NCBI GenBank assembly: GCA_030647555.1 | Contig: JAUSJG010000008.1 | Location: 129,467 to 193,466, forward strand | DNA length: 64,000 bases | DNA from: a bacterium | GTDB lineage: Bacteria > Patescibacteriota > Andersenbacteria > UBA10190 > CAIZMI01 | Reading direction: 5' to 3' | In this document: positions 1 through 64,000 of the stretch, piece after piece | How positions within the stretch are numbered: the first letter of the stretch is position 1 | Layout of the letters: each line of letters starts with the position of its first letter | Notes under the pieces: generated by a model | Seen by the model: only the letters and a program-made list of their open reading frames with translations | What the model was told of the DNA's origin: nothing | Databases searched by the model: none | Program-made: the position numbers and the translations under genes

Positions 1-847
1 GAACGTCACTATTCATTTGCGCAATATCTTCAAAGATGATGAGTTAGAAGAAAAAGCAACTTGTAAGGATTCCTTACAAGTTCAAAAAGAGGGTGGTAGA
101 GAAATTGAGCGTACGGTAAAGCTGTATAATCTCGATGTAATTATCGCTGTTGGTTATAGAATCAATTCTCTTGTAGGTACAAAATTCCGCCAATGGGCCA
201 CAAAAACACTGCGAAGCTACGTTGTTGACGGTTTCGTAATTAATAAAACGCGTATTGCAAAAAATTATTCGCATTTTTTGAGTGTTGTTGATAGTTTAAA
301 AGGGCTTCTTCCTGTCGATACCGATATAAAAGCCGGTGATGCTGTTGAACTGGTATCGCTTTTTGCGGACACGTGGTTGTCACTCGATGCTTATGATAGA
401 GAAGAATTACCGAAAGGAAAACTGACCAAAAAGAAAGTTGCGTTAACGATTGAAAAAATATCCGTTAGTCTTGCAGGGTTTAGAAAAGGATTGATCGATA
501 AATCAAGTGCCATGGAAATGTTCGGAGTGGAAAGAAATAGCGGTGCCGTGGCAAGTATTATCGGAAATGTTATGCAAACTTTTGGGGGGCGCGAACTGTA
601 CGCAAGTGTGGAAGAAAAAGCCGCGCATTTGCTGTATTTTATGGTGAAGAACCATCCGTTCACCGATGGTAATAAAAGAAATGGTGCTTTTGCGTTTGTG
701 TGGTATTTAAGGCAAGCAAACATCCTGGATGTTTCAAAAATTACACCGTCGGCGTTAACGGCTTTAACAATTCTCGTGGCTAGCAGTGATCCAAAAGAAA
801 AAGATAAGGTGGTGGCCTTGATTTTGAATTTGATTACGCGAAAATAG
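1..847 (+). CDS. RhuM-family N-terminal domain fused to a Doc/Fic-type C-terminal domain (5' end runs off the window)
   Basis: The reading frame is open to position 1, so the first Met/TTG at 17 is probably internal. The motif LYNLDVIIAVGYRINSLVGTKFRQWATKTLRSYVVDGF is typical of the RhuM/virulence-protein family. The C-terminal HPFTDGNKRNGAF matches the Doc signature HxFx(D/N)(A/G)NKR. Confidence 0.65.
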   Translation, partial: NVTIHLRNIFKDDELEEKATCKDSLQVQKEGGREIERTVKLYNLDVIIAVGYRINSLVGTKFRQWATKTLRSYVVDGFVINKTRIAKNYSHFLSVVDSLKGLLPVDTDIKAGDAVELVSLFADTWLSLDAYDREELPKGKLTKKKVALTIEKISVSLAGFRKGLIDKSSAMEMFGVERNSGAVASIIGNVMQTFGGRELYASVEEKAAHLLYFMVKNHPFTDGNKRNGAFAFVWYLRQANILDVSKITPSALTALTILVASSDPKEKDKVVALILNLITRK

Positions 848-996
848 AAAAACTTGTTTTGATAATGCGGTAAAATGATATTCGAATAGATGCCAATCAG
901 GGTCCGGCTCTGGCTGAAGCCTGTGAGGATCCTAAACGATTTACGCAACGATTGGCGCGGGCGGGATTGCGGTGACGACGACGAAACCTATCCCCG

Positions 997-1018
997 CCTT
1001 CCCTTGAATAAGGGAAGG
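997..1018. repeat. palindromic hairpin CCTTCCCTT-GAATAA-GGGAAGG, one member of a recurring SD-like hairpin family
   Basis: A perfect 8-9 bp stem. Related copies occur at 1777-1798 and 42595-42616. Confidence 0.4.
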
Positions 1019-1039
1019 AATCGCAACGACGCTGATTCC

Positions 1040-1110
1040 CGTCTTCAGGCGAGCCGTCGCATGCGAGCCTCGCTCTGAAGAGCGGGGCTCGCCCCGATGG
1101 GCGGCCTGCT
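1040..1110. repeat. GC-rich dispersed intergenic repeat (GCGAGCCTCGC...CCGATGGGCGG family), copy 1
   Basis: gcgagcctcgctctgaagagcggggctcgccccgatgggcgg. Related copies at 25855-25892 and 60240-60300 share the GCGAG(C/G)CTCGCC and CCGATGGGCGG / CGCTCTGA(A/T)GAGC blocks. Confidence 0.4.
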
Positions 1111-1148
1111 TCCCGTCTGTTGGCGGAGCAGGAATGATACTTCTTGTT

Positions 1149-1712
1149 TTATTGGGTGTCCGTCTTAGTTTCTTCTATTCTTGAGGAAATTATCGAACTG
1201 ATTTTGATTAATGATGGTGATGGCAGATAATTTTTTACTAATGTGAATATTACAATTGTATAGGTCATGTCTCCTATGATTGTGTTTTTCAAAAATGGAA
1301 GGGCGTTGATGTAGCAATATATTAAACCGGCGAAAGTTGGTTGGTACATTCCCGACGTTAACCAGACGACAAAATTTGTGATGACGTAAAAAAGCAGGGA
1401 ACTGGCCAGAGCTACCGCCGGGATTTTCCAGAAACCACGCTTGCGGAGGAATGTTCCAAGTAATGTTGCTATGGCGAATGAACCATAGACGGCCAACGTG
1501 ATGGGCCACGGGCTAAACCCGATGAAGAAGTCGGAAATTGCCATTGCAACGAGCGGTAGAATTAGTGATTTTGGAAATTTGTACATTGTGCCACTAAGTA
1601 GGGCGACGGCCGCGATGGGGGCCAAATTTGGCGCGTGGGGGATAAGACGGGCCAGAACGGCTAAGGTGATGAGGCCGATTGGTAGGATAAGTGGTAATAT
1701 TTTTTTAAGCAT
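1149..1712 (-). CDS. polytopic membrane protein (5-6 predicted TM helices; possibly an ECF-type substrate-capture component)
   Basis: A 187-aa hydrophobic ORF adjacent to the DUF4430 genes. No diagnostic motif was seen. Confidence 0.4.
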   Translation of the reverse strand: MLKKILPLILPIGLITLAVLARLIPHAPNLAPIAAVALLSGTMYKFPKSLILPLVAMAISDFFIGFSPWPITLAVYGSFAIATLLGTFLRKRGFWKIPAVALASSLLFYVITNFVVWLTSGMYQPTFAGLIYCYINALPFLKNTIIGDMTYTIVIFTLVKNYLPSPSLIKISSIISSRIEETKTDTQ

Positions 1713-1776
1713 AGGGTTGATGATAATGGTTAGGTTAAGATTTTGGAAGGACGGTAACGACTGAATCCCTCCCAGC

Positions 1777-1798
1777 CTCCCTTTGAATAAAGGGAGGA
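1777..1798. repeat. palindromic hairpin CCTCCCTTT-GAATAA-AGGGAGG
   Basis: Perfect inverted repeat with the same loop as the 997 copy. It lies between two minus-strand genes. Confidence 0.4.
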
Positions 1799-1820
1799 GA
1801 CGACTCGTAAAGACTGGTGA

Positions 1821-3773
1821 TTAAAACATTGGGCGGAGTTTACCAATTAGTCTGGTAAGTGCGACACCGATGCCAATGTTGGTGAAACTTAATCCCAGCA
1901 TGAAAGCGCTATTATTTTCTTTCTGTTTTTGGGCGGGCTGAACCGGTGTGGGCGCAACAGTGGTACTCGGTGTTGGGGTGGCGATAATTTCCGCACCAGC
2001 AACACGGCCTGTTTTTGATGAATTATTTTTACGCGTTAGAGGCGCGGTGGCGGGTATAATTGTTGGTGTGGCGTTGACGTTTATAATTGGGTTGATAATT
2101 TTTGGAGAAGCGGATGGTGTCGTAGCTGGAGTGGGACTTGGTGATGCAACAGTGTTGCTTGTTGTGACGCGAAGTTTTGTGACTGGTAATGGTGTATACA
2201 ATAACGCCGGAATTGCGTAAGCCGTCATAAATGCCGAGACGTCATCTTTTGTTTTCCACCCAAAACCGCCGTTGGAATTTTGGTAAGAAACTAACGCGGT
2301 GATTGGATTTTTGTTTGATTTATTCCAATCTGTCGGATCTTCGTTCAAGGCGATGATCGCTTGGATTCCCCAAGCGGTAGTGGCGGAATTTTCTCCGAAG
2401 CCACCGTTACTGTCCTGGTTGTCTTTTAAATATTTTTTTGCTTTGTCAATATTATTATCAATGTTTACATCGCCGTCGTTTTGTTTATAACGTCTTAATG
2501 CTTGAATAGTCGCGGCTGTCAGATCGATGTTTTCCCAACCTCCGTTGCTGTTTTGTTTTTTTAATAATGTGGATATGGAATCGTTTAGATAACTGGAATT
2601 TGCCGGTTCGTCCGCGGCAAGCAAAGCGAGGATGCCAAAAATATCATCATTTAATAAAGTTGTTTCTCCGAATTGATTGTCGTGATATTTGGTTTTGAGA
2701 AGTTGTACATAATCTATGCCTTGATAATTGCGTGGATTTTGGCCGGTGGCGCGGAGCGCGAGGATTAATCTTTCGATGTCTGTGGCCGATTCCGGTTTTG
2801 TTTTTAATAAAGAAGAAAGCAACGACGCCCCATCTCTTTTAATTGTCTCTCCGCGGTCTTCGTTGGCACCAAAAGCGATCGCGCTCCAGATTGAAGTTGT
2901 AATTCCTTCTATGCTTCCGTCATTTTCTTGGTGGTCGCGTAAAAAGGTTAACGCTTTTTTTGCTGTAGCAATGCGATCAATTGTTTCTGGGGACGGCGTG
3001 GGCGTAGGTGATGGCGTTGGACTTGGGGTGCTTGTGGGTGACGGGGTGGGTGAAGGTGTCTCGGTTGGGGTTGGCTGAGGACCGGCCTCGGCAATCAACG
3101 TATGGGTGCTACGTACAAAACCCTCGCCATCCGCCCACATATCATTGCTTGTGTCGGAAAGGGTCGCTGTCAATGTTCCGCTTTCCGGAATAATAAGCGA
3201 GAGTTTATTAATATGGAGAGTGGCTCCTACAGCGGGTTCCCATGTGCCGTGCCAAACATAGTTTGCGTCGGTTGTGCCGGTGCGTTTTTCTATTTTTATT
3301 GTTATTGGTTGGCCGACTTTTGCATCACTAGGAATAGTGACGCGCAGAGGAACTCCCGGATAACTGGAATAAGCGAGAAGGATATTGTCGTTCGCGTTTG
3401 GGGCGTATGAATCAAGGCCCATGCTCGCAGAATCGTCATTAAGCCAAAAACCCCAGGATTTTGAGAAATCAGTTGGCGTATCGTCCGTGCCAATCTTGGT
3501 TAGGAATAAGCCAAAACCATAATCTTGAAAAGAGTAATCAAAATGATTTTTATTGGCTGCTTCAAGAACACCACACGCGGCCGATTTTGCGTATATATGT
3601 TCTTTGCCTGCTGAATCGGTAATGACGCACGCGTCGATTGAAACTGGTCCGTCGAAATAGGTTTGGGTACTGCCTTCAATACGGAGGTTAAAAGTGGTTT
3701 GTGCGTTAGTCGGAGATGCCAAAAAAGCGATAAAGGATAAATAGAGGATTATTAAAGGAGAAAAACGGCGCAT
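1821..3773 (-). CDS. secreted cell-surface protein: signal peptide, DUF4430-like domain, Pro/Thr-rich linkers, prenyltransferase-like (alpha/alpha-toroid) GG[WF] repeats, C-terminal TM anchor
   Basis: The N-terminus MRRFSPLIILYLSFIAFLASPTNAQ looks like a signal peptide. There are two Pro/Thr-rich linkers (PTPTETPSPTPSPTSTPSPTPSPTPTPSP and ASPSPTPATTPSASP). Motifs NSNGGWEN, DSNGGFGEN and NSNGGFGW recur. The C-terminus has a hydrophobic anchor. Confidence 0.6.
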   Translation of the reverse strand: MRRFSPLIILYLSFIAFLASPTNAQTTFNLRIEGSTQTYFDGPVSIDACVITDSAGKEHIYAKSAACGVLEAANKNHFDYSFQDYGFGLFLTKIGTDDTPTDFSKSWGFWLNDDSASMGLDSYAPNANDNILLAYSSYPGVPLRVTIPSDAKVGQPITIKIEKRTGTTDANYVWHGTWEPAVGATLHINKLSLIIPESGTLTATLSDTSNDMWADGEGFVRSTHTLIAEAGPQPTPTETPSPTPSPTSTPSPTPSPTPTPSPETIDRIATAKKALTFLRDHQENDGSIEGITTSIWSAIAFGANEDRGETIKRDGASLLSSLLKTKPESATDIERLILALRATGQNPRNYQGIDYVQLLKTKYHDNQFGETTLLNDDIFGILALLAADEPANSSYLNDSISTLLKKQNSNGGWENIDLTAATIQALRRYKQNDGDVNIDNNIDKAKKYLKDNQDSNGGFGENSATTAWGIQAIIALNEDPTDWNKSNKNPITALVSYQNSNGGFGWKTKDDVSAFMTAYAIPALLYTPLPVTKLRVTTSNTVASPSPTPATTPSASPKIINPIINVNATPTIIPATAPLTRKNNSSKTGRVAGAEIIATPTPSTTVAPTPVQPAQKQKENNSAFMLGLSFTNIGIGVALTRLIGKLRPMF

Positions 3774-3776
3774 ATT

Positions 3777-4337
3777 TTAGAGTGTCGTGTTTTCGAATTT
3801 CCACGTGATTGTGTCGCCTGGCAAAACTGTTGCGGTGGATGCACCAACGGCAGAGCGAACGTTGTTTACATAAAGTGTCCAGTATTTCTGATTTTTCGTG
3901 TCATTGGAAATATTATTAATTCCTTCGATTAATAATCCAAGCGGTGCCCCGTAATCTTTGGTCTTTAAAATTAAGCCTTGTTGTTGAGCAAGTTTCATTG
4001 CCTCGATTACTGTGATCTTTTTTGACGCCGTTATTTTATAAGAAAAATTATTAGTTGGTCCCTGAAAGTTTAGGGTGATGATTTGACCGGCTGGTATCGG
4101 GGTTGTGCTTGGTTTTGTGGTAACAGCAATTGCCGGTGGTTCAATGCTTGAAGCGGGTGTAGGAGTTGCGATTAGCTCTATTTTGTCTGCAACGCTAGGA
4201 GTTGGTGTGGACTGAATTTTAGAACTTTCTTGTTTGTGCCAAATTCTTGTCGCGAGAAACAGGGCTAACGGAATTAATATTATGAGCGTGATAAGTTCAA
4301 TACTTAGAGCGCGAAAACGGTTTTGTTGTTGGGGCAT
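3777..4337 (-). CDS. membrane-anchored DUF4430-domain protein
   Basis: The C-terminal block ITLNFQGP...VIEAMKLAQQQGL...YGAPLGLLIEGINNI...YWTLYVNN...VLPGDTITWKFE matches the DUF4430 pattern. The N-terminus has a TM helix followed by a Thr/Pro linker. Confidence 0.65.
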   Translation of the reverse strand: MPQQQNRFRALSIELITLIILIPLALFLATRIWHKQESSKIQSTPTPSVADKIELIATPTPASSIEPPAIAVTTKPSTTPIPAGQIITLNFQGPTNNFSYKITASKKITVIEAMKLAQQQGLILKTKDYGAPLGLLIEGINNISNDTKNQKYWTLYVNNVRSAVGASTATVLPGDTITWKFENTTL

Positions 4338-4691
4338 ATTGTTCGATTAATAAAAAAATACCGTTCTTTCGAACAGAATTTAGTAATGTATTTGGACACA
4401 AATACATTCTTTTCCTGCTCGGGAGAAATTGATCTAGCTAAGGACCGGACTTCCCAGGACAAACCTGGGTATACCGTTGCGGCACAGCGCGGGATTTTCA
4501 CCCGCTTCACTTAAATAGACTTTGAGTTTTTAAACTACAAAACTAGTTTAACGAGAGTTGGGGAAGTCGTCAAACGAGTTGCGATTTAAACATTGAATAT
4601 TGGAAATTATTTGAAAATTGAAAATTTGGGGGCTTATGTAATCGAACACACTAAAAATCAGACAAGAATAATATTTAGAGAGTGCTGTTTG

Positions 4692-6374
4692 TTATTTTTC
4701 CAGTGGCTTATTGTTGATTTTTTTGAAGGCAAAAATGCCGAATTCGCTATAGACCATTTCATAGGCTTTGTCTTCTTTATATCGATCGATGTATTCGGTC
4801 ATTTCGCCTTTATGTAATGGCCAGGTGTTAAATTGGTCGCTTAATACTACCCATTGTGGTTGCTTTGGTAATGGGTCGGGGAAATTGTAGATATATTGGC
4901 GGGTACTTAATTGAGGAACGAGCCCGCTGGCGGCCGAAACCGATTTGTTTTTTGGAATCATTTCTTTAACGATATCAAGGGCACCGGCGGCAAGGCGGGG
5001 TTGGTAACGTGTTTCGGTGAATTCGGGACGACCAAGTTGGTGAAGTGGTAGATCACTGTCTTTCCAGGAAGAATAATAAGTGCCGGTTAAAAGTCCGACA
5101 CAGATTAAAACTATCGCCAAAAATTTAATATAGATATTTGTTGAAAAATGCTTGAGTACTTTTAAAATGTTTGATGCGCCGAGAATTGTTGAGTAACAAA
5201 GAATACTGGCCAGGCTGGCGTTGTAGTGAAAATCTAAGAGATGGCGTTGATATTCCGGACTCAAAAAGCGCGCGACCAGATTTGGTGCCGTCATCAAGTA
5301 GGCCACTGGGCTTAATAATGGCAGATAGCCGTATGATTGAAGCAGGTGGCGGAATGTGTTGCGGTTTACTTGAGTGGCAAAGATTTCTTTTACAAGATTA
5401 ATCGGATGCGAGATAAGCCATATTGCCAAATGTAATGGTCCTTTTTCTGATCCGGCGGCGTCAAAATAGGTGAGGGCACCGCCACCGGGTGTCCATTTTG
5501 GCATTATTACGTATGTGACGGCGAAGAAATAGATGAGGGAAATAATGATAAGAATAAAGGCGGGGGTGGAGATTTTGTTGAAAAAATCTCGCGGGTGGAC
5601 CACCCATCGCTCTCTTGAGCTACGGAGTGGCGCGGCGGGGACGTCCGCCCCTACGTTATTACGTTTCGTAAAAACGACGCGATTTATGTATCGATATATC
5701 GATACAATTATTTTTTTCAGGAAACCTGTTTCAAATAAAATAATATAAATGCCAAACATTACATAAAATAAGGCCGCGTCTTCGCGGGAAATTAAGCCCA
5801 AAATAACGGTGAACCAAAACAAAGTATGTTTTTTGAAATACCAGGCATAAAAAGACCACGCTAAAATTGCAGACGTTAGGACATTGGCGTGAAAATCAAA
5901 ATTCAAAGCGTATTGAATGCCAAAAAACAGTAGGTATGAAAAAAGAATGCTCAAAGAAAATAAAATATTTTTAATTTTATCTTGGGCAATTTTATATAGT
6001 GCCCAGCCGGCGGTTGTGATCGCAATCGCTTGTATCATGATTAGCATTCGCGGATCCTGCCAAAGCGCGAAGATTGGTGCCAATAAAAGCATAATGAAGT
6101 GGGCGTGATCGCCCCAGGCCACCTGACCTTTTAGGGTGTTGAAGGGTGGGATATTGCCGTTGTTGATGTTGTAGAGGATTTGGGTGTAGGTGCCCAGGTC
6201 CACGCCGTTATGGAGGTGGATTTCGTTGGTGATTCCGAGTCGAATATATTGGATGGTGAAAAACCCGATTAGAATCCAAGGCAACCAAGGCAAAATATGT
6301 TTTCCAATATTAACCGCGATAACGCGTATTTTAATCATTATGGTAATGGTAGCAAGGGAGTAGGCGATTATCAA
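4692..6374 (-). CDS. DUF2079-like polytopic membrane protein (putative membrane glycosyltransferase-like)
   Basis: A 560-aa ORF with many TM segments. The motif GDHAHFIMLLLAP and the overall layout resemble the DUF2079 family. Confidence 0.45.
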   Translation of the reverse strand: MIIAYSLATITIMIKIRVIAVNIGKHILPWLPWILIGFFTIQYIRLGITNEIHLHNGVDLGTYTQILYNINNGNIPPFNTLKGQVAWGDHAHFIMLLLAPIFALWQDPRMLIMIQAIAITTAGWALYKIAQDKIKNILFSLSILFSYLLFFGIQYALNFDFHANVLTSAILAWSFYAWYFKKHTLFWFTVILGLISREDAALFYVMFGIYIILFETGFLKKIIVSIYRYINRVVFTKRNNVGADVPAAPLRSSRERWVVHPRDFFNKISTPAFILIIISLIYFFAVTYVIMPKWTPGGGALTYFDAAGSEKGPLHLAIWLISHPINLVKEIFATQVNRNTFRHLLQSYGYLPLLSPVAYLMTAPNLVARFLSPEYQRHLLDFHYNASLASILCYSTILGASNILKVLKHFSTNIYIKFLAIVLICVGLLTGTYYSSWKDSDLPLHQLGRPEFTETRYQPRLAAGALDIVKEMIPKNKSVSAASGLVPQLSTRQYIYNFPDPLPKQPQWVVLSDQFNTWPLHKGEMTEYIDRYKEDKAYEMVYSEFGIFAFKKINNKPLEK

Positions 6375-6472
6375 TCAGGGGTCGTCCCTTTTTTCAAAAA
6401 AGGGACGACCCCTGATAAAAACAACGAAAATGTTGTATAATTCCTTAAGACTATTAATAATTATTTACCACT

Positions 6473-6937
6473 ATGCTCAAACGTATTTTTATGGTGCCAC
6501 CGCTAATTCTTCTGTTGTCTTTGCTTGTTGCGTTGATATTTTCTTTCTATTTACCGCTTTATCGTATTAATAATTCTGTCTATCAAGGGTTTGGTTATGT
6601 TTTTATTTTATTCGGACTAATTCTGGATTTTTGGTCTCTGTCGGAATTTAGGAAAGCTAAAACAACTATTATCCCCAGTGGTAAGCCGACTTTTTTAATT
6701 ATGAGCGGGCCGTTTGCTTTCAGTCGTAACGCGATTTATCTTGGGTATGTTTTAATTCTTGTTGGACTTGCAATTATTATTCAAAGTCTTGCGGCGTTTA
6801 TTGCGCCAATTTTGATGTTCTTGGCGATGAATATTTACACTATTCCGGAGGAGGAAAAAATTCTTTTCAATGAATTTGGGGTTGAATATAATACATATAA
6901 AGAAAAAGTTAGACGTTGGTTTGGCGCGGGGAAGTAG
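6473..6937 (+). CDS. isoprenylcysteine carboxyl methyltransferase (ICMT)-family membrane methyltransferase
   Basis: GPFAFSRNAIYLGYVL ... IPEEEKILFNEFGVEYNTYKEKVRRW is the ICMT / phospholipid-methyltransferase C-terminal signature. Confidence 0.7.
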   Translation: MLKRIFMVPPLILLLSLLVALIFSFYLPLYRINNSVYQGFGYVFILFGLILDFWSLSEFRKAKTTIIPSGKPTFLIMSGPFAFSRNAIYLGYVLILVGLAIIIQSLAAFIAPILMFLAMNIYTIPEEEKILFNEFGVEYNTYKEKVRRWFGAGK

Positions 6938-6955
6938 GAGGCGAACCGAGTGTGT

Positions 6956-7055
6956 AAGGTCGGACTTTGCGAAAAGGTCCGACCCTGTCTGGTGGCGCCG
7001 GCGACCAATGCGGGTCGGACCTTTATGAATAAAAGTCCGACCCGAGGCTCATTAT
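6956..7055. repeat. double-hairpin dispersed element (GTCGGAC-loop-GTCCGAC x2), copy 1
   Basis: aaggtcggactttgcgaaaaggtccgaccctgtctggtgg ... ccaatgcgggtcggacctttatgaataaaagtccgacccgag. It is nearly identical in layout to the 30369-30452 copy. Confidence 0.55.
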
Positions 7056-7399
7056 TTAATTATCACCCAGGCGAGTAATACGGAAATTAGTATCAGAAAC
7101 CAAGAGCGGATATCGCCTTGAATTAAAACGACGGAGCAGAAGATTGGGGTTGCGATTAGCAAGATAGTATGTATGATTTTTCCTCCGGTCGGTTTTGTTT
7201 GTTCCGGTTTGTTGTTTAGTTTTACAGTTTCTGTAATGTAGAAAATAAGAAGTGATATGGCGAACAAAATTACCGCAAACTGATTTGTTTCACTGGTGTA
7301 AGAAAAAAGCGCGGTGAAAAAGAACACAAAAATCGCACTGATAAAAAGCCCGGTTGAAATACCTAAAAGCATTGTTCGATTGTATTTAATCAATTTCAT
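7052..7399 (-). CDS. small membrane protein (3 TM), hypothetical
   Basis: A hydrophobic 115-aa ORF whose start overlaps the upstream gene by 4 nt. Confidence 0.35.
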   Translation of the reverse strand: MKLIKYNRTMLLGISTGLFISAIFVFFFTALFSYTSETNQFAVILFAISLLIFYITETVKLNNKPEQTKPTGGKIIHTILLIATPIFCSVVLIQGDIRSWFLILISVLLAWVIIK

Positions 7400-8253
7400 A
7401 TTTGTGGAAATGGGCGAAAAATAAACAGCTTAAGCGTTTCTTTGAGGGATGTGGAAATTTCCGAAAAACTTGGCGGTAGTGGGGAAATTGTGGCGTTGAT
7501 GTCGCGGTACATTACGACCGGCGTGATATCTCCCTGTGAAAAACTGAAATACATTATGTCGAACGAGCCGTCCGGATTTTGGTAAGCGTTATCTAGCGCA
7601 AAATTGAGTTTACTGGTTTGAAAGGTAGTGTCTTTAATGGGGATGTAGTCGGCGTAAATGGCGTGGTAGGCTTTTAAATCTGTCCAGTATTGAAAAGGAA
7701 TGGTGTGGCAAGTGTTTTCCGGGCATTCAAACTTAGTTGTTCCGTATAACCCTATGGCGCCTTCTTTTGGCGGATTGTTTATGAAATCGTCAAACGTCGC
7801 GTAGTCGTTTCCGTAAAACGGACTAAGGAAAATTGTTTGACCGTTTTTTTCTAACGTTTTCCACTTTTTCTTTGTATTGAAAACCAGATCGTCCAATATT
7901 TTATTACGAATGGGTTTGCGTTCATAATCCAGCCAAAAAGAACTTTTGCGTAAACCGGCCTCAAGAACGGACGCGCCGTCCAGTTGGTAGTTGGTGCTTA
8001 AGGTTAGTTCTTTGCCAATTTTGTAGGCACTGTAGGGTACGCGCAGGTGAGCAAGTCCGTCATTAACAGTTATTCTGCTGTTGCCGTAAACATATGGAAC
8101 ACCGTTCACTGTTTCCAGTGCTCCAAAATCGGATTTATTGTTTGCAAAATCAGTTTGATATTTACGCAATTTGGCGAAATTGAAAAAGAAAATCAAACCA
8201 CACACAAGCAATGCAACAAAAGACGCGTGCAGGATAATAATTATTTTTTTCAT
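7396..8253 (-). CDS. hypothetical N-terminally anchored extracytoplasmic protein
   Basis: A 285-aa ORF with an N-terminal TM/signal anchor, overlapping the flippase gene by 4 nt. Confidence 0.4.
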   Translation of the reverse strand: MKKIIIILHASFVALLVCGLIFFFNFAKLRKYQTDFANNKSDFGALETVNGVPYVYGNSRITVNDGLAHLRVPYSAYKIGKELTLSTNYQLDGASVLEAGLRKSSFWLDYERKPIRNKILDDLVFNTKKKWKTLEKNGQTIFLSPFYGNDYATFDDFINNPPKEGAIGLYGTTKFECPENTCHTIPFQYWTDLKAYHAIYADYIPIKDTTFQTSKLNFALDNAYQNPDGSFDIMYFSFSQGDITPVVMYRDINATISPLPPSFSEISTSLKETLKLFIFRPFPQI

Positions 8254-9764
8254 GGTGATATTATTGTCCCCTCATTCTCGGAATTAGCAGTTTTGTTTTT
8301 TGGAATTAATGTTTTTACGTGTTTCAGATCGTCTTTGCTTAGTTCACCGAGGGCAACCAAGACTAGAATGTATAAAATAACCAGAGCAACATAAATGAGT
8401 GGCATAAATAACGGTCGGACATTAATAAAATAGGTTGGTAATACCATTATAATTGTCGCCGTAAGTCCTTTAAATAACGTATTGAGCGGGAAGGATAAGC
8501 GGAAACGTTTGATCATATAGCCGGCCATAATCGTGGTGCCGATAACGGCGGTAATAATCGTTGAAAGCGCTGCTCCTTCAAGACCAAAGCGAGGGATTAA
8601 AAATGAGCCAAGCACTATGTCGAATGGCAACATTGACCAAGCGATAATTAGCGGAACGCGCGCTTTGTTTGCCCCGGCGGCGATTGTGGAAAGAAGATAA
8701 AAAGCGGATAGCAGGCCGAGCGCCACCATTAGTAAGGTGAGGGGTTGCGCGGCGGGTTCGTAAACTTTTGAATAGAAAAGATGCACCAAACTTTTGCTGG
8801 TTGCGGCGGCAAGGACGGTGACGGGAAGCAGTAATAGATATAGATAACGGAATATTACGCGAATAAAGTCGCGCGCCAAGTCTTCATTTTCTTTCATCAG
8901 GCGAGCGATGCTCGGCAAGAAAATAAAGCCGAGGGCTTGTAAAATAAAATATGGAATACGGGAAAGCGTGGAGGCGGCATTATAGTAGCCAGCCAGCGTG
9001 TCGTCGTGTAAAAACTTTTTTACCAAGAAGAGATCGGTGCTCATAAGAATTTGCAAAGCAATAGCGGTGCCAACAACCGCGCCGGCGAATGTTAATAATT
9101 TATTTAGCGGAAACGGTTTTTGGAAGTGTTTGCGGGTTGCTCTGTAAACAAACGGCGCACCGATGAGTGAAGCAATTGCGCCACCGACGGCAAAACCGCT
9201 CAATGCGCCATAAACGCGAAACGGCACGAGTAGGCCGACAGATCCCGCCAGTTTCGCGAAAGAATATAGAAGAACGATTGATGCTTGCAAAGCAAAAGCA
9301 TGGAGACCGTTGAAATAATTTGTGATGACGGAATAAATAGCTGTTAACGGATAGACGATGGCCGTGAAGGCGATAATGGGCGCGAGGGAGGCATCGCCTA
9401 ATATAGAGGCAATCGGTTTGGAAAAAATGATCGTTCCAAGGGAAAGAATAATTGCGAGACACAATTGGCCGATTAATGCCGATTTGAGAATGGCGCCACT
9501 GTTTGCTTCGTCTTGGGCGACTTCTTTGGAAACGGCAATGGGAATACCCAGTGTTATTAACATATTTAGAATTGTCATAAAAGAGAGGACGATTCCATAA
9601 ACGCCGTAAAGCGAAGGTCCGCCAAGTTTTCCGACTAAGATGTGGGTGATGTAGCCAAGGCCCAATAACACCGCTTGTGCCGATGAAAGGAGGAGTGCGC
9701 CGGATAACCGAGAGGTGCGGTGTATTTTTATGGTGTTTTGGCGCTGATTCATGTGTGTCGGCAT
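8250..9764 (-). CDS. polysaccharide biosynthesis / oligosaccharide flippase (Wzx, PST family)
   Basis: A 504-aa polytopic membrane protein. The N-terminus LGYITHILVGKLGGPSLYGVYGIVLSFMTILNMLITLGIPIAVSKEVA is typical of the PST family. Confidence 0.65.
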   Translation of the reverse strand: MPTHMNQRQNTIKIHRTSRLSGALLLSSAQAVLLGLGYITHILVGKLGGPSLYGVYGIVLSFMTILNMLITLGIPIAVSKEVAQDEANSGAILKSALIGQLCLAIILSLGTIIFSKPIASILGDASLAPIIAFTAIVYPLTAIYSVITNYFNGLHAFALQASIVLLYSFAKLAGSVGLLVPFRVYGALSGFAVGGAIASLIGAPFVYRATRKHFQKPFPLNKLLTFAGAVVGTAIALQILMSTDLFLVKKFLHDDTLAGYYNAASTLSRIPYFILQALGFIFLPSIARLMKENEDLARDFIRVIFRYLYLLLLPVTVLAAATSKSLVHLFYSKVYEPAAQPLTLLMVALGLLSAFYLLSTIAAGANKARVPLIIAWSMLPFDIVLGSFLIPRFGLEGAALSTIITAVIGTTIMAGYMIKRFRLSFPLNTLFKGLTATIIMVLPTYFINVRPLFMPLIYVALVILYILVLVALGELSKDDLKHVKTLIPKNKTANSENEGTIISP

Positions 9765-12128
9765 TTAGTTGGTGGGCCCGGAAGCGATAAGATCTAAAAC
9801 CAGTGGGCCGTGCTTGATGTTTAGATTTAGATCTATAAAGCCCTTGTTATTGTAACTTAATGTGTCGGCCGGAATAATAATAGATTTGTCGGCGTATTGA
9901 TTATTCTTTTCGGTTTCAAGGTTGGTTATTTCTTGGCCATTGTATTTTATTATCGCAGTTGCGCCGTTATTTTGGAGACGAATTAGCAGTTTTAGCGGTG
10001 TGTTGATTTTTTTCGTATCCGATGGATCCCAAAGTGGTTTAACGTATGTGCCCACGTTTAAGTGAATGGAACCATCGTTACTTTGAATTTCGCGCAGTGA
10101 ACGGTCGTCACGGAACAGGGGGTCGGAAATTCGCGTGGCCGTTACGGAAATCGCGGAGTAGGCTTGGGTGTCTTCGGAATCTCCCAGTTCATTGGCGATC
10201 GTTGCCGGTTGAAGAAGAAAATCGGATTCGTTGTCTTTAGGTTCGTTTGCGTCGGGGGCTTGGAATGAATAGATTGTTGTTTCGGTGTTGGTAAAAGCGG
10301 ATGTTAAATATGGGTTGTACTTGAACGTGTCGGTCGACGCGCCCACCGCTGTGCCGATAAGTTTAATGTTTTGTTTTACTAGCAAGTTTGCGATAATGGG
10401 GTTATTGCCAAGCATAAATATTTTTTCGTAATCAAGGCCTGTTTCGTACAGTTTTTTACGTAATGGCGATTGCTTGGATTCTTTTCCAATGACACCAAAA
10501 TCTCCGCCAATGCGAGTAATCATGTTAAACGGTGAAAGAATGCCCCAGGTTAGACGGCGCCGATTCCAATCATCAATGAGAAAATTTTCTTTTTTATCAG
10601 TGGTTGTTTGCTTAAGAAAAGAAAGCATGTCGAGGGTTTCTGGCGTGAGACTGGCATTTACGCGCGTGGAGTGATTTGTGGCTATCAGTTGCTGGGATGC
10701 GGAGTTGGTTTGAGTCGCAATAGCTATGGCTATTGCGAGAATGATGAATGATGAATGATGATTTATGAATACGGAACTGCCGATTTTGTTTTTACCGATT
10801 GCGATGATTTCCGATAAAAATATTCCGGCGAAAATCGAAAGTGGTAAGCAGGCGTAAAAAAGTGTGCGCGCTGAAGGAATGTCAATAAATAATTTTGAAC
10901 CCTGGCCAAGAAACAGAAAAACGAGACAAAAAGTTGCCAGCAAAACTCGGAAGATATTTTTTCTTTCTTTTGCAAAAATATATGTCACCAATAAACCGAC
11001 TAAACCAAACAGAAAAACGGTTACACCAAATGTGGAAGGATAATCCAACAGTGAAATGGTGAATGGTTTTAGATGCGGATGCAGATTAAAGAGAGCCGAT
11101 AATTTTTTGGTGAGTGGAGAAAAGAAAATAACAATAATTGCCATTGCCAAAAATAAAACAGTAATAATGGCCGAAATTTTTGGATTGTGCTTAATAAGGA
11201 CAAAAATACTTGTGCGGAAAAATATTAAGAGTGTGATTATTAATCCAAGGGCGACAAAGGTGGCGAGAAACGCGGTAAATTGGTGGACGATGGGGAGGAG
11301 AAGCAAGCAAAAAAGTGAAACTGCCAGCGGGGTGATTAGTTTTTTATAGTTATGAGTGATTTGCCATTTACTTATGGTGAATAAGAATAAAAATAACCCT
11401 GTTACTAGTAAGATTTCGCCAATTAAGTTTTGGTAATGATAGCCCGGGTAAAAAACATAACGGAGAAAGCGGATATTGGTGGAAGCAAAAAAGAACACCA
11501 GCAGTTGTGTTTTGGCGTCGGTGCTGATGAGTGCGGTGATGGCGACGCCCAGTGCGGCGAGAATAATTCCGGCCCAAAAAGAAAACCAGGCGGTTGAAAC
11601 AAATTGGTCGCCACCCGTTTTAATTACCACGGCCGTTAATGAGTGTAATCCCGGTGTAAGAAAATCTGAAGGATCGCGATTGAGGTTGAGAGAACTTTGG
11701 TAGTTGGGGAGGCGATTGTTTTGGAGAATATTGTTTGCCCAATAGATTGCTTTTTGAACATCGCCTGTTGGAAGTTGATGATGAACAGTGAAAATCGGCA
11801 GGGTGAGGAATAAAATAATCAGAACATAAAGAAACGCGAATCTTTTTTGGGGCCAAGAGATTGTTTTAATAACGACTAAGGCGTGGCGGCGATAAGGGGG
11901 GACAGCTAAACAAATAATGATTGGCAGTACTGAAAAAATGCCGATGACCGGCACGGAAAGTCCAATATGAACAAAACTGATAACAAATGAATAAAAAATT
12001 GTCCAAGCGATACCCAAACTTCCGGCGATACCAAGCAAGCCGACAAGCGGGGTTTGTTTTCGCGATAAAGCGGTGGCCAATGGCAGGCCTGGGATAAAAG
12101 CGATTAACAAAAGTGAGAGGATGGTCAT
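9765..12128 (-). CDS. large polytopic membrane protein with C-terminal extracytoplasmic domain (putative glycan polymerase/transferase-like)
   Basis: A 787-aa ORF with more than 12 TM segments in the N-terminal two thirds. It contains an embedded AATGATGA/palindrome repeat (see findings). Confidence 0.45.
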   Translation of the reverse strand: MTILSLLLIAFIPGLPLATALSRKQTPLVGLLGIAGSLGIAWTIFYSFVISFVHIGLSVPVIGIFSVLPIIICLAVPPYRRHALVVIKTISWPQKRFAFLYVLIILFLTLPIFTVHHQLPTGDVQKAIYWANNILQNNRLPNYQSSLNLNRDPSDFLTPGLHSLTAVVIKTGGDQFVSTAWFSFWAGIILAALGVAITALISTDAKTQLLVFFFASTNIRFLRYVFYPGYHYQNLIGEILLVTGLFLFLFTISKWQITHNYKKLITPLAVSLFCLLLLPIVHQFTAFLATFVALGLIITLLIFFRTSIFVLIKHNPKISAIITVLFLAMAIIVIFFSPLTKKLSALFNLHPHLKPFTISLLDYPSTFGVTVFLFGLVGLLVTYIFAKERKNIFRVLLATFCLVFLFLGQGSKLFIDIPSARTLFYACLPLSIFAGIFLSEIIAIGKNKIGSSVFINHHSSFIILAIAIAIATQTNSASQQLIATNHSTRVNASLTPETLDMLSFLKQTTTDKKENFLIDDWNRRRLTWGILSPFNMITRIGGDFGVIGKESKQSPLRKKLYETGLDYEKIFMLGNNPIIANLLVKQNIKLIGTAVGASTDTFKYNPYLTSAFTNTETTIYSFQAPDANEPKDNESDFLLQPATIANELGDSEDTQAYSAISVTATRISDPLFRDDRSLREIQSNDGSIHLNVGTYVKPLWDPSDTKKINTPLKLLIRLQNNGATAIIKYNGQEITNLETEKNNQYADKSIIIPADTLSYNNKGFIDLNLNIKHGPLVLDLIASGPTN
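10716..10775. repeat. perfect 26-bp palindrome plus an (AATGATGA)n motif embedded in-frame in a CDS
   Basis: gtcgcaatagctatggctattgcgagaatgatgaatgatgaatgatgatttatgaata. On the minus strand it encodes ...INHHSSFIILAIAIAIA... The same AT-rich motif is intergenic at 19056-19134, 33896-33935 and 54041-54135. Confidence 0.5.
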
Positions 12129-13294
12129 TTGATGAGTCCTTCTATAAGAGAGCTAAACTTAGCGCCAATTGTGTCCCGTGTCCACTGTTTCCAGAGGCCA
12201 TCGGTGGCTTGGGTGAATTTTCGCTTTGCTTCGTCCGTAAGACCGTATTTGATGCATTTTATCAGAGTTTCCGGTTGGTTGGGGTCATAAAGTGTCCAAC
12301 TGTGAATGGATTCAGGCAAAAGAAGTTTTCTGATGCCCACGTCGCCGGTAATGATTGGTGTGCCGGACTTTAGCGCCAACATTGTTCGTGACGATGATTT
12401 TGCCTGGTTGGCAATGGAGTTATCGATTGGATCAATCAGTAGATTGGCCTGACGCGCAAAATCTTCGGAGTTGTTGCTTTGGAAACGACCAAAAAAATGA
12501 ATGCGATTGCTGTTGCTTAGAAGTTTTGCCTGTGCACGAATTTTATCGGCGTCGATTCCGTCACCGGCCAAGATGAGATGTAGTTTTAGATTCCCGATCG
12601 ATAGTTCGTTCCAGGCGTTTAATATTTGATCAACCCGATGACCGGATGAAATTGCTAAGCTGCCTAAATATAAAATTATTTGCGAATCCGCGCCCAGGTC
12701 AAAATACCGTCGCAAATTAATCGATTCATTCTGTGTGGATTCCGGAATAGCGGTTGGAATTAATTCAATGGGTTTGTTGAGGGATATTTTTTTGTATTGT
12801 TCGACCAGGTAAGGTGAGCAAGCGGTTATTAACTGACTTTTTGTGGCGGCTTTTTTGTTGATGTGGTTGAGCCACATTCGTTCCAGTGCATTACTGCGCG
12901 ATGAGTGCCCTTCGTCGTCATCGGAGTCAAGAATTATTGGCGTGGTGATTTTTTTAATGGCGGAAAAATTTTGTGGATGCGCTTTTACCAAAACAATCAA
13001 ATCCGGATTCTGTTTTTGCACAGCATCACGCAAACCTTTTTTTGCCGCTAAATAGCGCAACAGTAATTTAAAAATATTTGGTTTTTTTGCTCCATCTCTA
13101 AAGCTCGGCCCGGCGATGGTTGTGGGGATAAGCGAGCTTTCCGGCGCATCCATTATTTTCCCGAGTGTGATGAGGTTCACTTCGTGTCCTCTTTTTTTAA
13201 GTTCCAGTGCGAGGGGGATTGTGCGGCCGACGATGGTAGAGCTGTTTAATGGCAGCGTCGCGAGAAAAGTAACACGCAAAGGTTTTAAACTCAT
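12125..13294 (-). CDS. glycosyltransferase family 4 (GT-B, group 1)
   Basis: The start was trimmed to MSLKPLRVTFLAT. The ORF track's 60-aa N-terminal extension is Arg-rich and not protein-like. EVNLITLG ... ILYLGSL ... LILAGDG is the GT4 pattern. Confidence 0.6.
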   Translation of the reverse strand: MSLKPLRVTFLATLPLNSSTIVGRTIPLALELKKRGHEVNLITLGKIMDAPESSLIPTTIAGPSFRDGAKKPNIFKLLLRYLAAKKGLRDAVQKQNPDLIVLVKAHPQNFSAIKKITTPIILDSDDDEGHSSRSNALERMWLNHINKKAATKSQLITACSPYLVEQYKKISLNKPIELIPTAIPESTQNESINLRRYFDLGADSQIILYLGSLAISSGHRVDQILNAWNELSIGNLKLHLILAGDGIDADKIRAQAKLLSNSNRIHFFGRFQSNNSEDFARQANLLIDPIDNSIANQAKSSSRTMLALKSGTPIITGDVGIRKLLLPESIHSWTLYDPNQPETLIKCIKYGLTDEAKRKFTQATDGLWKQWTRDTIGAKFSSLIEGLIK

Positions 13295-13398
13295 AGCAAT
13301 TACAGTAAGGATACATTTTATTGGGCAAATACGTAAGGCAATAAAAAACCGTCGGCAGTGCGAGCTAACGGGGAATCGTGGTGTTTTGTGACGGGTTG

Positions 13399-13635
13399 TC
13401 AGTGGCGATAGTCTTCGATACGGAAAACGGCGGTTCTTGCGATCTTGCGGTATGTGCCGTTTTCGGAGCAATAGCGGTTATGCTCCTTAATCATAAAGAG
13501 GATGCATACAACCAACATTAACCATCCGGCCAAACCGACCAGGAGGCTGTAAAACCCGATGGACTTTACCAGCAGGAGACTGGCGAACATTGTGATAATG
13601 CCGACGTAAGAGATAATCAGGCAAAAGATCTTCAT
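13399..13635 (-). CDS. small 2-TM membrane protein, hypothetical
   Basis: A 78-aa hydrophobic ORF. Confidence 0.25.
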   Translation of the reverse strand: MKIFCLIISYVGIITMFASLLLVKSIGFYSLLVGLAGWLMLVVCILFMIKEHNRYCSENGTYRKIARTAVFRIEDYRH

Positions 13636-13895
13636 GTGAAACCTCGAGTGTTGATTGCTAGGAAGGAACGGGAAGGCACGTTTTGTTCAACGTGTTTTGT
13701 AATACTATTACTATTTCATTATTGTAAGCAAGCACGTATCGCTCTCAAAGAAATTATGACAAAAAATCTTTATTTGTCTTGCGTTTTATATTTGTGTATA
13801 GACGGAAATAATTTTCAAGAAGTTGGTGGGGTATATTTAACGTGGATTCCCGCTTTCGCGGGAATGACACGTCTGATGTATTGTTTTTGACTTCG

Positions 13896-14636
13896 CTATT
13901 TTAGTTCGTAAACAATTGTTACGTTAGCCGTTATTTCCTGGGTACCGGTTGGGACTTCTGGAGCTTTGGCTTCCATTGCGCCGGCGCCGAGGGGTGTGGC
14001 GTTGCTGAAAGTGCGATAAACGTCTGGTGAAGATGCTGACGAGGAAAAAGTTTTTACTCGGCCTAATCCAACTCCCAGTGTCCTGGTTAGTTCTTTGGCT
14101 TTGTCTTGCGCGTCGGTAATCGCATTTTTCTGCGCTTCTGTTTGAAGTTTTTCCGGATCATCAATAGTGAACTGCAAATTACCGGCTTGATTAGCGCCTT
14201 GAACGGCACTTTGTGCAAGAATATCGCCGACCTTATTAAGGTCGCGAATCTTGATTTCGATATTTTCGGATGCTTCAAAACCTTTCAATGTTTGCTTGCC
14301 ATTATTCCAATCATAAACGGGATTAATTGATAGGTTTGTTGTTTTGATGTCATCCGCTTTTACGCCTTGGCTTTTAACCGCCGTCAGCACAGCATTAAAT
14401 TTATCGGTTAGTATCTTTGTGGCGATGCCGGCGGATGTTTGCGTGCCCGTGGTTACACCAATCGAAAATTGCGCGATATCCGGTTTAGCTTCAACTTTTC
14501 CTGTACCCTGCACGGATATTTCTCGATTTGCTTCGGTTTCTTTCTGGATACGCTGTGGTTGCGATGCAACGTATTGTCCTCCGACATATAAAAGACCGCC
14601 AATTACTACGGCTGTGATGATGTGTTTTTCATTCAT
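13896..14636 (-). CDS. SIMPL-domain (DUF541) periplasmic/secreted protein
   Basis: An N-terminal TM segment, then ISVQGTGKVEAKPDIAQFSIGV ... NLSINPVYDWNNGKQTLKGFEASENIEIKIRDLNKVGDIL ... ITANVTIVYEL, matching the SIMPL / 26-kDa periplasmic immunogenic protein pattern. Confidence 0.7.
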   Translation of the reverse strand: MNEKHIITAVVIGGLLYVGGQYVASQPQRIQKETEANREISVQGTGKVEAKPDIAQFSIGVTTGTQTSAGIATKILTDKFNAVLTAVKSQGVKADDIKTTNLSINPVYDWNNGKQTLKGFEASENIEIKIRDLNKVGDILAQSAVQGANQAGNLQFTIDDPEKLQTEAQKNAITDAQDKAKELTRTLGVGLGRVKTFSSSASSPDVYRTFSNATPLGAGAMEAKAPEVPTGTQEITANVTIVYELK

Positions 14637-14711
14637 TGGTTTAGTTTGTTAATTATTTGTTGCCATTATATCATGATTATGGAGGGCTCGTTACTTTTCA
14701 TATAAACACTC

Positions 14712-16451
14712 ATGTTCACTGAAGGAGTCCTGAATTCAGCGCGCCAATTTATTAGCACCCCGATGGGGTGGAATTATACGTCTAACGAAACGCGTGCGAT
14801 TGATCCATTTTTCACAAACCGTGATCGACGGGTGTTTTTCATGCACACGCTTCCAGCTTCGGTTGGCACGACCCTGTTGGCTATGTTTTCACGCATCAAA
14901 AACCCGCGCGGTGTGCGTGGTGTTTTTGTCGATGCGTTTTTACCGCAGTTTTTGGCGACGCAGTTAACGGACGTTGAGAAAAGTTTCGGCGGTGATGAAG
15001 CAAAATTTATTAGAGACAGAAAAATTGGGACACTGGATTCCTTTGTAAATTACTCAGAAGAAGCGAGAAATTTGTTCGAAGATTTTCTGAAACGTGGCGC
15101 ACTGGACCCGGAATATCTGAAAGTGTTGGCGCAATCCAATAAGGCGCAAAAATTCTTAAGTGTTTGGTTGAGTGAAAAATATGGTCACAATTCCATTGCG
15201 CGTGTTGGTTCGGTCTGGCTATGTTGTGAAAAAATTTCTATCTTGGCGATCAAGACAATGGAGTGGAGTCGTCCCGGGGCAGGGTATATTGAGCTTTCTA
15301 CGCGCTATGTTGATATGTCATCGGCCGGTTGTTATCCGATTGAGAATGAATTGAAAGAAGGTTGGAAAGTGGATCCTGAAATTGTGATTTCGGCGCGCAA
15401 CGATGCTTTTGCAACATATGATGCGTTGGCCGGTGCAAACTTTGACGGGCCGTTCCCAAATTTTTTGCGGGAAAAATTTGGTTCCGCATTTTCCGCTGTT
15501 CCAAAAGATTTGGAAATGGGTGTGATCGGTGAAACATGTGACGTATTGGGCAATTTGCTTCCTTCATCTTCGTTGAGCTCTGTTGGTATGTGTTTGAGCG
15601 GGGAAGCCTTTGGTGAAGTTTTGTCACACCTATTATTGGACGTCACGCCGGAAAACATTGTTTTAGTGGAAACTATTCTTAAAGAAACCGATCAAATTGG
15701 CGTGCGCGAGTTTGCCAAATATTTTGTGCCAACAGATTGGAAGAAAACACATTGGCAATACTTGGACACGCAGAAGTTTTTGGATTTAGCCCAGGAGGAA
15801 CACACCCAGGCAAAACCCTTAGTGGGATACAATCGGTTTGCTGTCGAAACATCAATAATGGCTGCTTTGCAATTGCGTGACGGCGTGAAGGCGAGTGGTG
15901 ATTTTGCAACAGTTTTTGCTAATGCCGGAATGGGTACAGTACGCTCGCCATTTGATAAATTACCGGCGGAATTTGAATCATTTACCATGGCGATGCGTGG
16001 CATGATGACCTACCGTGGTTGGCGCGACTTGCAGCGGATGGGTTTTTGCACTCACTTGCGAACCTATGTGACAACCGATCTTGGCTACTATAAATATGAC
16101 AAAGTGGATTACTCACCACTGAAGAAAGCCTTTTTGGCTTCGGCAAAAGATGGTGTTTGGTTGGAACACGAAATGAAACGCAAGGGTGTGCCGGCAATAT
16201 TGCGACAGTATCCTTTAGCTTTGGGTTGGAATATTGGTTTTTCCGTTGCTGCCAATTTAAGGCAATGGGAATTCTGTGACTGGCAGCGTTCCAAATACAG
16301 TGTTAATCATGAAGTGCGCCAAGCATTTTTGTCCGCGGAAAATTATTTGCGTGAACTTTTGCCTTGGTGGAAAGATGTTTCGAGGGCAGACATTACTCCT
16401 GCATACATATTTGCACGGGGTAGTACGGCGATTGCTCTAGAAAACAAATGA
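14712..16451 (+). CDS. hypothetical 579-aa protein; a weak ThyX-like motif (GYIELSTRYV resembling the NELSGRY core of flavin-dependent thymidylate synthase) without the RHR triad
   Basis: A long soluble ORF. Only a local motif resemblance was seen, so the function is unassigned. Confidence 0.35.
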   Translation: MFTEGVLNSARQFISTPMGWNYTSNETRAIDPFFTNRDRRVFFMHTLPASVGTTLLAMFSRIKNPRGVRGVFVDAFLPQFLATQLTDVEKSFGGDEAKFIRDRKIGTLDSFVNYSEEARNLFEDFLKRGALDPEYLKVLAQSNKAQKFLSVWLSEKYGHNSIARVGSVWLCCEKISILAIKTMEWSRPGAGYIELSTRYVDMSSAGCYPIENELKEGWKVDPEIVISARNDAFATYDALAGANFDGPFPNFLREKFGSAFSAVPKDLEMGVIGETCDVLGNLLPSSSLSSVGMCLSGEAFGEVLSHLLLDVTPENIVLVETILKETDQIGVREFAKYFVPTDWKKTHWQYLDTQKFLDLAQEEHTQAKPLVGYNRFAVETSIMAALQLRDGVKASGDFATVFANAGMGTVRSPFDKLPAEFESFTMAMRGMMTYRGWRDLQRMGFCTHLRTYVTTDLGYYKYDKVDYSPLKKAFLASAKDGVWLEHEMKRKGVPAILRQYPLALGWNIGFSVAANLRQWEFCDWQRSKYSVNHEVRQAFLSAENYLRELLPWWKDVSRADITPAYIFARGSTAIALENK

Positions 16452-16624
16452 CCAATAACCAATACTCAATGACCATTGAATGACTAATTTTGCAATGACC
16501 ACTGACGTAACGCAGTAATGTAATTGGGTATTAAGTCATTGAGAATTCAGTGGGCATTGGTTATTGAGTATTGGTCATTAATGGGGTTGACTGATTTGAA
16601 TTAATATATTTTCACAAGTACAAT

Positions 16625-17404
16625 ATGACTATGGAAAAGAATTTAACCTACGAGCTCCAGCAAATGGGATTGGAAAAAAACGAGGCCGTTATTTACATGG
16701 CTTCTTTGGAACTTGGGCCATCGCCAGTACAAAGAATCGCCCAACGCGGAAAAGTCCCGCGCGCGACAACCTATTTAATTTTGGAAGAACTGAAAAAGAA
16801 GGGTTTGGTTGCCACGCACGAGCACGGCAAGAAAACGTATTTTACCGCGCAACATCCATCGCAATTGGAAGGTCTCATGAAATTGCAAGAAAACGAGCTA
16901 GAAATTCGCAAGAAGACGATTGAATCGCTTATTCCTGAATTAGAACAAAGGGGTCAGTTCGCGGAATCAGTACGACCACGCGTTAGGTATTACGAAGGAA
17001 AAGAATCCTTTCCGGCTTTTCGACGTGATTTGTTAAGTAAACGGAAAGATCAGAAGTTGGTGAGAGGAATCGTGGAACACGATAAATTTGAAAAGTTTGT
17101 GGGGAATTTGGGTGAGTTTATCAAGAAGAGGACAAGTGAGGGTGTTTCAAGTCGCAGTATATATGCGTCAGAAACAGTAACTTATCCTGAAAATGATCCG
17201 GAGAAAAAGAAAGAATCACGCAAGATCGATGGCAAAAAATACCCCGTTCCGGCGGACATCAGTATCATTGGAAATTGTGTCGGTTTGATGTCATACAGCG
17301 AGCCGTTCCGGGCGGTAATTATTGAAGATAAGGATATTTCGGAAGCAATGGTTTCGATTTTTGAGTTGGCCTGGAAAGGCGCAGAAGCGGAAAAAGGAAA
17401 GTAG
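16625..17404 (+). CDS. TrmB-family HTH transcriptional regulator
   Basis: LTYELQQMGLEKNEAVIYMASLELGPSPVQRIAQRGKVPRATTYLILEELKKKGLV is the TrmB HTH. TACAAT at 16619-16624 abuts the ATG, so the mRNA may be leaderless from the second ATG at 16631. Confidence 0.7.
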   Translation: MTMEKNLTYELQQMGLEKNEAVIYMASLELGPSPVQRIAQRGKVPRATTYLILEELKKKGLVATHEHGKKTYFTAQHPSQLEGLMKLQENELEIRKKTIESLIPELEQRGQFAESVRPRVRYYEGKESFPAFRRDLLSKRKDQKLVRGIVEHDKFEKFVGNLGEFIKKRTSEGVSSRSIYASETVTYPENDPEKKKESRKIDGKKYPVPADISIIGNCVGLMSYSEPFRAVIIEDKDISEAMVSIFELAWKGAEAEKGK

Positions 17405-17426
17405 AAAAAATTTGTTATTGACGTTT

Positions 17427-17460
17427 ATTAGGGATTATCCTTTAAAGGATAATCCCTAAT
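17427..17460. promoter_or_regulatory. 34-bp perfect palindrome ATTAGGGATTATCCTTTAAAGGATAATCCCTAAT immediately downstream of trmB
   Basis: Perfect dyad with no clear U-tract. It could be a hairpin terminator or a protein-binding operator. Confidence 0.4.
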
Positions 17461-17539
17461 AAAAGGGCCAACAATAGCCAATAATTGTGCGAGCACATTT
17501 TCGGGTGCCATATTTTATGTTTCCAAACCGCCACGGATA

Positions 17540-17567
17540 TTGACAAAATATACAAAAAGAGTACAAT
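17540..17567 (+). promoter_or_regulatory. near-consensus sigma70-type promoter (TTGACA-N16-TACAAT)
   Basis: ttgacaaaatatacaaaaagagtacaat. The downstream ATG encodes only MGS*, so the promoter appears to drive a non-coding transcript. Confidence 0.4.
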
Positions 17568-17576
17568 TATGTTCAT

Positions 17577-18612
17577 CCCGAGTGCTGTTTCGTGTCCCGA
17601 AAGGAGGTGGTGTATGGGTTCATAACCCTTCACGGTGCGTTTCACGCATGGTGAGGGGGAGTAGAAACCCCTCACCCATCCTCAAGGGAGCAGTTACTCG
17701 CGCGATGTGTTGTTTCTCTATTTTTATTCTTGCGCCACTAGCTTCACGGACGACTCCGTGGGGTGATTGTATGGGCAAGAAGAGGAGGTGCTCCGATGTC
17801 CGAATGTCCGCTGTTGTGTTCGTGTTTTGAAGAAAAATATTGTGTGATGTTCGACGGCGCCGCGGCCGACTTGTGACCCCAAAGAAGTTCGGGGGTCGTG
17901 AGGTCGCCTCTTTTTCTTGAGTGCCGATGCTGTGCATCGGGTTGACGTGACAAGGTCCAATTATTAGGGGCCATCACCCTCAAGGGTTTCATTCACAAAT
18001 GGAGATACGATGGAGAATTTCGGGTTAGAGGATTCCCTGAAATTAGCCCCGAGCCGGCGGATCCGGAACTGTTGTTTTGAAAAATTGGTTTTTAGAGAAA
18101 GCGCGATTTTCGTAAATAGCTCCATGTGTAGGGCATATTGCGGGATCGCGGTCCGGCCGACGGCCGGATAGTTGAGGGGAGTTCGGCCAGTCTGGCGTGT
18201 GCATGGGGAGGCGAATATGCCTACTCTGAATCGCGCGCCACGTTTGGACTACTCCCGAAATGCGGAGTCCGCTTTTTCGGCGTTTCGCTGTCCAGGTTTC
18301 CGAGAGCGCTCGGAAATCGTCTGGCTCCAGCGGGGGCTGGAAGAAACGTGCCCTCGAGCCCCACGGCTCGCACTCCGGCTCGTTCTTCCACGGCCCATTT
18401 TCCGGAAGCGGATTCCGCCAAGTTGGGAGTGTCTAGGTTGCAGACCTCCCAAATCCCAGCATCAAGTGGATCTTGCCCACGGTACCAGGGCGCCACTCGC
18501 GGGATCATCGAGAGCCGGTGCGCAATGCACTTGCACCGCCTCTCACCTTTAACCCGGTGTCCTGTCAATCAAGCGTCGACACGCAAGATTGACAGGCCCG
18601 GGCCTTTTTTAT
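17577..18612 (+). ncRNA. candidate large structured non-coding transcript (about 1 kb) between a consensus promoter and a strong intrinsic terminator
   Basis: No ORF longer than 125 aa survives on either strand, and the candidates overlap in all frames. There are many perfect hairpins, for example ggtgagggg-gagtagaaa-cccctcacc, and the CCCTCAAGGG motif occurs twice. GC content is far above the host's. Confidence 0.25.
18556..18612 (+). terminator. compound intrinsic terminator
   Basis: cctgtcaatc-aagcgtcgacacgcaa-gattgacagg is a 10-bp-arm hairpin. It is followed by ggcccgggcc and then ttttttatttg. Confidence 0.5.
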
Positions 18613-18627
18613 TTGCGGAAGTTATTA

Positions 18628-18675
18628 GACCAGGGTTGAACCTTGGACAGGTTTGTCCAAGGTTCAACCCTGGTC
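18628..18675. repeat. perfect palindrome with about 21-bp arms (accagggttgaaccttggaca / tgtccaaggttcaaccctggt)
   Basis: Read directly. It is the longest perfect dyad in the window. Confidence 0.6.
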
Positions 18676-18773
18676 GGCGTATTCCGACACAAAGCGTAAC
18701 GAAAATTATGATTATAAAAATGGCTTGTAAAAGAGCATAAAAGCACACATCGAAAAAGCGTTTGTCACAATGC

Positions 18774-18802
18774 TTGACAAAAAATAAAGGCGGGATTATA
18801 AT
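18774..18802 (+). promoter_or_regulatory. perfect-consensus sigma70 promoter TTGACA-N17-TATAAT
   Basis: ttgacaaaaaataaaggcgggattataat. Confidence 0.45.
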
Positions 18803-18808
18803 ACACCC

Positions 18809-19050
18809 TACTGAATCGACGTCTCCGCCAAGAGTTAGTTTGCTCACTTCACTCACCTCAAATAAATCAATCGTACCGAAGCCGGTTGGTTTAATCACGA
18901 GGAACAACCAAAAAATTGCGTTTAGTAGGAAGAAGGCACGGCCACTTTTTGCGAACTATTCTTTTGTTCGCCTGCCGTTATTGCCACTTTCAAACGACGT
19001 AATCATTGGTTTTGAGTGATGACGGGTTCCGTTCCGTCAGACCTTTTGAC
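18809..19050 (+). ncRNA. candidate small RNA (about 240 nt) from the 18774 promoter to a hairpin plus U-tract
   Basis: No ORF starts downstream of the predicted TSS. tgacgggttccgttccgtcagacctttt at 19019-19050 is terminator-like. Confidence 0.2.
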
Positions 19051-19055
19051 AATTT

Positions 19056-19134
19056 TCCCTTGAATGTTCGACATGATTAATGAATGATGATTTATGATTC
19101 ATGAAGTCGAATATTGAAGGGAAGGCGTGAAAAA
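19056..19134. repeat. MITE-like element: imperfect terminal inverted repeats CCCTTGAATGTTCGAC / GTCGAATATTGAAGGG flanking an AATGATGA-rich core
   Basis: ccttgaatgttcgacatgattaatgaatgatgatttatgattcatgaagtcgaatattgaaggg. Confidence 0.45.
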
Positions 19135-19852
19135 TTTCGCGCTTGAATATCCGTTCCCCTCCTTCGTTAGATCCTTTGTGATGTAGCGAAAGAGGGGAAT
19201 AAGAGTGGACTGATTACATTAGCAACATCGGCAGTGCCGAAGACCAGATAATGCAACCCAAGATCGTTGGGTTCGCTGAAAGGTCGTTGCTAACAAAATC
19301 AGCAAACAAGTTTCTTGTTTGACGATCACCACTTGAGGTTCCCGCCGTTGATTATTTCAACGGTTTCCCTCAAATTTTCGAAACAAACCAATCGGTGACC
19401 GACCCTGGCCTGCCCCGCGTAGCTTTAGCGAAGTGTGGGCGTGCAGGGACGGTCCCCGAGCTTGGAAAATTTGAGGGGAAATCCTATGGCGTAAGGGTGT
19501 GTGCCGGTTTCCGACGGGCTGTGTCCGTGAGAGAAACCGAACCCATGCGTCATTCAGCTAGGGGCAGAAAATGGCCCATCGCTTCACACCGGCCACTACC
19601 GAGTGGACCGAAAAGCAGATCATAACTCTTTGATCTGTGTGTGGGGTGAGCGCTGAAAATTTCCACTGACGAGTGGGGAGAAAGTTGGCTGGTTTGTTTG
19701 GATGGGCGAGCCCTAACTCGCGCCATTTCAACCAGTCGACATCCGGAAGTTAGGGTCCGGAAAGCAGTGATGTAAGAGGTCATTACATGCACACAATTCC
19801 GCGGTCGGCAACGAGGGACGTCCTTGTTGTCGACCGCTTTCCTTCTTAAATT

Positions 19853-19890
19853 ATATTTATATGGTTTTATAAGAGGGCAATTCATGAATT
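19853..19890. repeat. direct-repeat copy 1 of GGGCAATTCATGAATTGCCCCTAC (contains a 20-22 bp perfect palindrome)
   Basis: Shares about 35 nt with the copy at 21444-21480. Confidence 0.6.
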
Positions 19891-20119
19891 GCCCCTACAC
19901 GAAACTACAAATAATATAATTTAAGAAGGGAAGTGTCGTACGAGAAGAGAAATTAGTTTTCTCTTCCGTTGGTCATCAATTCCGTTTTATTTTTAGAAAA
20001 CAGAAGAATTTGTTTCTTCTCGCTTTATGTCCGGCGTTAATGGACTGTTCTTTTGGAGCTCCTCTATAATATCTGGCTCAAACCTCTTAAGGCCGGAGAA
20101 TAAATGAGGAAATTTATAT

Positions 20120-20464
20120 ATGCGAAGTTGGCAAGTATGGATATACGCTAACGATTGGCGACTGCTGGGTTTAGTCGAAGCAGAGAGCAAAGAAGAAGCC
20201 GCGAAAAAGCTCGGTTTTGACCGAGTTCTGCCAGGTGGGCGTCTCTTCAACTCCAATTTTTGCTTTGCACACAAATACCAGCTGAATCCGAAAAAGTGGT
20301 GTCATGACTGGCTTTCTCAGGTTCAAGTGTTTTTGAAGGATCCGCCAACAAGACTCTTGGACGACGAGAGTTTGCATGAAATGTTGGCTGGAGAATTCGA
20401 ATGGATATACGCATTTGGACGTGAAAGTGCAGGTATGCAACCACTCAATTCGGATAAGTGGTAG
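20120..20464 (+). CDS. hypothetical small protein (114 aa)
   Basis: An ORF with balanced composition inside the segment bracketed by the direct repeats. There is no recognisable motif. Confidence 0.3.
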   Translation: MRSWQVWIYANDWRLLGLVEAESKEEAAKKLGFDRVLPGGRLFNSNFCFAHKYQLNPKKWCHDWLSQVQVFLKDPPTRLLDDESLHEMLAGEFEWIYAFGRESAGMQPLNSDKW

Positions 20465-20720
20465 CTCGCCAATCATAATAGCGCTGGAGTTTGCGGAACA
20501 AAAGCAAACTATGCTTTGTCGGAAGAGGCAAATCTTGGCAAAGCATTCCCCGAGTAACAGCGCGAATAAAATCAAGGGGAAGTTAAGCAGTCGCTCAACT
20601 GCTTATGCGCGAATAGAAGAAGGCGCATAAAAAGGAATGAGCAAAGTGTTACACAACGGGCTGAGTCTTGTTTCACAAGTTTCGGCCCAAATTCATTTCA
20701 ATCTTTGGGAATATTTTTAT

Positions 20721-20755
20721 CAGTGACCGACCCAGGCGTACTGGGACGGTCACTG
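20721..20755. promoter_or_regulatory. 15-bp-stem hairpin cagtgaccgacccag-gcgta-ctgggacggtcactg
   Basis: Imperfect dyad about 60 nt upstream of the small TM ORF at 20816. Confidence 0.35.
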
Positions 20756-20815
20756 ATAAATACTATTAAAGATTGGTGTGAATTTACCAGTTTCGAAAAC
20801 CAAAGGGAGATTGTC

Positions 20816-21064
20816 ATGAATATGAATTGCTTCGCCCGGTTTTTCCTGGGCACCCCGCGGCGTTTTCTGGCCAGTGCGATTTTCGCCGTCATTGGGATGG
20901 TGATTGTCCACTTTCAACCGGGGTTGGTGTATCGGTCCGCCGATCGACTGGCGTGCGAGTGCATGCCGGTGATCAAGGCCGTCCTGACCTGCGTCATCGT
21001 CTTAGCCGGCTTTCGGATGATTGTCGCTGGCGGACGTGGTCGCGTCGGAGGCGGACGGCACTGA
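20816..21064 (+). CDS. hypothetical small 2-TM membrane protein (82 aa), GC-rich
   Basis: There is an RBS (aaagggag) 7 nt upstream of the ATG. The C-terminus is Gly/Arg-rich (AGGRGRVGGGRH). Confidence 0.3.
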   Translation: MNMNCFARFFLGTPRRFLASAIFAVIGMVIVHFQPGLVYRSADRLACECMPVIKAVLTCVIVLAGFRMIVAGGRGRVGGGRH

Positions 21065-21232
21065 CCACCGGGCCGGCGGGGCCAGTTCAAACCTATTGCG
21101 ACGGACAACCATAGTTGTCCGTCCTTTTAATTTTGCATAACTATTTTTATATCTCTACGCCCAATTTTTCTTTTATTACTTCTTTGATGCGATAAATATC
21201 GGCTATGATCATTTTTTGTTCTGTTCTTTACA

Positions 21233-21421
21233 TCACCAAAATTTTATAAAACCATCGATTGTGTTCGTTAAATTTCCGAGAATGTTGTCTATGTTCGATA
21301 ACTGCTTTTCAATATTATCTATTCCGGCCGATAAATCATATTTTACTTCCTGAATTTCGTCAGATAGTTTCTGGAATTTTTTATTGAGAAAATAAATGAG
21401 TTTCGCATCCATATCAATCAT
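21233..21421 (-). CDS. hypothetical small coiled-coil protein (62 aa)
   Basis: The AT-rich ORF MIDMDAKLIYFLNKKFQKLSDEIQEVKYDL... Confidence 0.2.
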   Translation of the reverse strand: MIDMDAKLIYFLNKKFQKLSDEIQEVKYDLSAGIDNIEKQLSNIDNILGNLTNTIDGFIKFW

Positions 21422-21443
21422 TATACGCTTGATAGTCCAAGTC

Positions 21444-21480
21444 GTAATTATTTGGGGCAATTCATGAATTGCCCCTACGC
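21444..21480. repeat. direct-repeat copy 2 of GGGGCAATTCATGAATTGCCCCTAC, encoding the last 8 codons and the stop of the GT4 gene
   Basis: On the minus strand the repeat reads ...CELRRGNS*. Confidence 0.6.
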
Positions 21481-22556
21481 AACTCGCAAATTTCGGAAAA
21501 TTTGTCCATGTACTGTTGTGCGATTTTGGGCCATGCGAAGTTTTGCATCGTGAACTCTCTGGCTTTTTTGCCAAATTCTTTTCTTACGTTTTCGTTTTGC
21601 AGAAGCGAATTGATTTTATCGGCAAAGGCATCTGCGTTTTCCGATTCGACAAGAATGCCGTTTTGGTCGTCAATAACCGCATCGGTGATTCCTTCGAGTT
21701 TTGCGGCGATTATTGGTAACTTACAGCTCGCCGCTTCCACTGCGACCAACCCAAAACCCTCGGCGTCATTTTTCACTTCAATGTTGGGCATAATGAAAAG
21801 ATCAGCAGTGTTGTAGAGCAATTTAACTTTTTCTCTTGGTACATCGTGGAGAAAAATTACCTTGTTCTGCTGGTTTGTTTTTTTAATTGCCTGATCAATT
21901 TTTTCTTTTTCTGGACCATTGCCAATGACAACATAAATAATATTTTCGGGTAGTTTGGGTAAAACATTTGTGATGAACCATTCAACACCTTTTCTTTTTA
22001 TCAAGCGACCAACTGTCAATAGTATTCTTTTATTGGTAATTTTGGAACCCAAATATTTTTCCAGATCATCGTGTTTGATGCTTGGTTCATAAAAAACATC
22101 CTTAATTCCCGGGGTTATTACAACGGTGTTGTTTCCGGGAAATTTTTCATTGACCAAACTGGCTACGTAATTACTGATACAAATATAGAGATCGGTACCC
22201 GAAAAAAACTTTTTTAAATACCATTGGTAAATTTTCGATGGATATAAAATATCTAAACCGTGTACTTCTACCGCAACAGGTTTTCTTGTTACTTTTTTTA
22301 TCATCCAACCAATTAAACAAAGCACTGGGTCGCCAATGTGGACTACGTCATAATTTTTTGCAGTGAAAAGTCCCTGAATAGTCGCGGTCACGAAAAAAAT
22401 AGGAAGAAACTTTTTTCCGTATCGATTAGTGATAACCTTTGTTCTTGTTAGTTTTCCAACTTCCGTTGTGATGTCGTAACTTAATTGTTCCATTCCGCCA
22501 CGGATGGGCGGATAGGTGCGCGTGATAAATAGAATAGACGGCGCGTTATTCATCAT
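21462..22556 (-). CDS. glycosyltransferase family 4
   Basis: ILFITRTYPPIRGGMEQLSYDI ... ILLTVGRLIKRKGVEW ... EGFGLVAVEAASCKLPIIA are GT4 motifs. Confidence 0.7.
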   Translation of the reverse strand: MMNNAPSILFITRTYPPIRGGMEQLSYDITTEVGKLTRTKVITNRYGKKFLPIFFVTATIQGLFTAKNYDVVHIGDPVLCLIGWMIKKVTRKPVAVEVHGLDILYPSKIYQWYLKKFFSGTDLYICISNYVASLVNEKFPGNNTVVITPGIKDVFYEPSIKHDDLEKYLGSKITNKRILLTVGRLIKRKGVEWFITNVLPKLPENIIYVVIGNGPEKEKIDQAIKKTNQQNKVIFLHDVPREKVKLLYNTADLFIMPNIEVKNDAEGFGLVAVEAASCKLPIIAAKLEGITDAVIDDQNGILVESENADAFADKINSLLQNENVRKEFGKKAREFTMQNFAWPKIAQQYMDKFSEICELRRGNS

Positions 22557-22563
22557 TCGTCAA

Positions 22564-23547
22564 TCATTCTTCATTATTCTTTTTATATGTTTCTTTGCGA
22601 GCGTGGTAAAGCAGTTCTTCAATTAGAATGCGTTGACGGCGTAGCATATCAGCCAAGAGCGCGATAGTCATCAAAAAAGTTCCCAACAAAATAAAGACGG
22701 CGGAAACAGTTACCAATGAACGGTAGGGAAAAGTTTGGCCTGTTTGAAGCCAATGAATCAAAAGAAAAAGTCCGATAAGAAAACCCGTACCACCGGTTAG
22801 TGTAGCCAATACACCAAAAACCTGAAACGGGCTGGAGTCGCGCAGTGTGCGAAAAAAAATGGCGAGCCAGCGAACACCATAAATGAAAATGTTTTTAGCA
22901 ACCCGCGATTTGCCGACGGCGCGTTCGCCGCGCACTTCCAAACGAATTTCTTGAATGCGTAGTCCCTTTAGAACCGCGTCCAGAATTACTTCGTGGGTGT
23001 ATGTAAAACTGCTGAAAAGCGTAAGGCGTAAAGCCGCTTCACGACTGTATGAACGATAACCGCAGGAGACGTCGGTGAAATTTCGATCGACGGCGCGGTT
23101 AACGATGTATCGCACAATTCGGTTACCGATTTTTTTTAGCATTGGCATTTTTGGATATCTTTTTGGATCGGAAAAACGGGTGCAGGTGACAATGTCGGAT
23201 GCGCCGCTCAAGATTGGCGCGATTAGTTGCGGAATGTCGCCGGGATTGAATTGGCCGTCGCTATCGATGTGGACAATAATGTCGGCTTGCCTACGAAGCG
23301 CTTCTTGAATGCCGGTACGGAAAGCGGCGCCCACACCGCGGTTTTGGCCGTGAGAAACAACTGTCGCACCGAGTGAGCGTGATTTTGAAGCAGTGTCATC
23401 GGTTGATCCGTCATCAATCACGATAATTTCTTGTTCGTTAAAGCCGGCGATTGCTTTGGGAATTCCGTTGATGACTTGGGAAATCGTTGCCGTCTCGTTC
23501 AGGGCGGGAATAATGACGCAGAGCTTTTTTTGTTGGGTGGATAGCAT
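22564..23547 (-). CDS. GT2 polyprenol-phosphate glycosyltransferase (DPM1/GtrB-like) with C-terminal TM helices
   Basis: LCVIIPALNETATISQVINGI ... IIVIDDGSTDDT ... IVHIDSDGQ contains DXD, and the C-terminus has 2 TM helices. Confidence 0.7.
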   Translation of the reverse strand: MLSTQQKKLCVIIPALNETATISQVINGIPKAIAGFNEQEIIVIDDGSTDDTASKSRSLGATVVSHGQNRGVGAAFRTGIQEALRRQADIIVHIDSDGQFNPGDIPQLIAPILSGASDIVTCTRFSDPKRYPKMPMLKKIGNRIVRYIVNRAVDRNFTDVSCGYRSYSREAALRLTLFSSFTYTHEVILDAVLKGLRIQEIRLEVRGERAVGKSRVAKNIFIYGVRWLAIFFRTLRDSSPFQVFGVLATLTGGTGFLIGLFLLIHWLQTGQTFPYRSLVTVSAVFILLGTFLMTIALLADMLRRQRILIEELLYHARKETYKKNNEE

Positions 23548-23606
23548 GTGTATTAACTGAAAATTATATTATTAAAATGGATTAATGTCAATAGTAGCGT
23601 AGCTGG

Positions 23607-24371
23607 TTATTCTTGGATATTCGTTGTCAGTGCGCGAATAGAAAAACGGGAAAAAATATAAAAGAAACCAACGATGACAATTATGCCGGCGATTCGCGGT
23701 TCTTTTAAATAAATAAATACCTGATAAGCGGTGTGGAGAAGAATGGCAACGGCAAGGCCCTCCATGATTTCCGGATTTTTCCATGAAGTTTTAAGTTCCC
23801 ATTTTTCAATTCTTCCGTCTTCCAGCGCGCGTTTGTAAATGTTGCCAAAAGCGAAGCCGACAATTCCGGCGCTAACACCAAGCAATACCGATTTAAAGAT
23901 AAGACTGAAAATCAGAAAGGGGATGCTTTCTTTGGGTTCATTGGTTGTAGAAAAATAATTGATGCAAAAAAGTATGTTTTCTGTTAATCCGGCACCAAGT
24001 GCGATAATTGAAAAATAAACGATTCCATCTACAACCTGTGAAAACGAGCGTTCTTTGGCAACCAGTTTTCTGGCCAATACAAGTGTGATATAGGTGTGCG
24101 TTACCGCCACGAATGCACTGGCGATAAAAAATGAGGCTAAGCTATCTTTTTCAGAAAGGGCGTTGAATGGCAGAAATGTGCCGGACGTCACAAAAATAAC
24201 CTGGAATAACATGAGTGCTCCGGCGATAAAAAACCCCATCAGCATACCGGATAGAAACAGTTTTGCGGTTAATAATTTTGGTTCCGGTTCTCCGCGATCC
24301 CACCAATAACAAACAGCGATCCAGCAGATTGGTGGCAAAATAGTTGCCAGAAGTACTAGTATGACCTCCAT
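23607..24371 (-). CDS. PrsW-like intramembrane protease family membrane protein
   Basis: A polytopic ORF with the N-terminal WWDRGEPEP motif and conserved Glu/His positions. The assignment rests on motifs only. Confidence 0.4.
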   Translation of the reverse strand: MEVILVLLATILPPICWIAVCYWWDRGEPEPKLLTAKLFLSGMLMGFFIAGALMLFQVIFVTSGTFLPFNALSEKDSLASFFIASAFVAVTHTYITLVLARKLVAKERSFSQVVDGIVYFSIIALGAGLTENILFCINYFSTTNEPKESIPFLIFSLIFKSVLLGVSAGIVGFAFGNIYKRALEDGRIEKWELKTSWKNPEIMEGLAVAILLHTAYQVFIYLKEPRIAGIIVIVGFFYIFSRFSIRALTTNIQE

Positions 24372-24441
24372 AGTGATATTATAGGACGAAATTCGGGTCT
24401 TGGCTTGTTGTTGAGGTTTTTAATTGCTATAATTTCAACAC

Positions 24442-25836
24442 GTGAAAACAATGGTGGGGAAAAAATGTGTTCTGTTAACGGCAGTGGTTGTCGCAAGTTT
24501 TTTTGTGGCGATAATTCGTTCGGCAGATGCGGCGACGGTGCTTTCATTAGCAGAAATATCGTCTGAATTTCATACTGTTTATGGTCGCAATCCAACTAAT
24601 GCTGAGTTGGATTATTGGAAATCACGGCGCGCGGATAAGAAAACAGCGGTGGCGATGTTGGGCGCAATGTATTCGGCCAAAGCGGAAGTAGCCAATATTG
24701 GTACTGGTACCGTAACGGCAACAGGAAAAGATTTGGCGAAGTATGTTTCTCGGGCCTTTCAAGAGGTTTACGGGCGCCTGCCAAAACCAGCGGAAAAAGC
24801 GTGGTGGGCAACGCGCGCGGTTTGTGGCGGTTTCAAAAAATATTCGGACATGATTGGTTCAATGAAGTTTCATAAAGCAAGTAAAGTGACGATGGGAGCC
24901 GGTGGTAAGGAACAGTTTTGTGCACCAAAGTCTACCTCCGAAACCGTTGGTTTGAATAGTAATTTGGGAATAAGTGGTAATAAGTCCGGGCCGTTCGTGC
25001 GAATTGGCGTTTATTTGGCGCCAAAATATGTCACTATCGGCTCATCAAATAAGTTTACTTTTCAATATAGTGGTGGAAAGAAAGTTTTTGCGTCCGGAGA
25101 AACCGTGAAGGTTGTGCTAAGCGGTGGTGATTATATCGTTACTGGTCCGAAGGGGTTCAAGAAGGCTTTGGATAATTCCCCAAAATTTGCTCCGAGTAGC
25201 GGAACAATAATGGAAGTGGTTAATTATATTGATAAGGGTGCTTCGGGTACTAACTACAATAAATTCCGCGGAAATATTATTGTGCAACGCGATAGTGCGG
25301 GGAAAGGTCTTTGGGCGATCAATGAATTAAGAACAGAGGATTATGTCAAAGGCTTGGCGGAAACATCGGACAATGCGCCAATTGCTTTTCAAAAAGCCCT
25401 GGCGGTTGCAGCGCGCACCTATGTTTTGAATCACACAACGTTGGGTGGTCGGCAACCACATAATGGTTTTGATATAACTAATACGCCAAATGATCAGTGG
25501 TATCGCGGGTATAACAATGAAAAAAATACACCGGAATTTTCCAGTTCGGTAGTGGCAACGGCCGGGCAAGTTCTTAGTTATAACGGAAAATTAATTCCCG
25601 CATTATATTTTTCCGGAAGTGATGGACGCACTCGTAGTGCGCAAGAAGTCTGGCATTCTTCAAAGTTTCCCTATTTGCAAAGCAAACCGGATCCGTATGG
25701 CGGTAAAACCTTGCGCGGGCATGGAGTGGGGATGAGCGGGGACGGCGCGGTTAATTATGCCCGCAAAGAAAACTGGGACTACAGAAAAATCCTGCATTAT
25801 TATTACACCGACGTAAAACTCGAAAGAGGATATTAA
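24442..25836 (+). CDS. SpoIID/LytB-domain protein (cell-wall lytic transglycosylase-like)
   Basis: A signal anchor, then the C-terminal motifs YRGYNNE, TRSAQEVW and RGHGVGMSGDGA. Confidence 0.7.
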   Translation: MKTMVGKKCVLLTAVVVASFFVAIIRSADAATVLSLAEISSEFHTVYGRNPTNAELDYWKSRRADKKTAVAMLGAMYSAKAEVANIGTGTVTATGKDLAKYVSRAFQEVYGRLPKPAEKAWWATRAVCGGFKKYSDMIGSMKFHKASKVTMGAGGKEQFCAPKSTSETVGLNSNLGISGNKSGPFVRIGVYLAPKYVTIGSSNKFTFQYSGGKKVFASGETVKVVLSGGDYIVTGPKGFKKALDNSPKFAPSSGTIMEVVNYIDKGASGTNYNKFRGNIIVQRDSAGKGLWAINELRTEDYVKGLAETSDNAPIAFQKALAVAARTYVLNHTTLGGRQPHNGFDITNTPNDQWYRGYNNEKNTPEFSSSVVATAGQVLSYNGKLIPALYFSGSDGRTRSAQEVWHSSKFPYLQSKPDPYGGKTLRGHGVGMSGDGAVNYARKENWDYRKILHYYYTDVKLERGY

Positions 25837-25854
25837 GAATGGGAACAGGCTATC

Positions 25855-25892
25855 AGGCCGCCCATTTGGGCGAGCCTCGCCCCGATGGGCGG
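25855..25892. repeat. GC-rich dispersed repeat copy 2 (GGGCGAGCCTCGCCCCGATGGGCGGG)
   Basis: Matches the 1040-1110 copy. Confidence 0.4.
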
Positions 25893-26001
25893 GGGACAGG
25901 GTAAAGGCGAATATAAATAAAAAAAACCCGGCGCGGTTGCGACGGGGGATATGGGTGTTTGTAAATTTGAGAAATATGTCAATATCCTATACCATACTAA
26001 A

Positions 26002-27153
26002 ATGCAGGTGTTACAAAATCGACGCGTGCTTCTGCTTACAGAAGAATATCCTCCGGCTACCGGTGGAATACAAAATTATCTCTCGCAATTGATGGCGCAG
26101 CTTTCGCCTGCGCATACTTTTGTAATTACCCAAAAACGGGCTGATTCAGATGTTTGGGATCGGGAGCAAAAATATAAGATAGTGCGGGTTAATATGCACG
26201 GATTTTTCTGGCCTCGTTGGCAACCGGCATACAAAGCTTTAGAGAAGGCAGTGAAGGAATTTCAACCGGAAATAATTGTTTGCGGGAAAGCGCTATTTGA
26301 AGGACGAGCGGCGTTAAAAATTTGGAAAAAATATCAGATTCCTTATGTTGTTATGACATATGGAATGGAAGTGAATACATGGTTGGAGGGTGGGAAGACA
26401 CGTCGTGATTTAAAAAATGTTTTAACAAATGCCACGCGTATTATAGTTATTAATGATCTGATCAAAAAGACGCTGATAAAATTTTTGGGGTCGGAAAAGG
26501 AAAATAAAATTGTAAAAATTTATCCCGGTGTGGGCGCGATGTTTATTGAAGAACTGAAGAAAATTAATCATTCCGATGCAAAAATAATTATTACCGTCTG
26601 TCGCTTGGTATCAAGAAAAGGCGTAGATGTTGTGATTCGGGCATTGCCGGAAGTGCTGAAAATTTTTCCACAAACAACTTATCAGATAATTGGCGATGGT
26701 CCAGAAAGGTCAAAACTCGAAGATCTTGTAGGTAAGCTCGGATTAAAAAAACAAGTAAATTTTTTGGGAAAAGTTACTGATAGTGAATTGTGGAAATCAT
26801 TAAATGATGCTGATCTTTTTGTGCTTACACCGCGTGACGAGGCCGGCAATTTTGAAGGTTTTGGTATCGTATACCTTGAAGCCGCAGCGGCGGGGACGTG
26901 CGCTGTTGCAAGTCGCTCTGGTGGTGTGCCGGAGGCTGTTTTAGATGGTGTCACAGGTTTGCTTTGTGAACCTGATAATCCAAAAGACACAGCAGACAAA
27001 ATAATTAAACTATTAAAAAATGACGAATTGCGAGAAAAGCTTAATGAGAATGCCCACAAAAGAGTCGTGGACGATTTCACATGGGAAAAACGCGCAGTGC
27101 TTTTTCGTGGTGTGGTGGAATCAGTGGTAACATCTAATAGGTTAAGGCAATGA
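26002..27153 (+). CDS. glycosyltransferase family 4
   Basis: The start was trimmed to MQVLQNRRVLLLTEEYPPATGGIQNY. EGFGIVYLEAAAAGTCAV is a GT4 motif. Confidence 0.7.
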   Translation: MQVLQNRRVLLLTEEYPPATGGIQNYLSQLMAQLSPAHTFVITQKRADSDVWDREQKYKIVRVNMHGFFWPRWQPAYKALEKAVKEFQPEIIVCGKALFEGRAALKIWKKYQIPYVVMTYGMEVNTWLEGGKTRRDLKNVLTNATRIIVINDLIKKTLIKFLGSEKENKIVKIYPGVGAMFIEELKKINHSDAKIIITVCRLVSRKGVDVVIRALPEVLKIFPQTTYQIIGDGPERSKLEDLVGKLGLKKQVNFLGKVTDSELWKSLNDADLFVLTPRDEAGNFEGFGIVYLEAAAAGTCAVASRSGGVPEAVLDGVTGLLCEPDNPKDTADKIIKLLKNDELREKLNENAHKRVVDDFTWEKRAVLFRGVVESVVTSNRLRQ

Positions 27154-28589
27154 GTGAACTCCGCACGACGCAAATCTGGGGCAGCTTGACCAAGGTTGTG
27201 ACTTTAACACTGGGTGTTTTGCAGACTGTAATTATTTTGCATATTTTATCGCCGGCGCAGTATGGAATTATCGGAATTGTTACTGCCTTAGCGAGTCTTG
27301 TTGGTGTCAGCCAAAATGTTGGTGTAACCGACGCGACAATTCGGGAAATTGCCATGACAGATGATGTGAAACACCGTGCGCACATTTTTTGGGTTTCACT
27401 TTGGTTTAGAATGTTGTTCACTTTGCCAATTTCATTTGTGTTGGCATTGTTTGCAGGCTTGATAAGTACGTATGTCTATAAATTGCCTGATATGCAAACA
27501 CTCATCTATATAATGAGCGTGGTTTTGGTTTTGCAGGGGATTCAAGGCGTGCTCGGTGGTGTTTTCTCCGGATTGCGCGTTTTTGGTTTGCTTTATGTGT
27601 TTCAAATGATTACCGCTGTTCTTAACATTATTATTTTTGCCACGCTGACTTATTTGTATGGCGTGACTGGATTTTTTATGGCGATGGTGCTATCGACAAT
27701 CATCTTTATATTAATGTTGGCTTTTTATCTTCCGAAGGCGATTGGCGGACGGCTCGAACACCCGGGTAAAAACGATTTTATTATTGTTTGGAAAGATATT
27801 TTTCATACAGGATTTTGGACTTACTTGGCGCGGATTTTTTCCGTGGCATGGCAACAAGCGCCAATGCTCTTATTGGGAAAATGGACAACACCCGAAGTTG
27901 TTGGCTTATATAATGTGGCGTTGAGTTTTGGTTCGAAGCTGACTGTTTTGGCGGCCGCCATTGGTGAAGTGAATTTGGCATTCTTGAGTAATGCTTTTGC
28001 TAAAGGAAAAGAAAATTTCAAAGCATTGGCTGAAAAAACCTTGGACGAGGTAGGTGTGGTTTTATTATTAAGTGCTGGCGCGATGGCGTTGCTCTCTGAT
28101 TTGTTGTTAAAAATTTTTGCCGGGTCGGCTTACGCACCTGCCTTATCTGTTACTGTCTTGGTTAGTTGGGCCTACGCTTTTTTTGCTTTCTTGGATATTT
28201 CAACCAACACGGTTTTTGTGCCATCGCGTCGTTCCCAATTACGCACACTTTCATTTGGTGTGTTAATCGTTGTAACTTTGTTGACGATGTTTGCTTTGCG
28301 TCAAAATCCGCTTATAGCCGCCGGGTGGGGTGTGTTTGTCGGCAGTACTTCTGCGGTAATTCTTGCCACAATTCTTTCACGAAAGTATTGTGAAGTTTCG
28401 ATTGTGCCAAGTAAATTGATATTTGCGTTTATGTTTTCAATTATTCTTTTTGTGGGATCGCTTGTTTATCCGTCCTTGCTTCTTCGGGTGATAATGTTGA
28501 TTGTTGTGGGAGCGATTATTGTTTGGGTTACTCTAGGACACTTGATTATAGGAAGATACAGGAAAGAAAGGATAAAGAATGAAGCGTGA
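27150..28589 (+). CDS. polysaccharide flippase (Wzx/MATE-like, PST family)
   Basis: A 479-aa ORF with 12-14 TM segments that overlaps the neighbouring genes by 4 and 11 nt. Confidence 0.6.
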   Translation: MSELRTTQIWGSLTKVVTLTLGVLQTVIILHILSPAQYGIIGIVTALASLVGVSQNVGVTDATIREIAMTDDVKHRAHIFWVSLWFRMLFTLPISFVLALFAGLISTYVYKLPDMQTLIYIMSVVLVLQGIQGVLGGVFSGLRVFGLLYVFQMITAVLNIIIFATLTYLYGVTGFFMAMVLSTIIFILMLAFYLPKAIGGRLEHPGKNDFIIVWKDIFHTGFWTYLARIFSVAWQQAPMLLLGKWTTPEVVGLYNVALSFGSKLTVLAAAIGEVNLAFLSNAFAKGKENFKALAEKTLDEVGVVLLLSAGAMALLSDLLLKIFAGSAYAPALSVTVLVSWAYAFFAFLDISTNTVFVPSRRSQLRTLSFGVLIVVTLLTMFALRQNPLIAAGWGVFVGSTSAVILATILSRKYCEVSIVPSKLIFAFMFSIILFVGSLVYPSLLLRVIMLIVVGAIIVWVTLGHLIIGRYRKERIKNEA

Positions 28590-29748
28590 TGTAATTATTT
28601 TTGCCGGGGCGCTTTATGACAGCAAGCTTTGGACGAATCGCCAACAGATCGCGACGCGTCTGGCCGAACGTGGTCACAAGGTTTTTTACGTAGAGCCGAG
28701 ACATTTTTGGTTAACAATGTTGTTGGGCCAATTTCCGGGCAGTGGCAGTCACTTACATTGGCTGTTCCGTAGTCACTGGCCCCACGAGGTTAGAAACAAT
28801 CTTTGGGTTATTTCGCAATTCAATGTGATGCCTTGGTCGCGGGAAGTAAATTGGATTTCTTTACTTAACCACTGGCTAAACGCGCCAACGGTTCATCTAC
28901 ACGCATTTCTTAGAGGTTTTAAAGATCCGGCAATTCTCATTTATGACACAGAAGCGGCGCAATATTTGGGTCGTTTTCCCAAATCCAGAATTGTTTATGA
29001 TTGTGTTGATGACCATCGTGTGCAAGCGGGGGTCAATCGTAATTCGGAAAGAGTTGAAGCGGAAGAAGTTTTGATTGCCAAGGCCGCGGATGCGATTAGT
29101 GTTACGACGGAAATATTATATGAGCGTTTTTCGAAACTGAATAAGAATGTAGTTCTTATTCCCAATGCCGCCGATATTAATCTGTTTAAAAACTTTTCGG
29201 GAAGCGAACCGGAGGATCTTAAAAATATTCCGCACCCAAGAATCGGAACGGTGGGCGCGTTGGACGTTTATAAGGTGGATTTTTCGATGTTATTTAATGT
29301 TGCCTCCAAACATCCCGAATGGCATTTTGTTTTGGTGGGGCCAGTGGAACACATTGGCGTTAGGAACGAAGGTTTGGGGATTACAAAATTGAAAGAACTT
29401 GCGAATGTGCATTTTTTGGGTGAAAAAAAGAAAGATGATGTTCCGGCTTACGTCCATAATTTCGATGTAGCAATTATTCCGTACGTGAAAAGTGATTATA
29501 ATGATGCCTCATTTCCCTTGAAATTTTGGGAATTCATGGTGAGCGGAAAGCCGGTGGTGGCGACGAATTTGCCCACATTGTCGAAATACCAATACCTCTT
29601 TTCGCTGACACGCAATGAAGAAGAATTTGAAAAGGGAATCGTTGTGGCTCTTCAAGAAAATGAAAAAAATAATGTTCCTCGCATTGCCGAAGCTGAACTG
29701 CATGATTGGAGTAAACGCGTCGACGCGATAGAAAAATTATTGCAATAA
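28579..29748 (+). CDS. glycosyltransferase (GT-B fold, group-1-like)
   Basis: DVIIFAGALYDSKLWTNRQQIATRLAERGHKVFYVEP is an N-terminal GT-B Rossmann segment. The C-terminus has HFLGEKK...IIPYV. Confidence 0.5.
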   Translation: MKRDVIIFAGALYDSKLWTNRQQIATRLAERGHKVFYVEPRHFWLTMLLGQFPGSGSHLHWLFRSHWPHEVRNNLWVISQFNVMPWSREVNWISLLNHWLNAPTVHLHAFLRGFKDPAILIYDTEAAQYLGRFPKSRIVYDCVDDHRVQAGVNRNSERVEAEEVLIAKAADAISVTTEILYERFSKLNKNVVLIPNAADINLFKNFSGSEPEDLKNIPHPRIGTVGALDVYKVDFSMLFNVASKHPEWHFVLVGPVEHIGVRNEGLGITKLKELANVHFLGEKKKDDVPAYVHNFDVAIIPYVKSDYNDASFPLKFWEFMVSGKPVVATNLPTLSKYQYLFSLTRNEEEFEKGIVVALQENEKNNVPRIAEAELHDWSKRVDAIEKLLQ

Positions 29749-29800
29749 AAAACCGTCCAGCGAGGGACGGGTGGGAGTCTGGTGACTGTGGAGCAAGCGC

Positions 29801-30277
29801 TTATGCGGGTTTTTGGGTTAAGGATTCGGCCAGCGAAAGAAAAGAGTTGCTCCAGACAACAGGGAGAAGCAGGTCATCCGTTTGGACGATGGTGACACCG
29901 CTGGTCTTCAAGTCGCGATACAACTTTTCTTCTTGAGGATTGATGGCAGACACGTTGATAACAACGGCAAAAGGAACATGGTTTGCAATGCAATGCAGAA
30001 TCATTGCCAGTTGCATTCCGATATTTTTCAGTTGGGCGTCAATGATATACGCTCCAAATGAAATTTTTCCAGCGAGGATCTCATCCCACGCCTGGTACGA
30101 GTTGAGTCGTGTTACGCCCTCATTGCCAGTCAGTTCCTCAAAATTCTGTTTAGCGGTGACGGACACCGCTTCCTCATCAGTTACAAGACAGATACTTACC
30201 CTAAGTAACGCATGAATGGTATTTTCAATTGCCACTGGAACCTGTTGCCGTCGAAACAAAGGGTTGCGTATGTCCAT
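29801..30277 (-). CDS. hypothetical 158-aa protein (possible Rossmann/receiver-like fold)
   Basis: No diagnostic motif was seen. Confidence 0.3.
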   Translation of the reverse strand: MDIRNPLFRRQQVPVAIENTIHALLRVSICLVTDEEAVSVTAKQNFEELTGNEGVTRLNSYQAWDEILAGKISFGAYIIDAQLKNIGMQLAMILHCIANHVPFAVVINVSAINPQEEKLYRDLKTSGVTIVQTDDLLLPVVWSNSFLSLAESLTQKPA

Positions 30278-30368
30278 GTTTTATCTCCCATGTTGGATGT
30301 TTTGGAAACGATCAAACGCCACGGCATTATAATTTAATAATAGAAAAAGTCAATATTTTTTTGGTTAC

Positions 30369-30452
30369 AAGGTCGGACTGCCGAGCGGTCCGACCTTGAT
30401 TGGTGGTAATTAAACGTCCAATGCGGGTCGGACCGCTAAGCAGTCCGACCCG
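30369..30452. repeat. double-hairpin dispersed element (GTCGGAC...GTCCGAC x2), copy 2
   Basis: aaggtcggactgccgagcggtccgaccttgattggtgg...ccaatgcgggtcggaccgctaagcagtccgacccgg. Confidence 0.55.
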
Positions 30453-30490
30453 GCCTTTAAATAAACCGAGTTTCGGATTATATTGAAAAC

Positions 30491-31624
30491 GTGCATATCG
30501 CTCTAGACGGTTCAGACCTTTCAAGTACCAAATTCGACGGCACTACTGTTTATGTGCGAGAGCTTTTGCCGCGGTTGGCGCGTTTGTTGCATACGGCTGG
30601 TCACAAGGTGACAGTTTTTTCGCATTCGCCAATCGCACCCGAAGTTTTTGGTGATACAGCGGAAATTAATGTCACGCGCGGGCGGCGTTTTTGGACGCAG
30701 ACAGTGCTTTCGCGCGCGCTTTTTCGTGTAAAACCGGATTTACTTTTTTTGCCGATCCAAACAGTCCCATTGTACCGACCGTCAAACCTGAAAGTAGTTG
30801 CGACAATTCATGACCTGGATTTCTTGGCATATCCAAAAATGTACGAATGGAAAAATCGTCTTTTATTGCGCTGGTTTTCGCGTGTTGTTGTCAGAAATGC
30901 CACGAAGCTTATTGCTGTTTCGGAATATTCGCGAAAGGAAATTATGAAATTTTATGGACGCAGTCAGAACGATATTTCTGTTGTTTACCACGGATTCGAT
31001 CGAAAGAATTTTCGGCCACCGGTTTCAATGGAAGAAAAAGCGATGGCGCTAAATAATATTCAAAGAAAATATGCCATCCCCGGCAACACTGTTTTATTTG
31101 TGGGTGCGATGCAACCACGGAAAAATATTAACCGCTTAATAGACGCCTTCGAGCTGTATAAGGCGAGCGGTGACAAAGTAAATCTGGTTCTGGTTAGTGG
31201 CAATGGTTGGCGTGAAAAAGAAATTATGAAACGGATTCAAAATTCATCGATGTTAAAAGATATTCACGTGTTAAGAAAGGTGCCATATCGCGACTTAACG
31301 GCGTTGTATTGGAATGCCTCGGTTTCGGTGCTGGTGAGTATTGCCGAAGGTTTTGGTTTGCCGGTGCTGGAAGCAATGGCGTGCGGTGCGCCCGTGCTTA
31401 CGTCAAACACGACAGCTTTGGCTGAAATTGCGCATGGTGCCGCGCTGTTGGTTGAACCGAAAGATGGTAACGCAACCGCGAAGGGTTTGGAAAAAATCCT
31501 TACCGATTCACAAACAAAGAAGCGTCTTATTGAGGCTGGTTTTGATAGGGTGATTAGTTTTTCTTGGGACAAGTGTGCTCAAGAAACAGCGGTTGTTATT
31601 GAAAAAGCGCTCGAAATGGTATAG
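30491..31624 (+). CDS. glycosyltransferase family 4
   Basis: GTTVYVRELLPRLA ... EGFGLPVLEAMACGAPVLTSN are GT4 motifs. Confidence 0.7.
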   Translation: MHIALDGSDLSSTKFDGTTVYVRELLPRLARLLHTAGHKVTVFSHSPIAPEVFGDTAEINVTRGRRFWTQTVLSRALFRVKPDLLFLPIQTVPLYRPSNLKVVATIHDLDFLAYPKMYEWKNRLLLRWFSRVVVRNATKLIAVSEYSRKEIMKFYGRSQNDISVVYHGFDRKNFRPPVSMEEKAMALNNIQRKYAIPGNTVLFVGAMQPRKNINRLIDAFELYKASGDKVNLVLVSGNGWREKEIMKRIQNSSMLKDIHVLRKVPYRDLTALYWNASVSVLVSIAEGFGLPVLEAMACGAPVLTSNTTALAEIAHGAALLVEPKDGNATAKGLEKILTDSQTKKRLIEAGFDRVISFSWDKCAQETAVVIEKALEMV

Positions 31625-31636
31625 TGTGATTAACCA

Positions 31637-32518
31637 ATGAACGCATCAATAATTATCGTAAATTGGAATACCGGACCAATGTTGCGGGAATGTTTAGATT
31701 CGTTGCCTGGCGCGTTTTCAAATAATGAAGAATATGAAGTATTTGTCATTGATAACGCTTCAGTCGATCAAAGTGTCGCCATCGCCGAGGGGAGTCCGCA
31801 AAAAATTCAACTATTTAAAGTGAAAAAAAATCTGGGGTTTGCGAAAGCAAATAATATCGGAATTCGTCAATCAAAAGGGGATTACGTTATTCTTTTGAAT
31901 CCGGATACAGTGGCGACGGAAGGGTGTTTTACCAAATTGATCGCGTTTCTGCAAGAAAAACCTAAAGTAGCGGCGGTTGGTCCAAGACTACTTAATGCAG
32001 ACTTGTCTTGGCAACCTTCGTGTCGGAGTTTTCCGAGTGTTGGGGTGCTTGCGGCAATGTTTTTGAAACTTCCTCATTTTTTTCCAAATATGGTTGGTTA
32101 TCGAAAATATCTGATGAAAGATTTTACATACGAATCGGAGACAGTAGTTGATCAAATTATGGGAGCATGTATGGTTATTCCTCGAGATATGCTGGATCGG
32201 ATTGGTTTGTTGGATGAAAAATATTGGATTTGGTTTGAAGAAGTTGATTGGTGCCGGCGCGCCAAAGAGTTGGGATTAGAGATATGGTTTGCACCTGTTT
32301 CGGAAATCGTTCATTATGGCGGGGTATCATTTAAACAGGCATTCGTCCCGGTTCGGAAAGAATGGCGGTTTATGCGCTCGGCCTTGCGTTATGTACGAAA
32401 GCATATTGGAATCAGGCATTGGCTATTACTTTGCTTGATTGCTCCGTTGGGTTTGATTATTGACTCACTAACAATGATTGTATGGCTCAAGCCGTCGGCA
32501 AAAAATTCAACAAAGTAG
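31637..32518 (+). CDS. glycosyltransferase family 2
   Basis: ASIIIVNWNTGPMLRECLDSL ... VIDNASVDQS ... ILLNPD are GT2 motifs. Confidence 0.7.
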   Translation: MNASIIIVNWNTGPMLRECLDSLPGAFSNNEEYEVFVIDNASVDQSVAIAEGSPQKIQLFKVKKNLGFAKANNIGIRQSKGDYVILLNPDTVATEGCFTKLIAFLQEKPKVAAVGPRLLNADLSWQPSCRSFPSVGVLAAMFLKLPHFFPNMVGYRKYLMKDFTYESETVVDQIMGACMVIPRDMLDRIGLLDEKYWIWFEEVDWCRRAKELGLEIWFAPVSEIVHYGGVSFKQAFVPVRKEWRFMRSALRYVRKHIGIRHWLLLCLIAPLGLIIDSLTMIVWLKPSAKNSTK

Positions 32519-33915
32519 GCGGACTGATAGAAATAGTTCTCATTGGTGTCGGTGCGCTGGCGCTCTTTTCGGCATTATTTTTTAGTGCGCAGGCGGGAAT
32601 ATTTATTTTGGGTGGTGCTTGGGCGGTGGCTTTATCTTGGAAATATCCTAAACAGGCATTTTGGATATTGTTGTTTTTTGTACCGCTTTTGCCGTTATTG
32701 AAAATAACGCAAACTTTGAGCGCGGTAACACCACTGAAAGATTTTATCATCGCTGCGTTATTTGTTCGGGTTGTCATTTATCCGATTTATCTTAAGCGGG
32801 ACCCGTATCGTCGTAATAATGTGCTATTGCCAATAATTTTTCTTGTTTGTTATGCGGTGCTGGCCGTATTGCGCGCGGATAGTCACGTGCTTGGTATACT
32901 TCGTTTAAGAGATATATTACTTTATATTCCAATGCTTTGGATTGGTCGCGCAATGATTGTGACGCGGAAGGATTTTACTGATTTTCTGAAAATTATTTTC
33001 GGTAGTGTGGGGCTGGTTTTGGTTCTTGCGTTGGCGCAATTTATATTTTTTACAGATGGAATGGTGTTGCGGTTTGATCCTTCGGACAGTTCCTGGATTA
33101 CCAGAGCATCAAGTGTTTTGGCACACCCAAATATTTTAGGCAGTTATTTGTTGTGTTTCCTGCCACTTACATTTTCTTTTTCGTTATTTAAATTTAAACC
33201 TGGCTGGAAATCAAAGATTGTGCTTTTGTTAAGTATTTTTGGCTTGATTACGGTTTACGCCACATATTCGCGTGGCGTTTGGATCGCCTTTATTGTCGGG
33301 GCTTTGTCTGCGGGCGTTTTGGTTGTATATCAAAAACGACAGTTATTTTATAAAGTTGTGTTGCCGATAATTTTAGTCGTTCTAATTTTGTTTCTTGCGA
33401 TTCCCCGTACGCGCAATCTCTTACGGACAGTTGTGGATCCAACATACGCCAGCAATCAGGCTCGAATTGGAATTATGGCATCATTGGTTTCAGAAATGTC
33501 TAATGTAGACGCGCTTTTGGGGCGTGGTTTAGGTGATATTTTTGAAAGTACAGATCGAAACATCAATATCTCAATTTCCGATATTGTTGCTAATAATGTG
33601 CAGAGTGTACAAACAGCAAAGGCACAGACTTTTGTGGATGATGCCGTGTTCAAGACCTGGATTGAAACAGGACTGTTTGGTCTTTTGATTGTCGGTTGGT
33701 TGGTTTGGAACATTGTCACAAATTCCTGGCGGTTAAATGTTGGGGGAAAATCGGTGGAAGAAAAATATTTTGGCATAGCGTTGTTTGCGACAACTGTTGG
33801 TTTGTTTGTATTGTCATTTTTTCTAGATATTCCGGAAACTTTTCCGGTGGCATTGTATTGGTGGACGTTGGTGGGAGTGGGGCAGGCGGTGCCGTGCTTA
33901 AAGAATGATGAATAA
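32482..33915 (+). CDS. O-antigen ligase / Wzy-like polymerase family membrane protein
   Basis: A polytopic ORF with ...VYATYSRGVWIAFIVGAL... in a periplasmic loop, typical of the O-antigen-ligase family. The 5' 37 nt overlap the previous gene, so the true start is uncertain. Confidence 0.5.
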   Translation: MAQAVGKKFNKVGGLIEIVLIGVGALALFSALFFSAQAGIFILGGAWAVALSWKYPKQAFWILLFFVPLLPLLKITQTLSAVTPLKDFIIAALFVRVVIYPIYLKRDPYRRNNVLLPIIFLVCYAVLAVLRADSHVLGILRLRDILLYIPMLWIGRAMIVTRKDFTDFLKIIFGSVGLVLVLALAQFIFFTDGMVLRFDPSDSSWITRASSVLAHPNILGSYLLCFLPLTFSFSLFKFKPGWKSKIVLLLSIFGLITVYATYSRGVWIAFIVGALSAGVLVVYQKRQLFYKVVLPIILVVLILFLAIPRTRNLLRTVVDPTYASNQARIGIMASLVSEMSNVDALLGRGLGDIFESTDRNINISISDIVANNVQSVQTAKAQTFVDDAVFKTWIETGLFGLLIVGWLVWNIVTNSWRLNVGGKSVEEKYFGIALFATTVGLFVLSFFLDIPETFPVALYWWTLVGVGQAVPCLKNDE

Positions 33916-33935
33916 TGATTATTGAATGATGAATA
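33896..33935. repeat. AATGATGA-family AT-rich repeat (gaatgatgaataatgattattgaatgatgaatactcg) at a gene end
   Basis: It overlaps the stop codon of the ligase-like gene (…LKNDE*). Confidence 0.35.
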
Positions 33936-34022
33936 CTCGCGGTGTTGCGACAAAAAGTCTCAATGGCGCTTGAAGGAGAATACGTGTCGTTGCCAGAAGT
34001 AGTTTGTCAATAACCGTTATTT

Positions 34023-35018
34023 GTGGCTAAATATAGAACAGAACATCAAATGAAAGCCCATATCCAAATTGTTGGTTGGAATCATTACCATTACATCGGT
34101 ACGTGTATTTTGTCGTGTCAAAAACAGACCGTTTCGGTACCGATTATTTATATTGATAATGATTCAAAAGACGAGTCGGTGGCATATATTAGAAAGAATT
34201 ATCCGGATGTTGTGATTGTTGAAAACAAGGAAAATCGTGGGTATGCCGGTGGTCACAATGATGGTTTTAAAGTAATTAGCGACTCGGAAGTGGTTATCTG
34301 TCTTAATCCGGACGTTGTTCTGGAAAAAGATTTTGTCGAAAAAATATTGCAAAAATTTGAATCAGAAGGAAAAGTGGGTGCGGTGGTTCCGCTCTTGTTC
34401 CGCGGAAAATCGCGGGACAAGGAAGGCAAGATGCGAATTGTTGTTGATTCCTACGGGACAAGGTTACGAAAAAATTTGAATGTGGAAAATATTTTGGAAG
34501 GAGAGTTTTGGGAGGAAACTACTGCTAATCAGGGTCCGACCCTGTCTGCAGGGACGGACCCTGGCGCAACTAATTCGTTGCCACAACCTTGGGGTTTTAC
34601 GGGTGCGGCGGTGGCTTTTTCCAGAAATGCGATTAACGACCTGAAAGACGAAAAAGGAAATTTTTTTGATGAGGATTTGCATTCCTACCGCGAGGATGTG
34701 GATATATCATGGCGTTTGAATCGAAAGGGCTGGAAAATTGTGGGTGCGTCGGATGTGCGGGCTTGGCACGCGCGCGTGGCGCGCAAAGGCGAAATGAAAT
34801 CGGCAAATATTGTTCGCCTGTCGTGGCGGAACTATTTTCTGGTTGTTATTAAAAATGTCTCCACAGAAATGATTAAAAAGAACTGGTTTCCGTTCGGCGT
34901 GCAGATATTGGCGCGTATTGGTCAGTTTGTGGTTACGCCACAACTCTGGGGCGGTTTGGTGACGTTTTTAGGGCTTATTCCTTTATTTCTCAAGAAGCGC
35001 AAACGGGCGTTAATATAG
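34023..35018 (+). CDS. glycosyltransferase family 2 (carrying an in-frame repeat insertion)
   Basis: IIYIDNDSKDES ... ICLNPD, plus a C-terminal amphipathic/TM segment. Confidence 0.6.
   Translation: MAKYRTEHQMKAHIQIVGWNHYHYIGTCILSCQKQTVSVPIIYIDNDSKDESVAYIRKNYPDVVIVENKENRGYAGGHNDGFKVISDSEVVICLNPDVVLEKDFVEKILQKFESEGKVGAVVPLLFRGKSRDKEGKMRIVVDSYGTRLRKNLNVENILEGEFWEETTANQGPTLSAGTDPGATNSLPQPWGFTGAAVAFSRNAINDLKDEKGNFFDEDLHSYREDVDISWRLNRKGWKIVGASDVRAWHARVARKGEMKSANIVRLSWRNYFLVVIKNVSTEMIKKNWFPFGVQILARIGQFVVTPQLWGGLVTFLGLIPLFLKKRKRALI
34531..34564. repeat. intragenic inverted-repeat copy of the GTCCGAC element (cagggtccgaccctg tctg cagggacggaccctgg), in frame within the GT2 CDS
   Basis: It encodes ...NQGPTLSAGTDPGA... 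The 16-mer ggtccgaccctgtctg is shared with the intergenic copy at 6975. Confidence 0.5.
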
Positions 35019-35031
35019 GAGTTACACTCAA

Positions 35032-35835
35032 ATGCCTAAATTTTCCATTGTTATTGTGAATTTTTATTCCGGCCTTCTTACAAAGGCTTGTATTCAATCG
35101 GTACGAAAGACGTATGCCGGTTCTGATTATGAAGTAATGGTGGTGGATAATGATTCTAAAGATGATAGTCGCGAGATCCTTACTTCGGAGATTGATAATA
35201 TAAAGGTGAAATTTACCGGAAAAAATCTTGGTTATGCCAAGGCGGTAAATATCGCGCTACGGGAAACGACCGGCGAATATATTATCTTGCTTAATCCGGA
35301 TATTATTGCGTTAAAAGGAGGTATCGCTGAATTGATCAAATTTATGGATGAAAATCCTAAGGTGGGAATTGCTTCCGGTCAATTAATAAATCCCAACGGG
35401 AGTGTTCAAGACTCCAGTTTTCGTTTTTATAAACCGATGACGATTTTGTATAGACGTACATTTTTCCGTTATTTGCCTCTTGCCAAGCGTCATTTGGATA
35501 AGATATTTATGCGCGATGTGGATTTTACAAAGAATCAGAAAGTCGATTGGGTTCTGGGGGCTTGCATGTGCATTAGACGATCGGCTGTAGAAAAAGTTGG
35601 TCCGATGGACGAACGCTTTTTTCTCTATTTTGAGGATATGGATTGGTGCCGTCGATTTTGGGAGCAGGGCTTCGAGGTATGGTATGTACCACAAGCCCGA
35701 TTCGCACATTATCACAAAAGAGAGTCGGCACAAGAACAGGGGGCATTTGCTTTTCTTAATCCCGTGGCGCGGATTCATATCGCATCGGGAATAAAATATT
35801 TTCTAAAATACCGGAAAAAAAATGGAGCTTCATAA
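35032..35835 (+). CDS. glycosyltransferase family 2
   Basis: FSIVIVNFYSG ... MVVDNDSKDDS ... ILLNPD ... DMDWCRR are GT2 motifs. Confidence 0.7.
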   Translation: MPKFSIVIVNFYSGLLTKACIQSVRKTYAGSDYEVMVVDNDSKDDSREILTSEIDNIKVKFTGKNLGYAKAVNIALRETTGEYIILLNPDIIALKGGIAELIKFMDENPKVGIASGQLINPNGSVQDSSFRFYKPMTILYRRTFFRYLPLAKRHLDKIFMRDVDFTKNQKVDWVLGACMCIRRSAVEKVGPMDERFFLYFEDMDWCRRFWEQGFEVWYVPQARFAHYHKRESAQEQGAFAFLNPVARIHIASGIKYFLKYRKKNGAS

Positions 35836-36541
35836 AATCGCCGTTCAGGGTTTTGAAGGTCCGCTTAATCTTCTTTTGGCGTTAATAGAAGAAGAAAAGC
35901 TTGATATTAATCGTGTCTCGTTAGCCCAGGTTACAAACCAGTATTTGGAAATTTTGCGAGGGTTAACCAACCAATCTCCGGAAGCAATCGCGGATTTTTT
36001 GGTCGTCGCGGCGCGGTTGATTTTGATTAAATCGCAACGATTAATGCCACAGTTTGAAATAACTCCCGAGGAAGAAAAAAACATTATTTCGCTGGAAGAG
36101 CAATTGCGAATTTATCAGCAGTACAGAGAACGGGCAAAATTATTACAGCAACTTTGGTTAAATAAAAATTCATTATTTGCTCGGGAAAGCTATTTGGGGA
36201 TAATGGTTTCGTTTTATCCACCACCCAATTTTACGGTTTTAAATTTGCAAGAATTGTTGCAAAACGTCGTAAGGACACTACCTGTTACGGAAAAAACAAA
36301 AGATGAAGCTCTCGCTAGGGTAATTTCCTTAGAACAAAGAATTGATGAAATCAAAGATAGAATTAAGAATGTGGCAGTAACATCATTTAGAGAGGCGGTA
36401 AGTGGTGCAAAAAAAGCGGACGTAGTCGTTTCTTTTTTAGCGCTACTGGAATTGGTGAAGCAACAAATTGTTTCGGTTGAGCAACAAGACTCATTTCACG
36501 ATATACTTATTCATAACAATAATATTCAAAACAATGCCTGA
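35822..36541 (+). CDS. scpA: segregation and condensation protein A
   Basis: FEGPLNLLLALIEEEKLDINRVSLAQVTNQYLEIL is the ScpA N-terminal signature. The gene overlaps the scpB start. Confidence 0.75.
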   Translation: MELHKIAVQGFEGPLNLLLALIEEEKLDINRVSLAQVTNQYLEILRGLTNQSPEAIADFLVVAARLILIKSQRLMPQFEITPEEEKNIISLEEQLRIYQQYRERAKLLQQLWLNKNSLFARESYLGIMVSFYPPPNFTVLNLQELLQNVVRTLPVTEKTKDEALARVISLEQRIDEIKDRIKNVAVTSFREAVSGAKKADVVVSFLALLELVKQQIVSVEQQDSFHDILIHNNNIQNNA

Positions 36542-37133
36542 CGAAATTACACCGGAAGAAGTTGCATCGGCCATTGAGGCATTATTGTTTATTTCGGGCG
36601 AACCGTTGGATGTAAAAACTATTACTTCTTTGTTGGAGTGTGATGAAGAACGTACCAATCTGGGGCTGGACGCGCTTACGGCAAGGATTTCTGTTGCCGG
36701 TGGTCTTAAATTATTGCGCGCGCCGGAAGGTGTTCAGCTGGTTACGAGCGATAAACAAACTCAATTGGTTGATCGTTTCCTCAAGCGCGGGACGCGGGAT
36801 CAACTCTCTCCGGCCGCGTCGGAAACGCTGGCAATTGTCGCTTATCGTGGTCCGATTCATCGCGCTGGCGTAGAGGCCATTAGGGGTGTTAATTGTTCTT
36901 TTACCTTGCGTTTGCTGGCCATGCGTGGTCTCGTAGATCGTTTTTCCAGTGAAAAGGATAGTCGTATCTTTTTGTATCGTGTAAACGCGGAATTTTTACG
37001 TCATCTGGGCTTAGTAAAAATCGAGGATCTTCCCGATTATCAAAATTTCAGGCAACATGAGGGAATGACTAATTTGGAAAAAATGGCCGATATTGCCGTC
37101 AATAAACCACCGGTTGAAGAAGAAACAAAATGA
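36534..37133 (+). CDS. scpB: segregation and condensation protein B
   Basis: EVASAIEALLFISGEPLDVKTI ... AASETLAIVAYRGPIHRAGVEAIRGVN is the ScpB winged-helix tandem. The start was trimmed to MPDEITPEE. Confidence 0.7.
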   Translation: MPDEITPEEVASAIEALLFISGEPLDVKTITSLLECDEERTNLGLDALTARISVAGGLKLLRAPEGVQLVTSDKQTQLVDRFLKRGTRDQLSPAASETLAIVAYRGPIHRAGVEAIRGVNCSFTLRLLAMRGLVDRFSSEKDSRIFLYRVNAEFLRHLGLVKIEDLPDYQNFRQHEGMTNLEKMADIAVNKPPVEEETK

Positions 37134-38056
37134 TCGCTCAAATTTTGGCATTATTTATGGGGTCTTTATTGAGTATCCCCGCACCACAGACCCTTAATGG
37201 TCCAGGGCAATTACTTACGGCAGTTTTTCCCGAGGGGCGAGTCCTTTCCGCGCAAACGGAAATTCGTGAAGGTTCTCCTGTTAGAAAGAATGATTCCGTC
37301 GATGTGAACGTAACCGCCGATTCGTATGTGGTTGTTGATGTCGGTTCCGGTTCCGTAATATCGGCGCGAAATCCTTCCGCGGTGCATCCCGTGGCCAGTC
37401 TTACAAAATTATTGACAGCCTTGACTGTAATGCAGAACGCCGACTTAAAAGATGAAGTGATTGTTGGATTAAATGCTGTGAAAGCGGGAAAAAGTGGGTC
37501 GGATATGAAATTGAAAGTTGGTGAAAAAATTAAACTCCAAGATTTGTTGGCAGGATTGTTAATAAATTCCGCGAATGACTCCGCCGTTGCGCTGGCGGAA
37601 CACGTTTCGGGTACGGAACCAAAGTTTGCCGAAACAATGAATAAAGTGGCGCAGAATTATGCTCTATCTCGTACGCATGTTATGAATGCGACCGGTTTCG
37701 ACAATAAACAACATTTTTCATCATCATATGATATGGGCTTACTGCTTCTTTACGCGTGGCGTGATCCTGTGTTGGGGGTGTATCTACGTTCATCCGCACT
37801 TACCGTAAGTTCAATTGACGGAAACATTCAGCATAAACTCAAGACAACAAATCGCTTGCTTGGCGAAAGAACGGATATTTTGGCGGGAAAAACCGGCTTC
37901 ACCGATGCTGCGGGGCAAAGTTTGGCGATTGTGGCGGAAAATGAGACGGGACACCCCGTAATAGTTGTGCTTTTGGGGAGCGAGGACCGTTTCGGCGAAG
38001 CGGATAAGTTGCTGGATTGGACGTTCCGCACTTTTAGTTGGCCGGAAAATAAATAA
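37130..38056 (+). CDS. D-alanyl-D-alanine carboxypeptidase (serine-type, PBP5/6-like)
   Basis: ASLTK (SxxK), SANDSAV (SxN) and KTGFTD (KTG) are all present. Confidence 0.75.
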   Translation: MIAQILALFMGSLLSIPAPQTLNGPGQLLTAVFPEGRVLSAQTEIREGSPVRKNDSVDVNVTADSYVVVDVGSGSVISARNPSAVHPVASLTKLLTALTVMQNADLKDEVIVGLNAVKAGKSGSDMKLKVGEKIKLQDLLAGLLINSANDSAVALAEHVSGTEPKFAETMNKVAQNYALSRTHVMNATGFDNKQHFSSSYDMGLLLLYAWRDPVLGVYLRSSALTVSSIDGNIQHKLKTTNRLLGERTDILAGKTGFTDAAGQSLAIVAENETGHPVIVVLLGSEDRFGEADKLLDWTFRTFSWPENK

Positions 38057-38075
38057 CTTGTAATATATTAACAAT

Positions 38076-39152
38076 ATGATTCGTTTTTCCGACCCGTTGT
38101 TAGTTGCCCACACCGCCAAAATTTTGATTTTAACAATTGTTTCATTTGCGGTGGCAATTTTATCGACGCCACTCATGACGCACTTTCTTTTTAAGTACAA
38201 GTTTGCCAAGTCGATTCGTGAAGGTTCAACGCCAATTTATACCGCTCTGCACAAAAAAAAAGAGGGAACACCAACGAGTGGAGGAATAATAATTTGGGGT
38301 ACGGTGTTGGTGCTCGCTATTGGCTTGTCAATTTTAGGATCGATTTTTCCTGAAAGTATTTTTTCGTGGCTATCATTTTTGACACGTCGTGAAACACTTT
38401 TGCCGTTGGGCGCGTTAGTGGCGTGTGCTTTGGTGGGATTGGTTGATGATTACTGGAATGTCCGAAAAATCGGTCCATTTGGTGGGGGGTTAAGGATGAT
38501 GCACCGGATTATTGTTTATACGGTAATCGCGATAATTGGTGCCTGGTGGTTTTATTATAAACTGGGTTGGAACCAAATTCATGTTCCGGCGATTGGTGAT
38601 TTTATAATCGGTTTTTGGTACGTTCCGCTATTTATCTTTGTCATCGTGGCGACCGCCTTTTCGGTTAATGAGGCGGACGGCTTAGACGGTCTTGCGGGCG
38701 GAATAATGCTTTTCTGTTTCGGGGCTTTTGGAATAATCGCATTTTCGAAGGGAATGGTAGATTTGGCGGTTTTTTGTGGTGTGATTATCGGTGCGTTGCT
38801 GGCTTTTCTCTGGTTCAATGTATATCCGGCGCGCTTTATTATGGGGGATACCGGCGCGATGAGTTTGGGAACAACATTGGGAGTGATCGCGATGCTCACC
38901 GATTCGGTTTTAGTTTTACCAATTATCGGTCTGCCGTTGGTGATTGAGTCACTTTCCGTTATTATTCAAATTACCAGTAAAAAAATTCGACACAAGAAAG
39001 TTTTTCTTTCCGCGCCGATTCATCATCATTTTGAAGCACTCGGCTGGCCGGAAACAAAAGTGACAATGCGTTTTTGGATTATCGCCGCCATGTCCGCCAC
39101 CGTAGGAATTATTATCGGGATTATTGGTGGCGGGAAACAGTCGATATTGTAG
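38076..39152 (+). CDS. mraY: phospho-N-acetylmuramoyl-pentapeptide transferase
   Basis: The motifs VDDYWN, NEADGLDGLAGG, GDTGAMSLG and HHHFE are present, with 10 TM helices. Confidence 0.85.
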   Translation: MIRFSDPLLVAHTAKILILTIVSFAVAILSTPLMTHFLFKYKFAKSIREGSTPIYTALHKKKEGTPTSGGIIIWGTVLVLAIGLSILGSIFPESIFSWLSFLTRRETLLPLGALVACALVGLVDDYWNVRKIGPFGGGLRMMHRIIVYTVIAIIGAWWFYYKLGWNQIHVPAIGDFIIGFWYVPLFIFVIVATAFSVNEADGLDGLAGGIMLFCFGAFGIIAFSKGMVDLAVFCGVIIGALLAFLWFNVYPARFIMGDTGAMSLGTTLGVIAMLTDSVLVLPIIGLPLVIESLSVIIQITSKKIRHKKVFLSAPIHHHFEALGWPETKVTMRFWIIAAMSATVGIIIGIIGGGKQSIL

Positions 39153-39225
39153 GAGCACGAGAAGTAAAATTGTCGATTGAACTGGGTGTGAGCGTGTTTC
39201 CTGGTATTATTTATCAACTCCCCAA

Positions 39226-39330
39226 ATTTTCAATTTTCAATTTTCAATTTTCAAAAAATTATCAATTACATAATTATCAATTACATAATTATCAATTACA
39301 TAATTATCAATAACATAATTATCAATAACG
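39226..39330. repeat. AT-rich tandem repeats: (TTTTCAA)x4 then (ATTACATAATTATCA)x3 plus (ATAACATAATTATCA)x2
   Basis: Read directly. An inverted TTGATAATT / AATTATCAA partner lies at 39338-39385. Confidence 0.6.
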
Positions 39331-39426
39331 ACGTCATTTGATAATTTATGATTTGAAAATTAATTGAAAATTGGTCATTGATAATTGAAATTTATTGTAT
39401 TCGGTGATTCAGTTCTATGTGCTATT

Positions 39427-40536
39427 ATGAAAAAAATAGCAATGAAAAAAACGCCTGATCTAATTTTGTTACTCGCCATCATCGCCCTTGTCTCCTTGGG
39501 CAGTTTAATGTTGGTGTCCGCATCATCTGTATTGGGGTTGGACTTGCACAATGATCCTTATTTCTTTGTTCGTCATCAATTGTATTACGGGATATTGCCC
39601 GGTTTGTTTTTACTTATTGTCACGATGTTTGTTCCATATACGTTTTGGCGACGTGCCGTTGTGCCAATTTTGGTTGGGGTGGTTATTCTTCTCTTGATGG
39701 TCTTTGTACCCCAGTTTCAGATGTCTTATGGTGGAGCGTCACGTTGGGTGCGTTTGGGTTTTATCTCCGTTCAACCTGCCGAATTTGCCAAACTCGCGGT
39801 TATTCTTTATTTGGCGGCATTGTTTTCCAGTCGTGAAGAGAAACATGGTCATGTGCATGATACACTGATTCCATTTTTAATTGTTGTTGGGCTGATTGGT
39901 TTTCTCATTATTAAACAACCGGATATAGGTACATTGGTGGTGGTTACTAGCGCGTCCTTGATTATTTATTATCTTGCCGGGGCAAGCTGGAAGCATCTTT
40001 GGATGGTGATTGGTGGTGGATTAGGGACTTTGATTGTTTTAATTCGTCTTGCGCCATATCGCATGGCGCGTTTTACCACCTTTCTTCATCCCGAGTTGGA
40101 TCCAAAGGGGATTGGCTACCAAGTCCACCAAGCATTGCTGGCAGTAGGGTCGGGTGGAATTTGGGGATTAGGCTTTGGAAGAAGTCGACAAAAGTTTCGT
40201 TATCTGCCGGAACCGGCGGGTGATTCAATCTTTGCCATTGCTTCCGAAGAATTGGGATTTTTGCGGATTAGTATCTTGTTGAGTCTGTATATTTTTATTA
40301 TTATTCGGGGTTATCAAATTGCGCGTAAGGCGCCGGATATGTTTAGTAAATTAGTGGCCGGCGGAATTACATCTTGGTTTTTTGTGCAAGCAGTTGTGCA
40401 CATTGGGGCGAATCTTTCGATCTTTCCCTTAACTGGCATTCCGTTACCACTCGTTTCTTATGGAGGATCGGCGATTGTGATAACGCTTGTGGGAGCGGGG
40501 ATACTGCTGAATATCTCACGATATTCGAACGATTAA
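39427..40536 (+). CDS. ftsW: SEDS-family peptidoglycan glycosyltransferase (FtsW/RodA)
   Basis: A polytopic ORF with the C-terminal ...PLTGIPLPLVSYGGSA... signature. Its position between mraY and murG supports ftsW. The start was trimmed to MKKIAMKK. Confidence 0.7.
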   Translation: MKKIAMKKTPDLILLLAIIALVSLGSLMLVSASSVLGLDLHNDPYFFVRHQLYYGILPGLFLLIVTMFVPYTFWRRAVVPILVGVVILLLMVFVPQFQMSYGGASRWVRLGFISVQPAEFAKLAVILYLAALFSSREEKHGHVHDTLIPFLIVVGLIGFLIIKQPDIGTLVVVTSASLIIYYLAGASWKHLWMVIGGGLGTLIVLIRLAPYRMARFTTFLHPELDPKGIGYQVHQALLAVGSGGIWGLGFGRSRQKFRYLPEPAGDSIFAIASEELGFLRISILLSLYIFIIIRGYQIARKAPDMFSKLVAGGITSWFFVQAVVHIGANLSIFPLTGIPLPLVSYGGSAIVITLVGAGILLNISRYSND

Positions 40537-40539
40537 TTT

Positions 40540-40690
40540 GAAATTTACAGTTTTTAATTTGAAATCAATTTGAAATAATTAAATTTGAAATATCTAAAAC
40601 AGCGTTTTCAAATTAAAATATTAAGTTATTTCAAATTGATTAAAAATTTCAAATTTCAAATTAAAAATTAAGGGTTGGTTTTATGGCATA
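40540..40690. repeat. AT-rich inverted array: (ATTTGAAAT)x5 opposed to (ATTTCAAAT)x4 around a central ctaaaacagcgtttt
   Basis: Read directly. It lies in the intergenic region between ftsW and murG. Confidence 0.55.
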
Positions 40691-40739
40691 TTACTGCTAA
40701 TATCAACAAAGAGATGATAAACAGAATAAAAATACAATT

Positions 40740-41936
40740 ATGCGTATCGTTCTAACCGGTGGTGGCTCCGGTGGTCATTTGACGCCTTTGGTTTCGGTTG
40801 CCGATACCCTAAAGCGCATGTATCACGAAGGTGAGATTAGTTTTCCGGAAAGCCGAAATAGTGGCCTTGAAATTAGGTATGTTGGCGTGGTTACAGAAAT
40901 TGATAAGTCGATTCTGGAAAAAGCCGATATTCCATATGAACACATTCCATCGGGCAAAATTAGGCGTTATTTATCGGGCGCGCCGCTTACGGCAATGGAA
41001 ATGTTTGTTCAACTTCCATTCGGAATTTTGCGGGCTTTTTGGCGGATGTATATTTTGATGCCCGAAGTGGTTTTCAGTAAAGGTGGTTACGGATCAATTC
41101 CTGTTGTTATTGCGTCCTGGGTTTATCGGATTCCGATTTTAATGCACGAAACGGATATTGTGCCGGGATTATCTAATAAAAAATTATCGCGCTTTGCATC
41201 GGCGATTGTGGTGGGCTTCCGAAAAGCAGAACAATATTTTAAACAAGATCGGGTTTTTGTCGCCGGTACACCGTTGCGCGAAATCTTTTACAAATTACCG
41301 GACAGAGAAACAGCGCGAAGAGAATTACAATTACATGATCGCAAGCCGGTGTTGTTTGTAACTGGTGGAAGTCAGGGTGCGCAACGGATAAATAACGTGA
41401 TTTTAGAAATGCTGATTCGTGTGTTACCGGATTTTCAGGTGGTGCATCAAGTGGGGCAACTTAATTTGGAACCGGTACAGGAGTTTGTAAGAAGTACGCT
41501 GGGAAATTTTCCAGACATTAGTGATTATCACGTCTTGGGTTTTATCGACGAACGCACGATGGCGAATTGTTTTTCAGCCTCGGATCTTGTTGTTTCCAGG
41601 GCAGGTGGAACAACCCTGGCGGAATTAGCCGTGGCGGGGAAGCCATCTGTTTTAATTCCCTTGGGAGAGTCCGCTAATAATCACCAGTGGGAAAATGCCT
41701 ATTTCTATCGTGAGGCCGGTGCGGCGGTTGTATTAGACGAAAGCAATGTCTCGCCACCTTTGTTAGAAGCAACAATCCGTCGTGTCTTTCAACGTCAAAG
41801 TAATTTAGAATTAATGTCGTCTCGCGTCCGTGAGTTAGCCCGTCCATCCGCGTCGATAGATATAGCGCAATTATTGGTCCAAATGGGTCTTGGCTTCGTG
41901 CCAAGACGAAAATTGGAAGCAGTCAAGGAAAAGTAG
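40740..41936 (+). CDS. murG: UDP-GlcNAc:undecaprenyl-PP-MurNAc-pentapeptide GlcNAc transferase
   Basis: The N-terminus has RIVLTGGGSGGHLTPLVSVAD. The C-terminus has ...VTGGSQGAQRIN... and ...SRAGGTTLAELAVAGKPSVLIP.... Confidence 0.8.
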   Translation: MRIVLTGGGSGGHLTPLVSVADTLKRMYHEGEISFPESRNSGLEIRYVGVVTEIDKSILEKADIPYEHIPSGKIRRYLSGAPLTAMEMFVQLPFGILRAFWRMYILMPEVVFSKGGYGSIPVVIASWVYRIPILMHETDIVPGLSNKKLSRFASAIVVGFRKAEQYFKQDRVFVAGTPLREIFYKLPDRETARRELQLHDRKPVLFVTGGSQGAQRINNVILEMLIRVLPDFQVVHQVGQLNLEPVQEFVRSTLGNFPDISDYHVLGFIDERTMANCFSASDLVVSRAGGTTLAELAVAGKPSVLIPLGESANNHQWENAYFYREAGAAVVLDESNVSPPLLEATIRRVFQRQSNLELMSSRVRELARPSASIDIAQLLVQMGLGFVPRRKLEAVKEK

Positions 41937-42033
41937 CAAAGTCCGTCTTTGCGCCTGCCGGCCATAGCCTTGGCGACGGCTGGAGGCGTTTCAACGCCGA
42001 AGCAATCTCCCGTGGCGTGCTATAATATGCCAG

Positions 42034-42109
42034 TCGTGGGCATGCCAAGGTTGGGAGTTCAGGATTATCACCCAGATCTCGGGGGTTCGATTCCCCTCGT
42101 GTCCACGAT
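42034..42109 (+). other. tRNA-like fragment: canonical T-arm GGGGGTTCGATTCCCCT plus an 8-bp terminal pairing, but no complete cloverleaf
   Basis: The T-arm is at 42081-42097. gtcgtgg (42034-42040) pairs with ccacgat (42103-42109). No D-arm or anticodon arm could be built. caggattatcaccc (42058-42071) is complementary to ggtgataatcctg (42189-42201). Confidence 0.25.
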
Positions 42110-42228
42110 AAAAAAATAATTGTTTTATCACCAACTTTACTCACCAACCTATTGACAAGTTTTTAATTAGTGTGTACGTTTATTGCAGGTGATAATCCTG
42201 ATTCTCTCACTAAGGTGAGATTGACGAA

Positions 42229-42251
42229 AAGCCGCTTCAAGCGGTTTTTTG
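42229..42251 (+). terminator. intrinsic terminator gccgcttcaagcggc + TTTTTTG
   Basis: A GC hairpin followed by a U-tract. Confidence 0.55.
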
Positions 42252-42336
42252 TTTGAGTTAATAATGATAATCGATGAAGCTGGCAGATATTATTGGCTAG
42301 TAGTAGCCAATAATTAATTGTATAAATACACTACTC

Positions 42337-42365
42337 TTGACAATTTCCATTTTTGGGAGTATACT
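42337..42365 (+). promoter_or_regulatory. near-consensus sigma70 promoter TTGACA-N17-TATACT at the left edge of the GC-rich island
   Basis: ttgacaatttccatttttgggagtatact. Confidence 0.45.
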
Positions 42366-42371
42366 TATCTC

Positions 42372-42790
42372 TTAAATTAAAAAGCCAAAGCTCTGTACAC
42401 GATAAATCGCGCATAGCGCTTTGGCGAACAGGAGAGACCCATCCTTCGCTCATGAATGAGCTACGGAGGGCAAGGCGGATCGCAATTTCCACAATTGAAT
42501 AGACGAAGGGATTATGAGCAACAGCGACCTGGGCAAATATACCAGTAGTTCTCATAATCATCCTTTAAAAAGAGCACGGGGTTCTTCGGCGGCCCCTCCC
42601 TTTCGACAAAGGGAGGCCGGGAGGGATTCCGCGCTTCCGTCACTGCACATACTCCTGGCTCAAATTTATTTTATGCCGTATGCAGTATGCGCAGTGACGG
42701 GAAAAAATACCGGTGCTGTCCCGGTTAAATCTGTTTCGGTCGCGCATGACAGTAGCGACCAGTCGTCATAATCCGAAAAGGAAAAGACTC
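42372..42790 (+). ncRNA. candidate highly structured leader / ncRNA (about 420 nt)
   Basis: It carries four perfect hairpins in series: agccaaagc...gctttggcg, gattatgag...ctcataatc, cctccctttcgacaaagggagg and gtcactgcacatac...gtatgcgcagtgac. The 85-aa ORF track call at 42514 is low-complexity. Confidence 0.3.
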
Positions 42791-42991
42791 ATGACGACAA
42801 AGACCAAATTTCTGACCGTGGTGGCAGTGGGCCACCAGTATCGAACGCATGAACTGACCGGGGTTGCTGGCGAAGCGAAGGAAATCGTTCGCCAAGTGGC
42901 CAAACGCACGGATGCGTTTCGCCAGGAATATATCCTCCGGCGGTTGGTTACGCGCGAGCAACGGACGCTCGCACTGGCGACTACTCGATAA
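42791..42991 (+). CDS. hypothetical small basic protein (66 aa)
   Basis: An RBS (aaaaggaaaag) precedes the ATG. MTTKTKFLTVVAVGHQYRTHELTGVAGEAKEIVRQVAKR... Confidence 0.3.
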   Translation: MTTKTKFLTVVAVGHQYRTHELTGVAGEAKEIVRQVAKRTDAFRQEYILRRLVTREQRTLALATTR

Positions 42992-43083
42992 TCGTCGCCA
43001 CGAAAAAACCGACGGCTCTCTGTGGGTGTAGCTGTCGGTGATTAGTAGAAACACCCCTGATCAAAATTTACGGAAGACCAGAC

Positions 43084-43150
43084 ATCGCGTCTCGGTCTTC
43101 CTCCCATCAATGCCTAGTACACCGGCCTAAATTTATTTATTGCCGTTTTG
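43084..43150 (+). promoter_or_regulatory. conserved upstream element copy 1: inverted repeat CAATGCCTAGTACA...TGTACGAGGCATTG around CCGGCCTAAATTTATTTATTGCCG
   Basis: It is about 62 bp and nearly identical to 53081-53146. Confidence 0.55.
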
Positions 43151-43163
43151 TTGTACGAGGCAT

Positions 43164-43205
43164 TGACGGGAAAGTAGTTTTTTAGAGTCGACCAAACCGT
43201 CGCCA
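43164..43205 (+). promoter_or_regulatory. conserved 5'UTR copy 1 (GAGTCGACCAAACCGTCGCCATGGCGGGGAGGTCTTAACAA) with an embedded strong SD
   Basis: The same 42-mer, with 1-2 mismatches, lies at 52141-52182. Confidence 0.55.
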
Positions 43206-43239
43206 TGGCGGGGAGGTCTTAACAATTAGGAGAACAATC

Positions 43240-43551
43240 ATGGCAGGAACGTACAACGTGATCGTCGATGCCGCCGCCCCCGCCACGACCTTGAAAATCG
43301 GTTTTGGCAGTCCGGCCCAGAACGACCAGATCGTGAAGGATGCGGTCGCGGCCGTGAAGGCGCTCGGCTTGACCGGCGGGAAGCTGGTCAAGTTGAACGG
43401 GCCGGCTTCGTTGCCGGTGGCCGTCGCCATCGGGCACGAGGTGGCCCACCTGTTCGGGGCCGTCGCGGTGTTCGACCCGAAACTCGGGAACAAATACGTC
43501 GTGGTGGTGAGCCACGACCCCGATTTCGCGGTCGGTAGCGTCATCGAGTAG
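43240..43551 (+). CDS. island gene A: 103-aa protein resembling a degenerate (P-loop-less) copy of the NK-like domain of genes B and C
   Basis: LVKLNGPASLPVAVAIGHEVAHLFG aligns positionally with VILCGPPRSGKSCMRQGLKDAIKII of B. VVVVSHDPDFAVGSV resembles LVVVAEIHSDYNGAEDTV of B. The comparison was made by eye. Confidence 0.4.
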   Translation: MAGTYNVIVDAAAPATTLKIGFGSPAQNDQIVKDAVAAVKALGLTGGKLVKLNGPASLPVAVAIGHEVAHLFGAVAVFDPKLGNKYVVVVSHDPDFAVGSVIE

Positions 43552-43711
43552 GGTTCTTTCAGGCCAAATCATGGTTGATGCGGCCTAAATCGTACACGAA
43601 GGAGGTCCGAGTATGACGCTCGACCTCCTTCCTTTTCTTCAGAGCGCGACAAACGTTGTCGTGCGCTCAAGTAAAAGATTTTAAACCCGCCGCGGCGGGA
43701 AGGAGAAAATC

Positions 43712-44293
43712 ATGAAAGTCATACTTTGTGGTCCCCCGCGGAGCGGGAAGTCCTGCATGAGGCAGGGCTTAAAGGATGCGATTAAGATTATTCCGGGTGC
43801 ACCGTATCCGTATGTTATCACGGCGTGCCCGGACGGTGAGGGGGCTTGGTTCCAGGAAACTGTGAACCAGGACCCTGATTTGGCCAAGAGGTGCAAGGAT
43901 GCATACAAGGCCAAGTTCACGCCGGAATTTGTGCAGAGGATAGCGGATTCTGTGCAAAATTGCTCGCTACCGCTCACGCTCGTGGATATCGGTGGCATCC
44001 CGAGCGCGGAGAACGAGGCGATTTGCGCCTCGGCCACCCACGCCATTTTGTTGGCAGGCGACCTCGGCCGTTTGCCCGAGTGGCACGCGTTTTGCAAAAA
44101 ACTCGGGCTCGTTGTTGTTGCCGAGATCCACTCGGACTACAATGGGGCCGAGGACACCGTCCCCCAACTCGGCGAGGACGGCATCTATCGCGGTTCGGTT
44201 CACCATCTTGAACGAGGTGAACAGACCGCCGCCCGCCCGACGATTCGGGCGCTGGCCGAGATTCTCGTCGGGATGGTTACCGACAAGAATTGA
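43712..44293 (+). CDS. island gene B: small P-loop NTPase, nucleoside/polynucleotide-kinase-like (193 aa)
   Basis: Walker A MKVILCGPPRSGKS lies at the extreme N-terminus. The LTLVDIGG block is Walker-B-like. An RBS (ggaaggag) precedes the start. Confidence 0.55.
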   Translation: MKVILCGPPRSGKSCMRQGLKDAIKIIPGAPYPYVITACPDGEGAWFQETVNQDPDLAKRCKDAYKAKFTPEFVQRIADSVQNCSLPLTLVDIGGIPSAENEAICASATHAILLAGDLGRLPEWHAFCKKLGLVVVAEIHSDYNGAEDTVPQLGEDGIYRGSVHHLERGEQTAARPTIRALAEILVGMVTDKN

Positions 44294-44427
44294 TTTCTAA
44301 TCAACCAACGGTTGTGGGTTATCCTGTAAAACCCTCTTCTGATTCGAGAGTGTGTACTCTCGCTGATGACGCCGAAAGGCAGAAATCAGAAACTGAAATC
44401 AAAAAAAATTTTCGCGGAGGAGAACCG

Positions 44428-46122
44428 ATGCGAAGAGTAATTGTATGCGGGCCACCGCATTCGGGCAAGTCGGTGTTCCTGGCTAACCTGCAAAGGTTGT
44501 TGCCAGTTGAGCACCACATGCTCATCTTCGGTGCCCCCGATGGGGAGTGGCATTGGACCAACGGGGCCAACCAATCCCTCGTTCGCGAGACCCGCCAAAA
44601 GCGGAGTTTTTCGGATGACTGGTGCGACGGCATTCTTAATGCCATCGCGCAAGCCGAGCAACGGCTCGTTCTGGTTGACACCGGAGGAAAAAGACTCTCG
44701 CCGAACGACCGGATTTTCCGGGCGTGCGACGCCTTCATTATTCTCTCTTCTTCCAAGGAGGAGATAATTGAGTGGCGCCGCTTCGGCGAGGAAAACGGAT
44801 GCCTGTGCATTGCTGAATTGGATTCGGCGCTGCAAGGTGAAGATCAAATTTATCTGGACGCGAGCGATGGAATTCTCCGCGGACGGATAACTGGTCTGGA
44901 ACGGGGGCAGGAGATTGATTCCCCAGTTCTGGATGCAGTGGCAGGAAAACTTCGTAAAGTCATTGAGGTGAATGCCGAGATGACGGAAGCGGAGCTTCTG
45001 GCCAATATCAACGGGGCTAAGCTGGTTGACCACCTTGGGATCACGGATCGGACTGATCCTTACCTTGGTGTACGGCCATGGCACACGGCGCCGGCGTTGA
45101 AAATCACGGCCGTGGCGCGGAGGTTGGAAACGGTGCGGATTTGGAATGTCCGTGCCAGTTTTCTTTCGTGCGCGTTTGCGACAACACTGCCCGGCAAGGT
45201 GGAGCTCTTCGGAGTTTCCGATGGATATGTTCCATTGCCGAAGGTTGCGCCAAACGGCGACGGCGCGGGCGATCTGGCGTGGGAAGTCGCGGAATTTTCC
45301 GACTACACTTTGGTGGAGTATCGGAAAAACGGATTTTTCACAAAAGAGAAACTCGCCGATGTTGTGCCGCCGGTAGTGAACACCCGAAAGGGTGTTGTGC
45401 TGGCGACAGACGGTCCGCCGATCTGGCTGGACGCGACGATCGCAAGATCGTACGCGAAAGCCGGTGTGCCGTTTGTGGCTGTGTTTGTACCCGTTGAGTC
45501 GGGGCGAGTACAGCAGGACGGAACGCGGTGGGATGAGGCGCATCCGCAGGATGGGCCGTGCGTCGTTATTTATGGCGAAGCGGAAAAGGTGGGGGAAGTA
45601 ATTTCCGTGCCGATCTCGCTTCTGAAGTGGAATGGCGGCGGACGGCAGTGGCAACTGGGTTCCGGTGAGGTCGTAAAAGACCGACCGCATAGCCACGTGG
45701 CGACACATCCGTCGGTTTTGCCACTTGTCGGCGAAGCGCTTGCGCGAATTGAGTCCGCCGGGCGCGACAATATTGTGGAGGAAATAGACTTCGGACGGAC
45801 GGTGGGTGAGATGATTTGCGTCGAAACAAGTAATGACGACGAGATCGTTTTTGCACAACGTCAGAACCGAAAAGGACTGACGCGGTTTGTGAAAAACCGG
45901 CAACCCACGTTGTGTAACAGTGTTACGGTTTGTCTCACGAAAGCGGAAGGAAACGGCCATTACGTTTTGGCCACCGCTTTTGTGGGAAAGAGAGCGCCGG
46001 CAGAGCCGTGGGACGTGGAATGGGCGACGGAGCAATCCGTCCCGTTCTGGAACACCCACGCGCTTATCTGGGGCGCGGAAACTTTTTTGGCGGACACTGA
46101 AACGAATCGGTGTCCGTGGTAA
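44428..46122 (+). CDS. island gene C: N-terminal NK-like P-loop domain (paralogue of B) fused to an uncharacterised C-terminal region of about 380 aa
   Basis: MRRVIVCGPPHSGKSV, APDGEWHW (compare CPDGEGAW in B) and RLVLVDTGG are present. The start was trimmed to the ATG preceded by ggaggag; the ORF track start at 44290 lies inside the 3' end of gene B. Confidence 0.55.
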   Translation: MRRVIVCGPPHSGKSVFLANLQRLLPVEHHMLIFGAPDGEWHWTNGANQSLVRETRQKRSFSDDWCDGILNAIAQAEQRLVLVDTGGKRLSPNDRIFRACDAFIILSSSKEEIIEWRRFGEENGCLCIAELDSALQGEDQIYLDASDGILRGRITGLERGQEIDSPVLDAVAGKLRKVIEVNAEMTEAELLANINGAKLVDHLGITDRTDPYLGVRPWHTAPALKITAVARRLETVRIWNVRASFLSCAFATTLPGKVELFGVSDGYVPLPKVAPNGDGAGDLAWEVAEFSDYTLVEYRKNGFFTKEKLADVVPPVVNTRKGVVLATDGPPIWLDATIARSYAKAGVPFVAVFVPVESGRVQQDGTRWDEAHPQDGPCVVIYGEAEKVGEVISVPISLLKWNGGGRQWQLGSGEVVKDRPHSHVATHPSVLPLVGEALARIESAGRDNIVEEIDFGRTVGEMICVETSNDDEIVFAQRQNRKGLTRFVKNRQPTLCNSVTVCLTKAEGNGHYVLATAFVGKRAPAEPWDVEWATEQSVPFWNTHALIWGAETFLADTETNRCPW

Positions 46123-46132
46123 GGAACAAAAA

Positions 46133-46564
46133 ATGAAGACGTATGCAGTGGCAGTGGATGGTGGGCGGACGGGACACGCGGTGGCAACCCTGCGGGCCGA
46201 GATCAACCTCGGTCTGAAAAAGGGCTACGCGGGATTCCTTCAGGAAAAGCAGGAGGTCATTGACTTCCTGAAGGACCTGTACCGCACGGCAGTCGCGGCG
46301 GGACGGAACTACGTCCCGGTCTGCATCCAGCAGACGGAGATCGTCTACGCGTACCAGACTGGCGATGGTCCGGTAGCGGACGCCGAACCGGCATTGACCC
46401 TTTTTTCCGACAAGTCGCCACTTTATGCGGCGGACATGTCGGACGATCAGTGGAAGGCCGCCGTCGAGGAATTGGCAGCCGCGTTGGCTGATCGGTTCCA
46501 ACAGTTCCGGGTGTACGTGTCGTACATCCAAGTGGAGGTGAAGATCCTCCAGCAGGTGAAGTAG
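46133..46564 (+). CDS. island gene D: hypothetical 143-aa protein
   Basis: An RBS (aaggaac) precedes the ATG. MKTYAVAVDGGRTGHAVATL weakly resembles the N-terminus of gene A (MAGTYNVIVDAAAPATT). Confidence 0.4.
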   Translation: MKTYAVAVDGGRTGHAVATLRAEINLGLKKGYAGFLQEKQEVIDFLKDLYRTAVAAGRNYVPVCIQQTEIVYAYQTGDGPVADAEPALTLFSDKSPLYAADMSDDQWKAAVEELAAALADRFQQFRVYVSYIQVEVKILQQVK

Positions 46565-46588
46565 TACTTCTCCTGCGAATCGATCTTC

Positions 46589-46628
46589 GGCAAGTCCACG
46601 CATTGCGCGCGGACTTGCCACTTTTTTA
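46589..46628 (+). terminator. intrinsic terminator ggcaagtccacgcattgcgcgcggacttgcc + ACTTTTTT, followed by a second hairpin gtgttcgcgatgcgcgaacac
   Basis: A 9-bp GC stem followed by a U-tract. Confidence 0.55.
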
Positions 46629-46706
46629 AAGTTTATCAGTGGAAGTGTTCGCGATGCGCGAACACCTGATGGGCTTTTAGAAGTTTTTTTGAAAAGGAGA
46701 CACAGG

Positions 46707-47054
46707 GTGAAAAAAATCCTGTGGATGTCGCGCCACCGGCCGACCGCGAGGCAGATTAATGCCTTGCGCCAGATGCATGGCGCGGACGCGGTGGTGGAAC
46801 AGGAGGACCGTCCGTTTGACGACGCGCGAGAAATCGTGTGCCGGTACAGGCGAGATGGTTACGACGACATGGTGGTCGTCGCTCCGCTTTCAGTAATCGC
46901 GGTTTTGTGCCAGGAAGGCATTAGACCGCTTTGGTCCGAAGCCACCGAGGAAAACGATCCGAGAAAGATCGAATTTCGCGGCGCGCGCGGGCAAGGGTAT
47001 CGTTTCGTAAGGTTCCGCCGCATTAAGTGCGTGCGGGTTGAATTCGAAGAATAA
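46707..47054 (+). CDS. island gene E: 115-aa protein, a possible second degenerate NK-like paralogue
   Basis: There is a GTG start with an RBS (aaaggaga). KKILWMSRHRPTARQINALRQM aligns with KVILCGPPRSGKSCMRQGLKDA, but the GKS is lost. This is by-eye inference. Confidence 0.35.
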   Translation: MKKILWMSRHRPTARQINALRQMHGADAVVEQEDRPFDDAREIVCRYRRDGYDDMVVVAPLSVIAVLCQEGIRPLWSEATEENDPRKIEFRGARGQGYRFVRFRRIKCVRVEFEE

Positions 47055-47064
47055 GGAAAATGAG

Positions 47065-48279
47065 ATGAACGAAAAAATGAAAGCGGCGATTGCTCTGACG
47101 TCGAAGGTTCAGAGTGTAATGCGGGATGTGGAGACTCGGCACATTGGGCGCGCAGATGTGGTGCAAGCCACGTTTTTGGCGCTCGTGTCGGGGCGACCCG
47201 CGTTTTTCCTCGGCAGTCCCGGAACCGACAAAACCGGGGCGGTGCAGGACATGGCCAGGCAAATTGCCGGCGCCGTGTTCTATGATGTGTTGATGCCGAC
47301 CATCGTGTCGGTTGAGCAACTCCTTGTTGAGTCCACCTCGATCGAGGAAGCGTCCACAGCGGGAGGCGGAAAGTCAATCCGTACCCGTGACACGCTGGGA
47401 CGCGCCGCGTTGGCGCACTTGCTCTTTGCTGACGAGATCTGGAAAGCGGAACCCCGTGTTCTGCAGACCTTGATCGACTTGAGCAAGGGCGACGGGGTGC
47501 GTCACGAAGGCCAGATGGTGGCAACACCGTTGCTGGCTTTTCTCGCAGCATCGAACGAGTTGCCGGAAGCCGAGGGCAACCTCGGAGCGATCTGGTCTCG
47601 GATGACCATCCGCGTGGTGGTAAATCCGTTGGATCGCGCGGGCAAAAATGAGCTGGTGAAAGCCCGGCTCGCTCGCGCTACCGGAGGTAGCAAGACGGCC
47701 ACGCAGACGCTGACGCTCGCAGACATTGAAACTTTGCGAACGGCGCGAAAATACGTCGATATCCCGCAAGGCGTCATTGACGCAGTGTTGGATGTCTACC
47801 AGGAACTTGTTGACGACAAGTCAACGGACTTTTCCTGGGCGTGGGCGGATGACCGGCGGTTCGGTCGCGTGTTCGACGTCATGCAGGCGAAAGCTCTGCT
47901 TGACGGACGGACAGTGGTCAGCAAGCAGGATTTGGCGGTGCTGGAGTGGTTGCTCTGGGACGTTCCCGAGCACATTCCAGTCGTCAAAGCGAAGCTTGCT
48001 CCGTACTGTCGGACGCCGTTTTCCGACGCGCAGGAGGCGGTAGATGCACTGCTCACTCCGGGCGGAGTGGTCGAGTTGGTGCGAAACGGGGACAGGGTCA
48101 AGGGTGTTCAGGCTATCACGCAGTGTGAGGCCGCCCTGACCGAGCTGAAACGTCTCAAGGGGGAGGCGGACAGCGGGACGTCGTCTAGAATTGCCGACTT
48201 GGTAAAACAAGTCGAGGCAGTTAAAGATGACGTGATCGCAGTCGTGACCGGGGCCAAAATGCCCCAAAGGGGAAACTAA
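47065..48279 (+). CDS. MoxR-like AAA+ ATPase with a non-canonical Walker A (GSPGTDKT)
   Basis: VVQATFLALVSGRPAFFLGSPGTDKTG is the MoxR N-terminus. LLFADEIWKAEPRVLQTLIDL matches the Walker B / sensor region hhhhDE(I)(N/W)(R/K)A. The start was trimmed to MNEKMKAAIA after aaggaaaa. Confidence 0.7.
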   Translation: MNEKMKAAIALTSKVQSVMRDVETRHIGRADVVQATFLALVSGRPAFFLGSPGTDKTGAVQDMARQIAGAVFYDVLMPTIVSVEQLLVESTSIEEASTAGGGKSIRTRDTLGRAALAHLLFADEIWKAEPRVLQTLIDLSKGDGVRHEGQMVATPLLAFLAASNELPEAEGNLGAIWSRMTIRVVVNPLDRAGKNELVKARLARATGGSKTATQTLTLADIETLRTARKYVDIPQGVIDAVLDVYQELVDDKSTDFSWAWADDRRFGRVFDVMQAKALLDGRTVVSKQDLAVLEWLLWDVPEHIPVVKAKLAPYCRTPFSDAQEAVDALLTPGGVVELVRNGDRVKGVQAITQCEAALTELKRLKGEADSGTSSRIADLVKQVEAVKDDVIAVVTGAKMPQRGN

Positions 48280-48280
48280 G

Positions 48281-49957
48281 ATGGCCGAGAAGAAAGTCCG
48301 GCCGCTCACCCGGCAGGAGCTGATGCCCCAGCTGGTGACGGACGCGGATGCCTTCACGGCCCTGCGTTACATCCGTCACCGTGAGCAAATGCCGGCATTA
48401 CCCGAGCTTGCGGAAAAAGGACAGGAAGTCCTACCCGGAAGCGAAGGCGTGTTGGCGGATTTGTATGACGCGTTGTGGGATCCGGAGCCGAGCCTCAAGG
48501 AAGAGGTGGCGCCGGATCGGGAGTATTGGAAAAAACTCCTGGGCCAAACAATTGAAACGGCGGCCTTTCAGGAGTTGCACGCGGCTACACAGCTTAAGGA
48601 TCTGCAATCGGTCCTTGGGACAATCGCGATGGGCGAATCAGTCCTCGCGTTGGTATCAAAAAAGGACCGGGATGAACTCCAAAAGTTGAAAGAGGCGACG
48701 CAGGAAGCGGAAGACGTGGCGGACGAGGCGGGGCAGGCCGAAGCAAACGCGCAAGTGGCGCAAATGCTGGCGGATGCTGCTGCAGAACAGTCCGCGGGCG
48801 CGGGACAATCAGGTCAGCCGCAAACCGGTAAGCCTTCGGGCAAACCGGGAAGTGGCAAGGGACAGATGAGTCCCGACCAAGCGCGGAAAATCGCCAACGA
48901 GCTGGCGAAGACGGCGGCAAAAGCGCAAGCCGATGCCAAAGCCGCGCGGGAACAGGCCGATGAGAAACGGCTCAACGCGGAAATTCAGGCCGAGGATTTG
49001 TTGGGACAACCCGGCAGTGACAAGGCTGAGAAAAAACTGCGTGAGTTGACGCGAATCGGTTTGCAGGCCATCAAAGGTGCTCAAGCGAAGGTGGAGGAAG
49101 TTTCCGAAACCATCGAAGCTTGGGGGTTGGAGGATGGCGAGCTGACGCGCCAAGGGATTCCCGAAGCGTTGGCGCTTTTGCAACGCATGAAGCGAAGCGA
49201 AGCGCTGAAAAAGTTCGCCGGCCTTTTGGGTCGCCTGCGCAAAATCGCGGCGCGGAAAGCGCGTGCCAAAGTTTCGGGAGAAGGAGTGCGGGTCACGGTT
49301 CCGGAAACGGGTCGCGATATTCGCCGCGCTCACACCTCCGAATTGGTTGCACTTACTTCACCAGCCCTTCGTGTTAAAGGATTAACACGTTGGGCACGCG
49401 GTGAACTGCGGTTGGTAGGCCAGCGCGCCAAGCAAAAGCTTGGCCACGGTCCGGTGATCGTCTGTGAAGACGGATCCGGTTCGATGGATGGAGCCAAGCA
49501 ACAGTGGGCGAAAGGTGTGACGTTGTCACTCGCCCACTACGCGAAGATCCAAAAGCGGTCGTTCGGATGGGTGCTTTTTGACTCTGCTGTAAAGCAGGCG
49601 AAGGGTTACCCGCAAGGACGATTGTCTGCCGAGCAGATGCTGGAGCTGGCCGAGTCGCGGGCCGGCGGCGGAACGAATTTCGAAGTTCCGCTTCGCAAAG
49701 CCATGGAGATGATTCAGAAAGAAGGCCTCAAAAAAGCCGACATCTGTTTTATCACCGATGGCGAATGCGCGGTGAGCGATGAGTTTCTCCGGGAATTTCT
49801 GGCGGTCAAGAAGACGCACGAGGTCAACGTATTCACGGTTTTATGTGATGTTGGCTCGACGTCCGATGCGACCGTACGGCAGTTCTCGGATCGAGTGGTT
49901 CGCGTTTCCAGCTTCACGGCAGAAGAAGCGGAAAGTGCGGTGTTTGGTTCTTTGTAG
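48281..49957 (+). CDS. von Willebrand factor A (VWA) domain protein with a complete MIDAS; the N-terminal region plus a low-complexity acidic/Ala-Gln linker give a CobT/ViaA-like architecture
   Basis: VIVCEDGSGSMDG is DxSxS. ...GGTNFE supplies the Thr and ...FITDGEC the Asp. The start codon abuts the MoxR stop, consistent with translational coupling. Confidence 0.7.
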   Translation: MAEKKVRPLTRQELMPQLVTDADAFTALRYIRHREQMPALPELAEKGQEVLPGSEGVLADLYDALWDPEPSLKEEVAPDREYWKKLLGQTIETAAFQELHAATQLKDLQSVLGTIAMGESVLALVSKKDRDELQKLKEATQEAEDVADEAGQAEANAQVAQMLADAAAEQSAGAGQSGQPQTGKPSGKPGSGKGQMSPDQARKIANELAKTAAKAQADAKAAREQADEKRLNAEIQAEDLLGQPGSDKAEKKLRELTRIGLQAIKGAQAKVEEVSETIEAWGLEDGELTRQGIPEALALLQRMKRSEALKKFAGLLGRLRKIAARKARAKVSGEGVRVTVPETGRDIRRAHTSELVALTSPALRVKGLTRWARGELRLVGQRAKQKLGHGPVIVCEDGSGSMDGAKQQWAKGVTLSLAHYAKIQKRSFGWVLFDSAVKQAKGYPQGRLSAEQMLELAESRAGGGTNFEVPLRKAMEMIQKEGLKKADICFITDGECAVSDEFLREFLAVKKTHEVNVFTVLCDVGSTSDATVRQFSDRVVRVSSFTAEEAESAVFGSL

Positions 49958-49981
49958 CAGTAATTCTGCCACCGTTTGGGG

Positions 49982-50014
49982 AGTCCGGTTTTTGACTCCC
50001 CTCTTTTTTCTTCC
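49982..50014 (+). terminator. intrinsic terminator ggggagtccggtttttgactcccc + TCTTTTTTC
   Basis: An 8-bp stem followed by a U-tract. Confidence 0.55.
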
Positions 50015-50076
50015 TTTCCAGCTTCGTGTTGGAAGGAAAGAATTGAAGTAAACACAAAAACAAAAGGAGGCCTACC

Positions 50077-52038
50077 ATGGCCGAAGAAAAGTTGATTGTT
50101 TTGTTGGAAACCAGGGCGGGCAAGAATCCTGGCGAAGCGGTTGCCACCCACAACAGGCGGCAAATCGTCTTTTTGCCCCGAGGAACAACGGTTGGAGTCA
50201 ATGTCCGCGTCGTACTCGAAGAGATTACGACTAAAAAGGACAGCAACGGCCGTTCGATGTATCGCGGCGTACCCGCGCCAGTTGAGTACGTTGACAAGTG
50301 GAAGATCAACGGGGACGGAAGAGTTTCCAAAATCACCGTCTCTAAGGATTGGCTCGGCGGCGAACGGGAGGAAGGCGTAATTGAAACGCGTCAACCCGCC
50401 ACGCGTGACGGGTCACCGTGGACACAGACCGAAAGCACAGTAAGTTGGGGTGCAACTCTGGCAAACTGTGCCGTTGATCTCGTGGACACAACGACTACTC
50501 CGTTGGAAACGGAGTATGTCGAAGCGGGTCAACTCGTCTGGAGAAAGACGAGTGAACGAGTGGGGAAAAATACGCGTCGCGTTACCGTCACGGGTATTCG
50601 CGTAACCGCGTTAGATGCCACAACGTGGCAACCTGCCTATCCGCCAGACTGGCAGATTTCAGCGTCTGTGGCGTACGATGGCGGAACAGTTTCGACCAGC
50701 GTAACGTGGGCGAACGCGCCCAAAGAAACGCGGGACGAGATCGAGAACCGTTATTGTGTGTGCGCTTGCAGTCGACAGCGATACGATGTTCAGAATTCCG
50801 ATGGTTACGCCAAGTGCGAAAAGTGTCGGGAGAAAGAACACTGCGTGCGCTGTGGTAAGCAGGTCAAGGTTGCGGTCATTGCTGACCGCCTGATCTGCGC
50901 GAACTGCAGACCGTATGAAGATCGGGAACAGCTCATTAATCGGGTTGTGCCTAATCAGACACGGCAGGAGTTGGCGCAACAAGCGACACGGCTTTTGGCT
51001 GGAAATGTTGTGCCACGGGAGGCGGGAGAAGCGATTGTTCGCTCCACGCTCGGTCAAGTTGAACCGGATTGGAAACGTAATGGCGTAGTCGAGAAGTGTG
51101 TTGGGTACGCCTGGTATTACTTCTGCGAGGAGGGAGTCTACGGTTCCAAGTTTCCGTCGGCAGCGCTGCAGATTCTGCAGGGACTTCCGCAGGCGACCGG
51201 TAACGGCCTTGTTGACCTGGTTTCTTGGGTGGCTGGTCGTCAAAAACAGGAGGAGTGTGAGCGTTGTGGTGACTTCTTCTGTGAAAGTCAGGCTGGGAGA
51301 TTCTTCACTCCTTCGCCGAGCGAAAGTGAATTGCAAAACCTTTGTGTAGCAGTTCGGCTTCGCGGGTCGGAGGCAGATCGTATCGAGGCCCTACAGAAGT
51401 ATCGGGAACTGGTCGAAAAGCTAGGTTCCGATGCTAAGCAGGTAAGCGAAATCGCGGAAATCCTAAACTCGGATGAGCAGGACTACGCAGCAGTTCTTGT
51501 CAAAATTCACAACCTCGGAAAAGATCTGGCTTCGGCTGAACGAGGAGAAATTCTCGTGAATTTCGGCGGTCACTTTCGCATGATGGGCTACACTGGCCAG
51601 GCTCAATATTGGGTCATTCGGCCAGATGGTTCAGAACGCGAGCCTGACGAAGTTGATTACCGGAAACGGTACACTTCGGAAGGTAATAAAAAGTGGTGGC
51701 TGGTTAGTTCGGATGAGTTGGCGATTTCGTGGTTTAAGGGCACTACTGCCTCGAGCCATCAATGTGTCGTCGACAAACTTCCGGCTGGTGGGTGCACGCC
51801 CGAGCAACTGGCAACTGTTGCTCAACTCGAGCAAGAGCTTTCGGCTCGGTTCGAGGGCTCTCATGGTTGCAGTGGTGATCCGAGTCCTAACATCGGTGAG
51901 GGATGGAACCTCAAGTCGAAGGATGAACCGGACGTGGATGAACCCTACGAAATCGGTCCGCCCGCTCCAGCCAACACGTTGGATGTCCACAAACTTTTCG
52001 GCGGGCAGGTGCGAAAAAAACCCGCCGGTCGAAAGTAG
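50077..52038 (+). CDS. island gene F: 653-aa protein with a TRAM/OB-like N-terminus and two Cys-rich zinc-ribbon clusters
   Basis: The RBS is aaaaggagg. GEAVATHNRRQIVFLPRGTTVGVNVRVVLEEI follows a TRAM-like pattern. CVCACSRQRYD...CEKCREKEHCVRCGKQ...CANCRP and CERCGDFFCE are Cys clusters. Confidence 0.5.
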   Translation: MAEEKLIVLLETRAGKNPGEAVATHNRRQIVFLPRGTTVGVNVRVVLEEITTKKDSNGRSMYRGVPAPVEYVDKWKINGDGRVSKITVSKDWLGGEREEGVIETRQPATRDGSPWTQTESTVSWGATLANCAVDLVDTTTTPLETEYVEAGQLVWRKTSERVGKNTRRVTVTGIRVTALDATTWQPAYPPDWQISASVAYDGGTVSTSVTWANAPKETRDEIENRYCVCACSRQRYDVQNSDGYAKCEKCREKEHCVRCGKQVKVAVIADRLICANCRPYEDREQLINRVVPNQTRQELAQQATRLLAGNVVPREAGEAIVRSTLGQVEPDWKRNGVVEKCVGYAWYYFCEEGVYGSKFPSAALQILQGLPQATGNGLVDLVSWVAGRQKQEECERCGDFFCESQAGRFFTPSPSESELQNLCVAVRLRGSEADRIEALQKYRELVEKLGSDAKQVSEIAEILNSDEQDYAAVLVKIHNLGKDLASAERGEILVNFGGHFRMMGYTGQAQYWVIRPDGSEREPDEVDYRKRYTSEGNKKWWLVSSDELAISWFKGTTASSHQCVVDKLPAGGCTPEQLATVAQLEQELSARFEGSHGCSGDPSPNIGEGWNLKSKDEPDVDEPYEIGPPAPANTLDVHKLFGGQVRKKPAGRK

Positions 52039-52054
52039 TTTCACTGTTCTTTTT

Positions 52055-52090
52055 GGGGTCGTTGTTGGATACAACGACCCCTCTTTTCTC
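52055..52090 (+). terminator. intrinsic terminator ggggtcgttgttggatacaacgacccc + TCTTTTCTC
   Basis: An 11-bp stem. The same hairpin recurs at 52993-53026. Confidence 0.55.
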
Positions 52091-52140
52091 TAGCTCATGA
52101 GTGCTAGTCGCACTTGGTGAGCTGGAGTGAAAGTTTTTTC

Positions 52141-52182
52141 GGAGTCGACCAACCCGTCGCCATGGCGGGGAGGTCTTAACAA
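52141..52182 (+). promoter_or_regulatory. conserved 5'UTR copy 2 (GGAGTCGACCAACCCGTCGCCATGGCGGGGAGGTCTTAACAA)
   Basis: Matches 43164-43205. Confidence 0.55.
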
Positions 52183-52195
52183 CGGGAGAAAAAAC

Positions 52196-52948
52196 ATGGC
52201 GCGTTTCATTATGGTGGTGGTGATGATGATGGTGGTGGTGACCGCGCGGGCCGAGACGTTGACCGGAGAAAAGGTCGACGTTAGGATCGACGTGGAAGGC
52301 GTGTCCACGCGGTTTTTTGAGCCGCGAGATATCGCGGGTACGGTGGACGGAGGGTCGCAGGATGCGACCTATCGGTTCCGATACACCCTTCTCCAGCCCG
52401 GCGATGCGTATTCGATCGCGGTGCAATCACGGTCGAATGGTCTTCGGTACGGCATTGGAGTCGCCGTCGATGGCCGCTGTATCCTGACCGGCATGAAGGT
52501 GCCGGCGACGGTACAAATGGCCTCGAGTTGGCCGAACATGTACGTCGTTGGTGGCCGCGGTGGCGAGTTTCGCGGCTGGCGGGAGGATGCCGGAAACATC
52601 CGGCGGTTCGTGGTTTCCAGTGAGGACCGGTCGCTGGCGGCGACGCTTTGGAACGATCGATCCGCAACGGGGACGATCGTTGTCTCCATCTTCCGAGAAA
52701 CCCCATCGCAGGAGCCCATGATGAAGGGCGAGCGCGGGGTAAAAGGGCTCGGGACGGCCGCCGGCGAGCGCGAGGAATCGCGCGTCGTGTCGGTAGACTT
52801 TACATCTCGCCCGGTCGCGTACGAAGTCTTCGTACTTCGGTATGCGTCGAAACCCGAGTTGAAGAAGCTCGGGGTGTGGACGGAGGAGGCAGTCCCGAAC
52901 CGGTTCTGGCCGACGGAGAAACCGTTCATCGGCCGAATCCCCGAGTAG
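52196..52948 (+). CDS. island gene G: secreted protein (signal peptide MARFIMVVVMMMVVVTARA, about 250 aa), function unknown
   Basis: It has a hydrophobic N-terminus with an ARA cleavage-like site. The start was trimmed to the Met after gggagaaaaaac. Confidence 0.5.
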   Translation: MARFIMVVVMMMVVVTARAETLTGEKVDVRIDVEGVSTRFFEPRDIAGTVDGGSQDATYRFRYTLLQPGDAYSIAVQSRSNGLRYGIGVAVDGRCILTGMKVPATVQMASSWPNMYVVGGRGGEFRGWREDAGNIRRFVVSSEDRSLAATLWNDRSATGTIVVSIFRETPSQEPMMKGERGVKGLGTAAGEREESRVVSVDFTSRPVAYEVFVLRYASKPELKKLGVWTEEAVPNRFWPTEKPFIGRIPE

Positions 52949-52992
52949 TAGTTTTTCCCCGAAAAGGATTTCGGGACGAGTGTTCTTTGTCC

Positions 52993-53026
52993 GGGGTCGT
53001 TGTTGGAAACAACGACCCCGCTTTTC
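52993..53026 (+). terminator. intrinsic terminator ggggtcgttgttggaaacaacgacccc + GCTTTTC
   Basis: Near-identical to the hairpin at 52055. Confidence 0.55.
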
Positions 53027-53080
53027 TAAGGTTCATCGGAAACAGTTCGGTGGGTCTTAACGAAAGAACAAAATCTTTTC

Positions 53081-53146
53081 CATCAATGCCTAGTACACCG
53101 GCCTAAATTTATTTATTGCCGACAGTTGTACGAGGCATTGACGGGA
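53081..53146 (+). promoter_or_regulatory. conserved upstream inverted-repeat element copy 2
   Basis: catcaatgcctagtacaccggcctaaatttatttattgccgacagttgtacgaggcattgacggga. Confidence 0.55.
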
Positions 53147-53191
53147 CAAGAAAAAATGAGGTCGTTCTTAACATAACAAAGGGGACAAAAA

Positions 53192-53536
53192 ATGACGCGC
53201 ATGGAACGTGTCGTTGATTGGTTTTTGGGTGTGTATTTTCCGTTCATTACTATTTTTTCTGGCTTGTTTTTCGTGGTGTGGGTATATTTGACCACCAGGC
53301 CGGTACACGATTTTCCGGAATGGGGTTTTGTCTTGTTTATCTGTTGGGTGGTGGTGGCTGTGCCGGCTCTTCCTTTGATGATCCTCACGATAATTCAGGA
53401 AAAAATTCGGCGGATGAAAGATGAGGCCCAGTTTTATCGGGACTGCTACGTCATCACTTTTTGTGATGAGGGTGGCATCACCGAAGAGTCGGCCGTCGAA
53501 ACTGGAAATCCCTACCAAAGTCCGATTTATGAGTGA
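53192..53536 (+). CDS. island gene H: small 2-TM membrane protein (114 aa)
   Basis: The RBS is aaaggggac. There are two hydrophobic helices, then a soluble tail ending CDEGGITEESAVETG. Confidence 0.45.
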   Translation: MTRMERVVDWFLGVYFPFITIFSGLFFVVWVYLTTRPVHDFPEWGFVLFICWVVVAVPALPLMILTIIQEKIRRMKDEAQFYRDCYVITFCDEGGITEESAVETGNPYQSPIYE

Positions 53537-53585
53537 ACGGATTTTGGTAATTCATTTTCTCTACATATTTTTTGCGTCTCGAGTA

Positions 53586-53624
53586 CCACGTCATAACTCG
53601 CTGAGTTCTTACGTGGTTTTTTTA
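53586..53624 (+). terminator. intrinsic terminator ccacgtcataactcgctgagttcttacgtgg + TTTTTTT
   Basis: A hairpin followed by a 7-U tract. GC content drops immediately after it. Confidence 0.55.
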
Positions 53625-53689
53625 GAGCCCATCAATTTTTGGTGGTCTGTAATTAAAGTATATGTATAGATATATTGATACAATAAAAA

Positions 53690-53736
53690 CGGAGATTGCT
53701 TCGCCTCGCTGTTGCGATGGCTCGCAAAGACTGCGT
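53690..53736. repeat. short dispersed repeat CGGAGATTGCTTCG-N17-CTCGCAAAGAC, intergenic copy
   Basis: The copy at 54889-54933 shares both ends and lies inside murC. Confidence 0.45.
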
Positions 53737-53769
53737 TACACAGTCGCTAAAAGGCTATTGAGTCTAAAA

Positions 53770-54046
53770 ATCCCCCGTCGCTACCTCCTTCGCTAAAGCT
53801 TCGGAGGTCAAGAAAGCTTCGGGGGACGCAGTGAGAATCAGACCCTGGGAGGTCGGTTACGATCCGCCCGCCCATTTTAATAAATGGGCGAGGTTCAATT
53901 TTCTCTCCTGACCGTGTCGCCTAAAAAGCACGCGGGAATCAAACAGGCACCTCGGTCCGTATCATTTCTCACTGCGCCCACCGTAGCTCATCAGAGCGAA
54001 GGAGGGTTAACGACTCGATAGCCTTTTGGCGGTTTTTTTGTGCGTG
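53770..54046 (+). ncRNA. candidate structured leader / attenuator RNA upstream of murC (about 280 nt, ending in an intrinsic terminator)
   Basis: There are long-range pairings: cgtcgctacctccttcgct with agcgaaggagggttaacgac, and gacgcagtgagaa with ttctcactgcg. The terminal gccttttggc + GGTTTTTTT hairpin lies about 100 nt before the murC ATG. Confidence 0.3.
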
Positions 54047-54135
54047 AATGATGAATTATGATATATGATTTATGAATATCGACGGTTAGTTTCTCATAAA
54101 TCATCATTCATAAATCATTATTCATTTTGTGAATG
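54041..54135. repeat. AATGATGA-family AT-rich inverted repeat (gtgaatgatgaattatgat...atcatcattcataaatcattattcat)
   Basis: Read directly. Related copies at 10741, 19075 and 33896. Confidence 0.4.
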
Positions 54136-54153
54136 TTCAGCTATGATCAATAA

Positions 54154-55572
54154 ATGAATCAAACTTTCAAATCAGGTACAAAAGTGTATTGTTTAGGCGT
54201 TGGTGGTATCGGTCTTTCCGGTGTGGCACAGTGGATGAAAGAATTGGGTTGTGAAGTAAAAGGTTCCGATCGTGCAGTGTCATCTGTGACGCAAATGCTG
54301 GAAACCAAAGGTGTTTTAACAAAAATTGAAGAAGTGACAGAAAGTGTGCCGGAGAATACGGATATTGTTGTCTATTCCGACGCCTTACCATTTGAACATC
54401 CAGCCCGTGTTTTTGCTCGCGCGAAGGGAATCCGCGAAATGAATTACGCGCAATGTTTGGGGTTGTTGACGGAAGGGTATCGGTGTATTGCCGTTGCGGG
54501 AAGTCACGGCAAATCTACCACCACCGCGCTCATTGCCCACATCTTAACGGAGGCTGGTTTAGATCCCACTGTTGTTGTTGGAACAAAAGTTCCGACGCTG
54601 GGGAATGTAAATTTTCGTTTCGGGAGAAGCGATATTGTAGTGGTTGAGGCCGATGAATTTCGGAGCCATTTTCTGGAGCTTTCTCCAACGGTCGCAATTA
54701 TCAATAATATCGATCACGATCATGTCGATGTTTTTCCGACAATAGAATCTTATGTTGATGCTTTTAAAAAATTTGTTGTAAAAATAAAAGTTGGTGGGGA
54801 ACTTATATTGAATGTACACGATTCATATACTGAGAAATTGGCAGGGGAACGGGACGATATAAATGTAACTTTTTTTGAAAAGCGCGACGCGGAGATTGCT
54901 TCGGCTAGCCTGCGGGCAGCCTCGCAAAGACGGAATTATGTTGTTGATTTTCAAAAATATGACAACGGTCGGCAGTATTTTTCGGTGTCAAAAAATAATG
55001 TTTCGATGGGTGATTTTAATATTGCATTTCCAGGCGACCACATGTTGCTGGATGCTGTAGCTGCGATTGCGGCCGCAGTTCCTTTTCTGGATGATCTGGA
55101 AAAAATTCGTAACGCCATGGCCACTTTTCGTGGTACGTGGCGGCGTTTTGAGTTACTCGGAAAATATAAAAGTGCGACGGTGATTTCTGATTACGCGCAT
55201 CATCCAACAGAGGTGAAGGCGTTACTGCGTGGGACTCGACAGGCCTATCCAAATAAAAAAATTGTCATCGTTTTTCAACCCCATCAGAGCTCAAGAACAC
55301 AGGCATTTGGCAATGATTTTATTGAAGCGCTATCGCTGGCCGACGAAGTCCTTTTGGTTGAAGTATTTAGTGTTGCCGGACGAGATAATCCAAAAGATTT
55401 TTCCACTGATCGACATTGGGTTGAGGTCTTAAAACAGCGGGGCAAGGAGGCCTATTACGCTGAAGACTTGTTTGTGGCGGAGAAAATGTTGCGTGAAACA
55501 GAACCGACGGATGAGATTTTGTTGTTCGTGGGGGCGGGATCTATCGATCAATTGGCGCGGAAAATGGTCTAA
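54154..55572 (+). CDS. murC: UDP-N-acetylmuramate--L-alanine ligase
   Basis: The N-terminus has VYCLGVGGIGLSGVAQWMKELGCEVKGSD. The Mur-ligase P-loop AVAGSHGKSTTTALIA is present. Confidence 0.8.
   Translation: MNQTFKSGTKVYCLGVGGIGLSGVAQWMKELGCEVKGSDRAVSSVTQMLETKGVLTKIEEVTESVPENTDIVVYSDALPFEHPARVFARAKGIREMNYAQCLGLLTEGYRCIAVAGSHGKSTTTALIAHILTEAGLDPTVVVGTKVPTLGNVNFRFGRSDIVVVEADEFRSHFLELSPTVAIINNIDHDHVDVFPTIESYVDAFKKFVVKIKVGGELILNVHDSYTEKLAGERDDINVTFFEKRDAEIASASLRAASQRRNYVVDFQKYDNGRQYFSVSKNNVSMGDFNIAFPGDHMLLDAVAAIAAAVPFLDDLEKIRNAMATFRGTWRRFELLGKYKSATVISDYAHHPTEVKALLRGTRQAYPNKKIVIVFQPHQSSRTQAFGNDFIEALSLADEVLLVEVFSVAGRDNPKDFSTDRHWVEVLKQRGKEAYYAEDLFVAEKMLRETEPTDEILLFVGAGSIDQLARKMV
54889..54933. repeat. 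in-frame copy of the CGGAGATTGCTTCG...CTCGCAAAGAC repeat inside murC
   Basis: It encodes ...AEIASASLRAASQRR... in a segment that looks like an insertion between Mur-ligase domains. Confidence 0.45.
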
Positions 55573-55600
55573 TTGTTTCGCTTTATTGTTTAGTGATAGA

Positions 55601-56008
55601 ATGTTGAATATGAATAAAGAAGAATTAAAACAAATAGTAAAAGAGGCGGTAATAGAGGGAACAAGTCAGTTTGCCACAAAGGATGATTTGCGGAATGAGC
55701 TTGATATTGTAAAAATTGAACTGCGCGAAGAAATGAAAGACATGAAAACTGAACTGCATGAAGAAATGGGCATGATGAAAACGGAACAACTTGAAGTTGC
55801 GAAGGGAATTAAAATGGAACTGCGTTTTGAAATCGGCGAGCTTAGAACGGAGATGGGAGAATACTATAAAGCTCATGATGAAAAAATGGATGAGGTGTTG
55901 CAGAATATGGATGTATTTGTTGGAAGAATTGAGGAGGAGGAACAAGAAAGAAAAATCAGTGATGTTCAAATTGAAAGAAGGGTGGAAAAACTAGAGCAGA
56001 GAGTATAA
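55601..56008 (+). CDS. hypothetical coiled-coil protein (about 135 aa)
   Basis: It has an EL(R/K)xEM heptad-like periodicity. The start was trimmed from the ORF track's 55472, whose N-terminal part overlaps the murC tail. Confidence 0.4.
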   Translation: MLNMNKEELKQIVKEAVIEGTSQFATKDDLRNELDIVKIELREEMKDMKTELHEEMGMMKTEQLEVAKGIKMELRFEIGELRTEMGEYYKAHDEKMDEVLQNMDVFVGRIEEEEQERKISDVQIERRVEKLEQRV

Positions 56009-56027
56009 AGATTGGCGATTTTGACGC

Positions 56028-56900
56028 ATGATCAATATTGAAGAAAACGTAAATCTTTCAAAGTTTTGCACGTGGCACGTTGGTGGACAGGCGCGTTTTT
56101 TGACGCGTGTTGCAACTTTTGAAGATTTGCAAGAAGCATTGGCTTGGGTGCAAGAAAAAAAGCTAGCTTTTTTTGTTCTCGGTGGCGGTTCAAACGTATT
56201 ATTTCCGGACGCCGGCTATAACGGTTTAATCATAAAAATTGAAGGAAGAAATATTTCGTTGAATAGAAGAGAGTTGATTGTTGAGGCGGGCGCAATTGCA
56301 CGGCTGGCAGTACTTAAAGCGGCGGAAAAAAATCTTGGTGGCATTGAACACCTCGCCGGAATTCCTGGGACGATTGGCGGATTGGTGCGTGGCAACGCGG
56401 GGGCGTTTGGCACGGAAACGAAGGATTTTTTGAAGTGGGTGAGAGTGTTGCACAAGACGGATGGTAATTGGAACGAAGAGGTGTTGAGTAAGAGAGATGT
56501 TGATTTTTCATATCGCGATTCCTTATTCAAACGTGAAACGGGCAACTATATTATTTGGGAAGTGGTTTTTGAACTGGTTAAAAAAAATAAGACGGAAATA
56601 CTGGCTTTGGTAGATGCGGATTTGGTGGCGCGAAAAGACAAACAGCCGTACACTTTTCCAAGCGCGGGTTCTGTTTTTAAAAATCCGTCACCCGAGTTGT
56701 CGGCCGGGCGTATCATTGAGGAGTGTGGTTGTAAAGGACTAAGAATTGGTGGGGCGGAAGTGAGCACGCAACACGCCAATTTTATCCTTAATAAGGGTGG
56801 TGCAACATCCGCTGATATTTTTGGGTTGATTACGGAAATCAAAAAGCGTGTTTTTGAACAAAAAGGTGTAAAATTGGTCGAAGAGGTAATAATAATATAA
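56028..56900 (+). CDS. murB: UDP-N-acetylenolpyruvoylglucosamine reductase
   Basis: The FAD-binding motifs LGGGSNVLF and AGIPGTIGG are present. The C-terminus has SAGSVFKNP. Confidence 0.8.
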   Translation: MINIEENVNLSKFCTWHVGGQARFLTRVATFEDLQEALAWVQEKKLAFFVLGGGSNVLFPDAGYNGLIIKIEGRNISLNRRELIVEAGAIARLAVLKAAEKNLGGIEHLAGIPGTIGGLVRGNAGAFGTETKDFLKWVRVLHKTDGNWNEEVLSKRDVDFSYRDSLFKRETGNYIIWEVVFELVKKNKTEILALVDADLVARKDKQPYTFPSAGSVFKNPSPELSAGRIIEECGCKGLRIGGAEVSTQHANFILNKGGATSADIFGLITEIKKRVFEQKGVKLVEEVIII

Positions 56901-57066
56901 TTTAGATTATGCCGGTAAAGAAGCATTACATTCCCTATATTTCATTAATTAGCGGTTTTCTTATTATTTTTCTTGTTGTTGGTCTGACGAGCTATTTTCA
57001 ATGGGAAAACATTCAACAAACAATAAGGAAGGTAACTTGTCAAGAGCGTGTTAATGCGCTATTCTA

Positions 57067-58026
57067 TTGTCAATGAAGTATTCCGTTGTAATTCCCGCGT
57101 ATAACGAAGAAGGCAATATCTCGCAGTTGGTGGCGAAGATTAGTGTGGTAATGAACCAACTATCGCCCGATTGGGAGTTAATTTTTATCGATGACGGTTC
57201 TAAAGACAAAACACTTTCAAGAATGCAGGAAGAGCGAAAAAAAGATAATCGTATAAAAATTATTCGTTTTCGTCGTAATTTTGGTCAATCTGTCGGATGG
57301 CAGGCCGGTTTTGATTATGCGACAGGTGATATTGTGATCACCATGGACGCTGATATGCAAAACGATCCGACGGATATTCCGGCGATGGTAAAAATGGTAG
57401 AAGAAGGGGGTTACGACGTCGTTTCCGGTTGGCGTTCGATGCGACAGGATTCTTTTTACATTAAGTTTTTGAGTAAAATTGGGAATTGGTTAAGACGCAT
57501 CGTGACGGGCGATAAGACGCACGATCACGGTTGCAGTTTGAAGGTTTATAAGAAAGAATGCTTGGACAGCATTGAGTTTTACAGTGATTTGCATCGTCGT
57601 TATATTGCCGCCTTACTTACGTGGAAGGGTTTTAAAGTTGGTGAAATGAAGACAACGCATCACGCGAGAAAATATGGTGTCTCAAAATATTCAGTGCGCA
57701 AGAAGTGGAAGGGATTATTGGATTTATTGGTAGTAAAGTTTTGGATGCAATATTCCACGCGTCCGATCCATTTGTTTGGAACTTTGGGTTTGGCTATTTC
57801 CGGTTCAGGGTTTTTATTGGGTGGTTTTCTTACGGTGCTTTGGTTATTGAGAATGATTTCTCTTCAAAACAGAACATCGCCCCTTTTGGCGGTTTTATTG
57901 GTCGTTATTGGAATTCAGTTTTTGATGACCGGTTTCATTGCCGACACTGTGTCGATGACCTACTACTCAACAAAGCGCGCCTATACCGTGGAGCTTTTGG
58001 AAGGTTTTGAAAAATCTCTTGAATGA
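57067..58026 (+). CDS. GT2 polyprenol-phosphate glycosyltransferase (DPM1/GtrB-like) with C-terminal TM helices
   Basis: YSVVIPAYNEEGNI ... IFIDDGSKD ... TMDADMQNDP, then 2 C-terminal TM helices. Confidence 0.7.
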   Translation: MSMKYSVVIPAYNEEGNISQLVAKISVVMNQLSPDWELIFIDDGSKDKTLSRMQEERKKDNRIKIIRFRRNFGQSVGWQAGFDYATGDIVITMDADMQNDPTDIPAMVKMVEEGGYDVVSGWRSMRQDSFYIKFLSKIGNWLRRIVTGDKTHDHGCSLKVYKKECLDSIEFYSDLHRRYIAALLTWKGFKVGEMKTTHHARKYGVSKYSVRKKWKGLLDLLVVKFWMQYSTRPIHLFGTLGLAISGSGFLLGGFLTVLWLLRMISLQNRTSPLLAVLLVVIGIQFLMTGFIADTVSMTYYSTKRAYTVELLEGFEKSLE

Positions 58027-59207
58027 AATTACTGCTGATTAATAATGAGTTTCCGCCAATTGGTGGTGGCGGGTCGACGGTTGCGAAGTACGCGGTAAAA
58101 TATTTTTCCGAAGCGGGACATGATGTTACGCTGATTACTTCGAGATTCCGCGATTTGCCTATACGGGAAAAGTTTTTGGCGCAAGGCGAGAATGGCGAAA
58201 AAAAGGGTAGTGTGACGATTATTCGCGTTCCGGCGGTGCGCCGTTATAAAGATTTTTGCGCGGCGTGGGAACTGGTAACGTTTGGTGTGTCCGCGTTAGT
58301 TTATTGTTTGTGGTACGTGCCGAAAAATCGGCCGGATGTGATTCATGCGTATTTTGCTTTGCCTTCCGGTTGGGTGGCGCGCATTATTAAAATGATTTAC
58401 GGTACGCCGTATTCCGTTTATTTTGGCGGTTCGGATATGCCGGGGGCGAATCCCAGTCGCTTTAAACAGCTTTATCCTTTTATCACTCTTTTGACGCGCT
58501 GGGTTTGGCGTGGAGCGACAATTTCTACCGTCTGTTCGCGGGGCCTATTGGAATTGGGGCGACAACACGATCCGAAATATGATTTTCGTCTAATTCCAAA
58601 TGGCGTCGAATTATCCCGTTTTGTGCCGATTGAACGCCAGCCGAATCCGAAAGTGAAAATATTATTTATCGGCCGTTTGATAGCGCGCAAGGGTTTCCAA
58701 TATGTTGTGCAAGCTTTGCCACGGATTCAGGCGTTGTGTAATGTGCCGTTCGATGTGGAAGTGGTGGGGACAGGGGCGATGCGTTCGCGTTTGGACGGTT
58801 TAGCGTTAAAACTCGGCGTCAGTCATTTGATTAAATATGTGGGAACGGTGCCGTATGAAAAATTACACGAAAGCTACCAAGGCGCGGATATTTTTGTGTT
58901 GACTTCCGAATCGGAAGGAATGCCGGCGGTGACATTGGAGGCGATGGGTTGCGGTTTGCCGATTGTGACGACCAATATTCCGGGAAACCGGGAAATTGTG
59001 CAGGAAGGCGTGAACGGGTATCTTGTTAATGTCGGTGATACGGAAAAACTGGCGACCTCGCTTTCGAAGCTTATTACTGACGAGCAACTTCGAAAGCAAA
59101 TGGGCACGGCGAGTCGTGCTTCCGTGCAATCGTATGAATGGCGCGAAATTATCAAGCGTTACGAAAATATTTTAACCGAAATTTATCACGACAAAAAAAA
59201 TGGCTAA
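58023..59207 (+). CDS. glycosyltransferase family 4
   Basis: LLLINNEFPPIGGGGSTV ... EGMPAVTLEAMGCGLPIVTTN are GT4 motifs. Confidence 0.7.
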   Translation: MKLLLINNEFPPIGGGGSTVAKYAVKYFSEAGHDVTLITSRFRDLPIREKFLAQGENGEKKGSVTIIRVPAVRRYKDFCAAWELVTFGVSALVYCLWYVPKNRPDVIHAYFALPSGWVARIIKMIYGTPYSVYFGGSDMPGANPSRFKQLYPFITLLTRWVWRGATISTVCSRGLLELGRQHDPKYDFRLIPNGVELSRFVPIERQPNPKVKILFIGRLIARKGFQYVVQALPRIQALCNVPFDVEVVGTGAMRSRLDGLALKLGVSHLIKYVGTVPYEKLHESYQGADIFVLTSESEGMPAVTLEAMGCGLPIVTTNIPGNREIVQEGVNGYLVNVGDTEKLATSLSKLITDEQLRKQMGTASRASVQSYEWREIIKRYENILTEIYHDKKNG

Positions 59208-60225
59208 TGTTGAAATCAAAGAAAATACCAGTTTAAATTTGGAAAAAACTTTTCGCGGAAAAAAAACGCTGATTACCGGCGGGCTAGGTTTTATTGGAAG
59301 CAACATCGCCCAAAAATTGGTGGAACTGGGCGCGGAGGTGACGGTGTTGGACGCGTTATTGCCACTCTATGGTGGCAACGAATTTAATGTCGCTGATATT
59401 AAAGACAAAGTTAAGGTTGTGATTGGTGATATTCGTGATGAGAAGGTGGTCAATGAAGTGGTGGCAGGTCAGGATTATATTTTTAATCTTGCGGCGCAAG
59501 TTAGCTATATTGATAGTATCAATGAACCCTTTCTTGATTTGGATATTAATTGTCTAGGACATTTACGTGTTTTGGAGGCGGCGCGCAAATTCGCTCCGCA
59601 AACGAAAATTCTTTTCTCCTCTTCGCGTTTGGCTTATGGCCGGATTATGACGACTCCCGTCGATGAGAGTCATCCGACAAATCCGGTAAGTATGTATGGC
59701 GTGCATAAGTTGGCGGCGGAAAAATATTATCGCATTTACTTTGAAACATTCGGTTTAAAGTCTTCTGTAATTCGAATTCCAAATCCCTACGGCCCACGTC
59801 AACAGATGAAACATAATAAATATTCTATTGTCGGTTGGTTTATTCGCCAGGCTCTGGAAGGGAAGGATATTACGATCTTTGGCGACGGAAAACAAGAAAG
59901 AGATTATTTGTACATCGATGATATTGTCTCCGCTTTTTTGAAAGTGGCCGCGTCCGATAAAACAAACGGTGAAATTTATAATATCGGTACGCATGAACGT
60001 GTTTGTTTTGTGGATATGGTGGACGCAATATTGGCCGAAATTGCTACGGGTAAGAAAACACATATTCCGTGGCCGAAAAATTATGAGCGCAATGAAACCG
60101 GAAACTATATCGCCGACACACGCAAGATAAAAAGAGCGGTTGGTTGGGAAGCGACAGTGCCGTTAAAGGCGGGCATCACCGAAACGGTAGAATACTTTAA
60201 GCAAAATAAGGAACATTATTGGTAA
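59200..60225 (+). CDS. NAD-dependent sugar-nucleotide epimerase/dehydratase (extended SDR, UDP-hexose 4-epimerase-like)
   Basis: LITGGLGFIGSNIAQKLVELGAEVTVLD is the GxxGxxG motif. The YxxxK active-site pair YGVHKLAAE is present. Confidence 0.75.
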   Translation: MANVEIKENTSLNLEKTFRGKKTLITGGLGFIGSNIAQKLVELGAEVTVLDALLPLYGGNEFNVADIKDKVKVVIGDIRDEKVVNEVVAGQDYIFNLAAQVSYIDSINEPFLDLDINCLGHLRVLEAARKFAPQTKILFSSSRLAYGRIMTTPVDESHPTNPVSMYGVHKLAAEKYYRIYFETFGLKSSVIRIPNPYGPRQQMKHNKYSIVGWFIRQALEGKDITIFGDGKQERDYLYIDDIVSAFLKVAASDKTNGEIYNIGTHERVCFVDMVDAILAEIATGKKTHIPWPKNYERNETGNYIADTRKIKRAVGWEATVPLKAGITETVEYFKQNKEHYW

Positions 60226-60239
60226 AAAACATCCCGCCC

Positions 60240-60300
60240 GCAGGCGAGGCTCGCCCTGAAGGGTGGCCCCCGTCGCTCTGATGAGCTTCCACCCTTCACC
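60240..60300. repeat. GC-rich dispersed repeat copy 3 (GCGAGGCTCGCCCTGAAGGGTGG...CGCTCTGATGAGC)
   Basis: It lies at the left edge of a short GC-rich patch (60.23-60.76 kb). Confidence 0.4.
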
Positions 60301-60763
60301 TCTTTGTTACGGCGTGGCGCTGTGGGGGATTATTGTTCTTTCCGAAGAACAATAAAAAAACCGCATTATTGTTTGGCTGTTTCAAACAATTACGCGGTGT
60401 GATCAATGCTTTGCACTGATCGTTTGTTCCAAGGTGGCTTAAGGCACAAAGAGACATCATCTTTCGCGCGAGAGCCAACAATTCCGGATTCACGCGAATT
60501 GGTCTGCGACTCATCTTGCCAAAAGTCACCCTGATGTGGCGAATGTCCGCGAATGCCTCCCGGGCATTTGGATCCCGCAAACACCCTCTCCACACTCTCT
60601 GTGTGGTATCGCGGTCGAGGCTGATCATGCCTCGATTTTTTCGCGAAAACCACACACCGTATTTCAAAAAGAGCGATATGTATTTTTCTGATTCGAATAT
60701 ACTATACTTATCATTAGATCATTTGTCAACAGGGTTTTTTCATGTTACGTTTGTCAAAGACAA

Positions 60764-63202
60764 ATGAAGATTTGTGATATATTAAAAATTAAGCATCGGA
60801 TGCTCGTGAAAGCGGGCTTATCTTTATTTTTGCTTATACTTGTGGTTGCGGGCGTTGCAAGTTTTATTATCAGGGTTCCTTATGCCACCACTCGCCAAAC
60901 ATTAAGTAATCGTTCGATCGGAGAAATTATCGGGGCAAGGGAAGTGGGTCAAATTTTCAAATCTGATAAAGCAAATCTCACTGCCGTCAGTTTTCAATTT
61001 TCTACCTTCGGTAATCGCAAAAATGACAAAGAAGTTATTTTTGAGTTGCGGCAAAATTTGGAAGACAATGATCCAATCAGAACCGTAAAAATTAACGCCG
61101 GTGTTTTGACGGATCATGGTATGCACGAATTCAAATTCGAGTCTGTTACGGAATCGAGTGGTAAAAAATATTACGCATCCGTTCGCTCACCGGCTTCGGT
61201 AGAAGGCAATGCCATAACAATCGATTACCGTAACGGTGATGTCTATGGTGGCAAAGATAGTTCGTTGGTTGTTTTGCAAGAGGGAAGAGGTGGTGGTAAT
61301 GCATTCTTGAATGCTCAAAAAATGGATCGCGACATAGCATTTGTGGTATATCACAATATAACCGGGCTGGAATTCGTAAAATTAGCGAGCATTCGAGCTG
61401 TTAAGGATTTTATTTTATCGCTTAAAAATCAGCGTGGCGAGTATCTTCGCGCCGGAAAGTTTTTGTTTTTTGCTGTATTGCTGACCGCAATAATTCTTTT
61501 TTATCGCGACAAAGTTGAACAAGCGCTAAACAATAAGAAATATTTTTGGATTTTTATTACCTTGCTTGTATTGGGCGGTGTTAGTTTGAGATTTATGTAT
61601 ATAAACCAAATGCCTTATACAAACGATGAAGGTTTTTATTTGTATGATGCGCGTACGGTTTTGCAGGGAAAATTGCCGGGTGGTGACGCAATTGCCAAGG
61701 CGCCGGTTTTTATTGGAGCATCCGCATTAGTAATGGCTACTTTGGGAAATATTTTAAGTGCCGGTCGTTTAGTCAGTCTCATTTGTGGCGTGCTCACGGT
61801 TTGGCCGTTATTTATTTTGGGTAAACGCATCGGTGGTAAACGCGCCGGGATCATTACGGCCGGTATCTGGTTATTGACCGGTGCTACCGCGTTATTTAAT
61901 TCCTATGGTCACACGCAAAGTATTCAGATGTTATTTAGCGCGCTTGCTTTGGCACTTTTAGTAATCGCGCAAGAGAAGAAAAAAAGGCAGTGGTTTGTTT
62001 TGGCGGGAATCGTTCTTGGAATCAGTATTGTTGCGCGCAAGAGTTCTTTGGCACTTGGCCTGCCAATCATCTTTATTTTATTGATGGATAAAACGACTTG
62101 GAAAAAGCGTCTAATTAATACAATTATTTTTGGGCTCGGCATGTTGGCTGTGCTGGCAACTTTCCTGGGGATAATTTTTGAAATTTACGGAAAGACAGGT
62201 GTTTTATATGCCACGGGGATTAGTTTGGCCAAAGAATCGATTGATCAGCTTGGTGATCGGGGGGATCTGTATGCCACTTATTCGGTAAACGGTATTCTGC
62301 CTTTCTTTCGTGAAGCGATGCCATTAATTTTCTTGGCGTTTGTAATGTTGGGGCAATTTCTGGAACGGCTCCTTGTTCGTGTTAACTGGCTGTTTGCGCG
62401 CTTTGCTTGGATCGTTCCGTTGATTTTAGTGGCAGGCAGCAAGAATTTCCTCGACAATTTTGAGGATAAATCTCGTCTGTCGCCTGGCGTAGGAATTTTC
62501 TGGGCGGTGATGAGTGTAATCATGATTTTGCTGGCAATTTTCCCATTACATAGAAAAGAAAAAGATTCGGCTGAAAATATCAGTTGGCAGTGGTTGCCAT
62601 TAATTTGGTTTGTGGCAATTGCAATTTTCTATGCCGTCTGGATAAAATTTACTGCTAATTACATTGCCGAATTTTTGCCGGCATTGGCCCTAACGGCGGC
62701 GTTCGGAGCAAAGTGGTTGTCGGATAATTTTCATTCACGAAAATTTGCCTTGGTGCTGGTCGCCATCATGCTTGTCTGGGAAAACTATAGTTCAGCGGAA
62801 AATTCTTTCAAATTTAATCATACCGGCACGTTTCACTGGTCAGCCATTTTAGAAGCGGCGGATTATCTGAAGAAAAATGTTCCACAAAATGAGTTGGTGG
62901 AAACCGGCGCCGTGGCGATTCCTTATGTGTCCGGTCACCATGTACCATACGACGTCGCGCATCCAACTTGGTATGCTTATGGGTTTATTGAACCGGAATT
63001 ACGTAACGTCTTTATGGCTTCGTCCGAAAAAATGGTCGACGCTGTTTTACATAATGTAAATTGGTTTGTGTCGGATAAGGTAACTGAATTTTCTTATTTT
63101 CTGGAATATCCAATGATCGAAAAAGGCGTCACAGATAATTATGTGTTGGTAAAAACAATCGAAAACTACTCTAATCCAATCCGCATTTATAAAAGAAAAT
63201 AA
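60764..63202 (+). CDS. GT39/GT83-like (PMT/ArnT-type) membrane glycosyltransferase with an N-terminal extracytoplasmic domain
   Basis: YTNDEGFYLYDARTVLQGKLPGG ... GRLVSLICGVLTVWPLFILGKRIGGKRAGIITAGIWLL is the PMT_2/ArnT signature, followed by more than 10 TM helices. Confidence 0.6.
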   Translation: MKICDILKIKHRMLVKAGLSLFLLILVVAGVASFIIRVPYATTRQTLSNRSIGEIIGAREVGQIFKSDKANLTAVSFQFSTFGNRKNDKEVIFELRQNLEDNDPIRTVKINAGVLTDHGMHEFKFESVTESSGKKYYASVRSPASVEGNAITIDYRNGDVYGGKDSSLVVLQEGRGGGNAFLNAQKMDRDIAFVVYHNITGLEFVKLASIRAVKDFILSLKNQRGEYLRAGKFLFFAVLLTAIILFYRDKVEQALNNKKYFWIFITLLVLGGVSLRFMYINQMPYTNDEGFYLYDARTVLQGKLPGGDAIAKAPVFIGASALVMATLGNILSAGRLVSLICGVLTVWPLFILGKRIGGKRAGIITAGIWLLTGATALFNSYGHTQSIQMLFSALALALLVIAQEKKKRQWFVLAGIVLGISIVARKSSLALGLPIIFILLMDKTTWKKRLINTIIFGLGMLAVLATFLGIIFEIYGKTGVLYATGISLAKESIDQLGDRGDLYATYSVNGILPFFREAMPLIFLAFVMLGQFLERLLVRVNWLFARFAWIVPLILVAGSKNFLDNFEDKSRLSPGVGIFWAVMSVIMILLAIFPLHRKEKDSAENISWQWLPLIWFVAIAIFYAVWIKFTANYIAEFLPALALTAAFGAKWLSDNFHSRKFALVLVAIMLVWENYSSAENSFKFNHTGTFHWSAILEAADYLKKNVPQNELVETGAVAIPYVSGHHVPYDVAHPTWYAYGFIEPELRNVFMASSEKMVDAVLHNVNWFVSDKVTEFSYFLEYPMIEKGVTDNYVLVKTIENYSNPIRIYKRK

Positions 63203-63296
63203 TACCCTCATAAACAAAAAATGTTTTTTGACGTTTTTGATTTTGCGTGTTACTTTCCTGTATGTTTCTTTTCACAACTTTTTTAGGGGGTTTGTT

Positions 63297-64000
63297 ATGA
63301 CAAACAGCAAGTACCTTTCTGAATTATTGATGTCTCCTTATGACAGGTTGATCACTGGGGTCATAATGCAGGGCGGGGGTTATTACAATGCCCACGCGCA
63401 TATTGATCGCGCGGATACGTTGGATGATCGCTATTTGCGCCACATTAACACCACGCCGTTGGAGGCAAGTAATCGGCCGTTACCGGTAAAGCAAAATTTG
63501 GTCGGTGATTTGCACCGCGGTTGCGCGTACACAGAAGAAGATCTGCGTGAACGGATGTCGCAGGTTTTGGATCGATTAATCGCGTGGGGAACCACACGAT
63601 TGGATACGTGTATCGACGCGACGAGCGGTATTGGTGAAAACGGTTTGCTGGCCATTCGCGTTGCCAACGAATTGCGAGAAAAATATGCGGATTCGCTTGT
63701 AATGCGAATCGCGCCTAATCCCATCTTTGGTTTAAAAGTAGGAACTATGCGTTGGGAGATTTTTGAAGAAGCGGCGCGAAATCACGCTCAATATCTTTCG
63801 GCATTGCCGGAGAAGGACGCTTACGATAGCGAGACAACACGAGACGGTAAACAAGGTTTTGATCGGCATATTTGGATGATGCTTGAACTCGCTTGCGAGA
63901 TAGGAAAAGAAATCCATTTCCACGTGGATCAAGCGAACGATCCGTCGGAACATGGAACAGAAACGGTTTTGGATGGTCTGCACTGGTTTTTGCAGAATCA
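63297..64000 (+). CDS. amidohydrolase-superfamily metal-dependent hydrolase (cytosine-deaminase-like), 3' end off the window
   Basis: This ORF is not in the supplied track because it runs off the end. It is open from the ATG at 63297 to 64000. The His motifs YYNAHAHIDR and IHFHVDQAND are present. Confidence 0.5.
   Translation, partial: MTNSKYLSELLMSPYDRLITGVIMQGGGYYNAHAHIDRADTLDDRYLRHINTTPLEASNRPLPVKQNLVGDLHRGCAYTEEDLRERMSQVLDRLIAWGTTRLDTCIDATSGIGENGLLAIRVANELREKYADSLVMRIAPNPIFGLKVGTMRWEIFEEAARNHAQYLSALPEKDAYDSETTRDGKQGFDRHIWMMLELACEIGKEIHFHVDQANDPSEHGTETVLDGLHWFLQN

What the first reader, a model, noticed from the sequence alone, without database searches (positions are those of the whole stretch)
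17480..60760. Sharp compositional discontinuities: three GC-rich patches in a low-GC genome
The patches at 17.5-21.1 kb, 42.3-53.7 kb and 60.23-60.76 kb are visibly GC-rich and use GC-rich codons. They sit between AT-rich dcw/glycosyltransferase genes with otherwise intact synteny (mraY-ftsW-murG | island | murC-murB). This indicates recent horizontal acquisition from a high-GC donor. Alternatively, the contig may be chimeric (metagenomic mis-assembly).
Basis: seen in the sequence. Interest (0 to 1): 0.55.

Follow-up and report, generated by a model that had tools for sequence, protein, structure and literature searches.

The report
GC-rich patches mark structured-RNA loci
In this low-GC candidate-phyla-radiation (CPR) bacterium, the large GC-rich patch is a real inserted CPR-only gene cassette (MoxR–vWA plus Csx3/AAA) that stays GC-rich in every host and whose RNAs are predicted to be unusually folded, the first patch is an old conserved non-coding RNA locus, and the third patch is unremarkable.

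Summary
**Observation: partly confirmed.** Background GC is 0.428.
- Patch 2 (0.553) is far outside background.
- Patch 1 (0.488) is moderately elevated, patchy and mostly non-coding.
- Patch 3 (0.482) is matched by 4% of background windows.

**Patch 2** lies in a 12.2-kb insertion between murG and murC, which abut in relatives. It holds promoter-driven structured leaders and nine + strand genes: Csx3, AAA, AAA–Csx3–X, MoxR, vWA, a CPR-only 653-aa zinc-ribbon protein and others.
- The core cassette recurs in at least five other CPR genomes, often beside tRNA or toxin–antitoxin genes.
- It is always 0.54–0.64 GC while low-GC host genes in those loci are 0.33–0.47 GC; two loci also have GC-rich genes on one flank.
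- All named homologs are CPR, so no high-GC donor is indicated.
- Its coding regions fold far better than synonymous-codon shuffles (z −3.5 to −12). Host genes and ordinary GC-rich CPR genes do not.

**Patch 1** is ancestral, not imported. A ~1-kb ORF-less unit with promoter and terminator is 74–88% identical in four relatives, more conserved than the flanking genes in three of the four. One relative has Ro60 beside it.

**Chimerism is unlikely.** An independent MAG shows the same murG–leader junction.

**Best reading:** the GC-rich patches reflect selection for RNA structure, and the cassette is a new variant of MoxR–vWA conflict systems.

The parts
17540..17567 (+). Near-consensus promoter of non-coding unit P1_A (TTGACA-16-TACAAT)
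   Evidence: 11 of 12 consensus positions; sequence.
17575..18615 (+). Unit P1_A. The 5' part (about 17524-17846) is conserved, followed by a ~0.8-kb GC-rich segment that is unrelated between relatives. No credible ORF.
   Evidence: 81.6% identity to L018 running on from TrmB to 17846; variable segments mutually unrelated; fold z -7.0.
18628..18675 (.). Perfect hairpin with 22-nt arms between the two units; conserved in L013
   Evidence: I21; L013 10393-10439, 94% identity.
18774..18802 (+). Consensus promoter of unit P1_B (TTGACA-17-TATAAT), conserved in four relatives
   Evidence: 12 of 12; alignments.
18806..19840 (+). Unit P1_B: a conserved, ORF-less, structured RNA candidate of ~1 kb. Its terminator at 19801-19837 changes by compensatory substitutions between genomes.
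   Evidence: 74-88% nucleotide identity; flanking genes 66-82%; 77 pairs, 97% paired; z -14.2; no conserved ORF; no Rfam family.
20120..21064 (+). Two small ORFs (20120-20464 and 20705-21064; the second has GC3 0.62) and a terminator at 21100-21123. The second ORF region is conserved at DNA level in L013, L014 and L017.
   Evidence: no family match.
41942..42010 (-). Host-lineage GC-rich repeat element (GGAGATTGCTTCG ... CGCAAAGAC) on the left outer arm of the insertion
42038..42108 (+). tRNA-like mini-element: 7-bp acceptor stem and canonical T-arm (GGTTCGATTCC). Not called as a tRNA or tmRNA.
   Evidence: tmRNA tRNA-like domain, 26 bits, E 2e-8, below the gathering score of 47; ARAGORN none; cloverleaf-like fold, z -0.7.
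42337..42365 (+). Near-consensus promoter (TTGACA-17-TATACT). Its region is conserved upstream of the leaders in L001 and L006.
42375..43100 (+). Structured leader RNA of the cassette. A hairpin motif at 42487-42570 (core ACCTGGGNAAANATACCAGTAG) is shared with L001 and L006. May contain a 66-aa ORF at 42791-42991.
   Evidence: (z -9.8).
43104..43171 (+). 68-nt direct repeat, copy 1 (itself an imperfect palindrome). Copy 2 is at 53080-53146.
   Evidence: (D4, D19).
43240..44293 (+). Stand-alone Csx3 (43240-43551; keeps the H60, D69 and H80-like positions, with K in place of R71) and a P-loop 'AAA' protein (43712-44293). Together they form a split Csx3-AAA.
   Evidence: (PDLC01045, E 1e-19 and 7e-60); catalytic residues as defined in PMC7371418.
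44290..46122 (+). 610-aa fusion of AAA, a degenerate Csx3 domain (H57R, H60A, D69V, R71V) and an uncharacterised ~155-aa beta-rich C-terminal domain
   Evidence: (AAA-Csx3 C3a67, E 3e-48).
46133..47054 (+). Mvol_0529-like protein (46133-46564) and a small 121-aa protein (46689-47054). A protein of 93-116 aa precedes MoxR in all the other cassettes.
47038..49957 (+). MoxR AAA+ ATPase (likely start at 47065) and its vWA partner (48281-49957; MIDAS-type DGSGS motif visible in the sequence)
   Evidence: (PF20030, E 3e-20; VWA_2).
50077..52038 (+). 653-aa CPR-only third component, beta-rich with conserved Cys clusters (zinc ribbons). The model is confident but has no fold match.
   Evidence: (pLDDT 85.3).
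52196..52948 (+). 250-aa protein with a hydrophobic N-terminus. It is preceded by a copy of the 48-nt leader module (52135-52182, similar to 43178-43225) and flanked by repeated terminators (52055-52098, 52993-53036).
   Evidence: (D3, D10).
53080..53146 (+). 68-nt direct repeat, copy 2
53192..53536 (+). 114-aa predicted membrane protein downstream of repeat copy 2, with intermediate GC (0.47)
53691..54040 (+). Host-lineage repeat element (53691-53733), then a ~290-nt multi-branch RNA candidate closed by a 21-bp stem and ending in a U-run
   Evidence: z -8.8, 0 of 100 shuffles fold as well; no Rfam family.
60226..60763 (-). Patch 3: a 540-nt intergenic insertion absent from L002. It contains a GC-rich terminator-type hairpin (60243-60268), a minus-strand consensus promoter (TTGACA-17-TATAGT, about 60727-60699) and a 123-aa ORF or RNA unit (60667-60296).
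   Evidence: (D5, I22).

Best explanation
The patches do not share one recent import from a high-GC organism. In this ~43% GC CPR (Patescibacteria) genome they mark places where RNA appears to be selected for dense secondary structure.

(1) 41.9-54.2 kb is a 12.2-kb lineage-specific insertion between murG and murC. It carries a CPR-endemic accessory cassette:
- a strong promoter and a ~0.7-kb structured leader, preceded by a tRNA-like mini-element;
- nine co-oriented genes: an active-looking Csx3, a P-loop AAA protein, an AAA-(inactive Csx3)-X fusion, an Mvol_0529-like protein, a small protein, MoxR, vWA, a CPR-only 653-aa zinc-ribbon protein and a protein with a hydrophobic N-terminus;
- a small membrane protein and a ~290-nt structured RNA on the right arm.
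The MoxR-vWA-third-protein core, with Csx3/AAA modules, recurs across distant CPR lineages in variable sites next to tRNA or toxin-antitoxin genes. It stays 54-64% GC whatever the host GC. Its mRNAs are predicted to be much more base-paired than synonymous recodings.

Inferred mechanism: this is a MoxR-vWA 'ternary' NTP-dependent conflict or surveillance system. The 653-aa protein would be the sensor or adaptor. The Csx3/AAA modules would bind or cleave RNA or cyclic oligoadenylate. The GC-rich, heavily folded transcripts would keep the system expressible or regulated when single-strand-specific RNases are active.

(2) 17.4-21.2 kb is an ancestral non-coding locus with two ~1-kb promoter-driven units (a clear terminator only for the second). 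The second is a conserved structured RNA, which in one relative lies beside a Ro60 gene.

(3) 60.2-60.8 kb is a small intergenic insertion with a terminator hairpin and a short minus-strand unit. Its composition is not exceptional.

Shown: the insertion, the gene content, recurrence of the cassette, its constant GC, the excess predicted folding, and conservation of the patch-1 RNA. Inferred: the biochemical function, and the reason the RNA is structured.
For: Insertion and synteny.

Gene content.

Cassette recurrence in L006, L008, L010, L019 and L020, next to tRNA or toxin-antitoxin genes.

CPR-only homologs.

Constant cassette GC (0.54-0.64) against low-GC host genes of 0.33-0.47.

Excess folding:
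- Cassette coding segments give z -3.5 to -12 against synonymous-codon shuffles in five genomes.
- Host genes give about 0.
- GC-rich ordinary CPR genes (0.61-0.68 GC) give +1.3 to -1.6.
- The sense strand is stronger than the antisense strand.
- In the whole-window profile, z is -2 to -10 continuously over 17.2-21.2 kb and 42.0-53.2 kb, and about 0 elsewhere.

Patch-1 RNA:
- promoter and terminator;
- 74-88% identity in four relatives, against 66-82% for flanking genes;
- structure-compatible substitutions: 97% of cells paired, against 33-48% when partners are slid;
- no conserved ORF;
- Ro60 next to it in L013.

Framework for MoxR-vWA ternary systems, and Csx3 as an occasional effector domain: PMC7159879. 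Experimental precedent for a MoxR-vWA sensing pathway: PMC13622651. Csx3 catalytic residues: PMC7371418.
Against: - No transcription or structure-probing data exist. All RNA structure here is predicted (MFE z-scores with 12-60 shuffles), and synonymous shuffling does not preserve codon-pair context.
- Covariation in P1_B is weak: 4 compensatory pairs in 5 closely related sequences, covariation score 0.161 against 0.140.
- Neither the 653-aa protein nor the C-terminal domain of the fusion has a recognisable fold, so the sensor and effector roles are guesses.
- No nucleotide cyclase, cas genes or RNA ligase were seen in the cassettes, so the ligand or substrate of Csx3 is unknown.
- In L008, and partly in L019, one flank is as GC-rich as the cassette. 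The 'always richer than the host' statement therefore rests mainly on four genomes.
- The 68-nt direct repeats and the 9,994-bp Logan contig are equally compatible with an excisable element.
Confidence: 0.68

Rival explanations
1. Patch 2 is an integrated mobile element, such as an episome or satellite, that keeps its own composition because it moves often between CPR hosts. The 68-nt direct repeats would be attL and attR, and the 9,976-bp unit between them could excise as a circle. On this view GC-richness reflects the element's lifestyle, not selection on RNA.
For: - Two copies of a 68-nt direct repeat (identical except for one indel) bracket 9,976 bp.
- The Logan assembly yields exactly this unit as a separate 9,994-bp contig.
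- A tRNA-like fragment lies at the left arm.
- Cassettes lie next to tRNA genes in L008 and L010, with a tRNA 3'-fragment duplicate in L008.
- Cassettes sit in toxin-antitoxin-rich variable regions.
- The L001 contig breaks just after murG.
Against: - No integrase, transposase, relaxase or replication gene was found in the insertion or in five other cassettes.
- Other cassettes lack flanking repeats. Instead they have near-identical internal repeats of leader modules (L010, 96-98%), so the window's repeats may be reused regulatory modules.
- Repeat copy 2 sits upstream of another gene, and the insertion extends ~1 kb beyond each repeat.
- Cassette proteins differ by 30-65% between hosts. That is too diverged for 'recent transfer' to explain an unameliorated composition.
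- A Logan contig break at a 42-nt exact repeat is expected for k=31 whether or not the element excises.
Confidence: 0.3
2. Recent horizontal acquisition from a high-GC donor outside the lineage. The GC content would be the donor's genomic signature, not yet ameliorated.
For: - Strong contrast in GC, GC3 and tetranucleotide composition.
- The insertion is absent from relatives L002 and L003.
Against: - All named homologs are CPR.
- There are no close hits in IMG/VR, and phage hits are only 31-35% identical.
- The same cassette has the same GC in hosts of 0.33-0.47 GC despite deep protein divergence.
- Patch 1 is ancestral.
Confidence: 0.06
3. Chimeric metagenomic assembly: the GC-rich segment belongs to another organism and was joined in through short repeats.
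For: - This is a MAG contig.
- A 42-nt exact repeat at both ends of the GC-rich core could mislead an assembler.
- The Logan assembly separates the core.
- Logan contig L012 ends inside patch 1 at position 20722.
Against: - Independent MAG L001 (91% MurG identity) has the same promoter and leader motif directly downstream of its murG.
- A 13-mer specific to the host lineage occurs on both outer arms of the insertion and in relatives L001, L013 and L018.
- The cassette family is CPR-specific and shows the same contrast with its flanks on long contigs from NCBI, ENA and JGI assemblies.
- Logan contig L012 independently confirms the junction between the GC-rich end of patch 1 and the AT-rich glycosyltransferase side.
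- A chimera would need two errors that precisely respect the murG and murC gene boundaries.
Confidence: 0.05
4. The GC-richness of the cassette is a by-product of something other than RNA structure, for example amino-acid or codon selection, biased gene conversion, or avoidance of AT-targeting nucleases or silencers. On this view the folding excess is a side effect or a prediction artefact.
For: - Predicted MFE z-scores are indirect.
- GC1 is also raised in cassette genes (0.60-0.67), so protein composition contributes.
- Antisense strands also show some excess (z -1.6 to -4.5).
Against: - Synonymous shuffles keep the protein, codon usage and GC3, yet they lose 3.5-12 standard deviations of stability.
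- Equally GC-rich ordinary CPR genes show no excess.
- The sense strand always exceeds the antisense strand.
- The non-coding leader, right arm and patch-1 units show the same excess.
Confidence: 0.15
5. Patch 1 is the decayed remnant of formerly coding GC-rich DNA, for example a Ro60-containing island, and not a set of RNA genes.
For: - Relative L013 has Ro60 and small ORFs at this locus.
- The window lacks them, and part of unit P1_A is hypervariable.
Against: - tblastn finds no Ro60 remnant and no other protein remnant.
- P1_B keeps a consensus promoter, a compensating terminator and invariant blocks of 30-40 nt.
- P1_B is more conserved than the neighbouring genes in L013, L014 and L017, and about equal to them in L018. 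Pseudogenes do not behave like this.
Confidence: 0.07

Closest known systems
MoxR-vWA-centric ternary conflict systems (Kaur, Burroughs, Iyer & Aravind, eLife 2020; PMC7159879)
   Same: An adjacent MoxR AAA+ ATPase matches the Pfam model built from these systems (PF20030, E 3e-20). A vWA partner has a MIDAS-type DGSGS motif. A conserved third gene immediately follows. The cassette sits in variable, toxin-antitoxin-rich neighbourhoods. Csx3 was reported there as an occasional effector domain.
   Different: - The third component is none of the four described kinds (VMAP, iSTAND, FtsH-like, beta-propeller). It is a CPR-only zinc-ribbon beta-rich protein with no fold match.
- Csx3/AAA proteins are separate genes in every cassette examined.
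- The hosts are tiny-genome CPR bacteria, not the multicellular bacteria emphasised in that study.
- The long structured leaders and the heavily folded coding regions have no counterpart in that description.
Csx3/Crn3 ring nuclease and the Csx3-AAA / AAA-Csx3 (C3a67) accessory proteins of type III CRISPR-Cas (PMC7371418; PMC6546367)
   Same: Sequence matches to Csx3, Csx3-AAA and AAA-Csx3 models (E 1e-19 to 7e-60) and to the solved AF_1864 protein. The stand-alone copy keeps the H60, D69 and H80-like positions.
   Different: - No cas genes or CRISPR array accompany the cassette in the window or in the five other cassette loci.
- The window's Csx3-AAA is split into two genes.
- The fused Csx3 domain has lost H57, H60, D69 and R71.
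- The genes are linked to MoxR-vWA, not to Cas10 effector complexes.
Classical genomic islands (tRNA-associated, integrase-borne, compositionally atypical)
   Same: Insertion relative to close relatives, atypical composition, a tRNA-like fragment and direct repeats, and tRNA adjacency in other genomes.
   Different: There are no integrase or other mobility genes. The repeats lie inside the insertion and resemble reused regulatory modules. The composition stays constant across hosts despite deep sequence divergence.
Ro60 (Rsr)-Y RNA ribonucleoproteins of bacteria (PMC4201824)
   Same: In relative L013 a TROVE + vWA_Ro60 protein is encoded beside the conserved structured RNA of patch 1. Bacterial Y RNAs are encoded next to Ro60 and contain tRNA-like modules. 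The window has a tRNA-like element, although it lies at patch 2.
   Different: The window has no Ro60. The patch-1 RNA is ~1 kb, whereas Y RNAs are ~100 nt. There is no Rfam Y-RNA or YrlA match, and no T-loop motif in patch 1.
Large structured bacterial non-coding RNAs found as GC-rich intergenic regions in AT-rich genomes (OLE, GOLLD, ROOL, HEARO, raiA). This comparison is from general knowledge, not from a test here.
   Same: A long ORF-less intergenic region, GC-enriched relative to the genome, with its own promoter and terminator, conserved blocks and variable hairpins.
   Different: No Rfam 15 family matches, even at permissive thresholds. The distribution looks narrow: five genomes, and a single extra hit in the JGI metagenome scan.
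MoxR-vWA chaperone pairs of jumbo phages (Bacillus phage 0305phi8-36 gp66/gp63, Moorella phage MTATph1; PMC7824862)
   Same: A homologous MoxR-vWA gene pair (vWA 31-35% identical; PHROG 24053, E 8.5e-58).
   Different: In phages the pair is interpreted as a virion-assembly chaperone. It lacks the Csx3/AAA genes and the 653-aa partner.

Membership tests
Recently acquired genomic island from a high-GC donor | Present here but absent at the same site in close relatives | tested here: met
   murG and murC are 5 nt apart in L002 and ~160 nt apart in L003, against 12.2 kb here.
Recently acquired genomic island from a high-GC donor | Composition and codon usage deviate from the host | tested here: met
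   GC 0.553 against 0.428; GC3 0.56-0.88 against 0.34-0.49; tetranucleotide distance 2-3 times background.
Recently acquired genomic island from a high-GC donor | Mobility genes (integrase, transposase, relaxase) | tested here: not met
   None found by Pfam, PHROGs, PADLOC or NCBIfam in 41.9-54.2 kb, nor in five other cassettes.
Recently acquired genomic island from a high-GC donor | Flanking att-type direct repeats or a tRNA target | tested here: inconclusive
   A 68-nt direct repeat brackets 9,976 bp, but it lies ~1 kb inside the insertion on each side and resembles the internal regulatory repeats of L010. A tRNA-like element is present at 42038-42108.
Recently acquired genomic island from a high-GC donor | Close homologs in a donor lineage with matching composition | tested here: not met
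   All named homologs are CPR. The cassette is 0.54-0.64 GC while low-GC host genes in the same loci are 0.33-0.47 GC.
MoxR-vWA ternary conflict systems | MoxR-class AAA+ ATPase of the ternary-system type | tested here: met
   PF20030 bpMoxR E 3.3e-20, AAA_lid_8 E 1.5e-10, AAA_5.
MoxR-vWA ternary conflict systems | Adjacent vWA-domain partner with a MIDAS motif | tested here: met
   VWA_2 at E 1.4e-6 in the next gene. A DGSGS motif is visible in the translation. The pair is conserved in six cassettes.
MoxR-vWA ternary conflict systems | Third core component of a described kind (VMAP, iSTAND, FtsH-type, beta-propeller) | tested here: not met
   A conserved third gene is present in all six cassettes. 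It has no Pfam, NCBIfam, PADLOC or PHROG match, and its confident model (pLDDT 85) has no PDB or BFVD fold match.
MoxR-vWA ternary conflict systems | Variable effector domains attached to or linked with the core | tested here: inconclusive
   The linked genes vary: Csx3/AAA in all cassettes, a PHP phosphoesterase and a methyltransferase in L010, and an acetyltransferase in L008. None is a proven effector.
Type III CRISPR-associated Csx3/Crn3 | Csx3 domain by sequence | tested here: met
   PF09620 (E 8.8e-7 and 2.5e-4), PADLOC Csx3 and Csx3-AAA models, and PDB AF_1864 at E 1e-6.
Type III CRISPR-associated Csx3/Crn3 | Catalytic residues H57/H60, D69, R71 and H80 | tested here: inconclusive
   The window's stand-alone copy has H60, D69, K in place of R71, an S-H like H80, and H57 shifted by one position. 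L008's copy has all of them. The fused copy lacks H57, H60, D69 and R71 (residues from PMC7371418).
Type III CRISPR-associated Csx3/Crn3 | Genomic association with type III cas genes or a CRISPR array | tested here: not met
   No CRISPR-like repeat family in the window. No cas Pfam families in the six cassette neighbourhoods. The rest of each genome was not examined.
Ro60-Y RNA system (for patch 1) | Ro60 (TROVE) gene adjacent to the RNA | tested here: not met
   tblastn with L013's Ro60 finds nothing in the window. Ro60 is adjacent to the RNA only in relative L013.
Ro60-Y RNA system (for patch 1) | Y-RNA or YrlA covariance-model match, or a tRNA-like module | tested here: not met
   No Rfam match in the window or in L013, even at E up to 1. 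The only T-loop motif in the window is at 42084.
Known large non-coding RNA classes in Rfam 15 | Covariance-model match | tested here: not met
   No hits at gathering thresholds, and only spurious hits at E up to 1-5.
Chimeric assembly | Junctions unsupported by reads, with a coverage step between island and flanks | not testable with these tools
   Reads were not available.

The most novel reading that the evidence does not exclude
CPR bacteria carry a previously undescribed RNA-centred accessory system. A MoxR-vWA core has a new zinc-ribbon third component and Csx3/AAA modules. Its entire ~11-kb transcript set, coding regions included, is under selection for dense secondary structure. That selection would hold its GC at 54-64% in hosts as low as 33% GC. 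The mRNAs would be 'armoured' and stay functional under RNase-based conflict, or the RNA itself would be a working part of the system. Alongside it sit new classes of structured RNA: a ~1-kb RNA that neighbours Ro60 in a relative, and a ~290-nt RNA on the right arm of the insertion.
Probability: 0.35. Interest if true: 0.8.

Novelty: new variant of a known kind. Interest (0 to 1): 0.64.

Why it matters
Compositional islands are routinely read as recent foreign DNA or as mis-assembly. Here the same cassette keeps a high GC content across hosts of very different GC, despite deep sequence divergence, and its coding regions are predicted to be far more base-paired than synonymous recodings. That points to selection on RNA structure as a cause of a 'GC island'.

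If this holds, it has three consequences:
- It gives a concrete reason not to trim such regions from CPR MAGs as contamination.
- It defines a widespread CPR-specific MoxR-vWA/Csx3 system with an unknown third component, which can be tested biochemically.
- It adds candidate large structured RNAs, one of them linked to Ro60, in a group of organisms with tiny genomes and almost no characterised RNA biology.

Tried and rejected
- **rRNA, tRNA or known RNA genes as the cause of the ORF-free GC-rich stretches.** Rfam at gathering thresholds and ARAGORN found nothing. Permissive Rfam scans gave only spurious miRNA-type hits, apart from the tmRNA-like tRNA-like element.
- **Patch 1 as decayed coding DNA.** tblastn with ORFs from relatives and with Ro60 found nothing meaningful.
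- **Exact-sequence look-ups of MurG and MoxR.** Not on record; the MoxR start codon was probably mis-chosen.
- **IMG/VR scans with three island proteins.** No relatives.
- **Similarity between Ro60 and the island's vWA protein.** Only the generic vWA fold.
- **Flanking repeats in other cassettes.** None were found; there were only internal leader-module repeats. This weakened the att-site reading.
- **The leader hairpin motif.** Found only in the three closest cassettes.
- **The metagenome scan for the P1_B core block.** Only one extra locus, so covariation power stayed low.
- **Fold z-scores against dinucleotide shuffles.** I first distrusted these because an island coding control also scored -7.9. 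Following that up produced the coding-region structure result.

Full report
**Source and background**

The exact 653-aa island protein is recorded as 'MAG: hypothetical protein Q7S57_02900 [bacterium]' on a 257,598-bp NCBI contig. MurG relatives are uncultured CPR MAGs labelled 'Saccharibacteria'. With the three patches removed, the window is 0.428 GC. Host genes have GC3 of 0.34-0.49.

**Checking the observation**

- Patch 2 is unmistakable. The interval 42300-53700 is 0.553 GC, and no same-size background window exceeds 0.433. Its genes have GC3 of 0.56-0.88, and its tetranucleotide distance is 2-3 times background. The GC-rich block runs from about 42.4 to 53.15 kb.
- Patch 1 (0.488 GC) exceeds all 668 background windows. 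It is a mosaic, with 200-nt windows from 0.37 to 0.635. The stretch 17405-20119 has no credible ORF.
- Patch 3 (0.482 GC) is matched by 4% of background windows.
- Pfam confirms mraY, ftsW and murG on the left of patch 2, and murC and murB on the right.
- No tRNA gene or Rfam family explains any patch.

**Patch 2 is a true insertion**

In L002 (80% MurG identity) murC starts 5 nt after murG. In L003 the gap is ~160 nt. Here it is 12.2 kb, from 41937 to 54153.

From left to right the insertion contains:
- a GC-rich repeat element specific to the host lineage (41942-42010);
- a tRNA-like mini-element at 42038-42108, with a 7-bp acceptor stem and a canonical T-arm. It matches the tmRNA tRNA-like domain at 26 bits (E 2e-8), below the gathering score, and ARAGORN does not call it;
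- a near-consensus promoter at 42337-42365;
- a ~0.7-kb ORF-poor leader;
- a 68-nt repeat at 43104-43171;
- nine + strand genes;
- the second copy of the 68-nt repeat at 53080-53146;
- a 114-aa membrane protein;
- another copy of the lineage repeat;
- a ~290-nt RNA candidate closed by a 21-bp stem (z -8.8).

**Gene content of the cassette**

- A stand-alone Csx3 and a P-loop AAA protein, which together match a split Csx3-AAA (PADLOC E 1e-19 and 7e-60).
- A 610-aa fusion of AAA, Csx3 and an unknown domain (model C3a67, E 3e-48).
- An Mvol_0529-like protein and a small 121-aa protein.
- MoxR (PF20030 bpMoxR, E 3e-20) and its vWA partner.
- A 653-aa protein with no family match.
- A 250-aa protein with a hydrophobic N-terminus.

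Against the residues shown to be essential in A. fulgidus Csx3 (PMC7371418), the stand-alone Csx3 keeps H60, D69 and the H80-like histidine, with K in place of R71. The fused domain has H57R, H60A, D69V and R71V, so it could bind a ligand but probably cannot cleave it.

The 653-aa protein gives a confident model (pLDDT 85.3) with invariant cysteine clusters, but it has no PDB or BFVD match. The fusion's C-terminal ~155-aa domain belongs to a large family of mostly stand-alone proteins (1,008 representative clusters at E up to 0.001). It models at pLDDT 95.8 and has no PDB match.

**The cassette is CPR-endemic and recurrent**

- The 653-aa family has 44 members. The named ones are Liptonbacteria, Parcubacteria and Gottesmanbacteria.
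- MoxR has more than 200 relatives at 62-89% identity. Every named one is CPR: WWE3, Jacksonbacteria, Minisyncoccia or Patescibacteria.
- Five further contexts (L006, L008, L010, L019, L020) show the same order: a Csx3-containing and/or AAA-type protein (Csx3 hit on record in four of the five), a small protein, MoxR, vWA, then a large protein.
- These cassettes lie next to tRNA genes or among HicAB, PIN and HigB toxin-antitoxin genes.
- IMG/VR holds no close relatives. Only the MoxR-vWA pair is found in jumbo phages, at 31-35% identity.

**Composition is a property of the cassette, not of a donor**

The MoxR-vWA-third-gene core is 0.54-0.64 GC (GC3 0.56-0.77) in all six genomes. Low-GC host genes in the same loci are 0.33-0.47 GC. 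In L020 the murD-like gene is 0.34 GC and the cassette is 0.55-0.59. L008, and partly L019, also have GC-rich genes on one flank, so the contrast rests mainly on four genomes. The cassette proteins have diverged to 35-70% identity, so failure to ameliorate after a recent transfer cannot explain the constant GC.

**An unexpected property: excess predicted RNA structure**

The non-coding units fold far better than dinucleotide shuffles (z -6 to -14), but so did an island coding control. I therefore used synonymous-codon shuffles, which preserve the protein, codon usage and GC3.
- Cassette coding segments score z -3.7 to -6.7 in the window, -7.3 to -12.0 in L020 and -5.0 in L010. Host genes range from +1.5 to -1.3.
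- Ordinary GC-rich genes from GC-rich CPR loci (0.61-0.68 GC) score +1.3 to -1.6. Cassette genes in the window, L008 and L019 score -3.5 to -5.5, always stronger on the sense strand.
- A 400-nt profile of the whole window shows z of about -2 to -10 continuously over 17.2-21.2 kb (mean about -6.6 on the + strand) and 42.0-53.2 kb (mean about -4.9), and again at 53.6 kb. Elsewhere z is near 0, apart from isolated terminator and palindrome spikes. Patch 3 is only mildly negative.

The GC-rich patches therefore coincide with zones of excess predicted folding. In patch 2 this includes coding sequence.

**Patch 1 is an ancestral RNA locus**

The region has two near-consensus promoters (17540-17567 and 18774-18802) and a strong terminator at 19801-19837.
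- Unit P1_B (about 18806-19840) is 84-88% identical in L013, 79-82% in L014, 74% in L017 and 76-83% in L018. The flanking TrmB and glycosyltransferase genes are 66-82% identical.
- The alignments show invariant blocks of 30-40 nt, hairpins replaced by different hairpins, and a terminator stem that changes by compensatory substitutions.
- A consensus fold of the 5' domain has 77 pairs. 97.1% of cells are paired, against 33-48% when partners are slid. Four pairs show double changes. The covariation score is 0.161 against 0.140 for shuffles, reached by 4 of 500 shuffles. This is supportive but weak, because the sequences are close.
- No reading frame with a usable start is conserved.
- Unit P1_A has a conserved 5' part (to about 17846), followed by ~0.9-1.1 kb of GC-rich sequence that is unrelated between genomes.
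- All four relatives are GC-elevated at this locus.
- In L013 a TROVE + vWA_Ro60 protein lies between the RNA and the glycosyltransferase. The window has no Ro60 remnant. No Y-RNA model matches anywhere.
- A metagenome scan with the most conserved 22-nt block found only L018, so the RNA seems confined to a narrow clade.

**Patch 3**

The two flanking genes overlap in L002, so the 540 nt are an insertion. It holds a GC-rich hairpin of a family that sits at the 3' ends of genes (D5, I22), a minus-strand consensus promoter and a 123-aa ORF with no family match.

**Repeats and mobility**

The 68-nt repeats bracket 9,976 bp. The Logan assembly of SRR13727527 gives a 9,994-bp contig that starts and ends inside them. 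That is expected for a k=31 graph and says nothing about excision. Other cassettes lack flanking repeats. L010 has 153-nt leader modules repeated at 96-98% upstream of two genes. The window likewise reuses a 48-nt leader (43178-43225 and 52135-52182) and a terminator. I therefore regard the repeats as either att sites or regulatory modules, and the question stays unresolved. No mobility gene was found.

**Chimerism**

Reads could not be examined. The indirect evidence against chimerism is as follows:
- Independent MAG L001 has the cassette-type promoter and leader motif immediately after its murG.
- The 13-mer GGAGATTGCTTCG occurs three times in the window (0.11 expected): on both outer arms of the insertion and inside murC. 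It also occurs once each in relatives L001, L013 and L018, and in no other locus.
- Logan contig L012 independently reproduces the junction of the GC-rich end of patch 1 with the AT-rich side.
- The same GC contrast recurs in other assemblies.

**Interpretation**

The closest framework is the MoxR-vWA ternary conflict systems (PMC7159879). A recent preprint gives experimental support for a MoxR-vWA sensing pathway in Actinobacteria (PMC13622651). This cassette meets the MoxR and vWA criteria, but its third component is new and Csx3/AAA modules accompany it in every cassette examined. I therefore file it as a new variant, not as a member of a described subtype.

The proposed logic is inference: MoxR-vWA acts as an NTP-dependent switch, the 653-aa protein as sensor or adaptor, the Csx3/AAA modules act on RNA or cyclic oligoadenylate, and the GC-rich folded transcripts resist single-strand-specific RNases. 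What is shown is the insertion, the recurrence of the cassette, its constant GC, the excess predicted structure, and the conserved RNA unit in patch 1.

Noticed in passing
window 54891-54938 (inside murC, 54154-55572): A copy of the lineage-specific GC-rich repeat (GGAGATTGCTTCG ... CGCAAAGAC, 73% identical to 53690-53738) lies in frame inside the murC coding sequence. It looks as if a REP/MITE-like element was absorbed into the protein.
   Followed up: partly
window 1063-1104, 25854-25892, 60243-60268: A family of GC-rich hairpins (GCGAGCCTCGCCC...GGGCGG) sits just past the 3' ends of genes. They are probably terminator or REP-like elements, and they create short GC spikes in the AT-rich background.
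   Followed up: no
window 10734-10771, 19070-19107, 33898-33935, 54041-54078; inverted copies at 22547-22582 and 54094-54125: A recurrent AT-rich motif (TGAATGATGAATNATGA...) occurs in intergenic regions upstream of genes, including just before murC. It may be a shared promoter or operator element of the host.
   Followed up: no
window 39257-39331 and 40528-40676: Five tandem copies of a 15-nt unit (AATTATCAATTACAT) lie between mraY and ftsW. A 57-nt AT-rich inverted repeat lies between ftsW and murG (fold z -5 to -7 in the 400-nt profile).
   Followed up: no
window 19875-19898 and 21455-21478; L018 3641-3676: An identical palindromic 24-mer (GGGCAATTCATGAATTGCCCCTAC) occurs twice, bracketing the 1.6-kb small-ORF segment of patch 1. 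It also occurs next to TrmB in L018.
   Followed up: no
window 17424-17463 and 16454-16579: A 40-nt perfect palindrome lies right after the TrmB stop codon. A 25-nt inverted repeat lies upstream of TrmB, in a 400-nt window with fold z of -4 (+ strand) and -8.9 (- strand).
   Followed up: no
L013 5176-6864 (- strand); L018 1-900: A bacterial Ro60/Rsr ortholog (TROVE + vWA_Ro60, 562 aa) is present in a CPR relative at the patch-1 locus, with no detectable Y RNA by Rfam. L018 shares the adjacent small-ORF region and may also carry Ro60 beyond its contig end.
   Followed up: partly
L010 5828-5980 and 6613-6778; window 43178-43225 and 52135-52182: Within each cassette, the intergenic leader modules are near-identical (96-98% in L010, 94% in the window). 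Each contains a GCCATGGC palindrome followed by TCTYAAC and a ribosome-binding site. Between genomes the modules differ, which suggests concerted evolution or a shared regulator binding site.
   Followed up: partly
L010 3361-4218 and 13168-13914; L020 18985-19596: Some cassette versions or their neighbourhoods carry a PHP phosphoesterase and a class-I methyltransferase (L010). A LigT/2'-5' RNA ligase-family gene lies nearby in L020. These enzyme types are typical of RNA-end healing and repair systems.
   Followed up: no
L008 3472-3508: A 37-nt fragment 76% identical to the 3' end of the adjacent tRNA-Ala lies between tRNA-Ala and tRNA-Phe, just upstream of the cassette. It looks like an old att-type duplication.
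   Followed up: no
L014 5985-6611: A Y1-transposase (IS200/IS605-type) gene is inserted into the otherwise syntenic glycosyltransferase cluster of a relative. It is absent from the window.
   Followed up: no
L019 15268-17214: A GC-rich (0.64-0.65) 648-aa gene flanking the L019 cassette also shows excess sense-strand folding (z -4.65 against synonymous shuffles). The structured, GC-rich block may therefore extend beyond the core cassette there.
   Followed up: no

Follow-up and report, generated by a model that had tools for sequence, protein, structure and literature searches.

Two tandem candidate non-coding RNA genes downstream of a TrmB-type regulator gene at a conserved chromosomal locus of uncultured Patescibacteria

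The window, that is, the whole 64,000-nt stretch of DNA analysed here, belongs to an uncultured member of the Patescibacteria (CPR). It contains a gene-poor gap from 17405 to 21461, at the start of which two transcription units are predicted on the + strand: unit 1 at ~17575-18612 and unit 2 at ~18809-19845 (~1,040 nt), each with a near-consensus promoter and a strong intrinsic terminator. The units lie directly downstream of the gene for a TrmB-type regulator, and the genes neighbouring them are TrmB-like, ThyX-like, SIMPL and GT4/GT2. The features of the locus are as follows (SD, Shine-Dalgarno).

16625-17404, + strand: gene for a TrmB-family winged-helix regulator of 259 aa (Pfam TrmB, PF01978, 1.9e-13, above the cut-off)
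17424-17463, + strand: terminator-like perfect 20+20-nt palindrome after the TrmB stop codon
17540-17567, + strand: unit 1 promoter, TTGACA-N16-TACAAT, 11/12 consensus matches
17575-17715, + strand: unit 1 5' domain, part 1, with helix P1 between the transcript 5' end and ~17686-17706
17601-17609, + strand: SD1, AAGGAGGTG, a perfect Shine-Dalgarno sequence
17614-17625, + strand: mini-ORF ATG GGT TCA TAA (peptide MGS), downstream of SD1
17650-17683, + strand: hairpin GGTGAGGGGG/CCCCTCACC (in 9 lineages), followed by the anti-SD-like CCCATCCTC
17783-17876, + strand: SD2, GAGGAGGTG, and the second short ORF (17796-17876)
17884-18540, + strand: unit 1 body, GC 57%, almost unconstrained in sequence and with ordinary folding z
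18561-18612, + strand: unit 1 intrinsic terminator, a nested hairpin with a 16-bp stem, GGCCCGGGCC and a T-run (T6)
18628-18675, no strand given: perfect 22-bp hairpin between the units, not conserved among relatives
18763-18779, + strand: palindrome TGTCA-N7-TGACA, overlapping the -35 box of the unit 2 promoter
18774-18802, + strand: unit 2 promoter, TTGACA-N17-TATAAT, 12/12 consensus matches
18809-19245, + strand: unit 2 5' domain, the most widely conserved part
19016-19151, + strand: unit 2 core (covariance model R1), with the invariant ACCTTTTGACAATTT and helices H3 and H4
19057-19071 with 19107-19121, + strand: helix H3 with a variable loop, in the R1 core
19123-19131 with 19136-19144, + strand: helix H4, in the R1 core
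19154-19199, + strand: hairpin module CCCCUCCUUCG-loop-CGAAAGAGGGG, in which an anti-SD-like strand pairs with an SD-like strand
19236-19800, + strand: unit 2 3' domain, ~20 predicted helices, restricted to the window, L003, L004 and L007
19801-19847, + strand: unit 2 intrinsic terminator, 17-bp stem (19801-19837) and T-rich tail

The gene order TrmB, unit 1, unit 2, GT4/GT2/PrsW is common to eight distinct lineages, and the cores of the units are still recognisable in three further lineages (11 in all). A TrmB-like gene stands directly upstream of the units in all fetched loci, and the order TrmB, gap, GT4/GT2/PrsW/SpoIID holds in each lineage with a contig long enough. The named relatives carrying the locus are Patescibacteria; the genomes that share its synteny have MurC proteins with only 48-58% identity. 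It is a chromosomal locus and not a mobile one. A preliminary description of this DNA had likened the segment to large RNAs often embedded in mobile DNA, but the same chromosomal neighbours recur across genomes, blastn of the whole gap gave zero phage and plasmid matches, viral-contig scans with the unit 2 core and with the flanks of ORF 20120 gave 0 matches, and the search of the 64 kb for tRNA and tmRNA genes returned zero. The scan of viral contigs with the GGTGAGGG..CCCTCACC hairpin alone was uninformative, returning at least 120 generic palindromes. Logan contigs end at the palindrome 17424-17463, and dispersed repeats sit inserted in loops of the block.

The sequence of the units does not behave as protein-coding sequence. 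Mismatches fall on the three codon positions as 18/14/17 in the unit 1 5' domain and as 94/91/85 in unit 2, without periodicity, against 20/2/100 in the TrmB gene, the positive control (100 of 122 at third positions), and only ~9 of the 46 indels in unit 2 are multiples of three. A protein-coding reading of the units was rejected on this absence of periodicity, on the lack of conserved ORFs and on tblastx comparisons between lineages, which were empty. A 200-aa ORF at 18138-18740 does not match the ORF found in the corresponding place in L003, and beyond the terminator stretch this closest relative has nothing equivalent, in agreement with the earlier statement that the block has no believable ORF. 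If TGA is taken as a sense codon, stop-free runs grow to as many as 244 codons, and coding is still excluded by the non-periodicity.

Between genomes, the TrmB gene has diverged by 39-54% at third codon positions, yet identity in the unit 2 5' domain remains at 73-83%. Folding z, taken over 150-nt windows, averages -5.5 in unit 2 and -3.65 across the gap as a whole, compared with -0.87 outside the gap. The dense stems described earlier thus exceed chance in unit 2 and in the gap, but not in the centre of unit 1, where folding z (about -0.4 to -2.3) is not unusual. G-U pairs make up 11-14% of cells, a share that fits an RNA of the + strand.

The two promoters proposed earlier, at 17540 and 18774, were confirmed with the scores listed above; the two strands of the 64 kb together contain 6 sites with at least 11 of 12 promoter matches, where 1.2 would be expected. 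All 8 syntenic lineages retain the unit 2 promoter, and most retain that of unit 1: a strict pattern finds its equivalent in the window, L003, L004, L007, L009, L013 and L038, and in L011, L017, L022 and L031 it was read from the printed sequence. Every lineage carries the exact palindrome TGTCA-N7-TGACA at its unit 2 promoter; L007, L009, L011, L013, L017 and L038 have it at the unit 1 promoter as well, and the ~20-kb loci contain no further copy. Its position over the -35 boxes of the unit promoters suggests control by the adjacent TrmB-like protein. This protein carries the N-terminal TrmB winged-helix DNA-binding domain (Pfam, PDB profile), and its family profile matches the PDB structures of TrmB and TrmBL2 over residues 4-101; its C-terminal domain matched no family.

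The 5' domain of unit 2 is 80-83% identical to its counterparts in L003 and L004 and 73% identical to that in L007, and its core also occurs in L009, L011, L013 and L017. It is the best conserved part of the unit, yet it is without any SD-AUG. In its consensus structure (A5, 123 pairs) 96% of cells are paired, whereas slid controls reach 38-47%, and there are 11 compensatory pairs where the controls have 0-3; such counts, here and below, come from alignments of only 4-11 lineages and are inflated, because the alignments used for counting had in most cases also served to predict or fit the structures. The covariance model R1 finds the core in L038 (E 1e-7), L022 (0.002) and L031 (0.03), none of which was used in building it, and each match lies ~720-775 nt after the TrmB stop codon, the expected distance. 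Within this core (A12), 91% of cells are paired versus 31-47% when slid, 11 of 24 pairs show compensatory change, and the covariation score is 0.433 compared with 0.197 for shuffles. The hairpin module at 19154-19199 was looked for in 11 lineages and occurs in 7 of them, with one or two + strand copies at each locus, always in the gap between TrmB and GT4. The invariant TTGACAATTT in unit 2 could reflect conservation at the DNA level.

The 3' domain of unit 2 (A13) has 153 pairs, with 87.7% of cells paired against 36-43% when slid and 47 compensatory pairs against 9-16; nhmmer matches to it in more distant loci were all non-significant. The stem of the terminator that follows covaries in L003 and L004 (helix 20). 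The preliminary description had ended the second unit at a hairpin with a U-tract about 240 nt past its promoter. That hairpin, at 19021-19060, sits inside the most conserved core of unit 2, beyond which conservation, together with covarying helices, runs on for 800 nt to the 17-bp terminator. The borders proposed earlier therefore had to be moved: an end at 19134 cuts unit 2 midway, since the unit continues to the terminator at 19801-19847.

In unit 1, conservation is concentrated near the 5' end. Helix P1 encloses SD1, the mini-ORF and the hairpins; its arms differ in sequence among the 11 lineages, cognate arms pair at -25.8 kcal/mol as opposed to -17.9 kcal/mol for non-cognate arms, and 0 of 20,000 permutations reached the observed mean. 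This cognate-arm test was used instead of RNAalifold on the eight-lineage MAFFT alignment of unit 1, which misaligned the arms and yielded 20 pairs only. For the 5' domain as a whole (A15), 89.9% of cells are paired, compared with 48-58% when slid, and compensatory pairs number 20 against 3-9 in slid controls. An SD followed by ATG, 2-5 sense codons and a stop (a mini-ORF of 3-6 codons) is kept in 11/11 lineages, and SD1 is predicted to be 0.4-0.9 paired. Besides its partner arm, the 5' arm of the GGTGAGGGGG/CCCCTCACC hairpin can pair with CCCTTCAC (17626-17633), which follows immediately on the mini-ORF stop, and this alternative pairing appears in the RNAalifold consensus; modelled in this way, the two exclusive hairpins may form a switch. 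A second SD with an ORF was found in nearly all lineages. The ORF has 26 codons here and 3-29 elsewhere, its peptide sequence is poorly conserved, and the 5' part of SD2 is predicted to pair with an upstream U-rich strand (helix 7 of the A15 structure). From these conserved SD and ORF elements, ribosomes probably touch unit 1, so that the term non-coding does not apply to it strictly.

The body of unit 1 shows little of this. Between lineages it gave zero matches with blastn and tblastx, and in global alignments only the pair of the window and L003 exceeds shuffles (z 5.4). The idea that the body is hypervariable was rejected, because synonymous sites are already 39-54% diverged and the window and L003 align above shuffles; it is simply unconstrained. 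GC content is 51.5% at 18001-19000 and ~43-45% in the flanks, as the description of a GC-rich block implied. The block that drew first attention is the centre of unit 1, its least constrained part. The nested-hairpin terminator claimed at 18556-18612 is present, with its T-run, at 18561-18612; its position is kept in L003, and analogous terminators occur in L009, L013, L022, L031 and L038.

The sequence that follows the unit 2 5' domain differs from clade to clade. In the window, L003, L004 and L007 a terminator comes first behind unit 2, without an ORF, and the next ORF of the window, at 20120, is preceded by a promoter-like site of its own at 20041 and lacks conservation among relatives. In the outgroup loci L038, L031 and L022 (truncated), an SD with an ORF of 84-87 aa lies within ~35-50 nt downstream of the 5' domain. 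These outgroup ORFs are homologous to one another, and their protein gave zero Pfam families and zero database relatives. A gene placed directly after the 5' domain in this manner indicates that the domain may act as a leader in cis, or may once have done so. What the preliminary description had named as evidence for a pseudogenised remnant, a protein frame conserved in homologous regions, was sought and did not turn up in the window's clade, although the outgroups do carry this small gene; a pseudogene of it was sought in the window's clade with tblastn, and no trace was found.

Homologous segments, sought as proposed at the outset, were found in 8-11 related lineages, which keep promoters, terminators and paired folds, and in alignments of 4-11 lineages compensatory pairs exceed slid controls. 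On this comparative evidence we regard it as reasonably probable that the segment contains a tandem pair of non-coding RNA genes on the + strand, each transcribed independently, at a conserved chromosomal locus of a little-sampled clade of Patescibacteria. The earlier suggestion of large structured RNA holds best for unit 2, which is non-coding, syntenic, low in folding z and rich in compensatory changes, and does not extend to the centre of unit 1. Unit 2 would be a large, highly structured RNA consisting of an old 5' domain of ~330-440 nt, common to all relatives, and a 3' domain of ~600 nt confined to the window's clade. Unit 1 is best modelled as a compact 5' domain closed by P1, two partly sequestered pairs of SD and tiny ORF, a free GC-rich body and a terminator. 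We infer that both are transcribed. The TrmB-like protein may bind TGTCA-N7-TGACA over both -35 boxes and repress both RNAs, ribosome loading on the mini-ORF would flip the fold of the unit 1 5' domain between CCCUUCAC:GUGAGGGG and GGUGAGGGGG:CCCCUCACC, and unit 2 would be trans-acting, a scaffold of folded RNA or RNP rather than a message.

A rival explanation, unlikely in our view but deserving of attention, takes the conserved 5' domains as cis-acting leaders, riboswitch-like or protein-binding, for whatever follows them on their own transcript; the window's clade would then have gained its long 3' parts secondarily, and read-through would reach the small genes at 20120-21064. The small ORFs behind the 5' domain in L038, L031 and L022, the change of downstream partner between clades and the predicted sequestration of the unit 1 SDs, as in translational switches, all speak for it. 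However, in the window and the three closest lineages the 17-bp terminator ends unit 2 before any ORF, and ORF 20120, with the promoter-like site in front of it, is unconserved in relatives. The 600-nt 3' domain is itself conserved, with its 47 compensatory pairs, the strong terminator of unit 1 stands directly before an independent consensus promoter, and the riboswitch families in Rfam were unmatched. It is more doubtful still that the units are mRNAs for micropeptides (MGS, the 26-aa Cys-rich peptide and possibly MA at 19486-19494), with structure serving only stability or translational control. A perfect SD with AUG and in-frame stop in 11 lineages, and a second such pair in nearly all, would be expected of such mRNAs, but the peptides have 3-6 residues or are unconserved in sequence and length (3-29 codons), codon periodicity is absent from the unit 1 5' domain, conserved ORFs leave ~90% of each unit uncovered, and the best-conserved part, the 5' domain of unit 2, has no SD-AUG.

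Decayed or foreign DNA (a pseudogene or mobile scar), or an element acting at the DNA level such as an origin, would involve no RNA function. The GC-rich, unconstrained body of unit 1, the dispersed repeats in loops and the frequent breaks of assemblies in the region agree with such an origin of the sequence. Against it stand conservation far beyond that of synonymous sites, and compensatory changes and G-U pairs that indicate selection on RNA. Searches with unit 1 bodies (tblastx) and with the outgroup protein (tblastn) were empty, synteny is stable with zero phage, plasmid or viral matches, and the cumulative GC skew climbs steadily without the sign change of an origin. This explanation is very improbable, being already largely refuted by the covariation.

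Returning to the two RNA genes, a bolder version of that reading, which we put forward tentatively and think possible rather than probable, is that unit 2 represents a new class of ornate RNA of ~1 kb in a deep clade of Patescibacteria and forms, with unit 1, a TrmB-controlled, translation-engaging module of two RNAs. Unit 1 would then be a sensor or decoy for ribosome loading through its SDs and mini-ORFs, and unit 2 a scaffold studded with hairpins of the SD:anti-SD type. If true, this would be a regulatory RNA system without a described counterpart, in organisms with very few known regulators. Bacterial non-coding RNAs of ~1 kb with conserved complex folds are very rare, and the discoveries of OLE, GOLLD, ROOL and raiA each opened new biology. 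CPR genomes are tiny, with little space for idle DNA; here ~2.3 kb is devoted to the two units in genomes whose housekeeping proteins are only ~50-60% identical. The locus offers predicted transcript ends, a candidate operator and a universal mini-ORF of 3-6 codons, and the core motif of unit 2 can seed metagenome-wide searches with covariance models. Should the units be only clade-specific leaders, the result would still be a useful annotation of a 4-kb region that appears empty and in which gene callers put spurious ORFs.

The units were compared with known RNA families and regulatory systems. Searched at gathering thresholds, the window gave zero matches to Rfam covariance models; with E relaxed to 5, the region 17300-21600 returned only chance-level models of eukaryotic miRNA hairpins (17-27 bits, against gathering scores of 65-140). 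OLE (RF01071), GOLLD (RF01998), ROOL (RF03087), raiA (RF03072), HEARO (RF02033) and the other Rfam 15 families were thus unmatched, and the assignment to the GOLLD, ROOL or OLE type made in the preliminary description is not upheld. In the literature we found no description of such RNAs in CPR bacteria. GOLLD and ROOL are large RNAs often found in prophages near tRNA genes. Unit 2 shares their size class and ornate predicted structure and differs in its lack of a covariance-model match, of any tRNA in the 64 kb and of similarity to phages, plasmids or viral contigs, and in a chromosomal synteny that is conserved rather than mobile.

Unit 1 can be set beside leader-peptide attenuators and minigenes, such as the trp and erm leaders and the two-codon bar minigenes of phage lambda. 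Like these, it combines a strong SD with a tiny predicted ORF, the stop of which adjoins a segment that could fold into either of two exclusive hairpins; it also has an SD predicted to be sequestered by an anti-SD strand. Unlike these, it has no structural gene following within the unit, its nearest intrinsic terminator lies ~1 kb downstream, and its ORF has only 2-5 sense codons, without a regulatory codon run. The TrmB proteins characterised so far come from archaea, where they sense sugars and regulate protein-coding operons. The neighbour described here has the TrmB winged-helix N-terminus, and a palindrome overlaps the -35 box of two adjacent promoters, as in TrmB and TrmBL2 repressors with palindromic operators; it differs in its C-terminal domain, which matches no family, and in its presumed targets, two RNA genes in a CPR bacterium.

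OLE RNA is a large ornate non-coding RNA of Bacillota, found in an operon with OLE-associated (oapA-type) genes. Unit 2 differs from it in the absence of a covariance-model match, in its occurrence in another phylum, in its greater length (~1,040 nt) and in its position, as a stand-alone unit with its own promoter and terminator beside a TrmB-type gene rather than in an oapA-type operon. It resembles OLE as a long (>600 nt), multi-helix, lineage-restricted bacterial RNA in which highly conserved single-stranded stretches lie between covarying helices and variable hairpins are tolerated.

The gene-poor gap extends from the stop codon of the TrmB-like gene (17404) to the end of the glycosyltransferase gene (21462), much longer than the block at 17540-19134 set out in the preliminary description, and holds a real, conserved pair of predicted non-coding transcription units in tandem on the + strand: unit 1 (U1, ~17575-18612) and unit 2 (U2, ~18809-19845), the latter a good candidate for a new class of large structured RNA. 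The block is GC-rich as described (51.5% in 18001-19000 vs ~43-45% nearby); its border at 19134 cuts U2 in half. Neighbouring genes encode SIMPL, a ThyX-like 579-aa protein, a TrmB-family regulator, GT4, GT2, PrsW, SpoIID, MurG and MurC. The window's MurC matches Uhrbacteria, Doudnabacteria, Parcubacteria and 'Patescibacteria group' at 35-38% identity, relatives named in the databases belong to the Patescibacteria (CPR), and two relatives of the locus were deposited as Candidatus Saccharibacteria MAGs. The same DNA was found in the Logan assembly of SRR13727527, whose contigs stop exactly at two long palindromes (17424-17463 and 20716-20760); contigs of several relatives likewise stop just past TrmB, and the TrmB-GT4 region breaks assemblies.

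Syntenic loci were gathered through TrmB homologues (96% down to 41% identity). Removal of identical copies left eight distinct lineages, namely the window, L003, L004 and L007 (together the window's clade), L009, L011, L013 and L017 (=L034), with three more distant ones, L038, L022 and L031. In every lineage with a long enough contig, a stretch of 2-7 kb with few called genes separates TrmB from GT4 and GT2, and PrsW and SpoIID are usually present too. In L009, L011 and L013, profile searches still recognise both units by their 5' parts.

The gap and its surroundings carry further elements. The window shares a conserved small membrane-protein gene (20816-21064, 82 aa, MNMNCFARFFLGTPRRF..) with L004, L007, L011 and L017; further small gap genes, e.g. 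for an 83-85-aa MACYC.. protein and a 135-149-aa protein, occur in lineage subsets only and are absent from the window. The flanks of an ORF of no family (20120-20464, 114 aa), at 20007-20110 and 20512-20610, resemble L031 12665-12769 and 13131-13231 (90% identity, nearly identical over the central part, and 81%); the L031 ORF between them is unrelated, and TrmB there is 41% identical to the window's. This region looks like a cassette in which a conserved promoter/leader and 3' hairpins would enclose an exchangeable ORF; no match to the flanks was found among viral contigs. The 24-nt palindromic GGGCAATTCATGAATTGCCCCTAC has two identical copies in the gap, one (19875-19898) within a 97-nt AT-rich inverted repeat (19837-19933) and one (21455-21478) at the GT4 stop codon; it also occurs behind TrmB in L003 (4657-4692) and probably represents a dispersed terminator or REP-like element. 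Elsewhere in the window are an inverted repeat at 30371-30450 (folding z -8.7), a 15-nt tandem repeat of about five copies (39257-39331) and, between murG and murC, a 10-kb island (43104-53146; 54-60% GC vs ~43%; mean folding z -2.8, strongly negative) bounded by 68-nt direct repeats (43104-43171 and 53080-53146). ORFs of the island match AAA_18/Cas_csx3, bpMoxR and VWA domains, which suggests a conflict system of the MoxR-VWA type gained by horizontal transfer.

The units are delimited by the following signals.

17540, + strand: U1 promoter TTGACA-N16-TACAAT (sequence match)
18561-18612, + strand: U1 terminator, nested hairpin and T-run
18774, + strand: U2 promoter TTGACA-N17-TATAAT, perfect consensus (sequence match)
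19801-19837, + strand: U2 terminator, 17-bp stem that covaries

Both promoters and the nested terminator had been noted beforehand and were recovered here; the hairpin and U-tract ~240 nt past the second promoter (19021-19060), read earlier as a terminator, belong to the U2 core, and the last element listed is the predicted end. Promoter sites with at least 11/12 matches number six in the 64 kb, both strands counted, vs 1.2 expected from Markov-1 simulated sequence; the other four lie at 23591 (-), 30353 (-), 42337 (+) and 60729 (-). The U2 promoter and first nucleotides (..CAGTWCTGAATCGAAG) are kept in 8/8 lineages. A palindrome, TGTCA-N7-TGACA, overlaps the -35 hexamer, exact at the U2 promoter in every lineage and also at the U1 promoter in L007, L009, L011, L013, L017 and L038; no further exact match was found in the ~20-kb loci. 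Allowing one mismatch, the window has only two sites, the U2 promoter and one inside the U2 core (19035-19051). The gene next to the units encodes a TrmB/TrmBL2-type winged-helix protein, which, given its adjacency and co-conservation, may be a repressor acting through the palindrome.

Comparison with the closest relatives indicates that U1 and U2 are not protein-coding, in agreement with the earlier statement that no believable ORF is present. Mismatches to the window at codon positions 1/2/3 are 20/2/100 (L003), 34/15/121 (L004) and 71/35/140 (L007) in TrmB, vs 18/14/17, 48/36/43 and 51/52/48 in the U1 5' domain and 94/91/85, 47/58/59 and 144/137/138 in U2, and indels in both units are mostly not multiples of three. 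A 200-aa ORF accepted by a gene caller (18138-18740) has no protein-level counterpart in L003. Identity to L004 is 80% over 18681-19371 and 75% over 19192-19847, to L003 83% over 18682-19071 and 77% over 17409-17868, and to L007 73% over 18702-19338. TrmB third codon positions differ by 39-54% in the same comparisons; by this yardstick, the conserved parts of the units are well above neutral.

The shared U2 core is visible in 8/8 lineages as AGGCACGGC..GCGRR/YYCGC..GCCG..GCC and further elements, including the invariant ACYTTTYGACAATTT, the long helix H3 (CCCTTGAG..CTGAAGGG), with a distal part and loop that are free to vary, and helix H4 (AGCRTGA..TCGYGCT). R1, a covariance model of the core (19016-19151), picks up three lineages left out of its building, L038 (E 1e-7), L022 (0.002) and L031 (0.03), each ~720-775 nt past the TrmB stop. 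The search for homologous segments and covariation proposed earlier yielded compensatory pairs above controls in which the 3' partner was slid by 1-3 columns.

Pairing in U2, observed vs slid controls
Core (9 sequences, 24 pairs): cells paired 91% vs 31-47%; compensatory pairs 11 vs 3-6
5' domain (4 sequences, 123 pairs): cells paired 96% vs 38-47%; compensatory pairs 11 vs 0-3
3' domain (4 sequences, 153 pairs): cells paired 87.7% vs 36-43%; compensatory pairs 47 vs 9-16

The core covariation score of 0.433 (0.197 in shuffles) was reached by 0/500 shuffles, a control that ignores phylogeny. G-U pairs account for 11-14% of cells, a share that would fit a + strand RNA. The alignments hold 4-11 lineages and the structures were either predicted by RNAalifold or taken from a model fitted to those very sequences; the predicted secondary structures are supported in outline, not in detail. 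The dense stems noted earlier are borne out for U2 (mean local folding z -5.5 vs -0.87 outside the gap) and not for the GC-rich U1 centre, where z is ordinary. Profile searches of the more distant loci did not find the U2 3' domain outside the window's clade.

The H3 loop tolerates insertions, since it is filled by different repeats in the window and L003. In the window this is one copy of a dispersed intergenic AT-rich repeat (ATGAATGATGAATGATGATTTATGA-like; 10734-10787, 19070-19107, 22547-22582, 33898-33935 and 54041-54125); in L003 it is a REP-like element, GATTGCTTCGCC..GGCTCGCAAAGAC (~6470-6515), common to several genomes (window 53690-53738 and 54890-54938; L007 ~12010-12050). In a recurrent hairpin module, CCUCCUUCG-loop-CGAARGAGG, an anti-Shine-Dalgarno-like strand is paired with a Shine-Dalgarno (SD)-like strand, and the distal stems covary; 1-2 + strand copies per locus occur in 7/11 lineages scanned, always within the TrmB-GT4 gap (window 19154-19199; L004 12430 and 12640; L009 12261 and 12716; L013 11992 and 12428; L007 12528 and 13365; L017 12557). 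A partial tandem duplication within the U2 of L004 (12510-12644 and 12927-13095) takes in a second copy of this hairpin. At 19473-19494 in the 3' domain, GAGGGG, 7 nt and ATG GCG TAA (start, one codon, stop) are shared by the window, L003 and L004, and the equivalent ATG in L007 opens a 26-codon frame. L009 (~11990-12300) and L011 (~12000-12320) share an apparently nearly identical insert behind the U2 5' domain, absent from L013 and L017, with a possible small ORF (..LDRALRKEEAIRKAIAAKRKKS*) in which 3/4 differences are synonymous.

In U1, 11/11 lineages have a perfect or near-perfect SD (AAGGAGG; SD1), an ATG 5-8 nt on, 2-5 sense codons and a stop, the peptides being MGS (twice), MGG (twice), MGW, MGF, MGGI (twice), MGGF, MGGTGG and MPTG. 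A hairpin (GGTGAGGGG/CCCCTCACC) lies downstream in nine lineages, and a second SD with an ORF of 3-29 codons comes next in nearly all. The 5' domain is closed by a predicted helix, P1, in which the first nucleotides of the transcript pair with a segment ~110 nt downstream; the arms of P1 differ wholly in sequence between lineages, yet pair best with their own partners (mean -25.8 kcal/mol cognate vs -17.9 non-cognate; observed mean reached by 0/20,000 permutations). Over 67 predicted pairs in the four closest lineages, 89.9% of cells are paired vs 48-58% when slid, with 20 compensatory pairs vs 3-9. SD1 has a predicted pairing probability of 0.4-0.9. Complementarity between the 5' arm of the next hairpin and CCCUUCAC, the 8 nt that directly follow the stop codon of the mini-ORF, would allow two mutually exclusive folds, and ribosome occupancy of the mini-ORF could select between them. 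The 650-nt centre (17884-18540; 53-59% GC in four lineages) gave no alignment between lineages by blastn or tblastx, and global alignment exceeded shuffles for the closest pair only (z 5.4), so that it is nearly free of constraint in sequence.

The strongest rival explanation takes the conserved 5' domains for cis-acting leaders. It agrees with L038, L031 and L022, where an SD and a homologous gene for 84-87 aa come immediately behind the U2 5' domain, and with the variation between clades of the sequence behind that domain; against it, the part of U2 behind this domain is, in the window's clade, a conserved, covarying RNA domain without an ORF and with a terminator at its end. Reading the units as micropeptide mRNAs fits poorly, as does regarding them as junk or mobile DNA; the mobile-DNA setting suggested previously gave way to a locus with no phage or tRNA context and a gene order kept between relatives.

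Rfam 15 returned no family match, and no description of such RNAs in CPR bacteria was found in the literature. U1 is like leader-peptide attenuators in its parts and unlike them in having no regulated gene and no nearby terminator behind those parts. Of the large ncRNA type proposed originally, the long, ornate U2 with its covarying helices stands; the features of OLE, GOLLD and ROOL that were tested (model match, gene neighbourhood, phage or tRNA context) are missing from it, and U2 resembles these RNAs in kind only, being likewise long, ornate and lineage-restricted.

Follow-up and report, generated by a model that had tools for sequence, protein, structure and literature searches.

Genomic context

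The window analyzed here, a single stretch of 64,000 nt considered at its full length, has a gene content devoted to the cell envelope, with Pfam searches identifying GT2 and GT4 glycosyltransferases, Wzy, flippases, MraY, FtsW, MurG, MurC, and MurB. Coding sequence makes up 80% of the window, and the GC content is close to 42% except for a 10-kb island at 52–58%. The nearest relatives of the encoded proteins carry Parcubacteria or Patescibacteria annotation, and the host is a Patescibacteria (CPR, Parcubacteria-like) genome containing several families of REP-type short hairpin repeats that are GC-rich against the 42% GC of the genome. Rfam searches yielded no match at gathering thresholds and, at relaxed thresholds, only chance-level microRNA matches in non-coding regions.

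Two relatives were used in the analysis of the GT2 gene: L001 (JGI Ga0129283_10001767), which is syntenic with the window over eleven genes and encodes the GT2 orthologue P0003, and L002, with the GT2 orthologue P0004 (66% identity). Between the window and L001, most of the neighboring orthologue pairs are of equal length and lack internal indels of at least 3 aa. Identical copies of the GT2 protein were found in independent NCBI and Logan assemblies, both the GT2 protein and a large membrane protein discussed below are identical to proteins of one 257,598-bp NCBI MAG contig, and an identical MurC protein (462 aa, from a later start call) is encoded in a Logan assembly. Because independent assemblies yield identical GT2 and MurC proteins, assembly artefacts were ruled out as the source of the inserts described here.

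A hairpin insert in the GT2 gene

The GT2 gene contains an in-frame segment built around a strong hairpin:

34023–35018, plus strand: GT2 glycosyltransferase gene, host of the focal insert (Pfam PF00535, E = 2.4e-17; GT-A fold, AF2 pLDDT 89.7)
34519–34569, plus strand: in-frame insert of 51 nt (17 codons), TTANQGPTLSAGTDPGA, aa 166–182 (codon alignment with L001)
34530–34563, plus strand: core hairpin within the insert, with a 14-bp stem, a 4-nt loop, and a single A·A mismatch (DNA folding, matches within the window)

The original prediction, that short dispersed repeats of a kind found between genes in the window are inserted in frame in this gene, in murC, and in the membrane protein, was borne out for GT2. 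The orthologue from L001, which is 80% identical and syntenic, lacks the 17 codons: in the codon alignment, the window gene is longer by exactly 51 nt, placed after GAG GAA. The core, CAGGGTCCGACCCTG-TCTG-CAGGGACGGACCCTG, has a DNA folding energy of −20.5 kcal/mol (z = −5.4). Protein comparison indicates that the orthologue P0002 also has the insert (QGPTLIAGTVP); from this protein sequence, we infer a compensatory change in its hairpin (D-to-V), with the predicted arms CAGGGACCGACCCTG...CAGGGACGGTCCCTG. In L002, the same loop contains a different insert that consists of two copies, in opposite orientation (SSLRGARAPKQS...GEIASLRSQR), of the element that we denote family (ii) and describe below for murC; a third family (ii) copy is located at aa 108–119 of this protein. 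A metagenome scan for GT2 relatives returned a single close match (P0006, at locus L130), which lacks the insert, the other matches being GT2 proteins at about 30% identity.

In the AlphaFold model of the GT2 protein (pLDDT 89.7), confidence falls below 50 at residues 167–170 and 176–183 and, elsewhere, only at the N-terminal residues 1–5. Because pLDDT is below 50 at its residues, the insert is read from the model as a disordered loop. The flanks of the insert include neither a clear target-site duplication nor a terminal tag, the flanking CTAAT being too short to count.

Hairpins related to the GT2 core are found at several non-coding positions of the window (no strand assigned):

6958–7044: family (i) nested double hairpin, intergenic, between convergent genes (DNA fold −30.4 kcal/mol, z = −7.05)
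30371–30450: family (i) nested double hairpin, intergenic (fold −33.6 kcal/mol, z = −7.05)
20716–20760: ATCAGTGACCGACCCAG-GCGTA-CTGGGACGGTCACTGAT, non-coding, the hairpin most similar to that of GT2 and sharing its A·A mismatch (motif and hairpin scans)
19394–19457: sibling hairpin within a conserved non-coding region (comparison with L007)
6374–6416: intergenic perfect 20-bp hairpin, ATCAGGGGTCGTCCC...GGGACGACCCCTGAT, with ATCAGGG/CCCTGAT ends as in the GT2 hairpin (hairpin scan)

The first two, predicted originally at 6956 and 30369, are 80–90 nt long, fold as whole-element inverted repeats, and share with the GT2 hairpin the 9-mer GGTCCGACC, which occurs five times in the window (0.29 expected): four times in these two elements and once in GT2. 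In L007, a further relative, the intergenic slot equivalent to 6958–7044 lacks the element and contains other repeats instead, including a GATTCCTGC...GCAGGAATGAC element; comparison of junctions places the 30371–30450 element within a segment of about 0.7 kb that is missing from L001. Two open reading frames next to these elements were rejected as element-borne genes: the one of 158 aa beside the 30369 element has no Pfam match, and the one of 115 aa beside the 6956 element has no Pfam match either and is conserved in the element-free L007.

The sibling hairpins at 20716–20760 and 19394–19457, which had been overlooked in the original prediction, share with the GT2 hairpin an ATC(A/G)G flank, an asymmetric CCGACCC/GGGACGG core, and the same A·A mismatch, and the outer stems of the three differ by compensatory changes. 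Compared with L007 (GGTGACCGACCCTG-GCGTG-CAGGGACGGTCCCC), the loop of the 19394–19457 hairpin is longer by a nested insert of about 31 nt.

It could be argued that the segments are ordinary variable loops or low-complexity indels that happen to resemble intergenic repeats; indeed, by our post hoc estimate, 64 kb of sequence should contain roughly one exact 16-mer repeat by chance. The top match of the GT2 core in the window is an exact 16/16 nt match at 6976–6991, which was reached by 0 of 300 shuffles, and the next-ranked matches are located within the same intergenic elements, that is, all secondary matches fall in one family. Furthermore, the gapped pattern CCGACCCWG-N3-30-CWGGGACGG has two matches in the window (GT2 and 20727–20749), with 0 expected. 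Together with the orthologue comparison, these results refute chance similarity for GT2, and we regard this explanation as highly improbable overall.

The family (ii) element in murC

A second, distinct element is located in murC:

54154–55572, plus strand: murC, host gene of the insert (Pfam Mur_ligase, Mur_ligase_M, and Mur_ligase_C domains; PDB homologues)
54889–54933, plus strand: family (ii) element, in frame in murC, peptide AEIASASLRAASQRR, aa 246–260 (orthologue alignment, AF2)
53690–53733, plus strand: family (ii) copy between genes, upstream of murC, at the 5' edge of a non-coding region that is conserved and structured (sequence match)
41940–42012, minus strand: third family (ii) copy, intergenic, directly after murG, with two inner hairpins (motif scan)
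18628–18675, no strand assigned: perfect 22-bp hairpin with AGGGTTGAACC/GGTTCAACCCT, its core as in the palindrome at the murC site of L005 (hairpin scan)

The claim of an in-frame repeat held for this gene as well. The element has the layout GAGATTGCTTCG–hairpin–CTCGCAAAGAC, and these ends, a 12-mer and an 11-mer, recur exactly and at equal spacing at 53692/53721 (intergenic) and 54892/54921 (murC). This recurrence, combined with the presence of the same element in the GT2 gene of L002, refutes chance similarity here. The minus-strand copy at 41940–42012, which the original prediction had overlooked, matches exactly at its 5' end and is degenerate at the 3' end (CGCAAAGAC). In general, a family (ii) element is closed by a stem of only 4 bp (TTGC/GCAA), keeps TTCG/CTC conserved and unpaired, and varies freely in its inner hairpin; the reverse complement starts with CGTC in the murC and 41940 copies and with AGTC in the 53690 copy.

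Three murC orthologues (L004, L006, and P0064; 76–81% identity) have, at this site, an element whose ends are the same but whose inner hairpin is wholly different: GTCGCC-CCGAT-GGCGAC in L006 and TCGCCAATTT-CAAA-AAATTGGCGA in L004. The murC gene of L005 (80% identity) contains, at this site, an unrelated perfect palindrome, AATTAGGGTTGAACC-CCTTAGT-GGTTCAACCCTAATT; its likeness to the 18628–18675 hairpin, an 11-mer match, is suggestive only. The family (ii) motif is missing in murC orthologues at 59% identity or less. Alignment with orthologues, the check proposed along with the prediction, supported in-frame insertion in both genes. The length of the murC loop differs among all relatives, and therefore exact insertion boundaries are undefined there.

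The structural picture resembles that of GT2. The solved MurC structure 9ir5 lacks about 14 residues at the insert site, and in the AF2 model (pLDDT 91.9), residues 247–257 score below 50 and form a turn between the strands at 237–243 and 260–270. Structure models place both inserts in low-confidence loops.

A low-complexity segment in the membrane protein

For the third gene, the original prediction stood only in part:

10755–10775, minus strand: low-complexity 21-nt indel, seven codons (SVFINHH), the sole extra sequence at the claimed site (orthologue alignment)

The similarity itself is real (87% over 38 nt between 10734–10771 and 54041–54078), but the segment is not an inserted palindrome. 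The sequence GCAATAGCTATGGCTATTGC encodes AIAIAIA, presumably a segment of a hydrophobic transmembrane helix, which every orthologue also encodes, using different codons. Only the seven codons SVFINHH are extra relative to L007 and P0183, and in L008, the same indel is filled by sequence that does not resemble a repeat. An inserted dispersed palindrome was accordingly rejected; for this protein, chance is the best reading, and, on the alignment, we treat the case as low-complexity resemblance or slippage.

Distribution and turnover of the hairpins

A scan of the window for strong hairpins (at least 11 bp with at most one mismatch) detected 17, of which 15 are non-coding and two are within genes, in a window that is 80% coding (binomial p = 3e-9). 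Copy numbers in the window are small, with 2 + 3 GT2-related hairpins and three family (ii) copies, a point against the reading favored below. L004 and L006 conserve the strongly structured region 53686–54040 (z = −8.5), in which the window bears GC-rich hairpin blocks of its own, and the murC-upstream slot is occupied by a different, unrelated hairpin element in each of the window, L004, and L006. Because the GT2 and murC loops hold different elements in different relatives, both qualify as hot, permissive sites with turnover. Sequence comparison indicates that the hairpin elements turn over quickly and that the same process acts on RNA-like regions, as suggested by hairpin modules specific to the window, both within the 19.4-kb hairpin loop and in the structured region that precedes murC.

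The element ends in murC are identical across three lineages, at a third-codon-position identity of only 0.50–0.66 between the genes, which fits repeated re-insertion, gene conversion, or selection acting on the nucleic acid itself. The last option counts against mobility: these identical ends, along with the 124-nt run that is identical in the window and L004 and encompasses the 53690 copy, could reflect nucleic-acid selection and not selfish spread. The hairpins would then be functional cis-acting DNA or RNA elements, and the peptide would be a by-product; they might act in mRNA stability or pausing, or serve as the binding site of a protein that recognizes the A·A-mismatch hairpin or the GATTGCTTCG/CTCGCAAAGAC ends. 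Retention of the A·A mismatch in three hairpins with compensatory changes in the outer stems and the location of the 19.4-kb hairpin and the 53690 copy within conserved, strongly structured non-coding regions are consistent with such a role. However, close relatives differ in the presence of the GT2 insert, which L001 lacks; unrelated elements occupy the same loop across lineages; the inner hairpins differ completely; and the murC-upstream slot is filled by unrelated elements in three relatives. We therefore consider selection for a cis-acting function an improbable explanation of the inserts, though one that retains some weight.

Family (ii) beyond the window

A scan of one genome per species for GATTGCTTCG-N4-34-CTCGCAAAGAC identified at least 120 loci, against a chance expectation that we estimate at about eight matches (596 Gb, two strands, 31 spacings, and 21 specified bases). 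The matches listed come from Alpha-, Beta-, Gamma-, and Deltaproteobacteria, Bacteroidota, Chloroflexota, Firmicutes, Planctomycetes, Nitrospirota, Cloacimonadota, Omnitrophota, and CPR. Among these listed matches, the ends are invariant, and the center takes one of two forms: a perfect hairpin of arbitrary sequence, or a short segment of the CTNCG or TCGCTTCGCTC type. Two Bacteroidota MAGs carry opposed family (ii) dimers in frame: a Flavobacterium MAG in its GluRS linker (L121), and a Chitinophagales MAG in a Type ISP restriction enzyme, within the C-terminal domain (L120). Literature searches with sequence strings such as GTCATTGCGAG found nothing but primers.

Comparison with known repeat families

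The inserts had been likened to the Rickettsia palindromic elements (RPEs), dispersed palindromic repeats that are found between genes and in frame in housekeeping genes, where the host proteins remain intact and the added segments are compatible with the fold (Ogata et al. 2000, cited via PMC10969869 and PMC3733652). The GT2 and murC elements are likewise both intergenic and in frame, and they are structurally tolerated, with pLDDT below 50 at the inserts, overall values of 89.7 and 91.9, and a solved MurC that lacks the segment. This much of the RPE analogy stands for GT2 and murC. The size does not fit: classic RPEs are about 100–150 bp long, in families specific to one alpha-proteobacterial genus (PMC10969869, PMC3733652), whereas the elements described here, compared with RPEs by description only, are REP-sized (34–51 nt: GT2 insert 51, its hairpin 34, and murC element about 45) and reside in a CPR host.

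REPs are 20–40-nt palindromes, mostly intergenic, with a minority wholly inside ORFs, and such intragenic REPs, which encode about 7–10 aa (single) or 15–30 aa (opposed dimer), have been catalogued in many species; the same gene can be struck at about the same site by REPs in different species (Di Nocera, De Gregorio & Rocco 2013, PMC3733652). Intragenic palindromic repeats, both REPs and Rickettsia RPEs, are thus already known in other bacteria, and, given also the in-frame family (ii) copies in GluRS and the Type ISP enzyme, the notion that such insertions are unusual outside Rickettsia had to be abandoned. CPR genomes were outside that REP survey (PMC3733652), and our full-text literature searches found no report of RPE- or REP-type inserts in CPR coding sequences.

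By definition, REPs of the GTAG/CGTC-tagged superfamilies have an unpaired GTAG or CGTC (TGTC/CCTC) tag at one end; CGTC families have an 8–9-bp stem that starts with A-T pairs and a 4–5-nt loop, and RPE-4 and RPE-6 have been equated with CGTC REPs (PMC3733652). On the reverse complement, the murC and 41940 copies of family (ii), but not the third one, start with CGTC, and the GATTCCTGC...GCAGGAATGAC elements of L004 and L007 fit the description of CGTC-1/dRS3. The GT2 hairpin has no GTAG or CGTC tag. Because family (ii) has only the 4-bp closing stem in place of the 8–9-bp stem and 4–5-nt loop, and because peptides of its type are not in the supplementary table of Di Nocera et al. (PMC3733652), we call it CGTC-REP-like and do not file it as a CGTC REP.

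Bacterial MITEs (Coxiella QMITE1, ERIC/RU, and BOX), non-autonomous inverted-repeat elements that occasionally occur in frame in genes, are 70–300 bp long, with 15–30-bp terminal inverted repeats and target-site duplications (PMC10969869, PMC5896051, PMC2759123). Only the 80–90-nt intergenic family (i) elements approach this size, and no target-site duplication was seen.

Proposed origin and spread of the inserts

The reading that we favor, and consider likely, is that these are REP-type hairpin families that are mostly intergenic, a few copies of which landed in coding sequence and were tolerated in permissive loops. It builds on the presence or absence of inserts between close orthologues, their likeness to intergenic copies, the intact frame, and the placement in loops. 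Almost all copies are located in intergenic or non-coding RNA-like regions. What allows inserts in coding sequence to survive is a length divisible by three, the lack of a stop in the host frame, and a position in permissive loops, which are probably at the surface. Each would add about 15–17 disordered residues, and the encoded peptides are probably passengers without a function of their own.

The elements may spread via single-stranded hairpin intermediates, under the action of a trans-acting enzyme encoded outside the window, such as an HUH/RAYT-like transposase or another enzyme. Alternatively, the agent could be copy-templated repair or gene conversion from nearby copies. Scanning of 38 window ORFs with Pfam detected no transposase or RAYT domain; for CGTC-type REPs, no dedicated transposase is known, the association with RAYT (Y1/HUH) being limited to the GTAG type (Di Nocera et al., PMC3733652). 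Both points would suit a local origin without a transposase, through template switching, gene conversion, or quasipalindrome- or hairpin-templated repair, as would the distance of only 1.2 kb between the murC copy and the intergenic copy, the match of the inner hairpin of L004 murC (CCTCGC...GCGATGG) to the upstream copy with an expanded loop, and the nesting of hairpins within hairpins. The GT2 insert, however, is 13–28 kb away from related hairpins, and the cross-phylum occurrence of family (ii) with invariant ends suggests conserved recognition machinery, so that we find a purely local origin doubtful.

A broader proposal, which we offer tentatively and think rather unlikely as it stands, is that, in this CPR lineage, small hairpin modules colonize protein loops (GT2 and MurC), the loops of structured non-coding RNAs, and those of other hairpins alike, and that GATTGCTTCG–variable hairpin–CTCGCAA(A/T)GAC represents a cross-phylum REP class. 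If so, this would imply that insertion is directed to hairpin tips or to single-stranded loops; the GATTGCTTCG–hairpin module would be a REP class with invariant ends for which we found no description in the literature searched; and a CPR genome of about 1 Mb would be a tractable place to seek the mobilizing enzyme.

Implications

Under the favored reading of mostly intergenic hairpin families with occasional tolerated insertions in genes, the RPE/REP type of "selfish DNA in coding sequence" now extends to the candidate phyla radiation. Genomes that are 75–80% identical and in which the same GT2 or MurC loop is empty or differently occupied are natural experiments that identify permissive loops in two cell-envelope enzymes, and they point to rapid element turnover in genomes usually regarded as streamlined. 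The odd peptides encoded by the inserts (EIAS...SQR, SLRG...KQS, and QGPTLSAGT) can mislead alignment, orthology calls, and the annotation of CPR proteins. Finally, the cross-phylum spread of family (ii), with its invariant ends and free core, bears on what mobilizes CGTC-type REPs.

Structured and conserved non-coding regions

Two intergenic regions of the window are candidate RNAs:

53686-54040, plus strand: non-coding region of ~350 nt 5' of murC, with counterparts in two relatives (L004 85-400 and L006 1-60)
18763-19700: conserved stretch of ~0.9 kb, with a counterpart in another relative (L007 2224-3558; 79-82% identity)

The region upstream of murC is closed by the stem GGCTATTGAGTC/GACTCGATAGCC, ends in a terminator-like tail, and has an RNA fold z-score of -8.5. 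Its core is kept in both L004 and L006, with hairpin modules that vary, and positions 53643-53766 match L004 over 124 nt without a single difference; the coding DNA is 78% identical. The region, for which Rfam yielded no match, probably represents a structured RNA not yet characterised.

The second stretch, within which the 19.4-kb hairpin (a sibling of the hairpin in the GT2 gene) falls, shares no conserved ORF with its L007 counterpart and had no match in Rfam. A promoter-like motif, CTTGACA...GGGATTATA, is conserved near 18740-18790. The whole stretch may represent a large non-coding RNA.

A GC-rich island, a tRNA-like element, and a segment absent from a relative

Three features were delineated at the borders of an island in the dcw cluster, beside it, and at a site that differs from a relative:

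43104-43145 and 53080-53121: perfect direct repeat of 42 nt, CCATCAATGCCTAGTACACCGGCCTAAATTTATTTATTGCCG, at the borders of the island (43.1-53.1 kb)
42038-42108, plus strand: tRNA-like element with the T-arm and the acceptor 3' end present
29750-30465: segment of ~0.7 kb missing in the syntenic relative L001

The ~10-kb island between the two CCATCAATGCCTAGTACACCGGCCTAAATTTATTTATTGCCG repeats, a third copy of which (67%) is found at 42637, has a GC content of 52-58% compared with 42% in the genome and encodes MoxR-type AAA, VWA, and AAA/Csx3-like proteins. It interrupts the dcw cluster, with murG on one side and murC on the other, and has the appearance of a mobile or defence island that integrated here, its ends resembling att sites. 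Only the tRNA-like domain of Rfam's tmRNA model matched the tRNA-like element, at a score below gathering (26 bits, E 2e-8), and ARAGORN made no call on it. Given its location, with murG on one side and the island on the other, this element could be either a remnant or a target for integration.

At the site of the 29750-30465 segment, the flanking genes in L001 are separated by 30 nt. The segment contains a minus-strand ORF of 158 aa, for which a Pfam search gave no match, a terminator-like hairpin, and a copy of the family (i) element, the GC-rich hairpin repeat.

GC skew is positive in all 2-kb bins of the window (0.05-0.26) regardless of gene orientation, and therefore the entire 64 kb probably belongs to a single replichore.

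Other repeats, and in-frame dimers in Bacteroidota

The window carries further repeats:

40528-40676, 16447-16579, 54045-54124, and 39257-39331 (in the relative L006, 60-207): long inverted repeats, AT-rich and internally periodic, together with a 15-nt tandem array, all intergenic
22547-22582 and 33898-33935: AATGATGA-type repeats across gene boundaries
1063-1104, 25854-25894, 60243-60268; 1763-1802, 42590-42629: two more small GC-rich hairpin families, GCGAGCCTCGCCCCGATGGGCGG and GAATCCCTCCC...AAAGGGAGG

The tandem array consists of 4-5 units of AATTATCAATTACAT. In relatives, the slots of the AT-rich inverted repeats are also occupied by AT-rich hairpins, similar but non-homologous. At 22547-22582, the AATGATGA-type repeat overlaps a GT4 gene (21462-22556) at its start codon and the GT2 gene lying upstream (22564-23547) at its stop codon, and the last codons and stop of the Wzy gene lie within the copy at 33898-33935. 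Every copy of the two GC-rich families is located outside called genes.

Family (ii)-type elements, GATTGCTTCG...CTCGCAAAGAC, occur as opposed dimers, in-frame and within translated sequence, in two Bacteroidota MAGs. The dimer encodes the peptide SLRGTEQSNEQSSDEAIS...KIASLQPNTKPSAPRKD in a Type ISP restriction-modification enzyme of a Chitinophagales MAG (L120, JANXQO010000001.1) and VFARETKQS...KIASSHTPRKD in the glutamyl-tRNA synthetase of a Flavobacterium sp. MAG (L121, CAZIMW010000036.1).
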